Positions 1 to 64,000 of a stretch of DNA of 64,000 bases are shown piece by piece. The translations under genes were made by a program, and so were the position numbers. Source of the stretch: Mytilus trossulus. Taxonomy: Eukaryota. The DNA is taken from contig NC_086380.1 in assembly GCF_036588685.1 (NCBI RefSeq), forward strand, positions 55,118,001-55,182,000, written 5' to 3'. A model generated the notes under the pieces. The model was not told the origin of the DNA. It ran no database searches and saw only the letters and a program-made list of their open reading frames with translations. How positions within the stretch are numbered: position 1 is the stretch's first letter; each line of letters begins with the position of its first letter.

Positions 1-1344
1 AACCATTGCATGTATAAGCCATTGCTTTGATGAAGAACAAACCAGCTTTTTATCAAAGTGCATACTTTGTTTTAAAGTGACACCTAACATCAACGCTTAT
101 CAACATCAATCGAAATTGAAAAAGCAAAATACTTATTTGGTAGACTTTGCACACATACTATAAGTTTTTTATTGAAATTAGATTACAAAATAGTGATCAC
201 ATATTGTAAGTATTACCAGAATCAATCAATATCTCGTCATTCTGTTTGTAGTAATAGCAATGTCATTTTGAAACAAGATGGTCTTCCATAGAACACCTAT
301 TTGTATATTTCAGGACTGTGTTAAACATGTAAAATGGAGTGTCATATTTCGTTGTTAGACCAATGTTTGCTTTGTTATCATCAGACTATATACATTGTTT
401 ATAACACTACTTGATTATAATACATTATTATATAATTTGGCGAAAAAGTAAACTAATACATCAAGAGAGATATTACTTAATTTATAGCTCGTACTTTGTA
501 TGCAGCCTAATTAACAAAACGTTCAAATTGTTTTACACATTTAGTATTTAATAGCTTACTATTACAGCTGACAGGTTTTGAATAAAAGTTGTGGTTATTC
601 CTGTGCACACAAGTAATATGAAATACTGTACACTAATGAACTAAAACAATTATAATTGTAATTGTCGCTCTGGTGCATTTAAAGTAATACGATCTACTGG
701 GAAGACATTTTCAAATACTTCGTTTTAAAACACTTTATAAATGTTTTCTGTTGTTGAAGAATGTGATAAAGATTATGTGACAACTGTTAATATATGTGAT
801 CTACTACTGGATTATGTTTTTTTCTTTGGTAAATAAAAACAAAATGTTGAGTTCCTATGCTACTGATGTTTATATTTCAATAAAAAAAGACAGAATATAT
901 ATAGATATAGGAAGATGTGATGTGAGTGCCAATGAGACAACTCTCCATCCAAATAAATATGTATATGTATACAAGAAAATTATTTCAAGATAATAACGTT
1001 GGTAATTGATCACTTTTACTAGTTTATGTTTACATAAAATCAAATCTATTAAAAGATAAAATCCCTATCAACTCATTTTTGCACGATTGATTTCAAAAGT
1101 AGAACGTGTCCGTACAGTACATTTTCAAATTTCAATGAAACATACCGTTTTTGCAAAATTCATTAAAAGGTTTTTAAAGGTAATCTTAACAATGCATCAA
1201 TATGATCAATAGTTCCCTAAAGACGAATGACATGAATACTATAGACATTTCTTATTTTGACGGATTGTCTGCCAAGATCAAAAGACATCTTTAGATGTCT
1301 TTGTTTTTCTTATGTGAATTATCACGGAATATATCATTAATATA

Positions 1345-2428
1345 CAGTGATCGGGAAGGACGTGCGACCTGCGCCTATAGCGCATATTCACCAGAAATGG
1401 CGCATAGAGTGACAAATGTAAGCGCCCACGTGGCGCACGATATTTTTCACATCGTTTCGAAACGTTTAGATATCGTCAAAAAGTTTTCCGATCGTGTTCC
1501 GTGCCGCCATGTGTGTGTACACAACTGTATAATGTTCCTCCAATCATAGGATCACCTATATATTTTAGGACGTCTCAGGTGTTTTCCTATGGTAATAGAA
1601 CCATGTGGTTTAACGTCTCGGGTGTTTTCCTATGGTAATAATAGAACCATGCGGTTTAACTGATAACCCCCAAAAACGCAATTAACCATTATGCATGATA
1701 TAATTTTTTATAAACAACTTTACATTTGTGAAATTTGGCTATTACAGACAAGATTTAACTCTAATAATAATCTTTTAATTTAGTTTAGCTTGCTATTATT
1801 TCGATTGAAAACCCCTGAAGCCTTTTTATGAATATAGTTTTTGTCTCCATAAAAGGCGCTTAACTGTCCTTGTCATTTTTTGGTCTTTGGCTCGTTTTGA
1901 CATTTTGTAAACATGACTTCAGCGTATTATTGTTTTGTTCTATCAATTAATGGTACTCTCTACTGTTATTCTTGTCATCTTGATGAAGTAATAATAATAA
2001 TACAAGAAATGCAGAGGACGTTCCTGAAATGACCTCTAATACGGAACGTCTGGAAAGAGTATGGTATCGACGAAGACCCAAATTTAATGTTAAAAAAACA
2101 TGAACATGAACAAGCCAATGCAACAATAACAGTTTAAACATTGTAAATAAAGGTTTATCTTTAATAGTGTCCGTTTTGGAAGAAGTTATTGTATATTCAT
2201 TGAAATTACAGAATCACAGGAACAATATTATTTAAAATCATAAAGGTAAACTTGTACCAACACCTCTTTTCCAAAACATTAGAAAATAATGATACTTTTT
2301 ATTTTTTATAAGTCAATTCGAATGGGCCACTCATTTGACAGAATGCCCCATTATTTTTTAAAATGGCCCATTGAATTTATTTTTGAGGGGCCCTGGGCCC
2401 ATAGTGAAAAAAACCTTCCAGATTACTG
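1345..2428. mobile_element. Non-autonomous TIR DNA element (hAT-like)
   Basis: Termini CAGTGATCGGGAAGG / CCTTCCAGATTACTG (13/15 inverted match). GC-richer subtermini, internal 2x ~45-bp repeat at 1570-1660, no clean TSD. Confidence 0.5.
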
Positions 2429-2922
2429 ATATATATATAAGAAGGAAACGAAACAACGCATTGTTAAAAAACCCAAAATGATTTAAATATCCAAATTCTT
2501 TTTCCGCAATGGTTATTTCAGCTCCATTCATTGTCATTATATGCGGTTTGGGTTGTGATTAATATAGTAACAGCACGATTATCTAAAGTTTGTATCTTCG
2601 ACCTTATTTTGGGCTCTGATTGGGAAATGTTTTCAATAAGATTAATAATATTCAGTTTGATATACATCACTTAAAAACAGAGTATCCTTATGCTTACTGC
2701 AGGGAGGCATTATTACATAGATTTTTTTACTGTTTCTATTACCAATTCAAACTTAACTTAAAAAATTGAAGAAGATGTATTGTAATGATAATGATGACAA
2801 GAACAAGTACAGACATAAAGATGTCGCAACTACTAAATTGGTAACACAGTTTTATTAGACAAATTTTGTGGAAGCAATGTATCCAATAATCGGACGGCCG
2901 ACACGTGTTGCTACTCGCAGCC

Positions 2923-3435
2923 ACTAGTAACCCGAATCTAGCTGGAACGGACAAACACGTGTTAACGCTATGTAAATGAGATTAATTGTCATTTTTTTTC
3001 ATCCAATTTAATCGAATTTAGTTAAATGCGTGTATTCTTAGTAAAGTAACATTTTGTGAAGCATGCGACTTTACTAAGAATACATGCATTTAACAAAATT
3101 CGATAAACTTTGATGAAAAAAAGATAAACAAATCAAGATTGTTTTGCTTGAGTGATTTACCTGCACAAAGCTCGGATCTCATCGATATTGATGCCAGTTT
3201 GAAATAGTTTAACGGGGGCGTGGCCTATTAAATTGACGTGCATCACCAGAAACTTGATTTCAAGTGATTCACCGCAAAGAAATCTATTTGACCGGCGTTA
3301 AAATGAATTGAAATGAATTGAAATGAATTAAAATATTTTTTTTATTTTTTGTCAATCTTTATCAAATGACAATTAATCTCATTTAAATAGCGTTAACACG
3401 TTTTTGTCCGTTCAAGCTAAATTCGGGTTACTAGT
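2923..3435. mobile_element. Palindromic MITE with ~70-bp terminal inverted repeats and an internal hairpin
   Basis: ACTAGTAACCCGAAT...ATTAATTGTCATTT at left is mirrored at ~3364..3435. A second inverted repeat lies at ~2992..3123. Confidence 0.85.
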
Positions 3436-3679
3436 AAGCTGATATATGAGTTTAAAAATCTCACTACCAATATAGAACTATACTTGACAAAATAGCGAAG
3501 TATTTTTTGAATGACGTACCGGAGTGTTTTATGCGTCTACATAAGAAAGAATGACATTTCATATGAAATTGAATTAATAAATAGCATTTTGATTTTCTTG
3601 CTAAACATTACCTATAACTATGAATTATTCAAAAAGATAGCTGTCTCAATAATGTTGACACCGAATAAAAAAAAGTATA

Positions 3680-5236
3680 ATCACAAAAATACTGAACTCC
3701 GATGAAAATTCAAAATTGAAAGTCCCTAATCAAATGTCAAAACCAAATGATAAAACACATGAAATGAATAGACAACAACTGTCATATTGCTGACTTGGTA
3801 ATTATCAACCAGAAACGGTAGTTTTTGTGATTGTACTTTTAATTTTAAAAATCTTTTAAATTTGAATAACTTGTCACATAAAGTATAATTTAAGAAAATA
3901 CTAAAATATCCGTAATTAACCGGGTTTTTAAAAAACAAAACTATACATATTAATACCAAATACCCAGGACATGACAATGTAATTGTAAAGTAGAGGTTTA
4001 ATCAGGTTAAAAGCACCTACACGATATTGATCTTTATTCAAATATTTGTAATTGTGACATTTTTCTATTGTTAAATTGAACAATAGTTTTGAAAATACAC
4101 CTATGACAATGTTTCCTTGTTTGTGAAAAAAAATCTACAACTTGGAAAAATACTTTGTTTTCGTCCTTGCGTTAGTTTTGTGAAGAATTTTTAAAGAAGG
4201 AAGATGTAACAGATTCTAGTATCATTTTCCTGTCGAAAGATAGCTACAATTTTATTTTATTTTATTATTTATGTTTAGACAAAAAATCCTTCGCTTATTT
4301 TCCTTGATGGACACACACCAGCGTTATGTATAATTTAAGACAAGAAATGCAAAAAAGCTAATATATCATCATTATCATTGGTCTCGTTTTAAAGTCCATA
4401 ATCTGTGACAAAACTGAGAACAATACTAATATATTAAAAAAATACAAAAATACTGAACTGCGAGGAAAATTCAAAATGGAAAGTCCCTAATCAAATTACA
4501 AGATCAGAAGATAAAACATATCAATCAAATGGAAATCAGCTGTCATATTCCTGTCTTGATAATTGTAAGCCGGAAACTGTAGTTTTTGTGATTTTACATT
4601 TTAACTACACATCTTTTAAATATGAACTACTTGTCATTTGAAGTATATTCAAATATTTACAAAATATGTCCAGAGAAGCCCGTATTTTTAAACACAAACT
4701 TATACACATTGATACTAAATACCTCTGGCATGACAATGTAACTGTAAAGCAGAGATTTAATCAGTTTAAAAGGACCTGGACGGTATTGTTCTTTATTCAC
4801 GTATTTAGTCACATTTTTGCAATGGAGACATTTCTTTCTTTGTTTTATTGAACAATAGTTTTAACAATACATATCTGACGATCTTTCCCTGCTTTTAAAA
4901 AATATCTTCAACTTGGGAAAATACTTTGTTTTCGTCCTGTGTGTGGGTTTCGTGAAGGAATTTGTAAAACTGAAAGATGTTCTAGATTTTGGAATCATTT
5001 TCTCGTCGAAAGATAGCAATAATTTGGTTTTTATTATTTGTATAAAGTTAAATTCCTTCGCTAGTTCATGGACACATACCAGCGTGATGTGTAATTCGGG
5101 ATATGTTATGGGTACAGGGTTGGTGTCTCAAGAGATGCAATGACCTGATAAATACAAAAAACTCATTTAATCATGAATACCATTGGTCTTGTTTTAAAGC
5201 CATCAATCGGTCTTAAATCTGAGAACAATACCAATA
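3680..5236. repeat. Diverged tandem duplication (~3680..4430 and ~4445..5236)
   Basis: Collinear blocks such as caacttgg(a/g)aaaatactttgttttcgtcct, tcgaaagatagc and gagaacaatac. Each copy starts with the same dispersed-repeat fragment. Confidence 0.85.
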
Positions 5237-5427
5237 CTGTAAATTCAGAAATTTATTGCGAGGTTTTTATTATTGCAAATAATGCGACTGAGTTGCAAAC
5301 GCAAAAATTAAAACTAGCATATTGTAATATTTTAACTGAATTAAGCATGACTTTTCTCAAAATCGTAAAAATTAAAATCGCATTCAAGTGTAAAATGACA
5401 AAATCGCAATAATTTCTGAATTTACAG
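5237..5427. mobile_element. Tc1/mariner-type MITE
   Basis: TIR CTGTAAATTCAGAAAT(T)TATTGCGA at both ends, with TA on both flanks (5235-36 and 5428-29). Confidence 0.88.
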
Positions 5428-6116
5428 TAAACTATATGAAAAAAGACAAATCACAAAAATAATGAACTCAGAGGAACCTTTAAAACAGAAAGTCCCTAAT
5501 TGAAGGATATGGAGCTTTTTTTGTTAATCAGCATATTCTGCATGAATTACAAATGTAAGATTCATATCAACATTAAAACAATTAATATGAAGCTAGTGTC
5601 TTGCTTATCAGTATATTCTTCAAGAAGTAAGTCTAATATAAACATTAAGACAATTAAAGACCAGTATTTTTTTTCAAGTATACATTGCTAGTTAACTATA
5701 TGTCATCATATGTAATTATATATCATCCTACCTGTAGTCTTTATGATTTTAACATGTATGTAAACAGACAATTGCTATTCTTATTTACATGTTTTATGTG
5801 AGTACTGAATGAGAGGCGGATAAGTGATATATTATACTCTCCTGTGTATTGAATGACAATGGTCAGTCGAAGAAATCGATATTCAAAAATTTATTCAAAG
5901 CAACAATAACCCGACCATGAGGCACAAAATTATAGCCAAAGGCGACCAATGGGTCCTCAATGTTGCAAGAAACTCCCACACCCGCAGACATACTTCAGCT
6001 GGCCCCTAAACAAATAGTGATACTAGTGCATTAATAATGGACGTAATACTAAAATCCTAATAAAAGAGGGACGTAAGATACCAAAGGGACAGTCAAATAT
6101 ACAGGAAACTTAAGTT

Positions 6117-6308
6117 AACAAGAATGTGTTCATAGTACACGGATGCCCCACTCGCACTTTCATTTTCTATGTTCAGTGGACCATGAAATTGGGGTCAAAA
6201 CTTTTATTTGGAATTAAAATTAGAAATATCATATCATGGGGAACATGTGTACTAAGTTTCAAGTTGATTGGACTTCAACTTCATCAGAAACTACCTTGAC
6301 CAAAAAAT
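6117..6308 (+). mobile_element. Helentron/HINE-like or satellite-associated repeat fragment nested in another dispersed repeat
   Basis: Starts AACAAGAATGTGT followed by ...tgtactaagtttcaagttgattgg.... Interrupts the repeat seen intact at 11705. Confidence 0.5.
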
Positions 6309-8348
6309 CATGCAAAACTAACAAAGGCCAGAGGTTCCTGACTTGTGAAAGGCGCAAAATTGCGGCGGGGTTAAACATTGTTCAAAACATTATCTTAGTA
6401 AATAAAAAATCAAACAATTTGGCGACAAAAGAACTACTTCATCCACAGAAATTAATTTAAAGCTCTCACCTGTTTATCGTGTATAAAGTATCATTAGCAA
6501 AGTATATTGGTCTATCTCATCGAAACACTCTATCTACAAATCCAGTATGTCAGAAACTATCATTACAGCAAACACCTGTTGTTGTGCGTAATCATTTGTG
6601 CACAATTGACACGAAAGCCTTTATACAAACAATATAAAAACAATTATACTTGTAATTATCGCTCTGTTACATTTAAAGCAATACGATCTACCGGGAAAAT
6701 ATGTTTTAAAACTTCCTTTGAAAACGATTTTTTAAAGGTCTTTTGTTGTTGTGACATAAATCAAGTGACACGTGATACTACATGCAAGGCTTTTTTTTGT
6801 ATGTTTGGTGAATAAAAACAAAACACGGGTACATGTATTATCTTTCTCATGTTGTTGTCAAATTGAAATGTTTGAACTTGCACTAAACAACAAACTATGA
6901 GGAATTGCTCTAAAATATTAAATCCTTATTCATAACCTTGTAATATATTCTCCTCTAGTAAATAATTTATAATTATGTTTATGCAAGTTATATTTGATGA
7001 ACTTTACATATGTACAACAAGAATATATGAAGTTTTTTCTTACCCTAACATATGTAAAAGATAATCCTCAATAGTTTAAGAAAACGTTGACCATTTTATA
7101 TTATCTACTTCTCTTTACGAACAACAAACAGATATAGAATGATGGTGTAAACGTATAGTTTACATTATATTTTGACGGCTTATTGTTTTAGTGTCAACAC
7201 CAATCGTTCAGTTGTGCTGCTAATAGTTATCTACACCCAAGTAAAATCACATCTGTGTTTAGATATGGAAATCCATAATTGCAGGTTAAAACTATTTTTT
7301 GGTAAATCCAACACCTTTTTCCCACATTACTGGACGGTCGAAGCCATTTTTTACGGTGTAGTTTTCATGAAATAGAACTAAAAAACAGGGTTTTTTGTTA
7401 CTCTTAAACTCTTGAATGTAAGGTACATGTACATGTATGAAACCATTAAAAAAAACCATTTCAAATACGGATACACACTGTTAACTAAGATTGAGGAAAC
7501 CATTATAAAAAAAAGACCAAAAGGTTTACTTGGCCACTCCAGAACGTCCTAGTTAGATGCAGTCCTAATATATGAATAAGGGTCTGAAATATAAAATTAT
7601 TCCGGCAACGCTAGTCTTGCTTACTTACAATGTTTTCGGTGTGAATGATTGATAATTCAGCTTTCAATGGTATTGATAATGCTTTGGAACCTTCAGCCAT
7701 ACGATGTACTTTCAGTATTTGATTTATGTACAGTTATTTGTAACATAAATGCAAAAGTAACTTTAAGGGTTAAAACCAAACTCATAAATTGAAAACAAAC
7801 TGACAACGCCATTGCAGAAAAAGACAGACAAACAATAGTACACAAGACACAACACAGAAAACTAAAAAATAAGCATTATGAACCCAAACGAAACGTGGAA
7901 GTGATTCTAGGTTTTCCTGGAGGGTTAGCAGACCCCTCTTTACTTTTGGCACCCATCATGTTACTCATGTATTAACAAACCCGGTAAATAATCTATTTGT
8001 ATTGGTCCCATTAGCTAAAAGGTAATGTGATTGTAGTAGACATATAAGAGGAACATATCCATTATCCTGTGTGAAACGGATATTCAATAACAGTCAACCA
8101 ACTCGTAATGGCGTCCGTAAACTTTACGACGGGATGATTTCAACTTCACCACTTGGAAATCTTATACATTGTGTTTGCCATCAATATATTGTAGTTCGTT
8201 CCTAAATTTGCTTCATTTAAGTGGTGTGTTTCTGTTGGGTCGTAATTCTCCTCTTATATTTGATGTGTTTCCGTAAGCTTTAGTGTGTAACCAAGATCTG
8301 TTTTCTTTCTCAATCGGTTTATGAATTTCAAACAGCCGTAAACTGGAG

Positions 8349-9485
8349 TACTGCTCGGAAAAACAAGCAAATAAAAATTTAAAAAAACAACTATACTCAG
8401 TGCAGATAATTAATAAATGAATTTATTTAATCGGATTTATTGTTTAAAGTGAAATACAATAAAGGACGCATACTTGTGAATTTTCAGAAACACCGTGCTT
8501 TGGTAATCCTTTTTGAAACGGTGGGACTTGTTTAAATCAGTAAAAATCATGTATATGTTGCAGAAGTCTAGAGGCAGTGCAGCACAGCGTATTGACCTTT
8601 GTTAAACGGCGGGAAGTGAACAGTAAGCGGATCGTCTCACTTATGTTCCCGATTACCCGGCTACACTGGACTTTCATGTGAAGGTTAGAATATAACAAAT
8701 AAGCATTTATGTTAAAAGTAAATTTACAACAAATACCGAACTCAGAGGAAAATTAAAAACGGAAAGTCCGTAATCAAAAGGAAAACGGAAGCTCAAACAT
8801 GTTAAACGACTGATTAACAACAAAGTAGATAGTCTAATTAGATTGGTCACATTTGTGAAAAGGGAACGGGATGGTAGTTAAGACATGAGAAACATATCTG
8901 ATATCATCTGTGAAACGGATATTCATAACGGTCAACCAACTCCTGATGGCGTGAGTAAACTTTACGCTGAAATGATTTCTACTTCACCACTTGGCACTTA
9001 TATAAATTGTGTTGGCCATTTTTGTATTGTAGCTCGGTTCTGTGTGTTGTGTTTCTGTGTTAACCTTTAATTAAGATGTCCGTAATGAATTTCTCCGCAG
9101 ATATCTGTTTAAGTTTTAACTTAAAACTTACTGCTAGTAAAAAAAACACAAATAAATAAAAAGAAAAACAAACAATTATTGCAGAAAATTAATAAATGTT
9201 TTAATGTGGTCGGATTTTTGTTTTTAAGTGAAATACACTGAATGACGCACACTTTTTTTTTATAGAAACACTGTGCTTTGGTGATCCTTGTTTAAACGGT
9301 GGAAAGTGTACAGTAAACGATTATTCTCACTTATGTTCCCGTTTACCAGGGTACTTTTGACTTTCATGTGAAGGTTAGATAAGAACAAATAAGCCTTAAT
9401 GTAAAAAATAAAATAACAAAAATAACGAACTCCGATGGAAATTAAAAACGAAAAGTTCCTAATCAAATGGGAAAATCAAAAGTTT
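8349..9485. repeat. Local tandem duplication (~8349..8795 and ~9129..9485)
   Basis: Shared tcggattt..., tctcacttatgttcc and gactttcatgtgaaggttaga blocks. Confidence 0.8.
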
Positions 9486-11704
9486 ACAAGTAGTTTAAAT
9501 CATGTTTTCTCTACATATAGTCAATAGTTAATGTAGGGTTATAATGATTAAGTGTACACAAAACTAAATATGTAGAACATGATTTTTACCATGTATATTT
9601 AATGCAGAAACTATATTTATCATGTTTATTATTATTGAAATTTATAACAATTATTAATGAAGTTCTTTACAGAAATATTTGTCTAAACTTGATATAATTA
9701 ATTTTTATAGAAAAAAAAATAGAACACTTTATTAACCTTTAATCAAGACTCAAAGCAGCATCATTGCCGAACACATAGTTCATTTAAAGAGATCTTCCGA
9801 ATCAACTGGACAAACACATAAATATTTGCAACTGGTATTTACTAAAACAACGATTTACTCATAAATAGCGGTAAATTGTTTACCTAGTATCTCAGGTATG
9901 TTAAAATGCAGAAACAATAGTTTATTTGCAATGTACGAACTGTTGTTTAAATACCAAAATAAGGCAACAGTAGCACTGTTTACAGTTGATAAATCAATTG
10001 AAAAAACAAAGCCGGGTTACAAACTAAAACTGTAGTTGTTATGAAGGAACTACATTGTAGTATTGGGTCATTGCTCAGAGTTTGGGGTCGCAATAGTTGC
10101 ATTAAAGGAAAACTAAAGAATTGAGAAAAACACAAAAATGTTTCCTCAAATCATCATCTCGTTATTATATATACCTTTAAAAAATAGTGTGTGTATGCGA
10201 ATGTATGCGTATATATGCAAAATTTGTCCCGACTTTACTTGTTGATAACCTTTGATTTGTCGAAAATCTTTTATGTTTTAATAAGTCTTTCCTAAATATT
10301 CATCGGAGAAGAAACATGAGAAATGCCATTTGATCAACTGAAAAAAAAAGATAGAAATGAACTATTGTTTTAAAACATCTCAATCTTTTTTCTTCGTCTG
10401 TAAACACGCTGCTGCAACCTACGTTTTCTAATGCGTAATCGTTACATCTTTAGTATATTCAAACTACTGTCAATCATCAAGTGACTTTCATAAATGTCAC
10501 ACACCGAAAGGGTACACATGCTACCTATGGTTTTTTCTCAGTCAATTTTTTTTCGCCTAAATCTTTGTTTTTAGTTTTTTCGACACGACTAATCGACATT
10601 TTTTCAATGTTTAACACTATTATGTATGTCGAAAATCAAAATCTATGTTTAGAAATTTGTTTTTGTCATCTCTTTGATCATTTGTTTTTTACAAATTGTA
10701 GATTAGAATCTGTTTAAAGGAAAAAGCATAACAACCCCTCCCCTTTTGAAAGCAAATGTTCGTTCCTTAATTGCTACAAAAGAGGGATGAAAGAAACCAA
10801 AGGGACAGTCAAATTCATAATTGAAAATAAACTGACAAAACCATGACTAAAAATGAAAAAAGGACAAACAGACAAACAATAGTACACATGACACAACATA
10901 GAAAACTAAAGAATAACAACACTAACCCCACCAAAAAACGAGGGGTGATCGCAGGTGCTCCGGCAGGGTAAGTAGATCCTGTTCAATATAAGTTGTTTCA
11001 AAAAACATTTGCATTTGCATTTGTTTCTATGTACCTAAATGAGAAATAGTTTACAAGTGTTAACAAATATTTTGTTCAAGTGATTGAGTTAGGTATATAG
11101 ATGTGAACAAATAATTAAATGTGAAACTAGTGTTCATAACATTAAAATAATTATGAACAAGTTTACTGTACATGGTGTTTGGTGTGAAGACGGAATAAAA
11201 CTATGCAAAAAAAATAGCCATTACTTATTTGCCACAAATACTTCGGAATTCGTCATCTGCAAACAATAAATATGACAAGAAATTGGAAAGAAAAAACATT
11301 GTTAGTATTTGAACTATATAATCATAATGACAAAGAAAAATGCAAAAATAGAGCCGCCAAATATCATACGAATAACAAAATTATAATCTTAGACCGTCAT
11401 TGCAAAAAATACAAAAATGACGTAAGTACAATTTTCTTGATAAGTCTTATAATGTCATGTCACAAAAGAAAAGAATGCAGAATCGTGGTCACCATACCTG
11501 ATACATAAACGCCGTTATCCTAAGAACAAACAATCAAGCAGAATCTACCAATCACTGATGATTTCAGTATCAGTTCCTTATTGTCATTTCTGTCAAAATA
11601 TGAGGCAATTCAAATGTTCCTTTTTTGTTTTTAACGTTTGGTGGGACAAATGCATCCCATAGATTCACCAAACCTTAAGTTATTCGTGAATTTTTATTTA
11701 TTAG

Positions 11705-12062
11705 AATTGAGAATGGAAATGGGGAATGTGTCAAAGAGACAACAACCCGACCAAATAAAAAAAACAACAGCAGAAGATCACAAACAGGTTTTCAATATAG
11801 CGGGAAATTCCTGCACCCGGAGGCGTCCTTCAGCTGGCCCCTAAACATATATATACTAGTTCAGTGATAATGAACGCCATACTAATTTCCAAATTGGACA
11901 CAAGAAACTAAAATTAAAATAAAACGAGACTAACAAAGGCCAGAGGCTCCTGCCTTGGGACAGGCGTGAAAATGCGGCGGGGTTAAACATGTTCTCAACC
12001 CTCCCCCTATACCTCTAACCAATGTAGAAAAGTAAACACATAACAATACGCACATTAAAATG
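11705..12062 (+). mobile_element. Dispersed repeat family C (other copies at 5905-6385, 33758-33848 rc, 62452-62582 rc)
   Basis: tgagaatggaaatggggaatgtgtcaaagagacaacaacccgacc... recurs in the window. Confidence 0.75.
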
Positions 12063-15000
12063 CAGTATGGTATTATTATAATTTTAGGTAAAAGTTGAAC
12101 TATTTAAAAATGAAAAATCGGATTTAGTTATTTATTTTGATAGCCACCAGTCAACAAGTTCCGATTTGTTTGGTAAGGAATGAATTCTTTCTAGTGTTCT
12201 CACAGACAACGAAAGACTTGACGCAATCGTCTATCGTCGACTTTTTCTCTATGGATTGGTAAATTATCTATCTATTATATGTGTGTTTCTCTGTCTTATA
12301 TGTTCTCCAATTTATTTATGGTAGTCCTGTTATGTAATGTTGTCATTTTTATGTTATTTTGTAACTTTGCCTTAAGATTGGGAGGTTTGGCAGCATGCCA
12401 AAAAAACAGATTCAACCTACCATTTCTCTTCTTAAAATGTCCTGTACCAAGTGTGGAAAATTGCCATTGTTATATTACAGTTGGTTTCTGTGTGCATTAC
12501 ATCTTAGTGATATGTTTCCTGTTTTGTCGTAGTTCTCCTCCTGTATTTAATGCGTTTCCGTGAGATTTTGTTTGTCACTCGAACAGTTTATTCTCAATTG
12601 ATTTATAAATAATTTCAAAAGCTGTATTCTACTGTTGCCATTTTTTATTTAAAAAAAAAACCAAATAAACATGTTAATACTATAATGTCCGTAAACGGTC
12701 AATAACAGATAATTAAAACATGCTTGCACAACTATTCTACTGCTTTTGAGTATAAAAAAAATAATTGAGACTCAATTTTCTAGCTAAAGTTTTAAAAACG
12801 AAACAAATGGGTGAATGATAACAAAATAACGTACTATACATATGTATACAGTAAAATATATATTGATGTTAAGATACATCGGCAAAGAAAACTTGATTTC
12901 CCATTTTCACATCAGCAATTGTCGTTTGTTGCATGGATATAGTTTAATCATCAACTCAAATGTTTAACGAATGATATAATTTTACGAGGCTTTGTATGCA
13001 GTGATTGGCAAAACCACGAAATCGGATATTAAATATAGAAGTTTGTAGCTAACCAGTAAATTTGATACCAGCGAAAATGAATGAAATCACACACCTTTGC
13101 AATAAGTCGATTAATTAGCATAATAAACATCCTTGATTTAACAAATACATCATTAAAATACATCATCGTTCAATGTAGTCATGTGCTGATCAGGAACATA
13201 TACTATGTATGGATATTCCTTACTAAGTAATTTTTCATAGTCATAGGGGCACTAATTAGCATCTGCAGTATATATTACTACCATACAAAATAAATCATTT
13301 AGACACCGACCTGCAAGCTATAAAATGCCCCATGAATGTCTAGTGTAAAACCATTTAAACGGGAAAACCAACGGTTTAGTGTATATACTGTACGGATTTC
13401 GACGTTGAGCACCAATATACTTTATTATACTCTGGAGAGTGTAACCCATGTAAAAAGAATGCAGAAAAAGCTAAGGGCATATTATAAAGTAAACCATTAT
13501 AGATCTACAAACATTTACTGGAAAATTAAAAACGTTGCGGAGATCTTTATATTAGTAAGTGTTCGGCCTACCAGTCAACATCTATATAATTGTGTTCGTA
13601 TGTAATGCAGAATCACCACACCTTCCGAATTCATTTTTAATTATATAGAATCTAATAAATGTAATTTAGAATGGAAACGAGATATATGTCAAGGAGATCA
13701 CGATCTGTTTGAAGAAAAGAAAATGCCAAACAAATGTCTTCAGCGCAGCTAAAACATCTCTTAAAACGAATCGACTTCAGCTTGCCACTTTATCTAAATA
13801 ACGATGTATATAAGTTCGCCGAAGGGACGCAGTTAGCTAATGAATTATATCTAAAGTAAATTTGAGAGATCGACACAGGTTTATCAAGTTTATCAGAAGG
13901 ATTAAAGGGCAAATAATTTCATTGTAAATAAGCAGTATTGCTTATTTTGACTGAATGTTATCAATCTGGAATTACTAAAGAAGTACATCATTTCGTTATT
14001 GGAATGATTTATTAAAAATAAAATGAAGACAGAAGTTATCCGAGTTGGACTATTTACCGGATTTGTATTATATAAGCAACACGACGGGTGCTACATGTGG
14101 AGCAGGATCTGCTCATCCTTCTGGAACACCTGAAATCACCCATAGTGTCTAGTGAAGTTCGTGTTGTTTATCCTTTAGTTTGCCTTGTTGTGATATGTGT
14201 ACTTTTGTTTATCTGTTTGTCATTTTCATCTTTGGATATGGCGTTGTCAGTTTATTTTCGATTTATGAGTTGGCTGTTCCTCTGGTATCTTTCGTCCATA
14301 TCTACAAAACATTACATTATATTCAGTTTCATTATGATAATATCATTGTGATATCATCATTATAAAAATGAAACAAATTAAAAAAAGAGTGTGTGTTCTT
14401 AAACTTGGTAATGTAGACATATAATCAAAAGACTTGGTACTTTCTTTAAAAAAAAATCAAAAAATAAAGCAGATGGAATGTGTTATGTGTAAACTTGTCC
14501 CTTTTACCTTATAACAGAAGAATTTAAATCTGAAATAAAATATTAAAACATGCGCTCCTGTTTCTGAAACTTAAACAAGAAGTAATGTTTCTTATTCAAA
14601 ACAGTAACTATTGCCTTAAGAATGCATTTTTAAAAAATGAATTTTATAAATTTAAGAAAAACACCAAACTAATTGTTACAGTTGAAATGTCGTATATCCA
14701 AACATATGAATTAAAACTGATTTTCCCTGTTTTTTTTTGTTTTTTTTTTGCTTCAATCGCTTTGCCATCAAGTTAACAACTCCCTTTAATAAAAAAAAAA
14801 GAATCGAACTTCAAAAAAGAAAGTCTGTTATCAATTGGCAAAATCAAAATGCTGACATTTTTAATATTTTCGAATTCACGATTGTCAGCAATTGCTCTGC
14901 AGTTGGGTTTTATATACGTATACGTGAGAACAAACGCTAATTCATTATTTTAGTAAACAAATGAATCATAAAAAAAAACTACAGTTCAAATTTCATAAAA

Positions 15001-15359
15001 GACAAACACTCATAAAGTTTCTTCACAGAAAGCACTTCACAATAATAATCACTACAAGAAACCTTCAAACAAATAGGCCATTATCAGTCGTCAAAACCAA
15101 GAGCTCAAACACACCAAACGAATGTAACACAACTATCATAATTTGACTTGGTATAGTCATTTTCTTAAGTAGAATATTCACATACTATATTAACTAATTC
15201 AGAAAATCGTCGAGTAAGCCTTATAGATAACAATTTCAGTAAAAGTAAAAACATGACAATGCAAGAAATTTGGTATATTTTCTGGCATAAAGAGAGGAGA
15301 CTGTAGTTTGAAAATGCCATTCAATAAAAAAAAAAAGGAACCAGGATTGTCATTTTATA

Positions 15360-15401
15360 CGCCAGACTTACGTTTCGGCTATGTAAGACTCTCTAGTGAC
15401 T
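15360..15401 (-). ncRNA. Degenerate hammerhead motif
   Basis: Reads AGUCA-CUAGAGA-GUCU..AGCC-GAAACGUAAGUC-UGGCG, with the same flanking repeat sequence as the other copies. Confidence 0.5.
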
Positions 15402-17847
15402 CTCAGATCATAATAGTTATAAAGCCAAACAAAGTTGAACAGCATTGAGACCCAAAATAATAAAACGTTCTGCAAAGACGGTTAAGGTTGTGTAAATAGT
15501 CAGAGATTTTATTCTTATAAAAAAGGGGTCTAAATCTGCCATCATAATCTTCATTCAGGATCCACTAATACAGTGGTAATCGTTGGTTAAAGTCTGGGTT
15601 TTTATGGTACAACATGGCTTATTTTTTATATGGAGTGACAGTGTCCACAATGTTTTGATTTAGCTTTAGTATGGCCCTGTTCATTTCCCCTCCTTTTAGC
15701 AGACCAAGTGTTTTTAATTTGAAGCTGATCCATCACCTAAGATCGTTTCCATAGGAGCACTCCATTTAACAAAGGACAGTATGACCAACGCATACAAAAG
15801 TCTTTTCATATCACTATCAAATTAAAAAAAACAAGGCATGGATGATTTCTGAGGAGTTGCCAAATTGTTTTCACATTGTATCCGGTTCGTCATCTAAGGT
15901 GGCTGCCAGCAGCGAGAGGAGGTTTGACATATGCCCTAGGGTGTAAAACACACAATTTTTCCTTCAAACGAACTATTGAAACGAATGAAACCAAACATAA
16001 CAGAAAAGTGTCTACTTATATGCTGACCAAGATGTATTACCTTGTAACTGGACCATAATCCTAGATGACTATTAGGAGGGGACATAATTTAACATACGAC
16101 CATATGATAAATGCATACAACTGCTACTTATAGAAATACTTGGAGTAATTATTTATCATTAGGTGTCGATAAAGCGTTGCTTCTTTGTTGTCGATGTAAG
16201 ATGGACAACAGGAGGACAGGCGTTTAATATCTAACACTATAGGGAAATATGTTTAAACTAATGTCTTCTTCATAAAAAAAAAAAATTTAATCGATTTCAA
16301 CCAATCATCATATGTATGTTCTGTAGGAGGTGATAACCAAGAATTTTTTACTTTGTTACTGATTTATCTTCCAAGAAAGCCAGTTACGAAACTGAGTTAT
16401 GGTAATTACAAAAAAGGTTTGAATATATGGACCACAAAAGAAGACAATTATATTCTTTAAAACTACTGTACACAGATTAGTACACAGAATGAAATAATAG
16501 TACAAACATATAGTATACAAAATGCAATTCATAAGATTGAAATGATAAATTATTATATAAAATAATTTACTAAAACCAAATGGACAAATGCTAATTAGGA
16601 AGACCTGATAGTGAATGTATAACCTTTTAAAATTTACAGTTATTCTTTTAAATAAGTCTATGCGTATTACTGATAGGAGTGAAGTCGAACATTGCATGAA
16701 AGTTTCTCATGAAATGCGTTCCAATTTGTGTTTCTGCTTTGTTATAGTTTTTTTAGTATAAAAGGCCGCCCAAATGGTGGGCTTGGTGCAATCAAAGGAC
16801 ATATTCACAATGCTTACACTAATCAAAGTGTCTTCTAAAGAACAGATGAATGTATGTAAAAACAACAAGGCAAATTGTAGAAGGCCGTTATTTAACATGA
16901 AATGTGTCTTTAAATCAATTGTGAATTAAAAGATGACTGTCTCATTGGCATTCTTACCAAATCGTCTTTTTTATTGTTTCTAATAAGGTGAAGACAATTG
17001 TTTGTTACTTTGTTCTTTATCTGACGTCTAAGTAGGCTTCAGCAAGGAGGTGGTTTAACATTCAATACCATGTAAATTCTTAAAAATTCCTAAATGTAAA
17101 CAAGTAATGCTTTGAATGCACTTAATGAGATACTGACAAAGGTCAACATTTGTACTTTGTTGCTGTACTGTCTTTCAAGATCATTTCATATTATACCTTA
17201 TAGAGAATACTACTCAATTTACAAAATTAAATATATGTTTAAAGTAGAATTAGGGGAGTTATACAACCTCTTGAAAGCCTATTTTGAAAGTTCTATTTTA
17301 AATTTTAAGATTGGTTTAGTTTGAAATAGGTGGGTATATTGATTAGGAGTATGACAATACCTACTTTCCCTCCGATTAACTGATCGTTTGTTGGATTTGA
17401 AAACAACACTCAAAATCGATACACTTCAAGATAATTTTTTAATAAATACTAAGAAGGTGCAATTACCAGTTATAAATTTAAATATACCGAATTGCGATAG
17501 GATAAGTGGAATACATAATTGAAACTTTAAATTAAAGATTTTTGCACTATGTCAAAAACACAAACCGAAATAAAAAGAACAGTCAAATAAAAACGTTTTG
17601 TTTGAATTCATACCTTCTGTAAATATTAAGTTGTAAATAATTGATAAATAATGGCAATACTGTAAACATGGTAAACATTTAATTTGTCTTATGACCTAAT
17701 CTTAAAACCATTAATTACCAAAAAAATCATTATTCATTTTTTTTGTCATGGAAATTGGTATGCATCAACAATAAAATGTGTATTAAAAATAAGTAAGAAT
17801 ATGAGTAGATTATATTTTGGAATAAGAACTGCTCGAGATAAAAAAAA

Positions 17848-17908
17848 ATGAAAGTGTTTTCTGTTTACAGCATGTTACTTGTCTTGTATATTCATAGTCG
17901 TGATAGTG
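17848..17908 (+). CDS. Paralog 1 exon 1 (signal peptide)
   Basis: Reads MKVFSVYSMLLVLYIHSRDS then G|gtaagt. Hydrophobic core; phase 1 matches the acceptor at 20473. Confidence 0.75.
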
Positions 17909-19281
17909 GTAAGTTTTCTTTTATATCAGATGAATTAATCCCAAAGGATGAATCTACATGTGATTTATTAAATAAATCAAGATGAAAACATTGATCAATT
18001 TGACGACAAATTAATATTTGGCGTAAAATATGAACTATTTTCATTAAGTTTTTTGTTAGTGGGATTGTGAAGTTTGTGTTTATATTTTATGCCTTTTTAT
18101 ATGTTTGATGCAAACAACATTATTGTTATACTTCAAAGTTTGGATATTTATATTGTTTGGTAAACAAATTTGTTCATTGCAGATTGTCAAGATTCCAACA
18201 AAACAAATCCTCTGAGAAAAATGTTCATTTGTCGTTTGTAATAGGTTTATGTTAAAACAGAAAGTTATGATTTTGCAAATAAAAAGATTTTTCTTTATAA
18301 TGTGTATATAATTTAAAACTATTTCAAATTAGTAATTACAAAACAAATAACTATGTCATTAGAAAATCTTTTGATACTATAACTGTTCTCCTTGTGAATT
18401 TTACATTATAGCTGTTTTTTTAAAAGTTTGTATTAGAGATTACAAATATCATAAAGGAGTGGATTTCGAATGAGGATTTATCGTGCGTCATTTTTTGCGA
18501 ATCTGTTTTGTATTGTCCTGAATTTATGACTACTAATGTATAAACTCAGTAAAGATCCATCAAATCAACATCTAATACAAAACTTTAATAAGACATGCAA
18601 ATAATTGCATTTGAAATGGCTCTCACTGATGACGAATTCGGTATTCACATTAAAGAGATGTATACTGCTAAATCAACTTTAAATAAACCTGATTTTAAGA
18701 ATGATTACTGGTAAGAGATTATTTGTTTTGTATATTTTCCAATTGTTAATTGTCAATTTTTAGATGATGACGTTTCTTTGTTACAATCATTTAGTTTGAT
18801 TGTTCGATTAGGTTGTGTATTTGAAATATTTATCATTGTTTATGATTTGAACAACTTAATTTCTGTATTACTTAAACATTATAAAACATCATGGTTTTTC
18901 AATACCACAAAAGTGTAACATAAGATACCAAAGAAACAGTCAAACTTAATTACTTGGTCTTAATGTTTACATCTTTTTAAAATTTAAAATTTTGTTGGCA
19001 AAGCACAATATGTCGGCATATTACCTGCAACTCATCACACTTGCTTATTCTTTTTTGGTTTGCTTTTCAATTTTCATGAGGTTTTAATTGAAAAGTAACT
19101 TCACAAAAGTACTGAACGATGAAATTTTAAAAGGAAATATTCTAGATCAAATGACAAAATCAAATGCTTAAACACACCAAGCGAACAAAAAACTATTGCA
19201 ATACAAATAAATGGGAGAAACATTAGGACAGAAACACACACAAATGATTGCTAACAAAAGTTTCAAGATTTAATTTGATTA

Positions 19282-19323
19282 CGCAAGAAATGCGTTTCGT
19301 CCATACACGACTAACCAGTGACG
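19282..19323 (-). ncRNA. Degenerate hammerhead motif
   Basis: Reads CGUCA-CUGGUUA-GUCG..GGAC-GAAACGCAUUUC-UUGCG. Confidence 0.55.
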
Positions 19324-19574
19324 CTCAGATCTAAAAAGTTTGAAAGTCAAAACAAGTACAACGTCAAAGGGGACTAATAATTCCAAAAAGGTTGTAACAA
19401 ATACGGCTATGTTCCTGCCTTGGATTAAAAACATCATTATTCTTTAGAATAATAGATATTATTTTAGAAACATTTCAATGTGCTCTGGTCCCTTTTCCGT
19501 ATCTTTCATACTACCTTTTTTTTTAATTACAAAACGTTAGTACATTCAATTGGAACAATATCAAAGCGTATGAA

Positions 19575-20190
19575 TAATAAAGGCAACAGTAGTATACCGC
19601 TGTTCAAATCTCATAAATCCATGGACAAAAACAAAATCGGGGTTACAAACTAAAACCGAAGGAAACGCATTAAATATAAGAGGAGAACAACGACACAACA
19701 CCGAAACGCAACACACACAGAAATGGACCAGGCAACAGACAAAACATCACGAGAATAACACATATAGCATCAAAACCAAATACATGATTTTGGGATAGAC
19801 TAGTACCGTGCCACGTCTTATCTCAATACCTCAAAAATAAGAGAAAATACAAACGACTCAACGTTAAAATGCAACACACACAGAAACGAACAATATTATA
19901 ACAATGGCCATCTTCCTGACTTGGTACAGGACACTTTTAAAGGGGAATAAAAGTGGTGGGTTGAACCTGGTTTTATGGCATCCCAAACCTCGCACTTTAA
20001 TGGCAAAGTTAAATATAACATTGAAATGAGAACATAATATTACAGGACTACAATACAAATAAAAAGGAGAACATATTAGACAAAGAAAAGCATGATTAAT
20101 AGATAATAAAAAGCATCAGGTTTAAAATTCAATACGCCAAAAACGCGTCTTGTCCACACAAGACTCACCAGTGACGCCCAGATATGAAGT
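19575..20190. mobile_element. Dispersed repeat family D, ending in a hammerhead motif (other copies at 55705-56078, 12290-12640 rc)
   Basis: aaataaaggcaacagtagtataccgctgttcaaa... is near-identical at 19575 and 55705. Confidence 0.8.
20135..20176 (-). ncRNA. Degenerate hammerhead motif
   Basis: Reads CGUCA-CUGGUGA-GUCU..GGAC-AAGACGCGUUUU-UGGCG. Confidence 0.55.
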
Positions 20191-20473
20191 ATCGAAAGTG
20201 AAAAAGGACACATTTTAATTTCATTCTTTGTAGGCACTAGTATATAATACAGTACAAAGATTTCGTCAACATATTTTATATTAAAATAAATATATCATTT
20301 ATAGTTCCTAAATTATAATTGAATATTTTTTAGTGTTTATCAATAGCATAAGCTAAACGAAAATCAGTATATTTAGATAACTCATTCGTCGAATTTGCTC
20401 GAGCAAAATGAACACTAGAACACATTCTTTAAAGAATATCAAAAAAAGAAAATAACTATTTTTGTAATTCCAG

Positions 20474-20965
20474 TATATTGTACACATGAAGTATTAATAC
20501 AAACATTCAACAGTGGGAATATCGATGCTTATTCAACACCAGATGTTTTTGATTACTATACAAACCTGTCGGAATACTACTTGTTCCCGTCCCGAAACCA
20601 GTTGATGAGGTTTAGAGTGGCTTGTAATGATGCATTTATCCTCTTATCATCTGCAGTCAACCTACAGTCTCAAGACTTTTATGAAATTTGTATTGGTGGA
20701 TCAAACAACAAAGTGACAAATATCCGTCGTAAATACAACACTGGGAACGTTCACCAGATTAATACAATTGATATTTTAAACTGTACTGAACAAAGAACAC
20801 TGATCGTGAGATGGATGCTCAATGGAGAAATAACCCTTCTTAAAGAAACCACTGGCGGAATGGAAATAGTAATGAAATGGACAGATCCCAACCCAATACC
20901 CATACATGGTGTCGGAATCATGACTGGATGGGGAGCAGATGGACTTTGGACTTTAGAACATTCAT
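20474..20965 (+). CDS. Paralog 1 exon 2: farnesoic acid O-methyltransferase-like (Methyltransf_FA) domain
   Basis: Acceptor ttccag| and donor T|gtaag. Contains the Methyltransf_FA hallmarks ACNDAFILLS, FYEICIGG..N...IRR, ILNC.E and WTDPNPIPIHGVGIMTGWGADGLW. Confidence 0.9.
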
Positions 20966-21220
20966 GTAAGCTGATCCATTCAAAATAAGATTGCATTATT
21001 GATTCATAATGTATATAACAAAAATTGAAGAAAAAAAATATTCAAAGTGGAACATCAAAAATCAGTTTAATTTCGAATTCAAATGCTCTCACACTTCAAG
21101 CAAATGATTAAAAATGATTATAGTGAAGATCTATAAAACAAGAAATACAATGTAGTTGAATTTGTTTGACCAAAGAAATATTTGATGAGTTATCAAATGT
21201 ACTAGGTTATTAAGCTGATA

Positions 21221-21262
21221 CGCAAGACGCGCGTTTTGTGTGTATAACACTCCTCAGTGACG
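21221..21262 (-). ncRNA. Minimal type I hammerhead ribozyme motif (near intact) in a ~360-bp Penelope/retrozyme-like repeat (~21188..21550)
   Basis: Minus strand reads CGUCA-CUGAGGA-GUGU(UAUAC)ACAC-AAA-ACGC GCGU-C-UUGCG, with a palindromic stem III and one core change GAA>AAA. Confidence 0.7.
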
Positions 21263-21637
21263 CTCAGATTAAAATTGTAACAAAAAACAAGTACAAAATT
21301 GTGCTAAATAGGACTAAAATAATATATTTCCTTTCAATAACTGTGTAATTGCAGACGGAATATAGGAAAACTCAAGATTTCTCCCAATATATGCCAACAA
21401 TTTAAAAGTTGTGCTTCATAGGGCTCAAATGATATATGCCTGAGATACAAAACAATCCTAAGTATTTGGAATAATTCATAATTTAGCAAATAGAAAATAT
21501 AAAAGTAACCATAAAATTAATATATATGTCAACACCGAAGTACTGACTACACAATGTAAACCTAAACAAAAAAAGTATATGTGTAGTCATATTTTATCAA
21601 TGTCATTACTTTAAAGGTGTTCTGTTTTTTATTTCAG

Positions 21638-21867
21638 CTTTCCTTATTGGACGTTATTGTGGTATTCCTACAACATACGGTAAAATGGTGTTACTTTCTA
21701 CTTCAATTAGTCTCAGTCGAATGAATTGTTTGTTCGAATGTTCACTGAACCGTGATTGTCTTGGAATCAACTTTAATAAGAAAACGAATGAATGCGAGTT
21801 TGTGTCTGTTGGACAGATTATTCATAAGTTCAATCGTCAGAATTGGTCATTCTTTACAGAGTGTTAA
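21638..21867 (+). CDS. Paralog 1 exon 3: PAN/Apple domain
   Basis: Acceptor tttcag|. Reads RYCG...CLFECSLNRDCLGINFNKKTNECE...WSFFTEC*: C-x3-C-x5-C...C core plus flanking Cys. Confidence 0.88.
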
Positions 21868-24800
21868 AACAGGTCTGTCCTGAATCAATGTTATAATTTA
21901 TAAATATCGGTAAATATTGATTGAACTATTTCATATTATAAAGCAAAGACATTGTCTTGTAAATAGAGGCCATAAAACAATGTAAACCATGATGACCCTA
22001 TATGTTTAGCATTATACTCCCTGTTGCTTGTTTAATTCATAAGATATATATCTAGAATACAGAAAAATCGTTTAAATTATATAACTTACAGGTCATAGGT
22101 CTAATGTCAAATATATATGTTTTTCAAAGTTAATAACTGTTTTATGACATGAAAGTTGGTGGTTTCTAATGGGGACTTATTGTGCGTTTTTTTTACGAAC
22201 GGGGTTTTGTATTGTTCTGATTTACACTTGTTGACTAAACTTTTTGTTCTCCGGTAAGAGACATCAATATGAGAAAATGAACCTATGAAGAAAATGTGGG
22301 TCAAACTACAGAAAAGCAACATTATGTTTTTAAGAAAAAACAGATTGTTTTTGATAATGCAATACACATATAATTTCAGGAAAAGTATAATAGGGTTTTA
22401 AAAATACACTGACTAAGAGTGTTTCGATTTACACAAAACAAAAAATATAAGCTGGATGCCATTGATGAATATGTAGATCAAATATGTAGATCGAGTATGC
22501 AGAACAGTTTTTATTTACACAGAAATTGACAAATATATATCCACTTTTGTGAACCTTTTTGCCCTAACACATGTGAATATAGGAATATATTATTTAACAA
22601 AGCTTTAGTTAAGCCTTCAGTGTGATTCAAATGTCTTGTTATAATTATCATAGATGGGGATATTAATTGAATTGATTATGAATGATAGAAGAATTAAAAG
22701 ATCAACAAAAATAAGTAAAAAAAGCGAAACTCTTTGTTTGAAAAGGAAAACCTTTCTGGTATCTGGAGAACAATATACTAAAATTGTATGCAAAATACAT
22801 GGAATAAAAATGAAAAGGTAGCTAGTAACATGATTATTTTCTAAATAGTCTAGATGTGAGACCAAGAATATTCAACACTGATGAAACTAATGCTATATTT
22901 CAATATTCACATTACTTAATGATTATATTAAAAATTCATCATTGTCAATGAAACTAAAGAAAATAATATTTCAAATTTAAGAACAGTATTCTTAACGAGA
23001 AATCATAAAAACTATAAATAAATACTTAGATAGACAGGATAAAGAAAAAAGGAAATAGAAATAGCAAAGCAATTGTGTCATGTGTGTGGGATCTGTTTAA
23101 AATAGAAGTTAGGTAGAAAAATATAGAACATTGTAAGTAATAAGGTAAACGTAAAAGAGACGGAAACCTGACAATAGAGGAATGTATAAAAACCTAATAA
23201 AACAACGGGTATTGATGGTCTCTCAATTGCAAGGTATATATCTGTTTGGTTCAACCTAAAAAACGTTGCTGCAGATGTTTTTAATCGTTACTTTGAGAAC
23301 ATAAAATCATAAAGATATAGATACTAGAATTAATTACCCTCATAACGAGGAAAAAAACCAACCCATTACATTGAGATAATGAAAGACCAAATAATTTACA
23401 AAATGAAGATATATAAAAACAGATATAATATTGGATTTATTATAGGCAAATCCAATGTATTATACTTACCCTTTCTGAGCACCTGAGATGACCCCTAGTT
23501 TTGGGTGGGGTTCGTGTTGTTTATTCTTTAGTTTTCGATGTTGTGTCAAATGTACTATTGTTTTTCTGTTTGTCTTTTTCATTTTTAGCCATGGCGTTGT
23601 CAGTTTGTTTTAGATTTACGAGTTTGACTGTCCCTTTGGTATCTTTGGTCCCTCTTTTATAGATTATTCGGAAATATTCATGAAGATGGAGCAATATAAT
23701 TTATAAAGTTTGCCTTGCTATAATGTAGATTTATGTATTGTTCTTTAAATTTGGATTGAATAAATATCCAGAGGCAATTAATATCATTATTTTAAAAATC
23801 TCATTGATAGCGAATATTCGTCATTTAACTGGAAAGTATTACCATAATTTACATAATACCGGCCTTATATCACTTTCTTAAAAATCATAAAACTCCGCTT
23901 TTCAATTAATGTAATGTCGTCGAAGAGTATGATAATTAAAAAAAAATGCAAAAACAAAAATCGAAAAAATTATCAACTCCAAGGAAAATTTAAAATGAGG
24001 AGTCCTTAATCAAATGGCAAAATAGAAATATGAAACATATCAAACGAATGGACAACAACCGTCAGATACCTGACTTGGTACAGGCATTTTTAAATGTAGT
24101 AAATCGAGGATTAAACTTGGTTTGATAGCGCTGACGCTCTCCAATATTGACAAAAATGAATGAACACAATAAACAGATACAATATGTGAAAAATCGCCTA
24201 TAGGGGTATTGCAGTAACACGAACCCAACCAAAAAGTGCAGGTGATCTCAAGTGAAAGGCTAAGCAGATTCATTTTGACATGTTTAACCCTTCGCATTGC
24301 TCATGCTAAAACAAAGCCTGTAAATAGTCTAACTCAGTAGGTCACATTCTTGAAAAGGGAACGTGATTGTAGAAACGCTTACGGAGCATATCCGATTTTC
24401 GTGATGGTGTCAGGAAAAGTTATAAAGTGATGATTTCTACTTTAATATTTTTTTTTTAATAAAAAAAACCTATTACTTGATTAACTTAAATAAGACATCA
24501 TATAATACCCCTAACATCATTGTATTTAGTACAAATATGTCACTGATTAACAAATACCATCAATCCAGTTACACATATATGTATATATAGTACTAGTACT
24601 TAATACGGCAGAGTTAAACATGTTAGCGGATATATTTTTTCTCATTTTTTGTACTTAAATTGAGTCGTAGCTGTTCTCGTTAAAAATGTTTTGCATTGCC
24701 ATTTTAGGTCATCTAATATGTGGTATGATATCAAAAAGAAGATATGGTATCATTGCCAATAAGACAACTATCCACACAAGATCAATGAGTTTTGCTCATT

Positions 24801-25774
24801 GATGCTGAACGATGTTTGGCGACATATAATTGTTAATTTATGTGTCATTTTGGTCTCCTGTATAGAGTTGTCTCATTTGCAATCGTATTAAATCTATTTT
24901 TTTGTATTAACTCAGCAGATAGATACAAATAGAAATACTATACAGAGTGGAAGGGACCAGGTACTTTTATTAGGGACTCTGTGGGATTTTTATAGGAGTA
25001 TTTCGTAATTAATATCAATGTATTATTTGAATGTACCATATGGCAGAAGAAATTTAACGTACATAGTTTCAGAAAATCATTTGACCTTTGACCCCTAGCA
25101 CGTGTCGGAATTTGATGACAATACAATTTTTTTCTGCCAAAGTTTCTTCATCCCGATTATCCTTAATGCCAACTGAATATACATGTACAAAAAGTGTAAA
25201 CATGTTGATAACTTAGATACATTGTCTTTAAAAGTATTTTTTCTGTTTACTAAAGCTTATGTTGTCGTTATCAGCTTTTTCAAATGATTAAAAAAGGAAA
25301 TAAACAGAGATAATAGTATTTAGATTGTAAAACTGGAAAAAATAGATTTGACTAAAACTGAACATATTTAGCAGGACAATTTTTATTTTATTACTTAAAG
25401 TTTGTTGTTGATTGTAACTGATTTGGTGGAAATGACAAAACAAATAAGCATTTAAAACTGGAGAACATAAAAGAGAAAAGGGGGAGGGAAAAAAAGGGGG
25501 GGGGGGGGGGGGGGGGTCGGACCACTTTTTTTAACTTCCGATTTCGGAAACGAAGTATAATATAATGTAATTAATTCTGGATTTATGTGTATATACGTCC
25601 AGTAAATCAGGGTTTTCATTCATCGGGTATTCGTATTGTTATAAAAGTAACTCTCCCAAAGCTTCTGACGTTAATCCCCAAAAATGTGTTTGATTTTGGC
25701 GTTACACAATCTTGTTTCAAAGCACTCCACAAAGTTATATACAGAATAATGTCAGTTACTGTTCGCCATGCATG

Positions 25775-26130
25775 CAGGGGCGGATCCAGTAATTTTAAAA
25801 AGATGGGTTCCTAAACTAGGACAAGGGAGGGCGTGAGGATTCCAACTATATATATATAGATATAGGAAGATGTGGTGTGAGTGCCAATGAGACAACTCTC
25901 CATCCAAATAACAATTTAAAAATTAAACCATTATAGGTTAAAAGTACGGCCTTCAACACGGAGTTTTGGCTCACACCGAACAACAAGCTATAAAGGGCCC
26001 CAAAATTACTAGTGTAAAACCATTCAAACGGGAAAACCAACGGTCTATATGTCCCAATTTAAATGCATTGATCGTCCAAAAAAGGAGGGGGGTTCCAACC
26101 CCCAGAATCCTCCGCTTGGATCCGTCACTG
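25775..26130. mobile_element. hAT-like MITE with a nested family A fragment (25857..26047)
   Basis: Termini CAGGGGCGGATCCAG / TTGGATCCGTCACTG. The insert sits in a TA run. Confidence 0.65.
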
Positions 26131-27373
26131 CGGTGATCAACGATAACACAGAGCTAAAAAGACTTTATATAAAAAAAAAATATAAATCATCCTATATCTA
26201 TTGACATTGTATCCTGGCTGCAGACTAGTTCAACAAAAGTTGCAGAGTTACGAAGAGTAATAACGTGTACAATGCACTATCAAGTAACCGACGAACATTT
26301 TTTACCTTTTTTTTTAGCTCAAACTGGAAAACTTATTTAAGATACAGGGAATCTTTACAACAGACACTCAGACTGGTTGCTTTGAACAGTGCACATTCAT
26401 CAATCAATGTAGTTTCCAAAAAATATAAAAACATGTAATTTTATCGGGATTTTGAGATGAGATATTGTCAAATAAGGCCCTGGAAATCGAGATGGACAAA
26501 AGTAAACTCGGAATTTAGGAATTGTACCCCTCTGAACCCCAACCCATCATAATGGAGCAGGTCTTATAGCAGTGCAAAAGGAAAAATTTTAATATAAATG
26601 CAATTTTGAATGGTTTTATATTAGTCATATTTTAGGGCCTTTTAAAGAAGAAGGGCGAAAAATACCAGAGGAACAGTCAAAGATAAACAGACAAACAATC
26701 GTACACATGACACAACATAAAAAACTAAAGAATAAGCAACACGAACACCATCAAAAACTTGGGGTCTCAGGTGCTCCGGAAAAGTAAGAATATCCTGCTC
26801 CACGTGTGGCACTCATCGTGTTGCTCATGCTATAACAAATCCAGCGAATAGTACAATTCTGTAGGTCACATTCATTAAAGCGATTGAAGCTTACTGTTCA
26901 GTGTCAGTCTACTTCAGCTCCGTGTTAAAGACAGTACTAAGATCTATAATGGTTTTTCTTTTTTGCAAATTGTGACTTGGATGGAAGGTTGTCTCATTGG
27001 CACTCATACAACATCTTCTTATATTATCCATAGATCGTGAATGCCATGTTAGCCAAGAAAAGATTAAATCATAATAAAAGATCAAGAATAGAATGCTTTA
27101 TTTTGGGTTTTTTTACGTTGGCTTTATGTAACAAGTACAAAGACAAGACAGACTAATTTTTCAAAATGTTCTTAATTAAGTCTGAATAAAAAAAATCCTT
27201 CATCAAACACCATCAAACAGCTAGTTCCATCTTATTGCTCAGCAGTTGTTTCACAGCCTGAAAGTATAAAATAGTAGAAATAAAAACCATTTGTTCTATA
27301 CCTATATAAACTCTTTTTCATTTTATAATATGAAAACAAAGAAAGGAGAATCTTCCTTGTAAAGAATAGGAGA

Positions 27374-27545
27374 TCGGTTGATGAATGCCCAGTGGCAAGT
27401 ATTTCATTATAGTCAGGAGGATCAAAGATATAGATTTGTTAACTAATGTCCAGTCACAAATATTTCATTATATTCAGGATGATCAAAGATATAGATTGGT
27501 TGATTAATGTCAAGTGGCAAATATTTCATTATATTCAGGAGGATT
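27374..27545. repeat. ~58-bp tandem repeat x3
   Basis: Unit gattggttgattaatgtc(c/a)agtggcaaatatttcattatattcagga, repeated with variation. Confidence 0.85.
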
Positions 27546-30035
27546 CAAAACAAATATATGAAATACTGTTTAGATCTGATGAATACAAAATTTAAAAACA
27601 ATGTCCAGTATAGTTTTCTGTAGTTGCAAACTGATATGATGTAACTTTGTCAATATGACAATGTATTTAATTAACCTACTTTCATAAAAAGGTTTAAATA
27701 CCAAAAATATTTCAGACATTTAAAAATCCTATTTACATGTACCTTGTAGAATTATGTTTTTTTTTTGCTTATATGCCTGGCTTCAACCATGTGTGGTTGA
27801 GTACATGCTGATGTTATGTTGTCAATTGGCCTGAGGTTTGCTTGTTAGAGAACAACAACATGGCTGGCATGAGTCATTGCAAAGATTTTTTTTAATTCAG
27901 AAAGCAAATCAGTTTCAACCTAATGCATTATAATTAAATTAAGTCTCCATCCCCACTGGTCGTTTCTGCGTATTTATACACCCAACACAGTCAGAAGACA
28001 CCTCACTCTCTATAGTGGGTTTTAATACTAATGGAACGATTGAAATCAAGGTAATTTAAACTTATTGGGAGGAGAAATAAAGTTTGTGTCATGCATATTT
28101 TTAATTTACATATGTGCAATTTCTTTGATTTGATCCTTTACAAATGTTCTTTAAATTAAATGTATTTACGGGAAAGGTTGCTGCTTTTAATTAATAAGTT
28201 TGTAATTTTGATGGTCACTGTTGTACTTCAAATATAAATCTATGCAACAGAGGTATCAAATGATTACCAGCAATTGCCATTGTAAATTTGGTCACATTTA
28301 TTTATCAATAATTTATCTAACTCAAATATATTGAGACATATTATATGTTTTTTCAATAAATTATCGATATCAAATGGAAGCAAAAGGACTTAAGATCCAG
28401 CTAAAATATTAAAAACCGCCACATTCTGTATGTACGTACCTGTCCCAAGTCAGGAGCCTGTTATTCAGTATAGTTGTCGTTTGTCTATGACATACATGTT
28501 TGAATTTGTTCATTTTGTACACAAATTAGGTCGTTAGTTTTCTCGTTTAATTACATTGTCTTTTCAATGCCCTTTATAGCTTTCTATGCCGCGGTACATG
28601 CTTTGCTCATTATTGAAGGCTATACAGTGACCTATAGTTTTTAATTTCTGTGTCTCTTAACTTAGTTGGGAGAGTTATCTCATTGGCAATCATACCACAT
28701 CTTCCTTTTTATAATAAATATTTTTACAATTTTTGAACTACAAATCAAATAAAAAAAATAATTCTATTAATAATTAAAGGGCCCTTCGGTACATATTAAT
28801 TACAAACAAGAAAATAATAATAAAAAAAAAATACTTCTTAATATTAAATTGTTATTTGACAATTTACATAATTATATTCTTTTCTCTGATTTGCCTAGCA
28901 AATAATATAAACATTACGCCTTCTGTCATCTATTATATAATGCAGTTCATTGGGAATTATATTATGGTAGTTAACAAATATATGGAACTATATAGCTTTA
29001 ATTGTCCTGCCGACTCTGAATAAAGCTATTTTTATTTATTATCCCGCAAAGTGCCTCAATAGTTTTACCTGGAAAGGGAATTAACCCATATGTCTGAATT
29101 GCAAACCAACAGAAATTCTACACTGTCGATAATAGTTATCCTCGAGTGATTGCGAGTGAGTGATTATCAGTGTGAAGAGTATAATACTATATTTTTCTTC
29201 GTGAAGAAATTGAAACACAGTATTAAATAGAAAATAATTGTTAATCACCGATATCAAAGTTGTAAAATAGGAAGGCACTTCTACGGAGCGCCGATTTTAT
29301 AATTCCAATGAGAAAATATTTCATGTGGTTTGTAACGTCGTGAACGTTCACGGCTATCTTTTTTCTCCTTTTTTTAGACGAAACATACCATCTTTACCAG
29401 GGTCGCGCCTTGCTCATGTAGAATAGATCAACACATATCCAACATGATTTTACGGAGAAAATATTCTGGATTTTGGAAAAGTATGGATCCCCCCGTTATT
29501 TTTAGAAATAACACTTATTTTTGGCAAAAACATTAATAAAATGTCGTAAATATCTATAATTCCTTACCTTCTTCTACAATTTTACTCGAGATACTTACAA
29601 AATCAGATTCCTGGTTTATTTCTGCATTTGTGTGTCAATTTTCGTTGTCTGTTTACCTTTCTATAAATAGCGCGAGGAACGGAAAGGGTTAGCATTTGTC
29701 TGTCTCGATAGCTGAAAACTGACGTTTACGGCAACTCTTATCGTAGTTCAAAGATTTACTGCAAGCTAATATACACGTTGAAATATAAGATTATTACTGA
29801 AAAAAAGTCGAGTACACCTTTAACGGATATAGACGTATATTTTGCTTGTCCTGTTTTGAAGTTATATTTTTCTATTGGATTTGGATATTACCAGCCGGAA
29901 TAGTTAAAAACGCTTTCATAACAGTAATGTAAGTTTTATTACTGACATTTTTGCAAAAATAATGCCTTAATTTGATATTTGAGTGAACTTTACTTCTTCA
30001 TGTGTAAATATTGAGGTACGAAGAGGGATATTGTA

Positions 30036-30932
30036 ATGGAGAAATTACCAAAACCATTAGTTGCGCTTATTAACAGTATTGTAGACGAATATGAACATTT
30101 TAATTGGAATTCGAATTACTTAGGTGATAAAATGAGAATTTCGTTGATTTGGACCAGAGGTGAATATGTGAATACAAACAAAGGTGTAAAACACAAGTCG
30201 AAATCAAGTAAAGCCAGGGACACTAAACGGTTAAAAACGTGGCAAGATAAGAAAGAAAATTTACATAACGACGATGATATAGATACTAGTGATATAGATA
30301 CTGATAGTTCAGAGGAAGATATGAGCGAATCAAGTGATGAAAATCAACAAATCGACAAGGTAGATATCCCGCTGGTAACCCCCGAAAAAGTAAACATTAG
30401 ACCGGTTACGAAAATTACTCACCCGGTACGAGTGTCTATTAATAAGTCAATCAATAAAAACAATCATGAATCGCCACCAGAAAAAAGAGTGTGTCGTTGT
30501 TCGATATATGGAACGAGTGTGGAAGTTCAAAAACAAAGTGTACACACAAATATAAAGGAATGTGAACATGTAGAAATAGATGACGAAATAAAAACAGTCG
30601 CATCCAAATCGATAATAACCGGGAACAGTCCATGTAATGACAGCCACTATCAGAAAATAGTGTTTAATAGACGACCAGAAGGTGATATCGTGTTAGGAAA
30701 AATTAAAAAGAGAGATACATTAGTTATTTGTAATACAACAAAGAAGAAAATATATCATGTGAATCTTGATACGAACAAATCAGGTTATGAAGACACAATG
30801 TATTATATTAATAGATATAAAGATTTGAGAAAAACGGACGATGAAGAAATAAGTAGTTATGTTTTTCATGTTCCGAAATTAGAAAGATACGCGGAAGTTC
30901 ACAAACTTTGTCCGTGGTGTTTTTTGGAATGA
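30036..30932 (+). CDS. Intronless 298-aa protein of unknown function inside a poly(A)-tailed retroposed unit
   Basis: Longest ORF in an AT-rich window. Compact N-terminal region with a basic segment (KHKSKSSKARDTKR), an acidic tract, a linker, and a C-terminus ending HKLCPWC. No RT, endonuclease or transposase motif seen. Confidence 0.75.
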   Translation: MEKLPKPLVALINSIVDEYEHFNWNSNYLGDKMRISLIWTRGEYVNTNKGVKHKSKSSKARDTKRLKTWQDKKENLHNDDDIDTSDIDTDSSEEDMSESSDENQQIDKVDIPLVTPEKVNIRPVTKITHPVRVSINKSINKNNHESPPEKRVCRCSIYGTSVEVQKQSVHTNIKECEHVEIDDEIKTVASKSIITGNSPCNDSHYQKIVFNRRPEGDIVLGKIKKRDTLVICNTTKKKIYHVNLDTNKSGYEDTMYYINRYKDLRKTDDEEISSYVFHVPKLERYAEVHKLCPWCFLE

Positions 30933-31260
30933 ACAGTTATTTGGGGAAAAACCAAGATCCGTTTCATGCGTGAATTAACTCTTTAATTATATTGTTTATT
31001 ATGTATCAAAACTTAGGTTTGGAAACCAACCTATTTTTGTTAGGACTTAAAAATATTAGTTAAATATAACATTTGCGTATGCTAACATTTTGTGTATTTT
31101 TTTCTTGTAATAGTTCAAAGGCTATTTTATTGTTTTATATATAAAAAAGAAAATTTAAAAAAAAGGAAGTATATTCATACAATTAGTTTATCATAGGATA
31201 GATTGATTAAAAAAGTGACATTAATATAATCAGTTTGGTATATGAGAATTTGATGACTTA

Positions 31261-31357
31261 GAGTAAATGAGCGATTTGTTGAGTTGAGTAAATGAGCGAT
31301 TTGTTGAATTGAGTAAATGAGCGAGCTGTTGACTTAGAGTAAATGAGCGATTTGTTG
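31261..31357. repeat. 25-26 bp tandem repeat x4 (GAGTAAATGAGCGATTTGTTGA...) in the 3' UTR of the retroposed unit
   Basis: Units start at 31261, 31286, 31311 and 31337. Confidence 0.9.
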
Positions 31358-34300
31358 TTGTTGTTTTTTTCTTTTCAGGGAAAATGACAATAATTGACAT
31401 AAATGTTTGATATATGTGTAATTGTAATCTGTGATATGTATATAGAAGTGAAATTATAATAAAGATAAAAAAAAGGAAATTTAAAAAAAAAAAAAAAAAA
31501 ATAAAAAAAAAAAAAAAAAAAAAAATATTATTACTGAATTAAAAAGCGCAGATACTGTAGTTTCTCAAGCTATTTTTATTTATTTTTTACAGTGAGGGAA
31601 AAGTTGTTTATTTTGCAGTTACAAAAACGTTGCAAATGCGAAAAATGCATTGCGGCAGATATAGGTTTTTCAACGTGACGTTCCTACAGAGTCCCTACTT
31701 TTATATCCCATCAGGAAATTGAACTTTAGTTTATTTGGCAAACTTTTGACAGTACGCACAGTACTTGAGAGCTAGTTCAAAGCCACTTTCAACTTATAAC
31801 AGAATCCTGCATCTGAGACTTACTAATTAATCAGTACATATAAAAAAGCCAATGAATTGATTATAAAGAAGGCAAAACAATCATATGCAAACAGGACCTT
31901 GTGCAATGTCGAATACAGGTATCGACATATGGTAGATCCAGGAATGTCTCTCTCCATCCAAATAACAATTTATAAAACTAAACAATTATAGGTCAATGTA
32001 CGCATTCAACACGAAACCGTCGATAACAAAGAACAAACAGCTATTAAGGGCCCCAAAATCACTAGTGTAAACCCTTTCAAACGGGAAAACCAATGGTCTA
32101 ATATATATATAAAAAAAAAGAGACGAGAAGCACGTATGAATAACATAAACAAACGAAAAACTACTGTTAATCAGATTCCTGACTTCGGACAAGTGCAAAC
32201 ATTTACAGCGGGATTGCACGTTATTATAATGGTACCATACCTTGTCGCTTTTTCCGAATCAATAGTATAACATCACCACATAGAAAAACACACGATAAAA
32301 TATTAATTGGAAGGCTTAACTCAATCAAGAAACATAAATTAACCCATTATGAACGAATAAATTTGATCTGCGATACCTCAATGCAAATATATAGTTAAAA
32401 AAAAATATTCAGGACAAACATTTAAGGCCAAAAAGCAAACAAATCCAAACAAAGCAATAGCAATACACCATCGCGAAATATAAATACCTTACAAAATATT
32501 CACTATTGAAAAACAAATGGTTTCAAGATATTTTAAAGTAAATGAACAAACAATGTCGGTTTATGTATACAACTTCTGTGTTTATATCCAGAATTTATTT
32601 TTATCATCCCGCATAGTATCCAAAGTTTTAATTTCTTGTGTCTCAAGACCCCCACCTACTTACCATGGTGACGGTCATCATTCTAAAATGACATGTGAAC
32701 GTTCAATTGCAAGAGCCTGGCGCACCCCAAAGAACTAAACAAATAAATGAAAATAAAGTTTTGTTTAGTCGAAAAAGATGTTATGTATTCTGCTTCTTTA
32801 ATTTGCCTTTTTTATAATAAAAAATAACAGAAGTGACATCAAACTTTGGCCATAGCAAAAGTCAACTATCTTGTCATTTTTTAAAATGTTATATTTCTTT
32901 TAAAAAATAAAAACAGCAATCTTGATATTCATGAGCTTCACAAGAATAAGTATGCAAAGTTTTTCAGAGTTCAATAAATGTTAACGGGGTGTGCCAATGT
33001 GAATTATCATATGGATAAATGGTATTCAAATACTTAAGCCGCGACATTTAACACTGCATTGATGTAGATCGTTTATTCCCTTTTTCGATATAAAAATGAT
33101 GGGAGAGAAATAATCGACATTTTGATAGTTTTGTACTAGAAGTAGACATATTAAGGACATTAAATAATGTTATTATTTTCATTGTTATACTTGAGATGTT
33201 TATAAATCTTTAAAGAACCACCGTGTATAGTCTTTGAAGAGGAAAGGAGGGGGCACTATTACGTAATACGTTGTAAGAGCTATCGTAAGCCAATGTTCAC
33301 TTCTAACTGCACATATGCGTATATTCAAAATTTAGGGTATCTTTGACGAGTCCATACTTATATGAGCCGATAGCTAATACAATTTTCTTGTTTACTAATT
33401 TGAATTTGATTATCATTGGGTTTTAACGACTTGAACATTACCACGGTTTGGGATAGTAAAATAACGAGATGATCATAGACGACGAACCAGTATTTCTAAA
33501 ATTCCTGATAGGCAAAAAACACTAGTGCTTGAAATTAAAAGTATGAAACAACTTCTTTCAAACTCATGTTTCATAAGAATTATTAATCTGCTCAGTCCAG
33601 TTAAAGTTTTTTCAATGTTTTTATTTTTAAACATTTTATTTAGTTCACTGAATTGTCAGGATCAGAAACTGTCACATTACAGGTGTGAATGGGTCTTTTT
33701 TAAACTTTACCAGCTGTTAAAACGAATTTCTAGAGCTTGTTCATTTGTTAAACATACAAGACCTGTTGGTGACCTTCTGCTGTTTTTTTTTTCTTTCTTT
33801 GGTCGGGTTGTTGTCTCTTTGACACATTACCCATTTCCATACTCAATGTTATCCTTTATTAGTTATAGTCTTTAGTATAAAACAGTAAATACTCATAGAA
33901 AAAGTCATTACAAAAAAAGAAATTTCGTTTTTTTTTTAACTATTTGTTTATTCAATAAAGATGTATACATGAGAAAGCCTTGGTTTCATAATGTGTATTA
34001 TTTGCCTATCAAATACAAACATGTCTATTTCAAAATTTCAATGAAACAAATGAAATTTTTTCATCCATTTCAATTAGGTTTCTACAATTAAAACCAAAAA
34101 CATTGCATATAACTGATAATCCTTATCACAATGCAAACAATACTTTCTTGCTGGTTTCCATGGTCCATAATAAATATAGACAAATATCACCCTGCTGGTT
34201 TTCATATAATAATGTTGTATTTTTTTATTCCTAAACTTGTCTTTTAAATTATTTATGTTGCATGCAAAAAATATTCCTATATTCATGTAAAATGTGGTGA

Positions 34301-37300
34301 ATTATAATATATATAAATATAAACCAGGAAGTACACGCATGTACCACATATGATGTTTGTATTATATCTCACTCAGTTCAATGTTTTAATGTTTTATGTA
34401 AATATACAAACAAATCTCAACTACTGCACATGATGCATAATGATATGAACATTTCATTTGTGTGTTGATCCTTCAAGTAATAAGTGCAAAGACATTTCCT
34501 CTGATGTTATACATTTATTTATTTTTTGTCTTTAATGTTCTTTAGATAGTTTTGACAGCAATGTAATCCTGTCTTGTGTTGTCACAATTGCTGCATTTCA
34601 AAAGTTGCATGTGACAAGGATCTAAAACTATCACCATATATGGTCACAAATTGTTTGAAAATTTCCTTGTATGTGTTGATCTTCAAAGAAACAAATGAGG
34701 GACGAAGGATACCAGATGGACAGTCAAACTCATAAATCGAAAATAAACTGACAACGCCATGGCTATACATGAAAACGACAATAGTTTACATGACACAACA
34801 TTGAAAACTAAAGAATAAACAACACGAACCCAACCAAAAACCAGCGGTGATCTCAGGTGGTAACTCTTTTTCTCTGATTACTTTCTGTTATAAATTTCAG
34901 TTAGGCTAGATAAAACACCATTGCCTCCAAGTCATCTTCATACATAAACTGAAAAAAATCTTAAACAATTAGTGTCATTTTAAAGTTATTGGTATTCATG
35001 TTATAATACAAATAGAAAACTTCAGTCAAAATTTTCACATTTGTGTATTCCTTTATCATTATTGAATAAAAAGTAAACAAAGTTCTAAATTGATTTAAAA
35101 TGAACTTTTATTAGAAGAATTGTCTGCTATTATAGAAACTACACAACTTATATTTTGAGTATTTCATTAAAAAATGGTTTGTGTCTGTTGTGTCGTAGTT
35201 CTCTTAATTTTACCTCAGTTTTAGTTTGTAACCCAGATTGGTTTTTTTCTGTATCGATTTATGAAATTTTGAACAGCGGTATACTACTGTTGCCGTGTTG
35301 TGTCCATATACTGCTATTGTCATTCTATGATTATAAATGTTATATCTAGACTTGCATACTTCCCGTATTGATCCACTTTCTGTCTAAAAATGTCAAAAAA
35401 AATTGCTTCAAAACAAGATCGCCACACCCATACTGCTCGATGTATGCGACCAAAATATTATTGGTATGCCCCCAATCTGCCTGCCAATACTTTTCAAGTT
35501 ATTTTTTACAATGAGAAACTACCAAGAAAACCATATCATAGTTTTCTCTACATTTACTTCATATATCTCTTCATTTTTATTTTATCAGTAGACAGGCCTC
35601 TGCAAAAGAGAGACGAAAGATACAAAAGGGACAGTCAAACTCATCAATAGAAAAATAAAACTGACAACGCTATGACTAAAAAGGAAAAACAATAGAAAAA
35701 CAAACAGTAGTACACATTGCACAACATAGAAATGTAAAAATCTGCAACACGAAACCCACCAAATTTGCAACCAATGTTCAAACTACCCGTATTTTAGATC
35801 GCTAACAAATGTGATGGATAGATGTTCTTAATTTCTACAGTCAATAAACATATTCAGAGCAATACAAAAAAATAAAATACAGATAAATAGGGAATTAAAG
35901 TGACATAAAAGTGTTTTTTTTTCCCAATAATTCAAACAATAACTACCAAAATTCTCCCGTTTCACGATATGGTAATACAATTCAAATTAAAAAAAACAAA
36001 CTAATTAGATACAGTAGGTTTCCTTCTTCCCCAGCCATTTGTGTAAACAAATTCTAGTTGTATCTATAAAACAATTAATTGTTTGGCTTTTTCTCTCCAT
36101 TCCCCTAAAAGAACGATTTGTTAACCTTAAGTTTAGATTTAAATTTATTTCCCAGTTAAATTTTTATAGTGTTTGATTTCAGGGTCAGAAGTTTAAATTA
36201 TTTTCTTTTTTTGACAGGGGTTCCCATTTTTTGTGGAGAGCAGATAATTATTTGATTATGTCTTGTCTCTCAGGTTGACACGTTTCTTTTAAGACACTAC
36301 AGTTTTTGAATACTCTTTAGTGTCATGTTATTTATATGTCAGACTCTTGATTAAGAAGGAAAAAAAAAACATGTGATGATGTGTATATCATGACCTGTTC
36401 AGGCTGATGACATGTGCGTTTTATGATAGACCACCAGTGACTACGTTTAAAACTTATGAAAACTATTGTCACCTATCAAATAAAATGTTCAAAAAGGGTA
36501 CGTATCTGGAATACATTTTGTCTTAATACTCGTGAAATGCACATATTATGTATTTCTTTAGTTTAGAGTTTGCAATATTACTGTAATGGATCTATCAGTG
36601 TTTTTGTCTGAATAGCTTGAGTCAAAACATCCGGTTTATTTGCGCATGCCTACCTGGGCTACCTAATATGCAAATAAACCATGTGCTGATTCACCAGGAC
36701 CTATAATTTAACAACATAGAGTTGAGAGATGTTTTAAAAATACACAATGGCAAAAAAACAAAAAAAAAACAAAGTAATTACATAAAATAGAACTTAACAA
36801 AATGTACTTTGAATGTTCTAATGAGTTTTGTTTGAAAAAAGGAATTACAAAATAATGACAGGACACTTCATTGATGAGTTTATCCTAAAACACCCATCTA
36901 TAGATGGACTGGTTTATTTTGAAGGAATCGGTTAAACTCCGCTCAGTCAAGTGAGTAATAAAAGTTGTTGTTTTTTTAAGATGAGAAGGTCTGCTAAAAA
37001 GTCTATGATGATCTCTTTTTTTTCAGCATAAGAAACGAATATATTTGTAATTTATACTATGTGAACTTTTCTCTGTTCAGATGAAGGAAATGCACGATTT
37101 TTCTTAAAAAGATTAAATCGTAGTTTTGCAACAGACGGCGGCACATCGGGCATGCCATTATAACCACTTTCACGTAGTAATTTTGTTCCAGTAGCCAAAA
37201 CTTTGTCTCGAACAATTAGACTATTAAAGTTTGCACTTTGTAAATACAGCTGTTTTTGAAAACACTCCTCTTTTGGGGAGATCTTGAATATTCATAGGAC

Positions 37301-39268
37301 ATTTATTTTGTTTACATACTGGTTCCCAATTATGCTCTCTGAGATCCATTTCACAGAAACATAACATGGGAATGTTACCAATAAGTAAACATGTGTATAT
37401 TGTTTACTTTGAAATTGATGGTAATCTGAGAAGTTCAAGGCATATAAACGTTGAAAATATGCCGCACAGCCTTATATTTTGACCTTTGAAAAACATTGGG
37501 GTGCATATGAACTTTCAATTCTAGTTTAAGATTTTTTTGCAATACTTCTTAGTAAAAGAAGTACAGTTTCAGCTGAAAATCGAGTTCTTATTGGAAGCGC
37601 AGGGTCAATATTTACTGACATGCAATCCTTTCCTGGTAGCCTATGCACTGCCTGGAACATACGCTCCTTTGGTATCTCGAGAGTTTTTTTTAAAGAAAAA
37701 CCGGACATAATCATCAATCGTGTTTATCAACTGTGTTTTCAACAAATTTAAAAAAAGACGGAGAGTAGAAAAACACCACTTCATGCAATCGCCATGTTAC
37801 CGGAAGTCATTATACTGCTAATTAGGTTTGAGATATGCTCTTAGTGCGTTGAAGATCTATTTTTACTTAATTATGGAAATCTTAACTATGCTGTTATTTA
37901 AATTTACATCGGTAAGTGCAAATAGATATTCAACACAACAAGAGCATATCTCAAATCAGACAGCTTTCTAATCAACAATACCGAATAATAGTTCAACGAA
38001 GGGACGCCGTAATCAGTTTTATTCACGAGAGAGACCCATGTAAATTAATGAGAAAGATGTAAGGACAAAACTCATCGATTATAAGTAGTATGACTTATTT
38101 CAATTGAGTTTATCAATCAGACAATCTGACAATACGGAAGAGGTAGATGATTTATGCAAATAATTGCGGCAGAAGTTATATTTTACCAAGGCATTAAATT
38201 CACGTTCAGGATTATAGACTGATAGTTTTGTTGACAACAAAGAGTTTTTTTCCTTAAAAACACAAAACGTGGTACTTTTTTATTGGAAATATCACGAATG
38301 ACAACATATTGAGTTGTTATGCATACACTTGTTCCCACTGACATCAGTATTGTATTACAGAAAATGAAGAAAAAATTAAGAAAATCAAAGTATTGATCGT
38401 GGGCTTAATTTTTTTGTACTGCATACGATATTATTTGGTGAATGTATCATCGCAACGATTGACATCTTTTCTCAAAAATTAAAAATATGTAAAGTCTCTG
38501 AATGATTGCATAATAAAAACTATAAGACAAATTTCCATACGTTTCGGCCTTTACGGCCTTTTTCATTGGAATAATTACAACATTGAACCAACAATTACAT
38601 CGCTTGGATACAATAACTTCTATGACGTTCATTTGCCGCGTTTTTCGCTTTTTTTATATAAATATATTTTCTAACAGGGGCTTGTTATTTGCTCTGTTTG
38701 CTTGTTTTAGCGACAATATATGAATGACAATACTTATTTGTTCTTTCTTTCAGAATAATCGGTTATAGATATGAAAACAACACTGATATTCAATCGATCA
38801 ACTTCAAATTCAAATTATTGCAAATTATTACTTGAAAGGTATTATTAAAGATTTAAGTATAATGTTATCAACTGGTTATTAGCATAAGTATAGATTTGAA
38901 AATTAAAGCTATGTCACACTATGAAACGATAAGTTATATACATAGTTAAAAGTTCAAACGTTCAGGTGTGTTTCTGTAGTGTCAAAAGAAGAAAATATTA
39001 AAAGTAATAATTAAATAGATGCGTTTTTTTGAATTTATATTTTATATGGATATATATTTTTTTTTTACAATAGGATAATACTTTTTACATCTCATTTGTA
39101 TACATTGAAAACAAAACATAAGAGCCATCAATTAAATTTGTATTGGGAATATTCGATTTTTTCGTCATGGTAACAACTGCTTATGAAAAATAAATAGTTC
39201 TTATAGAACGAATATGCATGGTTACGAATAGATTGTTTTTTCTAGAAAGAGAAATGTTCAAGTTTCAA

Positions 39269-39320
39269 ATGACTGCTTATTTTGTTTCGATCAAGTTACT
39301 TCTGTTGTTTATTTATAGTG
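39269..39320 (+). CDS. Paralog 2 exon 1 (signal peptide)
   Basis: Reads MTAYFVSIKLLLLFIYS then G|gtaagt; same atagtg|gtaagtttt junction as paralog 1. Confidence 0.75.
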
Positions 39321-40751
39321 GTAAGTTTTTTTTTGTAGAATTTGCAAATGTTACATATACATGTTCTTCATCTTTGTTTGCCACTAATTGGTTAATAGTT
39401 ATTACTTGATAAGGATGCATATACATTTCATTTGTCGACGGAGTTTTAGGGAGTATGACCATTTAGTGCCGACAATCATCTCTTTTCAGAAAAAAAAAAA
39501 GAATTAAAAAGTTTAACGTATACGTGTTTTAGACGTTTGTGTTAAGTTAAACTTAATGGTTATAATACAAATTATTTAGTGCAAATGCTATGGTTGTAAT
39601 AGTAAAATATGCTGGTATTTGTTTTTCAATATTTTTATTTCAGACTATTCCGAGTTTAACACTACAGTTGTTAATGGTTTTTTGGAGACTTGATTTGAAA
39701 ATGCATTGGATATGTTATGTTGATGTTTAAAAAACATTAGTTTTCGTCAGATTCTGCATATAGTAAGACAAAATACAACGATTAAATGTACAGCTATAAT
39801 CTCTCGCCCCACTTTCATATGAGTTTCAATATATTATGAAGTTTTTGAATTTTCAATGGGGACGTCTCATGCGTCACTAAATGCAAATTTGTCTCTGTTT
39901 CATTGAGAGTAACAATGTCATCAAAGACAAATCAAAACAACATATGATACACAACTTTAATTATGACACTTTTCGATGTTTGGATACTATATCGGGTTTC
40001 CATAATGACGGATTAAGTATACCAAAGAGATATATCCTGCTTAAATGACTTTAAATACATCTTATTCTAACAATGAAATCTGCCCTTCGCAAGGTAAATT
40101 AAGTATCAATGTGTTTGTCTTGATAAAAATCATCAGGAAACAAGATGTTTATTAATTTTCAAGAAGACATATTCATCAGTTTAGCTACAGTCAAATCAAT
40201 TAAAAGCCGAAACAAGTTCAATGAATATTATTATATTTGGGAAATTAGTAGGTCTGGTATGGGCCGATTTTTGCATGGTTCGTCTGACGAAAGATGTAGT
40301 AATTCAAAGTGGTCCGATTCAAGCGTAGATAGGACAAATCTATCAAATATGCCGAAAAATCTCACTTTTCAGATGGTTTTTTTTGTGAAAAATGATATTG
40401 ACCCGTGTGTATCCTTAAGCATTACATATGGTATATATCATCATCAAATACAACTTATATTGTTATATTTGAATAGTAAAAATTACCAAATTCATTAAAA
40501 ACGGAAACTCGAAAATTACACTGAAATGTTTAAATTGTGTAAATTTCAGTAAGTTAACTGATTGCACGCAGTTAGTACCAGAAATATGTCAATTGTATTG
40601 TCAAAAAAAGATCATATTTATATAGCAGAAGTACTCTTCTTTCCAATGAATAGCTAAAAGTTTGAAACATTTATTTACAGACTGCTATTTGTAGAACCAA
40701 AAAGGTCTTACTGAACTTACTGTTCTCCTTTAAATTGATATATAATTCCAG

Positions 40752-41246
40752 CAAATGGTGCAGATGCAATATTAATACAAACCTTTAACAGTGGTAATAT
40801 TGATGCTGATTCAACACCAGATGTTTTTAATTATTACACAAATCTGTCCGAATACCACTTGTATCCGTCACAGAACAAGATGTTCAGGTTTGGAGTCGAA
40901 GCTTGTCATGATGCATTCATTCTGCTATCATCTGTAGTCAATCTACAGTCGCAAGACTTTTATGAAATTTGTATCGGTGGAACAGATAACACAGCGTCCA
41001 GCTTTCGTCGGAAGTACAACACTGGGAACACTCTTTTTATTTTTACACCAGAAATTTTAAACTGCACTGAAAAACGGACAATAACTTTGAAATGGACATT
41101 CAACGGAGAACTAACACTTCTTAAAGAAACTAATGGCGGAACGGAAGTAGTAATGACATGGACAGATCCCAACCCAATACCTATACATGGTGTCGGAATC
41201 ATGACTGGATGGGGAGCCGACGGACTTTGGACTATAGAATATCCGT
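40752..41246 (+). CDS. Paralog 2 exon 2: Methyltransf_FA domain
   Basis: Acceptor ttccag| and donor T|gtaag. Motifs FGVEACHDAFILLS, FYEICIGG and WTDPNPIPIHGVGIMTGWGADGLW. Confidence 0.9.
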
Positions 41247-41547
41247 GTAAGTTAACTAATTTGTATAATTGTATCATTAATTCATCGAGTTCGAGTAAGT
41301 TATAAAGTATCAGTGCCAAACCTTCAATTGTTGGTATTCTCTAACGTATATAAGTTAATCAGCGTGTTTTGGTTCACAATGATCGGTTTATAACATCACC
41401 ATCAGCTGTATATTGTTCAGTGACTGGAAGAACTCAATCAAAAATAGAGCATATACGTTGTTGTCTTCATTGACGGGTGTAAAACAATTCGTTATGTATT
41501 ATGGTAGGCCTATACTAATCTGTATAAGAGAAATAAGGATAGTTTAT

Positions 41548-41916
41548 TACGAGTTGGTTGACCGTTATGGAATAACCGTTTCACAAATGATATCGGATAT
41601 GTTCCTTACGTCGTAACTACAATCCCCTCCCCTTTCAAGAATTTGACCTACCGAATTAGACTCTTTACCGGATTTGTAATCACATAAGCAACACGACGGG
41701 TGCCGCATGTGGAGCAGGATCTGCTTACCCTTCCGGAGCACCTGAGATCACCCCTAGTTTTTGGTGGGGTTCGTATTGTTTATTCTTTAGTTTTCTATGT
41801 TGTGTTATGTGTACTATTGTTTTTCTGTATGTCGTTTTCATTTTTAGCCATGGCGTTGTCAGTTTGTTTTAGATTTACGAGTTTGACTGTCCCTTTGGTT
41901 TCTTTCGTCCCTCTTT
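41548..41916 (+). mobile_element. 3' end of a Penelope-like retroelement (family B) in intron 2 of paralog 2; further copies near 7775, 10777, 14040, 23465, 26645, 34690, 35600, 47000
   Basis: Translates ELVDRYGITVSQMISDMF, followed by the recurrent untranslated tail (ggagcaggatctgcttacccttccggagcacctgagatcacc). Confidence 0.7.
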
Positions 41917-42112
41917 TATTAATGATTTTGGTTTATTTCATATGAAAAACATTAAAACGAGACTATCAGGTTATCTTTCTTATGAACCTCATATCCGAAT
42001 ATTTGAAAGAAAATTAAGGATCTATAAAAAAAAAATATTTTACCAAAACGTTATATGTATGGTAAGAGGAAATCAATGCAATCATGTAAAGGTGTATCAT
42101 TTCATTTTTTAG

Positions 42113-42342
42113 CTTTCCTTATCGGACGTTTCTGTGGTATACCTACTACATATGGTAATATGATGTTACTTTCAACCTCAATTAAACGCAGTAGAATCAT
42201 TTGCGTGTCCATATGTTCTCCGAACCGTGCTTGCCTTGGAGTCAACTTTAATAAGGAAACACATGATTGCGAGCTTGTGTCTGGTGGACAGATAATCCAA
42301 ACCATCGGTCGTCAGGATTGGTCATTCTATACAAAATGTTAA
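42113..42342 (+). CDS. Paralog 2 exon 3: PAN/Apple domain
   Basis: Acceptor tttttag|, 230 nt as in paralog 1. Reads RFCG...CVSICSPNRACLGVNFNKETHDCE...WSFYTKC*. Confidence 0.88.
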
Positions 42343-44999
42343 ACCTAGTCTAGCCTTATTGTTTAAAACATTGGTAAACATTGCTTATTCATGTTATTGG
42401 AGGTTTTATCTTCTGTACAAGTGAAAAAAAATAGATAAGTTTAAATTGTAAAAGATGAAATTATAGCGTTCGTTTATTATTGTATTTTTACATGGAAAAA
42501 TATTAAAGTTTATTTAATTCGACCTTTGTGACTAAGAAAATAAAATGCTATCCCTTTTTTGCAGAGTGTTTTTTTTTATTTGTGTGATACCTATGACTTT
42601 GTTCTAAAAAATAAAAACATCAAATCGAATGTTAATGGTTTTTAATTATTTGTGACCTCCTAATCATAGTATAGATATATTAGGGGGGGGGGGGGAGAAA
42701 AGGAGACCTATTTATTTTAATATACATAAAAAGACACTGAGAACTGTATAATTAAACATTACTAAACATATTAATAAATTAGAAAGAAATATATATGAGT
42801 TACACATACAAATGGCAAGCATTTAAATGAAATACATCCCACGTATGTGTAAAAAATGTTAAACGTATTCAATATAAATGATTGCCATCTCTTCACGAGA
42901 GTTTAGTTGAAGAAGAAGTTGACACATTATAATCCAAACGTTTCGTGAATTTGCTTAAGTTATAATAATTTGAAAATCTGAAAGTTTATCAATGAATTAA
43001 GTATGTTTTAATTAGGTTCGATCAGTTCAAAAATGCGCACTTCTTCAAGTTCAAACTCCACTTTAGCATTGAATCGCACTAATAAATAGTTTATAAGAAC
43101 AACCTGATAGATTTTGTTTTTAAATATAGTATCGATGTTCAACCTAATTTTTCATAAACTTACAACTTTATTTGATCACTGAGACACCAACATACATGTA
43201 ACAAGAGGAAAACAATAATTACATATATACAAGCAATACAAAACAATGGAGGTCATAACAGGAGAAAATCAACATAAATACATTTTTCAACAAGATACGT
43301 ACGAGTAGAGTATGAATAATCGATCCATGTGATCATTAAACATATCGCAACATTTCCAACACAACAATTCATCTTAAATATGTACCATTTGTTCCAGTGT
43401 TAAGTGAACTCTGTTTCAAAGTAATTAACTTTCAAAACACTAGTTTATATTGATGAGGAATTAATAAAGATGGCTTATTATTATACATGTTAAAGAATTT
43501 CAAAAAGAAAAATGGGGGACACCGGGCAAATTTGTTCAAGGCATTCAAATGGACCAGAGGATTCCGACAATCTGACAAAAAAAAAACATGACAAGCCAGC
43601 TTCCTAAAACAAAAAATGAGAACTGAATAATATGTAGTAAACTCTCGATACCTTTACTTCAAAAGTATTTTATTGGAATATGTCGTTATTGAATTGTTTG
43701 TGCTCCTTCAGACATGTATCACAACTTATTTAGTGTAATGGAAAAGAAGATGTATGTTTGTATTGTTCACACATCGGTCTCAATATAATGGATATTGATG
43801 CAACTGTCATACAAGTAAGATGTGTATCGCTATAAAACCAAGTTTGATCCACCTTTTTCTAAATAAGATAGCCTGTATCAAGTCAGGAATATGACAGATC
43901 TTGTTATTATTTCGTTTGACGTGTTTAAACTTTTGATTTTGTCATTTACTAAGGGACTCTCCGTTTTGAACTTTCCTCGGGGTTCAGTATTTTTTTTTGT
44001 AATTTAACTTTCTTAACTAATGTTGAAACCAAACAGGCTCGTGAATGATTGAGATGATAATAGGAATGAAAATTATTAAGAAATCAATTTCGATAAAATT
44101 GTATAAAGCTTTGATTATGACTGATTTATCTGTGCTAAAAAATAAACAGTGGACAAAATAAAAATAAAATATCATCTCAAAATCACAATTGTAGAAAATG
44201 TGTTCACTAATCTTAAACTAGTTACATGCATCACAAATGCAAAAAGTAAGATTTGAAAATTTCCAAAAATTACAGGGTTTGCTACAGTACGAGTTTATAA
44301 CAGTATGACAATCATTTGTTTTTCAAATGCAAATGAAAATGAATTACCCGTATTTAATCGACGCATACGTTACTAAAACACGTCAAAACATTTTAGATCT
44401 ATATAGTTTGTGTCAGTTTATTAGTTTCTGTTTATTTTGGTGTTTAATCTCGAAATTAATGTTTTTAATTGATTTTGTTCAATAAAAATCTTAGAATTTG
44501 AAGATTCTATACATTTTAATATCGAATTGAAACAAAAGTTTAAGTCGATACAATCAATACTTTTACTAGTATTTGTCTCGACGCCTGGAAATTGTTTTAA
44601 AAATTATTTCAAATTGTATTATCATATTGTTAATAATTATGCAGTTTTAAATGTTAAAAGCTTTTTTGCGCTAAACAATATATGACTAGTCATTTTGATA
44701 TTTGCTCATGTAATAGCGGATATAACCTAGAGTGTTCACAAGTAATAACTAAATTAACAAAATCTAACATTATATGTATCTTCTTTGTCAAAATTAAAAG
44801 GATAACAAATATTTAATTGAAAAATAAACCATCGAAATATTATATTTTGAAATCGGAATTTTGAAATCGGAACAATATTAATATATTTTTAATTGAATCT
44901 TTTCTACGTCATCGTTATCAATTATACATAACAAATATTCCGTGTAAATACATTTTTTAGGAGATGAGATTTATAAGCCATACATTTGCTCTACAAAAT

Positions 45000-45057
45000 A
45001 TGACGAAGAATATTGTTTTTATAATAGTTATCGTGTTTCATGTATATGCATATGGTG
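45000..45057 (+). CDS. Paralog 3 exon 1 (signal peptide)
   Basis: Reads MTKNIVFIIVIVFHVYAYG then G|gtaagt; classic n/h/c signal peptide ending A-Y-G. Confidence 0.8.
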
Positions 45058-45929
45058 GTAAGTGATTTTCCATATTCAGTGTTGTGCCAGAAATTATCAT
45101 TGGTATAGAAGTAAACAATAATTGACTGTTCACACAAAAAAATGAAATAATTAGGCCTTTCTATCTTAGGAAGACTTTACCTGGTTGTATTTGACATACA
45201 TTATATTTTATGCTCTCCGGCTTCGTACTTTTTTCGGCTTCTTTTTTTTTCCTTTTTTTGAATCGAGTGTCACTGATGATTCTTTTGAGCTTTTTTATTT
45301 TGCCATCTGATTAGTGACTTTCTGTTTTGAATTTTCGCCAGAATGCTGTATTTCAGTGAATTTGTAGATGAAACACGCATTTTAATCCTGGTATAATTGA
45401 TGAGTTTATTGACAGGAATCTGATAAAAACAATTCATTATTTATAGTTATCTTATAAATATCTTTATTATCATATTTTAATTTCATTTTTGACAAGTATT
45501 TCATGCAAATTATGGTCCAATAAATTTGCTAAAAACTTTCATTATTAAATGTTTTTGCTATAACATGTATAAAGCGATATCAAATGTAAAACGCCGCACA
45601 GCCTTTCGCATTCATTCCTTAACAAAAAAAAAGTGTACTGTTACATTTGGGAACAAAAGTTTCAGAAATCAGTCACCAACTCATTTTAGCGAATTTGATG
45701 ATACTTGATTAAGAAGTAAATTTGAGATAATTTTATGTTTTTTTTTAGTAGTTCATGTCGTATTAAATTCGTGATCATAAATGATTATATTTGGCGATGA
45801 AAGATTGGTCATAATCGTTATAATGAGTTGTTGTAAATTTTGATTGCGGGTGACATGTATGATAAGTATTTAGAGAAATCTTGATTATATATGTAGGAAT
45901 TGGAACTGCGATGGTACTCCTTAACGATG

Positions 45930-46097
45930 GTCACGCTGAAGTGCGATAGTCTACGCTGAAGTGCGTTGGTGAAAAAGCTGAAGTGCGATAGTGACATTGT
46001 GACGCTTACTTGTTGTAAGAAACGCTGAAGTGTATTCGTGGATACGCTGAAGTGCGATGGGCTTATTTGACGTTGCTTATACAAGCTAAATGCGACG
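45930..46097. repeat. Dispersed short repeats of (C/A)GCTGAAGTGCG in a GC-richer patch
   Basis: About six copies; probably the subterminal repeats of a DNA element. Confidence 0.7.
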
Positions 46098-47589
46098 GTC
46101 TTGGGTTGGAATCATATTTGTAGAGGTATAGTGGCTAGCATGCTAGCCTCATATTTGACTGATCGGGTTTTTATTCCTGCTCAGGTCTAACCAAAGAGGT
46201 TAATCATTCGCTTATATTAGCAAATAGTATATGGGATCAGAAAATATACAGGGTGGCTGGGAGAAATGGGAAATCTCACTTTTAAAGTTGGTCTACTAAT
46301 AATAAATCATAGAAATTTTGGTTAAAATGAATTTTACTTATTTTGGAATTTTAGGAGAAACAAATTGGAGTCACTGATGGGGTTAATAAGTAGGATCCAA
46401 TTTATGTTATCAAATATACTAGTAACTCGTTTTTGTCATATCACACCTTAGAAATTGCTCACAACACCAAGTCATGTAATACGCTTCTTTTCCACTCAGG
46501 ACCAAGTTGGGACCAATCGGTTTTATTTTTTGCCTATCATGTTGCAGAAGGTTAATATTGTAGGCACAAGAAAATTACTGATATTGTGTATTTTTATTAC
46601 ATAGCAGGTTCATCTCAAGCCGCTGAATAAAAGAAAAGTATCGCTACTTGATCATGTTGATATAACGAAACAAAATGCTTATAATTGAATGGTACTTTCA
46701 AAATGTCAAAAACAGTAATAAATCAAGACATTTTAATTATCGCACAAAGCTTTTCCGGCGTACGTATTGTAGTTCCGAACACTGGTTAGCTCATCTATGG
46801 ACCAAGATCATCTTATCCTTTAGCCCTCTTGTTCGCATTGATTTACATAATTTGGTAACCTCCACACCCAATGATTGAAACTGTTTGGGACTTGAATCTT
46901 TCGTTTTATTTTATTTCCGTTTCTTTGTTCGAATGACACTTTTAGCTACGAACCATTTTCTGCTCCTGCCTGCATTTCATTTAAAGCCTTTTGTTTTTTG
47001 CCTTTTTCGTTCTTAGCCATGGCGTTGTCAGTTAGTTTTAGATTTATGAGTTTGACTGTCCGTTGGGTATCTTTAGTCCCTCTTTTATGCGTTCAATGTA
47101 TATGTTACAACGTCTTTTGATTGAGTGAAGCCATTCAAATTGATATTTGATAATGCATCTTTCTAAGTTGTGATGTTATACTATTGTTTCATGTTATAAA
47201 GACGGTTTAGTATATTCAAAAGGTGTAATTCAGCAATATGATGTTCAGTTGTTGTCGTTTGTTGGTGTTGTTTATAAATGTTTCTCATTTCTCGGTTTTT
47301 TATATTGATTAGACAGTTTGATTTACCTATTAAAAGGATTTACACTAGTAATGTTTTGGAGCCCTTTATATCTTGCTTTTTGGTGTGAACCAAGGCTCCG
47401 TGTTGAAGACAGTACATTGACTTTTACCTTTACTGTGACGTAAATTTAGAATTGTCTCACTTGCACTTATAACACATCTTCCTATGCGTGTATATTATAC
47501 ATTATAATTATCGAACACTAATTGTGCATCTACTTATTTCATAGTATTTTTGAAAACCGTTCTTACACATTAAGAGTTTTTAATTGTAG

Positions 47590-48072
47590 ATGAAATTCGA
47601 ATCAGAACCCTGAACGCGGGAAACACTGATTCGAATACGAATCAACATATTTTTGAGGACTACACAAGCCTATCCGATTACCATATTTTTCCCTCAGAAA
47701 AAGAGTTCGTCAGGTTTACCATTGAAACTTGTCATGACGCCTTTATTCTTTTATCTGCTGCAATTGACCTTGAGTCACATGACTTTTATGAAATATGTCT
47801 CGGTGGATCAAATAATCAAGAGACATATATACGTCGAAAATATAATGATGCTAACCCATTCAAGATTTCAACACCTGACATTTTGGGCTGCACAGGGAAA
47901 AGCACATTTGAAATAAGATGGTCAAAGGAAGGAACAATACATCTCGCCAAAGAGTCAGCAGTTGGGATGGAAACAATAATAGACATGAAAGATTCTACCC
48001 CATTACTCATTCAGGGGGTCGGGATCATGACTGCATGGGGATCCGACGGCATTTGGATTTTTGAATCTGCGA
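47590..48072 (+). CDS. Paralog 3 exon 2: Methyltransf_FA domain
   Basis: Acceptor ttgtag| and donor A|gtaagt. Open frame DEIRIRTLNAGN...FTIETCHDAFILLS...FYEICLGG...GVGIMTAWGSDGIW; the ORF track captured only the last 65 aa. Confidence 0.9.
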
Positions 48073-48515
48073 GTAAGTAAACCAATCTTATGTTTTCTTA
48101 TCAACTGAATGTTGTGTATGACAAATTATGCAAATTATTAAATGTGTCTTAAAAACGAGATAAAGTAATTTAATGTAGTGCATTTGAGTATGTTGGATGA
48201 ATAGATAATACACTGAAATTAAAAAGAAAATGAAACGTTTCGTTCGCTGTATAGATACTACACTGAAAATAAAAAGGAAACGATAAGTCAAATCATCTTC
48301 ATCTTACTTATTTGACGTTGGAATGTAGTCGGTAATATTCTCACATATTGATTGGTTGATTGATTAGCAAAGCTACTTTCGTTCTGTTTGTATAATAAAT
48401 AATATTCAAGATAAAATATGTACCAGAATTATTAAGAAACTGAGACTGTCAGTGGTTCTATCATTAGGGCGTATAGTCTGAAGTGTTTTAATTTTTAGAA
48501 CGTATTTAAAACTTT

Positions 48516-48517
<2 letters not shown>

Positions 48518-48546
<29 letters not shown>
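48518..48546. repeat. (TA)n microsatellite
   Basis: Read directly from the sequence. Confidence 0.95.
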
Positions 48547-48552
<6 letters not shown>

Positions 48553-49108
48553 TCGACAATGATTAAAACCCGATTAACATAGAAAGCCACAAAATCCCTA
48601 CTATGAAAAAGATTTTTTTTTTAAATCATGCGAACAATCTGACGGCCTGATTTATGTAGAAAAAAAACAAACGAAAAACAACATGATTAGTAAATACTCA
48701 TACAATCTATTGTTAACGTCCATTTTATAATCAACATGTGAATGATTTTTCAACAAGTTATTCGTCAAGTTCATTTGCTAACCCAATAAACATTATATGA
48801 GAAAGACGCATATACCTGGATAACATAAAATGCCTTCTATTCATCAGAACTTTGACAAACAGATTTAAATGATTATTTCAACCAACATGTTTGTTATCTT
48901 CAAATTATAGATTGTCGCAAAACGATCGACACAAGCTCATTGCAGCCTTTTTCTTAACACAATATTAATTAGTTAGATGAAATTCCTCGCCGTTGTTATT
49001 CCTTTTTAGCATCGAAACACTTTCAGAAGTAAACACATATTAAAGCATATACATAAAAAATTACTGTAAGTATTTAATTCTAACGTGGTCTATTTTTGTA
49101 TCCTCTAG

Positions 49109-49338
49109 AAATGTTTGGCGGACTTTTTTGTGGAGTTCCTTCAACGTTCGGTAGTATGAACTTACTTCCGATATCAGTAAAGCGCAGCAGAATTGCATGT
49201 TTGTTTAAATGTTCACCAAATAGTGCTTGTCATGGAGTCCACTTTAATGAGGAAACCAATGAATGTGAACGTGTGTCTGTAGGACAAGTCATCGATCAGT
49301 CCACCCGTTCCGGTTGGTCATTATATACAAAATGTTGA
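49109..49338 (+). CDS. Paralog 3 exon 3: PAN/Apple domain
   Basis: Acceptor ctctag|, 230 nt. Reads LFCG...CLFKCSPNSACHGVHFNEETNECE...WSLYTKC*. Confidence 0.88.
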
Positions 49339-52300
49339 ACGATGTATAATGCTAAGCTTGTAAATGAAGGACAACACATCGACGAATCCAACATTTTAAC
49401 ACAATATTCAATAAATTCATGCTCAGATTGTCTTAATCTAAATAAAGTCTTAGCGGAAAATTTCGATGTACTGAAGAAAATAACAATATCAATAACACAA
49501 AAACTTTCATATTCCCCATGTGGTAACAACACATCATTATATTTTTTCTCTTTAAACAATCTGTTCATAAAAACTTAATTTTCAACCTATCAGTTCCTAA
49601 AATCATGCATTTATTTTTGTGCAAATCCCATTTAGTCGCTACTCAAAAAGAACTTGTAATACAACATGTCAAATACCTAAAAATTATAGATATTAATAGT
49701 GGTTCTTGTACTGAAATCAGTACACAAAGCATGCCACGAAACATAGGAAGGTACCCAAATGTACGGTACAGTGATAATACAGCCAGACTAGACATTTCAA
49801 GACAACTGGTTTAATTTCGTCCATTTAAGATATTTGAACATCTTACTACTTTTTATGAGCTATGTACTATAGATATAAGAAATGTAGTATGAGTGCCAAT
49901 CAGACAACTTTACATCAAAGTCACAATTTGTGCAAGTAATCATTTTACGTCAAAATACAATCTTCAACACGGAGCCTTTGTTGACACCGACCAGCAAACT
50001 ATCAAGGGATATATGGTTGGTGCTCTCTATTGTCTAGCAGACTCAACAGGAGGGGAAATATCTAGAAGAACTTTTTATCATTCCAGTCATTGATTCGTTA
50101 GAATATTTGATGCATATTGCGGAGCAAAGCTTCGGTTGATCTTTTACAATGTATATAAGTTTTAATGAATATTCAAATTGATGTAAAACAATTCCGTTAT
50201 GAGCAGAATCTTCACTGAATAATCACCTAATACAGCCCTTGTGGAAAAATCCTTACTTGGGTTGACCATTCTGGATAATCCTCGTATCAAAGGCCTTTTT
50301 GTTTTATTAAACCAAACGAACATATTACCATTAAATGTCAAATATATTTACAGATTGTCAAAACACTTACGTTAGAACATATGTTGTGTCTTTTAACATT
50401 TCGCGTATGCACAACACAGGAAGATACTTTCTGTTGAATACAGATACCCCTGAAAAGGCCGTTCACAAACTTTAAATATATCGTCGACACTAGATGATTT
50501 GTCATGTCTTGTTAAGACTTGGAACTTCATCCCTTTATTGACGTCTAATCTGGCCGTTGTCAGATTTTTTTTTGGTCATCTGACATTAAGTGACGTCATA
50601 CTTTATAGGAAGTCCTGATCATTGAGTACGACAATGGTTATTCACCGTTGAATAATAGGGTTATTCTATGAATGCTTCAAATTTGTCGGGTTTTCACCAG
50701 CGAAAAAAGGGATTGTTCCATGGAAGCTACATTTTGCAAGGGTTATTCATTGCTCTTGCCAACTTATAGAGAAAAAATATCGAAAATAAACAATCACACT
50801 TGACCATGCGGTATGGGCTTTGCTATTTGTTGAAGGCCGTACGGTGACATCTAGATGTTAATGTCTGTGTTTGGTATTTTGTAGAAAGTTGTCTCATTAG
50901 AAATAATACCACATCTTCTTTGTAATCCAGAAAAAATGACGCATTCACATATTACTTCTGATTGAAAAGTTATTAGCCTTGTTTCACCTTCACTGAAATT
51001 ACTCGAAATTTAACCCCGCAACTTGAAACCCAAGATAAGTACTTTAATTTATCCGTATTTGGTCCGGTAACTTTTCGAACCGTGTCACCAAAAAACGATA
51101 CAAAACAATACATATCTAGTCAATTGTTACTGTTTTCTTCCATCATTGATTTTTATAAGTAATGTGCATATCGTTTCGTGTGTTGTCTGTAAAAATAAAT
51201 AAATAGTTTCGTTTCTAAAATGGTCATCATAACATAATTTTCCCTTTGAATTTCAGAAATGCAAGTCTCGCTTTTCGTCCTGTTTCTAAAGCTCGTAGAA
51301 ATGAATAAAACGTTTTCCGACAATCTACATTTATAATCAATACATAATTCCACAGTTGTTGAAATGAATTTTTCTTTTAGTTCAATATTTCAACGAGCAG
51401 CGTCGTTTAAATTAGAAAAATCAACTTATTTTTTGAACGGAAAGTCATAAATTTAATGAATATTATTGCGGGATATACGTATACGGTATAAACGGTAAGC
51501 TTCAATGCGTTAGCTATGAACGCGAATGGTTCGATTAATATAGCTAAATATACAATCAAGCGAAATGTTCATAAAAGGGATATGCTGAAAATCATTATTC
51601 ATTTCTGAGAATTCTTATTTTTAAAGATATAAAATTTCAAACAAATATATTCTATTGGGTCTAAATGTTATCATTCTGAAATATGTTTTGACTGTTTCCG
51701 TTAAATATTGCCATTTGTTGTTATATCGTTTCCCTTTGCTCGGCTGCTGTTAAAGCGATACGTGGCTTTTTTTATAAATAGGTAGCGAGGCATGAAGCTC
51801 ATATGATTCAATCCAAATTATCCTCAAACTGAGGAAACAATTTTTGAATTGATGCAATCTTGTTCGCTTTGAAATCGACGTTACTTATTTAGACAAAATT
51901 CTTTTAAAAATCAAATATTTAGCGAAAAAAAACTGTGCAAGACTTTTGCACGAAAGAGAATGCTTAATTTTTTCCTGCTACTGATTATAAATCAAGAAAG
52001 TTAACTTGTCATGTTTTGTATTGTTGGAATTTCGGAACCCTCTGGTTCATCCGTTTTAAGCAACATGAAACAATTTCCAGCTAATTCCCAGTTTTAATTT
52101 TTTTTTAAATGTGCAGTATGTCATTGATACAATTTGAATTCTCAAAAAGAATCTAGATAAATCAGGATAATAAAAGATTTGTAAAAAATATAAAACCCTT
52201 GTTATGTTTAATTACTTTTTGGGAACATCTGTATGTAAAAGATATGAAACAATGTACTGGAGTACTGAACATCGGATGACCGCAAGTCCTAATTGATGGT

Positions 52301-52411
52301 CACAAGCACTTGTTTCAGAAAAGTAAATCAAATTTCTTCACTTGAAAGTGTTGTTAAAGTACAGATCTATATTTTTTTCTGTGCGTGAATGACAAATTCA
52401 ACCTCATCGTA

Positions 52412-52679
52412 TTACTTATGTTATTTCAACTGATCGGGCGGAGCTTACGTTTTAATTTGCATAAGGACAGTCTATTTGAAGATGTGTGTGATAAGGATGA
52501 TTGCCGTTATAATTATTACTGATTTCTAATCACCTATCAGTGCCATCAAAGAAATTTACAAAAGAATAACTGGACACTTCATTTATGAGTTTATTCTAAA
52601 ATACCTATCTATAGATGGACTAGTTTATTATGAGCGAACCGGTTAAACTCCGCCCAGTCAAGGGAAATAAATTGAGTAA
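52412..52679. mobile_element. MITE with TA target-site duplication (related fragment at ~36860-36960)
   Basis: ~35-bp imperfect TIR (TTACTYA..TTATTTC...TGA..GGGCGGAG). The empty site catcgTAgaag is present in the duplicate at ~54004. Confidence 0.88.
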
Positions 52680-53407
52680 TAGAAGTGATACAAATCAGTA
52701 AACTCACAATTAAGCCAATTGTTCTTTAAAGGGATTTGCTGCACATCATTATTCTGAGAATTCTAATTTTAAAACATATATAATTTCATACAAATATATC
52801 CTATTGGGTCTAAATGTTATCATTTTAAAATATGGTTTGACAGTTTCCGTTTAGTATTGCCATTTTTAGATATATCAGTCCTCCTTTTCTCGGCTACTGA
52901 TTAAACGAGAAGTTTTGTTTTTTTTTATGAAAAGGTAGCAATGCATAAAATTCATATGATTCAATCCAAATTATCCTTAAAGTGTAGAAATAATCTTGAA
53001 TTGATGCAATCTTGTTCGCCTTGAAATCGACGTAACTTATTAAGTCAAAACTCTTTATAAAAATCAAATATCTAACGAAAAGAAAACTGTGAAAGACTTT
53101 AGCACGAAAGGGGATGCTTACATTTTTCTGTAATTTTCCTGCTACTGATTATAACAAAGTATAAATCAAGAAAGTTAACTTGTCATGTTTTGTATTGTTG
53201 GAATTTCGGTACCATTTTGTTCATCCGTTTAAAGCACCATGAAACAATTTCCAGCCGACTCTCAGTTTTCAAAAATATCTAAATGTGCAGTATGTCAATG
53301 ATACGATTGGAATTCTCCAAATGAATCAAGATCAATAAGGATAATAAGAGATAAGTAAAAAAATTTATAAAACCCTTGTTATGTTTAAATACTTTTTGAG
53401 AACATCT

Positions 53408-53827
53408 TGATATAGGAAGATGTGGTGTGAGTGCCAATAAGACAACTCTCCATCCAAATAACAATTTAAAAAGTAAACCATTATAGGTTAAAGTACGGCT
53501 TTCAACACGGAGCCTTGGCTCACACCGAACAACAAGCTATAAAGGGCCCCAAAATTACTAGTGTAAAACCATTCAAACGGGAAAACTAACGGTCTAATCT
53601 ATATAAACAAAACGAGAAACCAGAAACACGTATATATTACATAAACAAACGACAACTACTGTACATCAGATTCCTGACTTAGGACAGGTGCAAACATTTG
53701 CAGCGGGATTAAACGTTTTAATGGATCCAAACCTTCTCCCTTTTTCTGAAACAATAGTATAACATCACAACATAGAAAAACTTACAATAAAAAATCAATT
53801 GGCAGACTTAACTAAATCAAAAAATCT
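53408..53827 (+). mobile_element. Dispersed repeat family A, young copy
   Basis: gatataggaagatgtggtgtgagtgccaat...; absent from the sister duplicate (empty site aacatctgtatg at ~52224). Confidence 0.85.
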
Positions 53828-56187
53828 GTATGTTTAAGATATGAATCAAGGTGCTGAAGTATTAAAGATCGGATGACCGCAAGTTCGTGAAGATGGTCAC
53901 AAGCACTTGTCTCAGAAAAGTAAATCAAATCCCTTTACCTGAAAGTGCTGTTAAGGTACAGATCTATATTGTTCTGTGCATTGATGATAAACTCAACCTC
54001 ATCGTAGAAGTAATACAAATCAGTAAACTCTATTTTTTGTTATACATTATTTTAATATTTGTAAATTATAGTTACATGTATATATAATTTTCACTCATTT
54101 GTATATTATTCTATTGTATTATATTAATTATAGTGCTGTGCAAGTGCACTCTTCTGTAATAATTTGATTTTTCTAATAGATAAAATTTGAGTGGGCTTCA
54201 TATTTTCCAGTAAAACATTCAATGTCCCACGCAGAGATAGGGAACAAAGACAGATAACTCTGCATGGGAGACTGCAAACGTTCTTAAGATATTTCTCCGC
54301 ATGCTGTAACACACTTTTCTGTACTTTGCACTTTTTTTTACATGTAGGCTTTGTTTAAATGTTTCGAATAAGTCAGAATAACAAGGCAGAACTTTCAGTT
54401 TTAGCCGATATACACACCATCTTGATATAATTACTTTTCACATATAATATCTGTTTGGTTGCTTCATGATGTGGCTGATATTCAGCTACAACTATTGGCT
54501 TAAAGGAGATAAATAATTACAGACTATTCTCTTCTGAGGATATTAAGCCATCAAATGGAAAATTACCAATGTGTATTATTATACCTTACATATATTGCAA
54601 ACAATTGTATTGGATAACATCTTATCATGTGGCATGGAATAATTCGGTTAATTTTCATTTAATTGCAAGAGAGGACGAATAACCCTCAAATTTTACACCA
54701 GCGGTGAATTACTATATTATTCACCGGCGAATAACTTTTTTAGTGTGTAAATTTGCACTCTAGTTACCTCCTGTGAAAATGACGTCACACACGTAAATAA
54801 ACAAGATTGCAGCGTTCACGTTATACGTGAGAGACGGGGAAATAAGGCTTTAAAAATGAAGAGTGCCTTCAGCCGATGATTTCTCTTATAAACGGTCCTT
54901 TTCAGGGCCATTGATATTTTACAAAAAAAATCTACCTTTATTGTACATCCAGGAAATTCTAGAACACAAATGTATTTTCCGGAGATATTTTCAAACGTGA
55001 GCTTGTGTTTATTATGTAAAAAATAAAGAAAGTGTTCAAAATGCCCCCCGTTGTTAGTTCGGTATAATTAAAAAAAAAATGTAGCCTCTTAATTAGAATC
55101 GATGAATATCCAAAATTGTCAACCCTTAAAATTTATTTTACTTCGGGCTTCGCCCTCATTGGAATAACCTCCTCGTGTTGACACTTTTGGATATTCACCT
55201 CTTCAACGGGCCATAATTGTATATTACATTTAAGATCAAATGTTATTAATTCATGGCCGTTTTATTATGCATATATTACACACTGAAATTGAAAATTGAA
55301 ATATCAACAATTAATACGTCTACTTTGCATTGCTAATCTGCAATGTTTGCTAAAAATGTTCCTGTACAATGTTTTAAAAAATGCATTAAATATATTTTAT
55401 GACTTTATCAATCTAGGCCCACCTTCGGAGAGACACAACTCGAGAATCGTGTCTTAATATTTGTAAATATTTTAATGTTGAACAAGTAAAGTGAAGAAAA
55501 TATAAAAAAGAACGGATGTTGACAAACACTCTTTAAGCAGAACAAAAAATCAAATATCTATTTTACCTTTTTATATCAAACAATATATACAACTTCTACA
55601 TTTCCAATACTAAATCGACAACGCGATGCACACATATTACCTTCAGTTCACATGCAGCATCCAATGGGCATTACCTTGAAAATGAATACAGCGAAGTAGT
55701 TCAGAAATAAAGGCAACAGTAGTATACCGCTGTTCAAAACTCATAAATCCATGGACAAAAAACAAAATCGGGGCAACAAACCAAAACTGAAGGAAACGCA
55801 TTAAATATAAGAGGAGAACAACGACACAACACCGAAACGCAACAGCACACAGAAACGGACCAAGCAACAGACAATACACCACGAGAATAACAAATATAAC
55901 ATCAAAACCAAATACATGAATATGGGATAGATAAGTACCGTGCCACGTCTTATCTCAAAAATAAGAGAAAACAGAAACGAACAATATTATAACAATGTCC
56001 ATCTTCCTGACTTGGTACAGGACACTTTTAAAGGGGAATAAAAGTGGTGGGTTGAACCTGGTTTTAAGGCATGCCAAGCCATTTAGAAAGCTAAAACTTA
56101 TAAAAAAAAATTATTTTCAAAGTAAATATCACTGATGCGTTTTGTTTTAATCTGTTTCAAAAAAGCGTTTACCAGAACCTAATAGGT

Positions 56188-56410
56188 GTTTGCACATAAC
56201 GTAACTGTTGTTTAGACATAACGTAAAGGTTTTTGCACCTAATGTAAAAGATGTTTAGACATAATGTAATAGGCATTTTGACATAATGTAATAGGCATTT
56301 TGACATAATGTAATACGCATTTGCACATAGCGTAATCGTTGTTTGCACATAATGTTAAGGGTATTTGCACATAACGTAATATCATTTGCACATAACGTAA
56401 TCGTTGTTTT
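56188..56410. repeat. ~21-22-bp minisatellite (GCACATAAYGTAA core), about 10 units
   Basis: Read directly from the sequence. Confidence 0.85.
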
Positions 56411-56469
56411 GGATCCTCAATGCACTTGAAAATTTGTACTTGTTTGGCTTCATAATATTTTGATATGAA

Positions 56470-56511
56470 CATCACTGATGAGTCTTAGGTAGAAGAAACG
56501 CGCTTCTGGAA
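56470..56511 (+). ncRNA. Minimal type I hammerhead ribozyme motif (mutated stems) in the same repeat family (~56405..56548)
   Basis: Reads CAUCA-CUGAUGA-GUCU(UAGGU)AGAA-GAAAC-GCGC-UUC-UGGA; CUGAUGA and GAAA core intact. Confidence 0.7.
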
Positions 56512-57272
56512 TACTAAATTATAATCCTGGCATCTTTGATAACTATTTGCACATAATTTTAAGGTTTATGTACCCTTCTGTAGTCATTTTTTACGAACTT
56601 TTCAAACCTAAATTGTATCAAAACTACAGATATAATGAATAATATAGATAGGCCATTTAGTACATATTCCAAGGGGAATTTTGATGCAAAGCATTATTTT
56701 TTAATGTTTCATTGTATTTTAAAGAAAAGGAGGACTTTGTTAGATGTATGAGGCCACGAATCGCCATCGAAAATGTTAACTAGTTCGTTTTTACATTATT
56801 TAAGATGTATGTTTATGGTGGTAAGTAAGTTGTTACATGTATATGTACTGGTATTTCATTACCAAAACAAAGAATTTCAAATAGTACTATTGTAGTCATT
56901 ATTAGTATTGATTTTTTTTTATTAATGTTTATGTACTTTGACGAAGACATATGTTTCTAATACAGATAAAGTGATAATAAAACATTTATTTTAAGTCTAT
57001 AACATGAAATGATAAAGAACTAGAAAAATCCTCATTATCTAATTGTATTGATTCATTCCCCTTTCGAAGACGCAGAAACATATTTTCATAGAGCTGTCCC
57101 ACAAAAGAAAACCTGAGTAAATACTGCTTCATTCCTTATTTTGGTGGACATTCATTATTAATATAACCAATTATGTAATATTGATAATATGTATTTATAA
57201 ATATTTACAACACTTTTTAAATATAATAGAGGCACATTCATTCTTAGTATGCGTTTTAGATGACTTTTGTGG

Positions 57273-57681
57273 GAGTTAAGTCTGCCAATTGATATTTTCT
57301 CGTATGTTTTTCTATGTTGTGATGTTATGCTATTGTTTCAGAAAAAGGGAGAAGGTTTGGGCCCATTAAAACGTTTAATCCCGCTGCAAATGTTTGCACC
57401 TGTCCTAAGTCAGGAATCTGATGTACAGTAGTTGTCGTTTGTTTATGTAATATATACGTGTTTCTGGTTTCTCGTTTTGTTTATATAGATTAGACCGTTG
57501 GTTTTCCCGTTTGAATGGTTTTACACTAGTAATTTTGGGGCCCTTTATAGCTTGTTGTTCGGTGTGAGCCAATGCTCCGTGTTGAAGGCCGTACTTTAAC
57601 CTATAATGGTTTAATTTTTAAATTGTTATTTGGATGGAGAGTTGTCTCATTGGCACTTACACCACACCTTCCTATATCTAT
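57273..57681 (-). mobile_element. Dispersed repeat family A, young inverted copy (others at 901, 25857, 31945, 47100 rc, 49870)
   Basis: Near-identical reverse complement of 53408..53820. Confidence 0.85.
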
Positions 57682-57849
57682 CTTCAGTTAAACATTTTTT
57701 TTAATAGGAGTTTGTGTATCATCAGTTGGTTTTATGTTCATAATTTAATTCATGATTTTAGGTTGCTATAAAGTTTCAAAGTATTTTGTTTACCATAATC
57801 GGATGTTCCCTCGTAGTTAGGTAAAATATGCGAATGCAAACTCGGTTTA

Positions 57850-58260
57850 GATGATCCGGAAGGGTAAACAGATACTGCTCCACATGAGGCACCCGTCATG
57901 TTGCTTAAGTGATATCGAATCCGGTAAACGGTGACCTATAGTTGTTAATATTTGTGTCATTTTGGTCTTTTGTGGACAGTTGTCTCATTGGAAATCATAC
58001 CACGTCTTCTTTTTATTATTATTCGGAAGTTTATTCATGAAAAGGAAATGGATTGTAGTTACGACGTAATGAGCATATTTCATAACATTTGTGAAACGGT
58101 TATTCCATAATCATTCGTGATGGGGTCCGTAAAATGTACGAAGGGATGATTTCAACTTCACCATTTGGAACTCTTGGTTTAATAGATAGATTCCTTGTGA
58201 GCAGCAACCCTCAATCAAGATAAATCATGATAGGAAATGCAAGCACGGGAATATCGTATT
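57850..58260 (-). mobile_element. Penelope-like RT C-terminal fragment in intron 1 of the pseudogene
   Basis: Minus strand gives a decayed IRYSRACISYHD...LLLTR...LNQEFQMVKLKSSL, contiguous with the family B tail. Confidence 0.65.
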
Positions 58261-60719
58261 ATTTTGACTTCTGGTTATTTAAAATGGTTTTACATCTGAC
58301 GATGTTTCTTTTGAATTGTAGACGAAATTCGAATTGAAACCTTGAATAGTGGAAAAACTGAATCGTTTAAAAAAACAAATGGTTTTGATGACTTCACCAG
58401 TCTATCGGACTACAGTGTTTTCCCTCAGTAAAAAACCTTCTTCAGGTTTGAAATTGAAGCTTGTCATGACGCCTTTATTTTTTTGTCTTCTGCCATTATT
58501 CTGAAGTCACATCACTTTTATGAAATTTGTATCGGTGAATCAAGTAACAAACTCATCTTTGCGTCGAAAGTATAATGATGTTAACCATCTTATTATGTCA
58601 AGACCTGATATTTGAGGCTGTACGGAGAAAAGCACATTTGAGATACGATGGAAACTTGACGGAACAATACACCTTGTCAAAGTCTCTGCCGTTGGAACAG
58701 AAACAGGGATAGAAGGGACAGTTTTTATTCAAGTACTTATACAGGGAGTAGTAATAATGACTGGATGGGGATCTGATGAAATTTGGATTATTGAACTTTC
58801 AAGTAAGTGAACCAATATAAAACGTTTTCCATAATTGAACCTAATTTGTACACGTGTAATGTGCAGTTATCAAAATGGGAAACATACTCATCAGAAGATC
58901 AAAGATAGACGAAAAAATAGGCCGCAACGTTAAATCGGAATAGAAACGTTAAATCAATTACAATTAATTTCATATGGCTATGAAAATTAGCATTCGTACT
59001 ATTTGATGCTAGAAGCATAACTTTATACCGATCATTCTTATATAAGTAGGATTTTCAAAAACTTAGACTTATATAGCTCTATAATCACGAGCTCGGGTAT
59101 TAATCATTCAGCTTTCACAACATGTATAAGATAAACTTAATTTCAAAATTTACACTACCGTTGTTACCAAAGAAGTTATCAATTCTAAGTATGGAAAAAT
59201 CATTCCTTTAAAGGACTGCATTGACATTCCTTAAATCAAAGATTATAGTCTTGTTTAGATGCTTATAAACGCCTTTAATCTATATGTTATTTCAACTTAT
59301 CAATCATTTTGAAGTTGTAGTCAATAACCGTTTTTTCAGAACATCAGAAAATAGATAGTTCGTCAATTTCTAAAAAAATGTTTAATCTTCTTTTCCTGAA
59401 AGTATAAAAAAAAATAGCCTTTTTTTTTAAATGAATATCAGGTTTGATAAGTTACATACTATTAGCTGCGACATTTTTTATTTGAGAGAAACGATTATTA
59501 CATGGAATATTCAGCTCAGCTTACAATTGTACATGTCCATGTGAAGTAAGGAAATAATATGTGATTGTCATTGAGATAAATGTATACCAAAGACAAAATT
59601 GTGTACACGCTTGTGACTAAAAGTCACCATACCTATAACAATTAGCAATCAAAAATAACATACAAAGCCATATAAAGCCCAACAATGACCAAATAAGAAA
59701 CAATTTAGACGAGAAACAAGCGGCCTGATTTATGTAACAAATAAAAAACGAAAAACAACATACATTTTACTCAATGAACTCTCATTCAATTGTGTTACTT
59801 ACATATCATTATTAACACGTATTTTAGGTTTCAATTTGGTGTTTTCACAACTTCATGATACATTATAAAAATAAACATGACACTTCCAACTATAATGCAT
59901 CCTAAATTGAACAAAAGTTCTTGATTTTTTTACAAACATATTTACCGTCATCAATGTATATGTTGTCACCAATTGAATAACAAAAGTTTTTGTCTGCTTC
60001 TTTTTCGTCGAATTTCATAAATAATATTATAAGGAAATTATCGATCTCAAAAAAGAGGAAGTAAATAAAACTGACAACATCAACAGTAATATGAGGCAGG
60101 AATTACCTGTGAATGGGGACGAAGTCTATGTTTTTTTTTAAATCAACAATGTTAAAGAGAAAAACGGAAATACCGTAAAGTTTCCGATTTTGGTTCTGTT
60201 GTTAGGGATTTTAGTTTTGACGTTATTTAAGTTATGTCGTCATATTCAATGTAAACAAAGACACGCTGTCATCATGTAACGTTATTTTAATAACAAACAA
60301 TTTTTTTTAAACGAATTAGTATTAGTTCCTTTTTCATACATTTTATTCAAAGTCTCATGTAAACAAGACCGGAAACGGAAGTAGATTTCTGCGCCGATCC
60401 GGAAATTCAAAAACTCGACAAAAAAAAAATTGAACGATTTTGAGTTGATTAGTACAATGAAAAATTCAGGAAATTTTCCCGATTTTTTTGTTTTTTTATT
60501 ATTGAATTTTTTTACTGTCAACTCAAAATCGTTCAATTTTTTTTTTGTAATAAATCAACGGACTGAGTGATTCATTACTTCTTCTTCGTCGTACTTTCTT
60601 TTCTATTTTTATTTTTTGTATAAAACAAACTATAAAAAATGTATTTGTATTCATAAAACACATCATCCCTTTTAAATTAAACTTGTGTATGTTTTCTTTT
60701 TTTTTTGCTTTGTGGCACC

Positions 60720-61910
60720 TGTTATCAAATTTTGGAATGGTCTCTGTTACCATAGGAACCTGCCAAAATGTAAAAAAAATCAAATATTTCGAAATGCTCT
60801 AAAATTATTGAAACTTAAAGGATTGTTGATTGTCAAGTTTGCATTAGATTTTTGAAGTTGGATTTTCCAAAATGGCCACCGTTGCCATCGAAACTGCACA
60901 AATTTAAAATATTTTTAAAATGCTCCATACTTAATGATACTTGATTTTATTGTTAACTGGCATGTATACATAAGACTTTTGACTTTGGAATTTCCAGAAT
61001 GGCTGCCGTTGCCAAGGACTGCAGAAATGTAAAGATATATTGCAATTCATAGATCTGTATTCACTGTTAAGTTGGTTTGAAATGGCTGCCGCTTAGTGGC
61101 AATGGGGGAAGGGTGACATCATCTATTGCTTACAATGGCAATTCTAGTTATTTTTATTCTTCCACACATTTTGTCTTGGAATTCAATGGACCAATGTTGA
61201 TTGATATAATAATATGGACCACCATGTGAAGTTGTGCACCTGACTTTGGAATGTGCAAGATTACCGCCTTTACCAAAGAAACAGAACAAATGTAAACTAT
61301 TTATTGGGTTTTTAATATTGAATAATTTGAAAATTCCTGAACTGAAAATCATCATATTTTTATATATTGTCGGTGTCCAACATACACAGGTTAAAGATGA
61401 TTTTGGGAATCTTTGGAATTACTATATTGCCATGGAAACTAAATATGTTTAGCATTAAACCCCATGGGAAAAATCTTAAAGTAGTATTTAAACTCTTAGC
61501 ATGGTATATCAAACTATTGAACTTTAATGGTATACTCCTTTCCAAGTGCCAATGTGTTAGGTGTCTATGGAATTAGGGAAATTGTCACTGTTACCATGAT
61601 AACAGCAGAAATGTCCAAAATTTTCAAAATGCTATAAACTTTCAGAAAATTTACAGACATGTTTAGTTGCACATCAAGAGTTGGTATTCGACTTTGGAAT
61701 TTCAAAAATGGCCGCTGTTTCCATGGAAACAACACAAATTTCAAAAGTTTCAAAATGCTCAAATGTGATGAAACTTTACAACAATGTTGATAGATATCTG
61801 TTCATGCGCTCTTTGACTTTAGAAATTTCAAAATGGCTGCTGTTCACCTGGCAATGGGGAACGAGGGTGTCATCTGTTGTTGCTAGCAATTAAAAATCAA
61901 GTTGTTATTG
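60720..61910. mobile_element. Degenerate element with internal tandem units (AAAATGGCYGCYGTTKCCATGGAAAC), Helentron/HINE-like
   Basis: The motif recurs at ~60868, 60997, 61080, 61705 and 61830. Similar terminal blocks at ~61110 and ~61865. Confidence 0.55.
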
Positions 61911-63795
61911 TTCTCTTTATAACTTGCATGTAGCTGTGTTGCATGTTCCATGTAGCTGTATGAAAACAAACTATATTTTGGAAAAATGTCAATAATAATA
62001 AAGTAAAACAACGAACTAACAAACAAATATTTATTATCATTATTATAGTTTAATATCTATCTATATAATAAATCTATCTAAATACTTTTAGATATGAATC
62101 GTTTAAGGACTTATCACATAACACATACATGCATTAGATATATTTAAATTGTCATACATGACAATATTTTAAATCATTTCCTGGCTGTCAATTTTCCCCT
62201 GGATTTCATGAGAATAGATTACGTTGATGGCTTTTATGAATCATGTATATCTAAATATTATTTATTTATGTACGGAAACTAAAATGTCAACAATTTCCTT
62301 CCACAAATAAAATGTCGCATGACAGAAAATCATTTGCATTGGCTGCAAGTTTTTAATTTTTAATTAAAAACTTAGATGTTAGATATAGAAGGATTTGGAA
62401 TGCGTGCCAATGAGTCAACTCTCCATCCAAGTTATTCATTTGAAATATACAAGGACGCCTCCGGGTGCGGGAATTTCTCGCTACATTGTAGACCGGTTGG
62501 TGACCTTCTGCTGTTGTGTTTTTTTATTTTGGTCGGCTTGTTTTCTCTTTGACACATTCCCCATTTCCATTCTCAATTTTATTTAAGTTCTTTGCAGGCT
62601 TTACTATATTTGTAAGTATTAATACATTTAAGCCAATCTTGATAACACAATCATTCGATCTAATTTAATTTCATCGCGTTTTCATATCAAAACAGACAAT
62701 ATAAAATACGGAAATTGAAATTATATATCTTACAGATATTATGTCACAAAGTGATCTTAACAACGCAGAAGAATATTTGTATTGACCTTTTGCTTAATGC
62801 AGCTGAAAGTACATTTTTTGTAAATAGCATGTTTAGTATAGAATAGATTTGACATGAGTCAACGATGGTAATTCTCACGAGAAAAAAAACAAGAGTGGGT
62901 TTAAACGGGAAGTAGTTTTATTTACGCATGCCTTTTATACCGGAAGTAGTTTAACCTGAAATGGTTAAAAACAGGAAGTGTATAGCATTTTGATGATGAC
63001 GTCACATTATTAAAAAAAAAGTCCGAATAGGAGGAAGAGTTAAAATTGAAAAAAATAACAAAAAAGGCATGAATAGTATAGTATTATATGATGGCTTCTT
63101 GTGATAATGATTTTATGAGTATTAGTGCTTTGGAAGAGAAAGTATAAGAACAAAATGAAGAAACATTGAAATGGAAGAACCTTCCAACTGGTGTATGTTA
63201 TAAATTTCGGAAGTGTAAGTAGATGATAAATTTGGTAAGAGTAAAATACTTTTTGTGAAAACAAGGGAAGGAGTATTTTTCTTACGATTTGGTTACAATA
63301 TAAAAAAATGATAATAAAAAGAAAGAAAGAAAGTAAAATAAACTAACTATGGCAATAGTGTTAAACGCATTTCAATGATTATTAAAAGATGATACTGATG
63401 CAGTATTATATAACTCTACTTTTTATGAATTTTTACTCTATTATACATGTCATAACTTTCCATTTTTATCTAATTACAGAAAATTCACCTTTTCACCATT
63501 ATGAGTCTACAAAAACCTTTTTTGTTTTTAACACCACATGTTATTAACCATCGTATGGTGATATTAATTATGATGAAGAAACGGGTGAAAAATGGTATAC
63601 AGAACTTTAACCTCATTACTTTACAGGGTGGCAACTAAATTATTTACTAACATTAGATGCAGGTTTTCCGTTTAGAACTAACATAACACTTGTATTTGTT
63701 TAATTAATTTAGAAAATGTACTTAAACAATAACAAGAATTCATGTGAATCATACCTTTATTCAAAACATTTATCACATGAAACATAAATTATAAA

Positions 63796-64000
63796 ATGAA
63801 TGACAATAAAAACATGTTATGTATGATAATTATGGCAGCTATGCAAGTGTTAAACACTTTTGAATGGTTGTTAGAAAGTGATGATTTTTGTGATACATTT
63901 AAATATGATTCCACATTTTTTCATCATTTTGATTCTAAAGCTTTTAAAGAACTTTACGAAGATCGTAAATATGATTTTACAAAGTTTAATCCTCATTTTG
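63796..64000 (+). CDS. Partial ORF running off the window edge (MNDNKNMLCMIIMAAMQVLNTFEWLLESDDFCDTF...), unknown product, possibly element/virus-derived
   Basis: ATAAAATG start context; 68 codons with no stop before the window end. Confidence 0.35.
   Translation, partial: MNDNKNMLCMIIMAAMQVLNTFEWLLESDDFCDTFKYDSTFFHHFDSKAFKELYEDRKYDFTKFNPHF

What the first reader, a model, noticed from the sequence alone, without database searches (positions are those of the whole stretch)
17848..58802. Tandem birth-and-death array of secreted FAMeT-like + PAN/Apple proteins
Seen: three intact genes and one pseudogene on the same strand, with identical exon-per-module architecture (signal peptide | Methyltransf_FA | PAN), phase-1 introns and a 230-nt last exon ending in a terminal Cys. 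Paralogs 1 and 2 form one subgroup, 3 and 4 another. Known: Methyltransf_FA also occurs as an extracellular module (e.g. CPAMD8), and PAN/Apple domains mediate protein or carbohydrate binding. Inference: secretion and the lack of an evident SAM-binding Rossmann motif argue against a methyltransferase. This looks like a diversified two-domain recognition (lectin/immune or shell-matrix) family that automatic annotation would mislabel.
Basis: partly seen in the sequence, partly recalled or inferred. Interest (0 to 1): 0.8.

Follow-up and report, generated by a model that had tools for sequence, protein, structure and literature searches.

The report
Mussel secreted lectin-like plus apple-domain genes
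Three intact genes and one dead remnant in a mussel genome encode small, probably secreted proteins made of a lectin-shaped module misnamed a methyltransferase plus an apple domain, and they belong to a very large, poorly studied gene family.

Summary
Three 3-exon genes lie on the + strand (17848-21867, 39254-42342, 45000-49338). Each has a hydrophobic N-terminal exon, a Methyltransf_FA exon and a 230-nt PAN exon. All six introns are GT-AG and phase 1. A lone, broken Methyltransf_FA exon lies at 58322-58802. Paralogs 1-2 and 3-4 form two subgroups.

The window is one copy of a block duplicated at least four to six times inside a 2.8-Mb supercluster. The genome holds at least 151 Methyltransf_FA exon matches, and 70 of the 150 listed have a PAN exon just downstream.

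The module folds with high confidence (pLDDT 95.7) as an all-beta sandwich. It is closest to CBM66, galectins and GH16/legume-lectin folds (Z about 12). It has no Rossmann fold and no SAM motif. Coding sequence is under purifying selection (dN/dS 0.25-0.36), with no sign of diversifying selection in a crude test.

Four RNA runs gave no reads on gene 2 or on gene 3 exon 1, so expression, secretion and ligand remain untested. RefSeq names a Mytilus edulis homolog CPAMD8, the predicted mislabel. First readers of this scan had flagged similar clusters elsewhere in this genome. Best reading: non-enzymatic secreted binding proteins, either shell-matrix or immune.

The parts
17848..17908 (+). gene 1 exon 1: ATG plus a hydrophobic signal-peptide-like stretch, phase-1 GTAAGT donor
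   Evidence: Seven copies exist in the genome, and 7 of 7 keep the ATG and the open frame. Maximum 10-residue Kyte-Doolittle mean is 2.28.
20474..20965 (+). gene 1 exon 2: Methyltransf_FA module (492 nt)
   Evidence: Pfam PF12248, E 4.6e-25. AF2 pLDDT 95.7, all-beta. Fold searches.
21638..21867 (+). gene 1 exon 3: PAN/apple module, 230 nt, terminal Cys then TAA
   Evidence: Pfam PAN_1, E 1.1e-5. Six invariant Cys. Borders.
39254..39320 (+). gene 2 exon 1: signal-peptide-like, phase-1 donor
   Evidence: By my own eye comparison, 12 of 22 residues match the N-terminus of the M. edulis model P0001.
40752..41246 (+). gene 2 exon 2: Methyltransf_FA module (495 nt)
   Evidence: Pfam E 4.6e-26. Borders.
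42113..42342 (+). gene 2 exon 3: PAN/apple module, 230 nt
   Evidence: Pfam PAN_1, E 6.4e-5.
45000..45057 (+). gene 3 exon 1: signal-peptide-like, phase-1 donor
   Evidence: Eight copies exist in the genome, and 7 of 8 are open. Maximum Kyte-Doolittle mean is 3.30.
47590..48072 (+). gene 3 exon 2: Methyltransf_FA module (483 nt)
   Evidence: Pfam E 1.2e-20. Borders.
49109..49338 (+). gene 3 exon 3: PAN/apple module, 230 nt, stop TGA
   Evidence: Pfam PAN_1, E 2.1e-4 and 21.5 bits against a cut-off of 21.4.
58322..58802 (+). gene 4 relic: a lone, broken Methyltransf_FA exon (in-frame TAA, 2-nt deletion) with no PAN exon or first exon found
   Evidence: The 2-nt deletion is shared with its twin at C8:55.655 Mb.

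Best explanation
These are three working members, plus one dead remnant, of a mussel (Mytilus-type) gene family encoding proteins of about 260 residues, probably secreted. Each protein has a cleavable N-terminal signal, one concanavalin-A/galectin-like beta-sandwich (the Pfam 'Methyltransf_FA' module) and one six-cysteine PAN/apple domain that ends the protein.

The proteins most likely act outside the cell as non-enzymatic binding proteins. The beta-sandwich and the apple domain would each hold a glycan or protein ligand, in the mantle or shell matrix or on microbes.

The family grows by unequal crossing-over or segmental duplication of single genes and of whole four-gene blocks, and it loses copies by frameshifts and stops.

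Shown: gene structure, domains, fold class, family size, block duplication, purifying selection, pseudogene fraction. Inferred: secretion, lack of catalysis, ligand binding, tissue and role.
For: - Gene models have canonical phase-1 GT-AG introns and frames divisible by three.
- Pfam confirms both domains (PAN_1 in 23 of 25 paralog exons).
- The all-beta model has pLDDT 95.7 and pTM 0.91. VIA-align gives Z 12.0 to CBM66 and 11.9-11.3 to galectins. All 50 listed rows are lectin, CBM or glycosidase-type beta-sandwiches. Foldseek gives 38 matches at E<=0.001, led by GH16 and a legume-lectin-like domain.
- No SAM motif and no GH16 catalytic motif is present.
- dN/dS is 0.25-0.36 between types, so the sequences are constrained as coding sequence.
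- Full-length annotated homologs with the same N-terminus, junction residues and C-terminus exist in M. edulis, coruscus, galloprovincialis and trossulus.
- Other family members carry a transmembrane tail in place of PAN (P0045, P0105), which puts the module outside the cell.
- Among 72 multidomain relatives the partner domains are DM9 (11), PAN_1 (4), F5/8-C, CUB, C-type lectin, fibrinogen-C, SUEL lectin, Sushi and EGF.
- Passages read in papers: FaMeT-domain genes rise in M. edulis mantle during shell repair (PMC8194122). A signal-peptide plus methyltransf_FA protein occurs in abalone shell matrix (PMC6003135). FAMeT domains occur in secreted sea-star adhesive proteins (PMC9382459). [quoted passage not shown]
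Against: - Four RNA-seq runs of the species label that best holds the DNA gave zero depth on gene 2's three exons and on gene 3's exon 1. The runs were read at 6-33% of each run, tissues were unknown, and the stretch held no expressed control gene. All reads fell on interspersed repeats.
- All close relatives in the protein collection are genome-annotation models, none from transcripts.
- No signal-peptide predictor was run.
- The PAN exon alone folded poorly (pLDDT 43.8), and its Pfam scores are only just above threshold.
- A shared fold does not show binding. No galectin Pfam match appeared at E<=0.1, and no sugar-binding residues were identified.
- No diversifying selection was seen.
Confidence: 0.6

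Rival explanations
1. Shell-matrix or biomineralisation proteins. They would be secreted by the mantle, bind chitin, matrix or mineral, and be induced during shell repair.
For: Passages read: FaMeT-domain genes are upregulated in repairing M. edulis mantle (PMC8194122). Abalone shell-matrix protein UP5 has a signal peptide plus methyltransf_FA (PMC6003135). The carbohydrate-binding-module-like fold would suit chitin or matrix glycans.
Against: Whether the upregulated genes belong to this FAMeT+PAN subfamily is unknown, because the gene lists are in supplements that I did not open. No RNA was seen on gene 2. No acidic or repetitive matrix-type sequence is present.
Confidence: 0.3
2. Immune pattern-recognition lectins. 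They would be a large, variable, presence/absence-polymorphic repertoire that binds microbial glycans.
For: - Galectin-like fold, Z 11-12.
- Partner domains in relatives are lectin and immune modules: DM9, C-type lectin, fibrinogen-C, SUEL.
- The only PDB sequence hits of the PAN profile, although not significant (E 0.18 and 0.88), are apicomplexan apple-domain proteins.
- The expansion is large: at least 151 exon matches, with 15 of 40 exons broken.
- The best DNA runs hold only 0.21-0.36 of the locus's words. This fits high polymorphism but does not prove it.
Against: dN/dS is 0.25-0.36 and no window exceeds 0.72. There are no expression or challenge data and no binding-site residues.
Confidence: 0.25
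3. Largely silent, decaying duplicates. The block would be a recently amplified segment whose genes are not expressed and are on the way to pseudogenes.
For: Zero RNA depth in four runs. 15 of 40 exons are broken and 2 more are truncated. Copies in different blocks are 97-99% identical, so low divergence limits the power of within-type dN/dS.
Against: Between-type dN/dS of 0.25-0.36, at dS of 0.5-1.3, shows long-term constraint. Splice sites, start and stop are intact in all three genes. 7 of 7 g1-type and 7 of 8 g3-type first exons stay open.
Confidence: 0.1
4. An enzyme after all: a farnesoic-acid methyltransferase, or a GH16-like glycosidase or transglycosylase.
For: The Pfam family name. 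Foldseek's best hits are GH16 glucanases (E 4.7e-5, TM about 0.5).
Against: The fold is all-beta, with no SAM motif I and no GH16 ExDx(x)E motif. A passage read in PMC10015273 says methylation by FAMeT was never reliably shown and that the fly mutant has normal hormone levels. The domain is only 160 residues against about 210 for GH16.
Confidence: 0.05

Closest known systems
Arthropod FAMeT (putative farnesoic acid O-methyltransferase; PF12248 x2 or PF12248 + DM9/DUF3421)
   Same: The same Pfam module, at 74-92 bits.
   Different: The arthropod proteins are described with two PF12248 modules, or PF12248 plus DUF3421 (PMC10015273, passages read). The mussel genes have one module, preceded by a signal-like exon and followed by a PAN domain.
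CPAMD8 (alpha-2-macroglobulin family; the name RefSeq gives the M. edulis homolog XP_071128232.1)
   Same: CPAMD8 contains a Methyltransf_FA module as an extracellular domain (PMC9363628, passage read).
   Different: There is no A2M, thioester or Kazal domain. Each exon translation matched only Methyltransf_FA or PAN-type families. The protein is about 260 residues rather than well over 1000 (the CPAMD8 size is recalled).
Galectins, CBM66 and legume-lectin/GH16 beta-sandwiches (concanavalin-A-like fold)
   Same: Fold class. VIA-align gives Z 12.0 to CBM66 and 11.9-11.3 to galectins, with 120-135 residues aligned at 2.7-3.6 A.
   Different: Sequence identity is 4-12%. There is no Gal-bind_lectin Pfam match, and sugar binding is untested.
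Mollusc 'galectin + PAN' proteins (ESM Atlas clusters)
   Same: The same two-part layout, a lectin-type beta-sandwich followed by PAN_1, in Mollusca (scores 0.83-0.86, a lead only).
   Different: The first domain belongs to a different Pfam family. In this genome, by my own comparison of the coordinates in the two tables, none of the 24 galectin-exon matches lies beside a PAN exon of this type.
Secreted FAMeT-domain proteins of other marine invertebrates (abalone shell protein UP5; sea-star footprint proteins Sfp1/3/4a/5/7/8)
   Same: The same module is used extracellularly in secreted matrix or adhesive material (PMC6003135, PMC9382459, passages read).
   Different: Different partner domains (EGF, hyalin, WAP, vWF) or none. 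No PAN domain is reported there.

Membership tests
Pfam PF12248 Methyltransf_FA | HMM score above the gathering cut-off (24.2 bits) | tested here: met
   88.4, 91.7 and 74.1 bits for g1-g3 exon 2.
PAN/apple domain (PF00024) | HMM score above the gathering cut-off (21.4 bits) | tested here: met
   25.6, 23.1 and 21.5 bits, which is marginal. 23 of 25 paralog exons match at E<=0.01, best 4.3e-7.
PAN/apple domain (PF00024) | Six conserved cysteines able to form three disulfides, the outer pair joining the first and last Cys (apple pattern, recalled) | tested here: inconclusive
   C7, C30, C34 and C40 are invariant, and C52 and C75 nearly so, in 22-25 sequences. Pairing was not verified.
PAN/apple domain (PF00024) | PAN fold (helix packed on a beta-sheet) | tested here: inconclusive
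   The AF2 model of the exon alone has pLDDT 43.8. No fold search was made on it.
SAM-dependent methyltransferase (functional FAMeT/JHAMT type) | Rossmann-like alpha/beta fold with a SAM-binding motif I | tested here: not met
   The model is all-beta. No methyltransferase appears among the 50 listed VIA rows or the listed Foldseek rows. No motif I is present.
SAM-dependent methyltransferase (functional FAMeT/JHAMT type) | Methylation of farnesoic acid in vitro | not testable with these tools
   Needs a biochemical assay.
CPAMD8 / alpha-2-macroglobulin family | A2M, thioester and receptor-binding domains plus a Kazal domain | tested here: not met
   Pfam finds only Methyltransf_FA and PAN-type hits on the exons. 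The homolog P0001 is 263 aa.
Galectins (PF00337) | Gal-bind_lectin HMM match and the beta-galactoside-binding residues | tested here: not met
   No PF00337 hit at E<=0.1. The likeness is in fold only.
GH16 glycoside hydrolases | Catalytic ExDx(x)E motif | tested here: not met
   The motif is absent from g1-g3.
Secreted proteins | Cleavable N-terminal signal peptide | tested here: inconclusive
   Each first exon has a 10-residue hydrophobic core with Kyte-Doolittle mean 2.28-3.30. Homologs have like N-termini. No SignalP was available.

The most novel reading that the evidence does not exclude
The 'Methyltransf_FA' module may be a cryptic lectin domain of the galectin/concanavalin-A fold. Mytilus may have amplified it, paired with an apple domain, into a lineage-specific repertoire of more than 60 secreted two-headed receptors. 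These would sit in a segmentally duplicated, presence/absence-variable 2.8-Mb supercluster and serve as an innate recognition system parallel to the galectin-PAN proteins of other molluscs.
Probability: 0.2. Interest if true: 0.65.

Novelty: new variant of a known kind. Interest (0 to 1): 0.42.

Why it matters
The Methyltransf_FA module is widespread in animals. It occurs in arthropod FAMeT, vertebrate CPAMD8, mollusc shell proteins and sea-star glue, and its function is unknown. Its name sends annotators to hormone synthesis.

A confident beta-sandwich model close to galectins and carbohydrate-binding modules gives a testable alternative: the module binds a ligand. So do the partner domains found in relatives, which are nearly all extracellular lectin or adhesion modules.

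The mussel family is small (about 260 residues, two domains) and highly expanded, so it is a convenient system for finding that ligand. It also adds one more large, fast-turnover secreted family to the known gene-content variability of Mytilus genomes.

Against this, the domains, the architecture (database clusters already carry the name 'FAMeT/PAN domain-containing protein') and the extracellular use of the module are already on record. Expression of these particular copies is also unproven.

Tried and rejected
1. RNA support. One read-laying run on 39200-45199 with four RNA runs gave no depth on any exon. All reads fell at 41549-41918, 43409-43530 and 43871-43904, with loose ends. The first of these is a dispersed repeat of about 370 bp (2382 first-look candidates; 40 of 40 scored copies are 96-98% identical). 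This neither supports nor excludes expression.

2. PAN fold. AF2 on the exon alone, with 22 aligned rows, failed (pLDDT 43.8).

3. PDB by sequence. The Methyltransf_FA profile gave one chance-level hit (E 0.55). The PAN profile gave only E 0.18 and 0.88.

4. Positive selection. Nei-Gojobori dN/dS and 12-codon windows over four pairs showed none above 0.72. Column entropy is the same in strands and loops (1.01 against 1.00). Site models (codeml) were not run.

5. Galectin-PAN genes in this genome. By my own comparison of the coordinates in the two tables, none of the 24 galectin-exon matches lies beside a PAN exon of this type.

6. A fourth PAN exon and a first exon for gene 4 were not found.

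The M. edulis locus, and the roughly 1-kb Logan contigs that carry the 267-aa relative P0046 and look like transcripts, could therefore not be inspected.

8. Literature. Six searches found no paper in the held library that describes a FAMeT+PAN family or a structure of the module. Subscription journals are not covered.

9. Supplements were not asked for. The gene lists of PMC8194122 may show whether this subfamily is the one induced in shell repair.

Everything was done exon by exon, and full-length comparisons used database proteins only.

Full report
**What is there.** The window is AT-rich animal DNA (GC 0.28-0.35) from contig C8 of a 1.30-Gb assembly, at C8:55118001-55182000. tblastn of the long open frames against the window shows four Methyltransf_FA-type exons and three PAN-type exons, all on the + strand.

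Reading the borders gives three complete three-exon genes:
- g1: 17848-17908, 20474-20965, 21638-21867
- g2: 39254-39320, 40752-41246, 42113-42342
- g3: 45000-45057, 47590-48072, 49109-49338

All six introns have GTAAG donors and AG acceptors and are phase 1. The summed coding lengths are 783, 792 and 771 nt. Every last exon is 230 nt and ends with a Cys codon followed by the stop.

The fourth copy (58322-58802) is a single Methyltransf_FA exon of 481 nt with an in-frame TAA and a 2-nt deletion. nhmmer at maximum sensitivity finds no fourth PAN exon, and blastn finds no first exon for it, up to base 64000. The one refinement is that 'gene 4' is an exon relic.

**Domains.** Pfam scores the three intact middle exons at 88.4, 91.7 and 74.1 bits for PF12248 (cut-off 24.2). 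It scores the last exons at 25.6, 23.1 and 21.5 bits for PAN_1 (cut-off 21.4). The PAN assignment is thus marginal for a single sequence. However, 23 of 25 paralogous exons from this genome match PAN_1 at E<=0.01, and six cysteines are conserved. A PDB sequence search with the PAN profile gave only two non-significant hits (E 0.18 and 0.88), both to apicomplexan microneme proteins.

**The first exons.** Each first exon encodes 19-22 residues with a hydrophobic core (10-residue Kyte-Doolittle maxima 2.28, 2.65 and 3.30), directly before the module. The same layout is seen in annotated Mytilus homologs. The g2 first exon resembles the N-terminus of the M. edulis RefSeq model P0001; by my own eye comparison of the sequences, 12 of 22 residues match. 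In the genome the g1-type first exon occurs 7 times and all 7 keep the ATG and the frame. The g3-type first exon occurs 8 times and 7 keep them. I could not run a signal-peptide predictor, so secretion is an inference.

**The wider family.**
- A six-frame search of the whole assembly with the g1 module gives 151 matches at E<=0.001. Of 213 first-look candidates, 150 were scored, so this is a lower bound.
- The PAN exon gives 79 matches.
- Of the 150 listed module matches, 70 have a PAN match within 8 kb downstream on the same strand, using 66 distinct PAN exons. Of these 70, 53 are on C8.
- A supercluster at C8:54.28-57.05 Mb holds 42 module matches. They are on the + strand up to 55.66 Mb and on the - strand from 56.17 Mb.

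I fetched 36 loci. Of 40 module exons (4 from the window, 36 from the loci), 15 have at least one stop in their best frame, 2 more are truncated, and 23 are full-length and open.

The maximum-likelihood tree puts g1 in a clade of 7 and g2 in a clade of 7, and these are sisters (99/98). It puts g3 in a clade of 7 and g4 in a clade of 6, also sisters (100/100). Each window gene has twins 97-99% identical in other blocks, at about 54.28, 54.51 and 55.62-55.66 Mb, and inverted at 56.29-56.32 and 56.97-56.99 Mb. The four-gene block itself has therefore been copied several times. The g4 relic shares its 2-nt deletion with its twin at 55.655 Mb, so it was already dead before that duplication. Its TAA is private to the window copy.

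'Tandem birth-and-death array' is apt, but the unit of birth here includes whole blocks. With 6-7 copies per type, haplotype duplication in the assembly cannot explain all of them. It could still explain some.

**A derived C-terminus.** In 24 of 32 PAN exons found in the fetched loci, the stop follows the last Cys directly. In 8 of 32, all in basal clades, a Leu codon stands there instead. Homologs such as P0004 and P0025 continue with a 12-residue Cys-containing tail.

**Relatives elsewhere.**
- The word-indexed search finds 16 proteins, all from Mytilus. The best is 72% identical.
- The exhaustive search finds 649 representatives at E<=0.001.
- Of ten representatives looked up, eight are named Mytilus models (edulis, galloprovincialis, coruscus, trossulus). 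One has only unnamed Logan records, and one is a five-module amphioxus protein. By the alignment, six of the eight Mytilus proteins and the Logan one have the module followed by PAN; the other two (P0045, P0105) end in a transmembrane tail.
- The Logan cluster, P0046 (267 aa), sits on contigs of 946-1087 nt. A three-exon gene cannot fit into that length with its introns, so these look like transcripts of a distant family member.
- RefSeq names the M. edulis homolog XP_071128232.1 'C3 and PZP-like alpha-2-macroglobulin domain-containing protein 8'. UniProt calls the others 'Farnesoic acid O-methyl transferase domain-containing protein'.

**Fold of the module.** With a 77-row alignment, AlphaFold2 gives pLDDT 95.7 and pTM 0.91 with twelve strands and only two short helical turns.
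- Foldseek against the PDB gives 38 matches at E<=0.001, led by GH16 beta-glucanases. They include a legume-lectin-like domain, CBM40, CBM66 and PRY-SPRY domains, at TM about 0.5.
- VIA-align against 48,161 representative chains gives Z 12.0 for CBM66 and 11.9-11.3 for several galectins. It also lists the C-terminal domains of GH32 enzymes, the thrombospondin C-terminal domain and legume lectins. All 50 listed rows are beta-sandwiches of this class.
- Z 12 is above the tool's stated background of 7-8. Identities are only 4-12%, so this fixes the fold class, not a family.
- No methyltransferase appears in either list. The sequences carry neither SAM motif I nor the GH16 catalytic motif.

**Partner domains.** Among 72 multidomain relatives, the partners are DM9 (11), PAN_1 (4), F5/8 type C, CUB and C-type lectin (2 each), and fibrinogen-C, SUEL lectin, Sushi and EGF types. 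Only the first 25 of 45 families were shown to me.

The protein-language atlas lists two mollusc clusters with this architecture (64 and 74 members). As leads only (scores 0.83-0.86), it also lists mollusc 'galectin + PAN' clusters. In this genome, by my own comparison of the coordinates in the two tables, none of the 24 galectin-exon matches lies beside such a PAN exon.

**Selection.** Nei-Gojobori dN/dS is 0.27 for g1-g2 (dS 0.53), 0.26 and 0.35 for g1-g3 and g2-g3, and 0.05-0.52 for most pairs within a type. One pair reaches 1.26 and one has dS of zero, both on very few changes. Twelve-codon windows pooled over four pairs peak at 0.72. The stretch around the RRKYN motif is the most variable (0.42-0.71) but stays below 1. 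The genes are constrained as coding sequence. The crude test gives no support for diversifying selection.

**Expression.** The run search found no RNA holder. The best DNA runs hold only 0.36, 0.33 and 0.21 of the sampled words. Four RNA runs of the same species label, from four studies, were laid on 39200-45199 at 93% likeness. Depth on the exons of g2 and on exon 1 of g3 was 0, with 0.09 in one bin of one run. Hundreds of reads piled on 41549-41918 and two other short stretches, with loose ends. The first stretch is a dispersed repeat of about 370 bp. These reads show that RNA of this or a very close species was in the runs, but the stretch had no expressed control gene and the tissues are unknown. 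Expression of these copies is therefore unproven. This is the main weakness of every functional reading.

**Literature (passages read, not whole papers).**
[quoted passage not shown] It describes the arthropod architectures.
- PMC8194122 reports FaMeT-domain genes upregulated in repairing M. edulis mantle.
- PMC6003135 lists abalone shell protein UP5 with a signal peptide and methyltransf_FA.
- PMC9382459 finds FAMeT domains in six secreted sea-star footprint proteins and calls their role unknown.
- PMC9363628 notes the module in CPAMD8.
- Six searches found no paper on a FAMeT+PAN family or on the structure of the module.

**Verdict.** Its positive claim, secreted recognition proteins, remains a reasonable inference without expression, secretion or binding data.

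Full-length comparisons used database proteins.

Noticed in passing
window 41549-41918 (intron 2 of gene 2): A dispersed repeat of about 370 bp. There are 2382 first-look candidates in the genome, and 40 of 40 scored copies are 96-98% identical over the full length. It is heavily covered by RNA reads on both strands, with loose ends at both borders. It looks like a young SINE- or MITE-like element. The 81-aa ORF inside it has no Pfam match.
   Followed up: partly
window 43409-43530 and 43871-43904: Two further short stretches between genes 2 and 3 collect RNA reads with sharp borders and loose ends in all four runs. They are probably pieces of other repeats or of transcripts made elsewhere.
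   Followed up: no
window 30036-30932 (+): A 298-aa ORF rich in acidic and Ser stretches lies between genes 1 and 2 and has no Pfam match at E<=0.1. Another first-reader note calls the surrounding 29787-31538 a retroposed unit.
   Followed up: partly
G000:C8:54.28-57.05 Mb: The supercluster has all copies on the + strand up to 55.66 Mb and all on the - strand from 56.17 Mb. This suggests a large inverted duplication of the whole array.
   Followed up: partly
L014, L015, L016, L017, L023, L030, L036, L007 (PAN exons): In 8 of 32 PAN exons a Leu codon replaces the stop after the last Cys. This matches homologs that carry a 12-residue C-terminal tail with two more Cys. The tail's role is unknown.
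   Followed up: partly
P0045, P0105 (Mytilus coruscus proteins): Family members in which the Methyltransf_FA module is followed by a hydrophobic, transmembrane-like stretch and a short tail instead of PAN. These look like membrane-anchored versions of the module.
   Followed up: no
L040 (g1-type first exon at C8:54502326): The donor of this copy reads GC instead of GT. It may be a weak or dead splice site in an otherwise open copy.
   Followed up: no

What the first reader, a model, noticed from the sequence alone, without database searches (positions are those of the whole stretch)
29787..31538. RT-less, single-ORF, poly(A)-tailed retroposed unit inserted in the cluster
Seen: an intact intronless 298-aa ORF, a 3' UTR minisatellite, AATAAA about 20 nt before a ~43-nt genomic poly(A), and a 15-bp direct repeat with one mismatch at both ends. 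Known: these are signatures of target-primed reverse transcription. The protein shows no RT, endonuclease or integrase motifs, and I cannot match it to a host gene; it has a small N-terminal domain with a basic helix, an acidic tract and a terminal H-x2-C-x2-C. Inference: a young non-autonomous retroelement encoding its own (possibly RNA-binding, ORF1-like) protein and mobilised in trans, rather than a processed pseudogene. Caveat: a TATA-like ctataaatag at ~29661 and GC-richer DNA from ~29060 could mean the true 5' end lies further upstream.
Basis: partly seen in the sequence, partly recalled or inferred. Interest (0 to 1): 0.75.

Follow-up and report, generated by a model that had tools for sequence, protein, structure and literature searches.

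The report
RT-less mussel retroelement with orphan gene
A 1.7-kb stretch of mussel DNA, with a poly(A) tail and the same 12 bases at both ends, carries one conserved gene of no recognised family and no reverse transcriptase; it is likely a young copy of an old, low-copy family of jumping genes that would borrow reverse transcriptase from LINE elements.

Summary
The anatomy is real: an intact 298-aa ORF, a 3' minisatellite, AATAAA, a 43-nt poly(A) and an exact 12-nt direct repeat (15 with one mismatch) around 29802-31526. The window is Mytilus DNA. Contigs from 3 of 4 public runs leave the window at the last base of the left repeat (one of them one base later), so the unit behaves as a discrete insertion and the upstream TATA-like word lies outside it. 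The protein belongs to an orphan two-domain family: 21 Mytilus gene models in at least four coexisting lineages, under purifying selection (dN/dS 0.29 to a 46% relative that also shares the 5' leader and the last 100 nt). No Pfam, PDB or fold match; the H-x2-C-x2-C motif is not conserved. Best reading (0.5): a non-autonomous, protein-coding retroelement family moved in trans by a LINE, working like HAL1/HeT-A but with a protein not recognisable as ORF1. Not shown: target duplications at other copies, the empty site's sequence, the partner LINE, RNA binding. Rivals: retrocopy of a host intronless gene family (0.27); 3' accessory gene of a Tx1-type LINE (0.18; one gene model joins RT to this ORF).

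The parts
29790..29801 (+). Left copy of the target-site duplication (12 nt exact; 29787-29801 with one mismatch)
   Evidence: contigs of runs X1, X6 and X5 stop matching at 29801, 29801 and 29802 (table 8)
29802..30035 (+). 234-nt non-coding 5' leader, conserved in relative L001; candidate internal promoter or recognition element (inferred)
   Evidence: three sub-stretches score above random window stretches at fractions 0.0005, 0 and 0.002 of 2000; alignment; no coding likeness to the RT of P0027; no Rfam family or unusual fold
30036..30932 (+). Single intact ORF, 298 aa, orphan two-domain family
   Evidence: dN/dS 0.29 against L001
30036..30266 (+). N-terminal domain, residues 1-77: predicted helix, two strands, then a basic helix with the family motif K-S-x5-R-D-x2-R
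   Evidence: alignment; models (mean pLDDT 80.7, pTM 0.40 alone)
30270..30602 (+). Acidic, poorly conserved linker, residues 79-189, predicted disordered
   Evidence: pLDDT under 50; dN/dS 0.42
30633..30905 (+). C-terminal domain, residues 200-290: predicted four-strand meander plus two helices
   Evidence: pLDDT over 90; best structural Z 4.2, rmsd 2.8, 58 aligned; dN/dS 0.21
31248..31357 (+). 3' UTR minisatellite, 25-nt unit x 4.3; one unit shorter in a contig of run X6; not present in L001
   Evidence: (record 24, 25 gap letters)
31377..31474 (+). Conserved 3'-terminal ~100 nt, ending in AATAAAGAT plus an A run, shared with L001
   Evidence: blastn 72% over 105 columns, E 1.3e-5; 0 of 2000 random stretches score as high
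31483..31525 (+). Genomic poly(A) tail, 43 nt with one T
31527..31538 (+). Right copy of the target-site duplication

Best explanation
The 1725-nt unit at 29802-31526 carries one intact orphan ORF, a poly(A) tail and a 12-nt direct repeat at both ends, has no RT or endonuclease, and is likely a recent copy of an old, low-copy family of non-autonomous, protein-coding retroelements that would be reverse-transcribed in trans by a poly(A)-priming LINE, probably of the L1/Tx1 group. Shown: anatomy, discrete left junction, dispersed relatives in several lineages, shared leader and 3' end with a 46% relative, purifying selection on two domains. Inferred: a source copy is transcribed as a ~1.5-1.7-kb polyadenylated RNA from a promoter in or just before the conserved leader; a LINE ORF2 nicks an AT-rich site, primes on the poly(A) and leaves the duplication; new copies then decay while the lineage stays under selection. 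Least certain step: the protein acts on its own RNA or on the LINE particle (basic N-terminal helix for nucleic acid, C-terminal domain for a partner protein) and so raises its own copying, as proposed for the ORF1 of HAL1 and HeT-A.
For: TPRT marks beyond chance. Contigs from 3 of 4 runs match the upstream DNA and stop matching at 29801/29802 while running on for 146, 29 and 22 further letters (table 8, records 4, 22, 11). Closest contigs differ less from the unit than from its flanks: X1 6/1279 vs 21/1459 (p 0.011), X7 12/1087 vs 14/464 (p 0.015), X5 4/773 vs 9/1007 (p 0.41). 4 of the 5 listed ORF differences to reads are non-synonymous, and at these the close Mytilus relatives mostly carry the reads' residue, never the window's; the window's terminal branch is 0.068 against 0.012 for its sister: decay after insertion. 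Lineage-level dN/dS 0.29, 0.21-0.22 in the domains. ORF uninterrupted in DNA contigs of near-identical and 87-88% copies and called whole in unnamed collections on contigs of 0.5-2.1 Mb. 39 of 48 unnamed full-length relatives lie on contigs of at most 2.1 kb, median 1548 nt, the size of the unit and not of a LINE. Tx1 LINEs occur in bivalves (PMC10294476, passages).
Against: No second copy with its own target duplication was seen: L001 ends 12 nt after its A run, shows no duplication and may be RNA-derived. The letters beyond the junction contigs were not displayed, so the empty site is inferred. Depth over the unit is of the same order as over unique flanks, so near-identical copies are few. 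Lower divergence in the unit could also be selection on an allele at the same locus, and one of three runs gave no significant difference. 4 of 5 is a small count from a truncated table, and the differences could include assembly errors. Contigs in these collections are short in any case. L001 runs 72 nt further 5' than the shared leader, so the family's true 5' end is not fixed. Nothing links the protein to ORF1, to RNA or to a LINE protein. One gene model places an RT upstream of a relative.
Confidence: 0.5

Rival explanations
1. Ordinary retrocopy of a host gene: the family is a lineage-restricted, intronless, well-expressed host multigene family, and this copy is a young processed pseudogene or retrogene of one member. 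The protein serves the host, not the copying.
For: Low copy number; purifying selection and conserved UTR ends are also what host paralogs show; AATAAA 19 nt before the tail fits normal mRNA cleavage; two M. galloprovincialis copies with consecutive accessions on one scaffold suggest tandem duplication; relatives' contigs with fold-back chimeras and transcript-like lengths suggest abundant RNA (inference). Precedent: bivalve nAChR genes expanded by retroposition and tandem duplication (PMC6896357, abstract); mussel has many taxonomically restricted expanded families of unknown function (PMC7653742, passages).
Against: No intron-bearing form seen in any DNA contig laid over the ORF; no signal-peptide-like or known host domain in 22 members; copies dispersed over many scaffolds with several broken models; non-coding conservation is concentrated in the leader and the last 100 nt while the first part of the 3' UTR is not above chance (fraction 0.10), a pattern expected of cis-acting ends.
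Confidence: 0.27
2. The ORF is an accessory gene at the 3' end of an autonomous Tx1/L1-type LINE; this unit is a 5'-truncated copy, or the copy of a subgenomic RNA started in the spacer after ORF2, and some lineages have become free-standing.
For: M. edulis model P0027 (CAG2191756) has RVT_1 (E 1.5e-10) and zf-RVT (E 7.4e-6) followed by 260 residues 98% identical to family member P0026, so an RT lies upstream on the same strand at one locus; the Tx1/L1 label is my reading of the domain order and is recalled. Two unchecked earlier notes report extra ORFs on mussel LINEs.
Against: 1 of 21 Mytilus models only, and the join removes the first 29 residues, as a predicted intron between neighbours would. 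The 234-nt leader has no likeness to that RT. A profile search of 570-2000-aa proteins found 0 of 6377 candidates (weak, it did not return P0027 either). Only 6 of 48 unnamed contigs fall between 2.1 and 10 kb.
Confidence: 0.18
3. The unit is an internal part of a larger DNA element or an assembly product, and the 12-nt repeat is chance; the outer exact 18-nt repeat (29023-29040, 31567-31584) marks the real ends.
For: The 18-nt repeat is exact; the region 29041-29801 has diverged paralogs in the runs (records 5, 11, 12).
Against: Contigs stop matching at the inner repeat; L001 shares only the inner unit; exact 18-mers more than 200 nt apart occur in 17 of 112 other 3-kb stretches of this window; the ORF is covered by near-identical contigs in three DNA runs.
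Confidence: 0.05

Closest known systems
ORF1-present non-autonomous LINEs: HAL1 (from L1), HeT-A (from Jockey), Ag-Sponge (from CR1) (PMC5786205, PMC5753468, PMC3627910; passages read)
   Same: One ORF, no RT or endonuclease, coding capacity kept over long times, dependence on a LINE in trans (the last inferred here).
   Different: Their protein is the ORF1p of a known LINE clade and their ends come from that LINE. Here no ORF1-type family or fold was matched in any search, and no parent LINE could be identified.
Sadhu retroposons of Arabidopsis (PMC1401498; abstract and section headings only)
   Same: Low-copy non-autonomous non-LTR retroposon family without a small-RNA head.
   Different: Sadhu is described as non-coding; this unit keeps a protein under purifying selection.
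Retroposed intronless gene families of bivalves, e.g. nAChR (PMC6896357; abstract)
   Same: Intronless, multi-copy, spread by retroposition and tandem duplication in molluscs.
   Different: Those have known host functions and intron-bearing parents; none was found here.
Tx1/L1-clade LINEs of bivalves (PMC10294476; passages)
   Same: Poly(A) tail and a 12-15-nt duplication fit L1-group chemistry (recalled knowledge); one gene model has such an RT upstream of a relative.
   Different: The unit has no ORF2 and is about a quarter of a LINE's length.

Membership tests
TPRT (LINE-machinery) insertion | Short direct repeat at both ends | tested here: met
   12 nt exact, chance fraction 0.0001-0.0034
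TPRT (LINE-machinery) insertion | Genomic 3' poly(A) directly before the right repeat | tested here: met
   31483-31525, then 1 nt, then the repeat
TPRT (LINE-machinery) insertion | Empty site with one copy of the repeat | tested here: inconclusive
   contigs of 3 of 4 runs stop matching at 29801/29802, but the letters that follow were not displayed
HAL1 / HeT-A / Ag-Sponge type | Single ORF, no RT or endonuclease | tested here: met
HAL1 / HeT-A / Ag-Sponge type | Coding capacity kept under selection | tested here: met
   dN/dS 0.29 over 279 codons against L001
HAL1 / HeT-A / Ag-Sponge type | Protein is the ORF1p of a LINE clade | tested here: inconclusive
   no Pfam family in more than 1 of 22 members at E<=0.1; PDB profile best E 0.24; best Z 4.2 (rmsd 2.8, 58 aligned) and 3.2 (rmsd over 9, 61 aligned)
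HAL1 / HeT-A / Ag-Sponge type | 5' and 3' ends derived from an autonomous LINE | not testable with these tools
   no Mytilus genome held; no DNA of the P0025/P0027 LINE found
HAL1 / HeT-A / Ag-Sponge type | Dispersed copies, each with its own tail and duplication | tested here: inconclusive
   dispersed gene models; the only other DNA, L001, has an A run but no visible duplication
Autonomous Tx1/L1 LINE | APE-RT ORF2 inside the element | tested here: not met
   tblastn of P0027 on the window hits only the ORF part; RT part best E 1.7 elsewhere
Processed pseudogene or retrogene | Intron-containing host parent | tested here: inconclusive
   no intron in contigs over the ORF, near-identical or 87-88%; whole genome not available
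SINE | Non-coding, head derived from a small RNA | tested here: not met
   298-aa ORF under selection; Rfam best E 3.4, far below gathering

The most novel reading that the evidence does not exclude
Mussels carry an old class of free-standing retro-parasites built around their own orphan gene, not around a LINE ORF1: several lineages, down to about 20% identity, each keep a two-domain protein that captures or steers the LINE retrotransposition complex for the RNA that encodes it. The gene may have begun as a 3' accessory gene of a Tx1-type LINE and become independent through its subgenomic RNA.
Probability: 0.3. Interest if true: 0.75.

Novelty: new variant of a known kind. Interest (0 to 1): 0.52.

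Why it matters
The protein-coding non-autonomous LINEs named in the papers read all encode a recognisable ORF1p taken from their partner. A family that keeps an unrelated protein under selection would show another way to parasitise LINE machinery and supply two domains without a matched fold as candidate retrotransposition helpers. It would also reclassify at least 21 Mytilus 'uncharacterized' gene models as mobile elements and offer a concrete mechanism for part of the mussel's gene presence-absence variation, where the role of transposable elements was left open (PMC7653742, passages). If the host-gene rival holds, it is an ordinary young retrocopy of an orphan family.

Tried and rejected
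Whole-genome search: no genome held. Related DNA: 1 locus among 172 pattern matches in metagenomes; none in viral contigs (0 of 46, 0 patterns, 0 of 10) or prokaryote genomes (0 of 11, 0 of 34). Function by homology: Pfam, PDB sequence profile, ESM Atlas whole protein (best 0.78, short unrelated clusters, one with a 15% Retrotrans_gag share; below the usable level) and N-domain (no hit), Foldseek PDB and viral (0 at E<=0.001), VIA-align wide (0 chains at Z>=5). The L1 ORF1p coiled coil at rank 3 (Z 3.2, rmsd 9.3) is tied with unrelated coiled coils and was rejected. These blanks do not show a new fold. Zinc-binding His/Cys motif: not conserved. Ribozyme or structured RNA in leader or tail: Rfam nothing near gathering; folding z between -0.77 and +0.42. 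Odd N- and C-termini of JGI relatives looked like 5'-truncation junctions, but most map to the reverse strand or another frame of L001 itself, so they were dropped as evidence. Upstream TATA-like word as part of the unit: rejected. Outer 18-nt repeat as element ends: not exceptional. A bacterial promoter scan is irrelevant to this organism and was not used. Self-association of the N-terminal domain was not predicted. Earlier scan notes: no look-alike by sequence, place or words.
Full report
Observation. The ORF runs 30036-30932 and gives 298 residues without a break. A 25-nt minisatellite of 4.3 units lies at 31248-31357 and a 43-nt A run with one T at 31483-31525; AATAAA begins at 31458. The direct repeat is exact over 12 nt, at 29790-29801 and 31527-31538, and occurs nowhere else in the window; an anchored match of that length arose in 0.0001 to 0.0034 of random draws, depending on the stretch searched. 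The insertion proper is 29802-31526. It lies between exons of a tandem cluster of farnesoic-acid O-methyltransferase-domain genes (PF12248; exon blocks near 20.5-21.9 kb and 40.7-42.4 kb). The best named protein matches are Mytilus, up to 98% over 69% of the query, so the window is mussel DNA. No genome was held.

Is it a discrete insertion? Logan contigs of four runs were laid on 27500-33000 (the tables are truncated, 32 of about 89,000 pieces shown). In three runs a contig matches the DNA upstream of the unit and stops matching at the end of the left repeat: X1 record 4 (29272-29801, 146 letters left over), X6 record 22 (29598-29801, 29 left over) and X5 record 11 (29331-29802, an 86% paralog, 22 left over). 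No such record is listed for X7. The leftover letters were not displayed, so the empty site is inferred and not read. The only related DNA found, L001 (1551 nt, 46% protein identity), resembles the window from about 29807 onward and not before: the upstream flanks score at the level of random stretches (fraction 0.60) and the three leader parts far above (0.0005, 0, 0.002). The TATA-like word at 29661 therefore belongs to the target. This boundary is set by the window's own junction; L001 has 72 nt more at its 5' end, so the family's 5' end is not fixed.

Age of this copy. Taking the closest listed contig for each part, the unit differs from the runs less than its flanks do: X1 6/1279 against 21/1459 (p 0.011), X7 12/1087 against 14/464 (p 0.015), X5 4/773 against 9/1007 (p 0.41). 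I left out the diverged records (X1 5, 7; X5 10, 11, 12, 14; X7 25, 32) and run X6. Five ORF positions appear among the 40 differences shown; four change the residue, and none of eight close Mytilus relatives has the window's residue at them. The window's terminal branch is 0.068 against 0.012 for its sister. This fits a recent copy decaying after insertion, but the count is small and assembly error is not excluded. Summed contig depth over the unit (X1 32-122, X5 278-890, X7 49-612) is of the same order as over unique flank (45-162, 412-633, 53-141), against 1e5-1e6 at neighbouring repeats. Depth is no copy number, but hundreds of near-identical copies are unlikely.

The family. phmmer over 1.84 billion representatives gave 38 proteins at E<=0.001. 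Haplotype duplicates may inflate these counts. A tree of 36 rows shows at least four well-supported lineages that hold Mytilus sequences. One distant lineage has copies with 272-278 of 279 residues identical on three M. edulis scaffolds and two consecutive identical models on one M. galloprovincialis scaffold. Against L001, dN/dS is 0.29 overall, 0.22 and 0.21 in the two domains, with dS about 1.5 (a rough Nei-Gojobori estimate near saturation). L001 also shares the last 100 nt up to AATAAAGAT and the A run (E 1.3e-5; 0 of 2000 controls), while the first part of the 3' UTR is not above chance (0.10). L001 shows no target duplication, ends 12 nt after its A run and may be RNA-derived: odd ends of its near relatives are mostly fold-back pieces of the same sequence. 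Of 48 unnamed full-length relatives, 39 lie on contigs of at most 2.1 kb, 21 at 1.4-1.7 kb, 6 at 2.1-10 kb and 3 above 100 kb; this suggests a free-standing unit of about 1.5 kb but is weak, since such contigs are short anyway.

The protein. AlphaFold2 on 22 sequences gives an N-terminal part (helix, two strands, basic helix, residues 1-77), a disordered acidic linker (79-189) and a confident C-terminal domain (200-290, pLDDT over 90). The invariant residues are K32, K54, S55, R61 and D62. No Pfam family is shared by two members, the PDB profile search gives E 0.24 at best, and five fold searches give nothing above background. H-x2-C-x2-C is in 3 of 22 rows and is not a family feature. A role in binding nucleic acid rests only on the conserved basic helix and on analogy.

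The RT neighbour. M. edulis model P0027 has RVT_1 and zf-RVT and then residues 30-289 of a family member at 98%. The join drops the ORF's start, as a predicted intron between adjacent units would. It shows one locus with an RT upstream on the same strand, 1 of 21 models. The window's leader has no likeness to that RT, a search of longer proteins found nothing (weak), and no DNA of that LINE could be fetched. Two earlier scan notes on mussel LINEs with extra ORFs are unchecked leads for this rival.

Mechanism. Most likely (0.5) a source copy makes a polyadenylated RNA of 1.5-1.7 kb; a LINE ORF2, probably of the L1/Tx1 group given the tail and duplication length (recalled knowledge; Tx1 is reported in bivalves, PMC10294476), copies it into an AT-rich site; new copies decay while the lineage is selected because the protein helps its own RNA through the LINE particle. 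The anatomy, the junction, the dispersion and the selection are shown; transcription from the leader, the partner and the protein's role are inferred. Rivals: retrocopy of a host intronless family (0.27), 3' accessory gene of a Tx1-type LINE (0.18), larger DNA element or artefact (0.05).

Comparison and novelty. It works like the ORF1-present non-autonomous LINEs HAL1, HeT-A and Ag-Sponge, whose proteins are thought to multimerise with those of the autonomous partner (PMC5786205, passages; PMC5753468, passages; PMC3627910, passages). Membership is not established, because the defining ORF1 identity and the LINE-derived ends are inconclusive or untestable here. Bao and Jurka 2010 was not held and is known to me only through these citations. 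PMC4494074 (passages), PMC7653742 (passages), PMC6896357 (abstract) and PMC1401498 (abstract and headings) gave context. Ten literature searches, seen as listings, returned no description of such a mussel family; I read no supplements, and Repbase, Dfam and the repeat libraries of PMC10294476 could hold it as an unclassified repeat. Verdict: a real young retroposed copy of an old orphan family, probably a new variant of the protein-coding non-autonomous retroelement; interest 0.52.

Noticed in passing
window 29023-29040 and 31567-31584: Exact 18-nt repeat enclosing the unit plus 761 nt on the left and 28 nt on the right. The left part has 86-89% paralogs in public runs, a CpG observed/expected of 1.29 and a TATA-like word, so the target may itself be a low-copy repeat or a promoter. 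Exact 18-mers are common in this window (17 of 112 3-kb stretches).
   Followed up: partly
window 29929-29946; L001 near 190-210: The best-conserved leader block holds a splice-donor-like GTAAGT and a branch-point-like TACTGAC (motif names recalled) that can also pair as a short hairpin in both sequences; folding is not above shuffles.
   Followed up: partly
window 31355-31379: Strong splice-acceptor-like pyrimidine tract ending exactly where the 3'-terminal likeness to L001 begins; a contig of the possibly-RNA run X6 covers 31157-31347 unspliced.
   Followed up: no
window 31139-31164 and 31465-31490: An A-rich stretch inside the 3' UTR matches the start of the tail at 24 of 26 positions; possibly an earlier tail or a short duplication.
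   Followed up: no
window 20465-21880, 40743-42356, 47577-49352, 58309-58816: Four paralogous PF12248-type exon blocks, 66-81% alike; the block at 58.3-58.8 kb aligns in two frames with a shift near 58548, so it looks broken.
   Followed up: partly
window 53409-53822 and 57265-57678: 414-nt inverted pair, 96% complementary, 3.4 kb apart, made of a high-copy repeat; a 22-nt minisatellite (56176-56409) lies between.
   Followed up: no
proteins P0055, P0059, P0094, P0095, P0101, P0103, P0104, P0105 against L001: Their foreign-looking ends are inverted pieces of the same element: fold-back chimeras in the assemblies, which can be mistaken for truncation junctions.
   Followed up: yes
window 29041-30932: CpG observed/expected is 1.2-1.4 over target, leader and ORF against 0.46 in the 1.5 kb upstream.
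   Followed up: no
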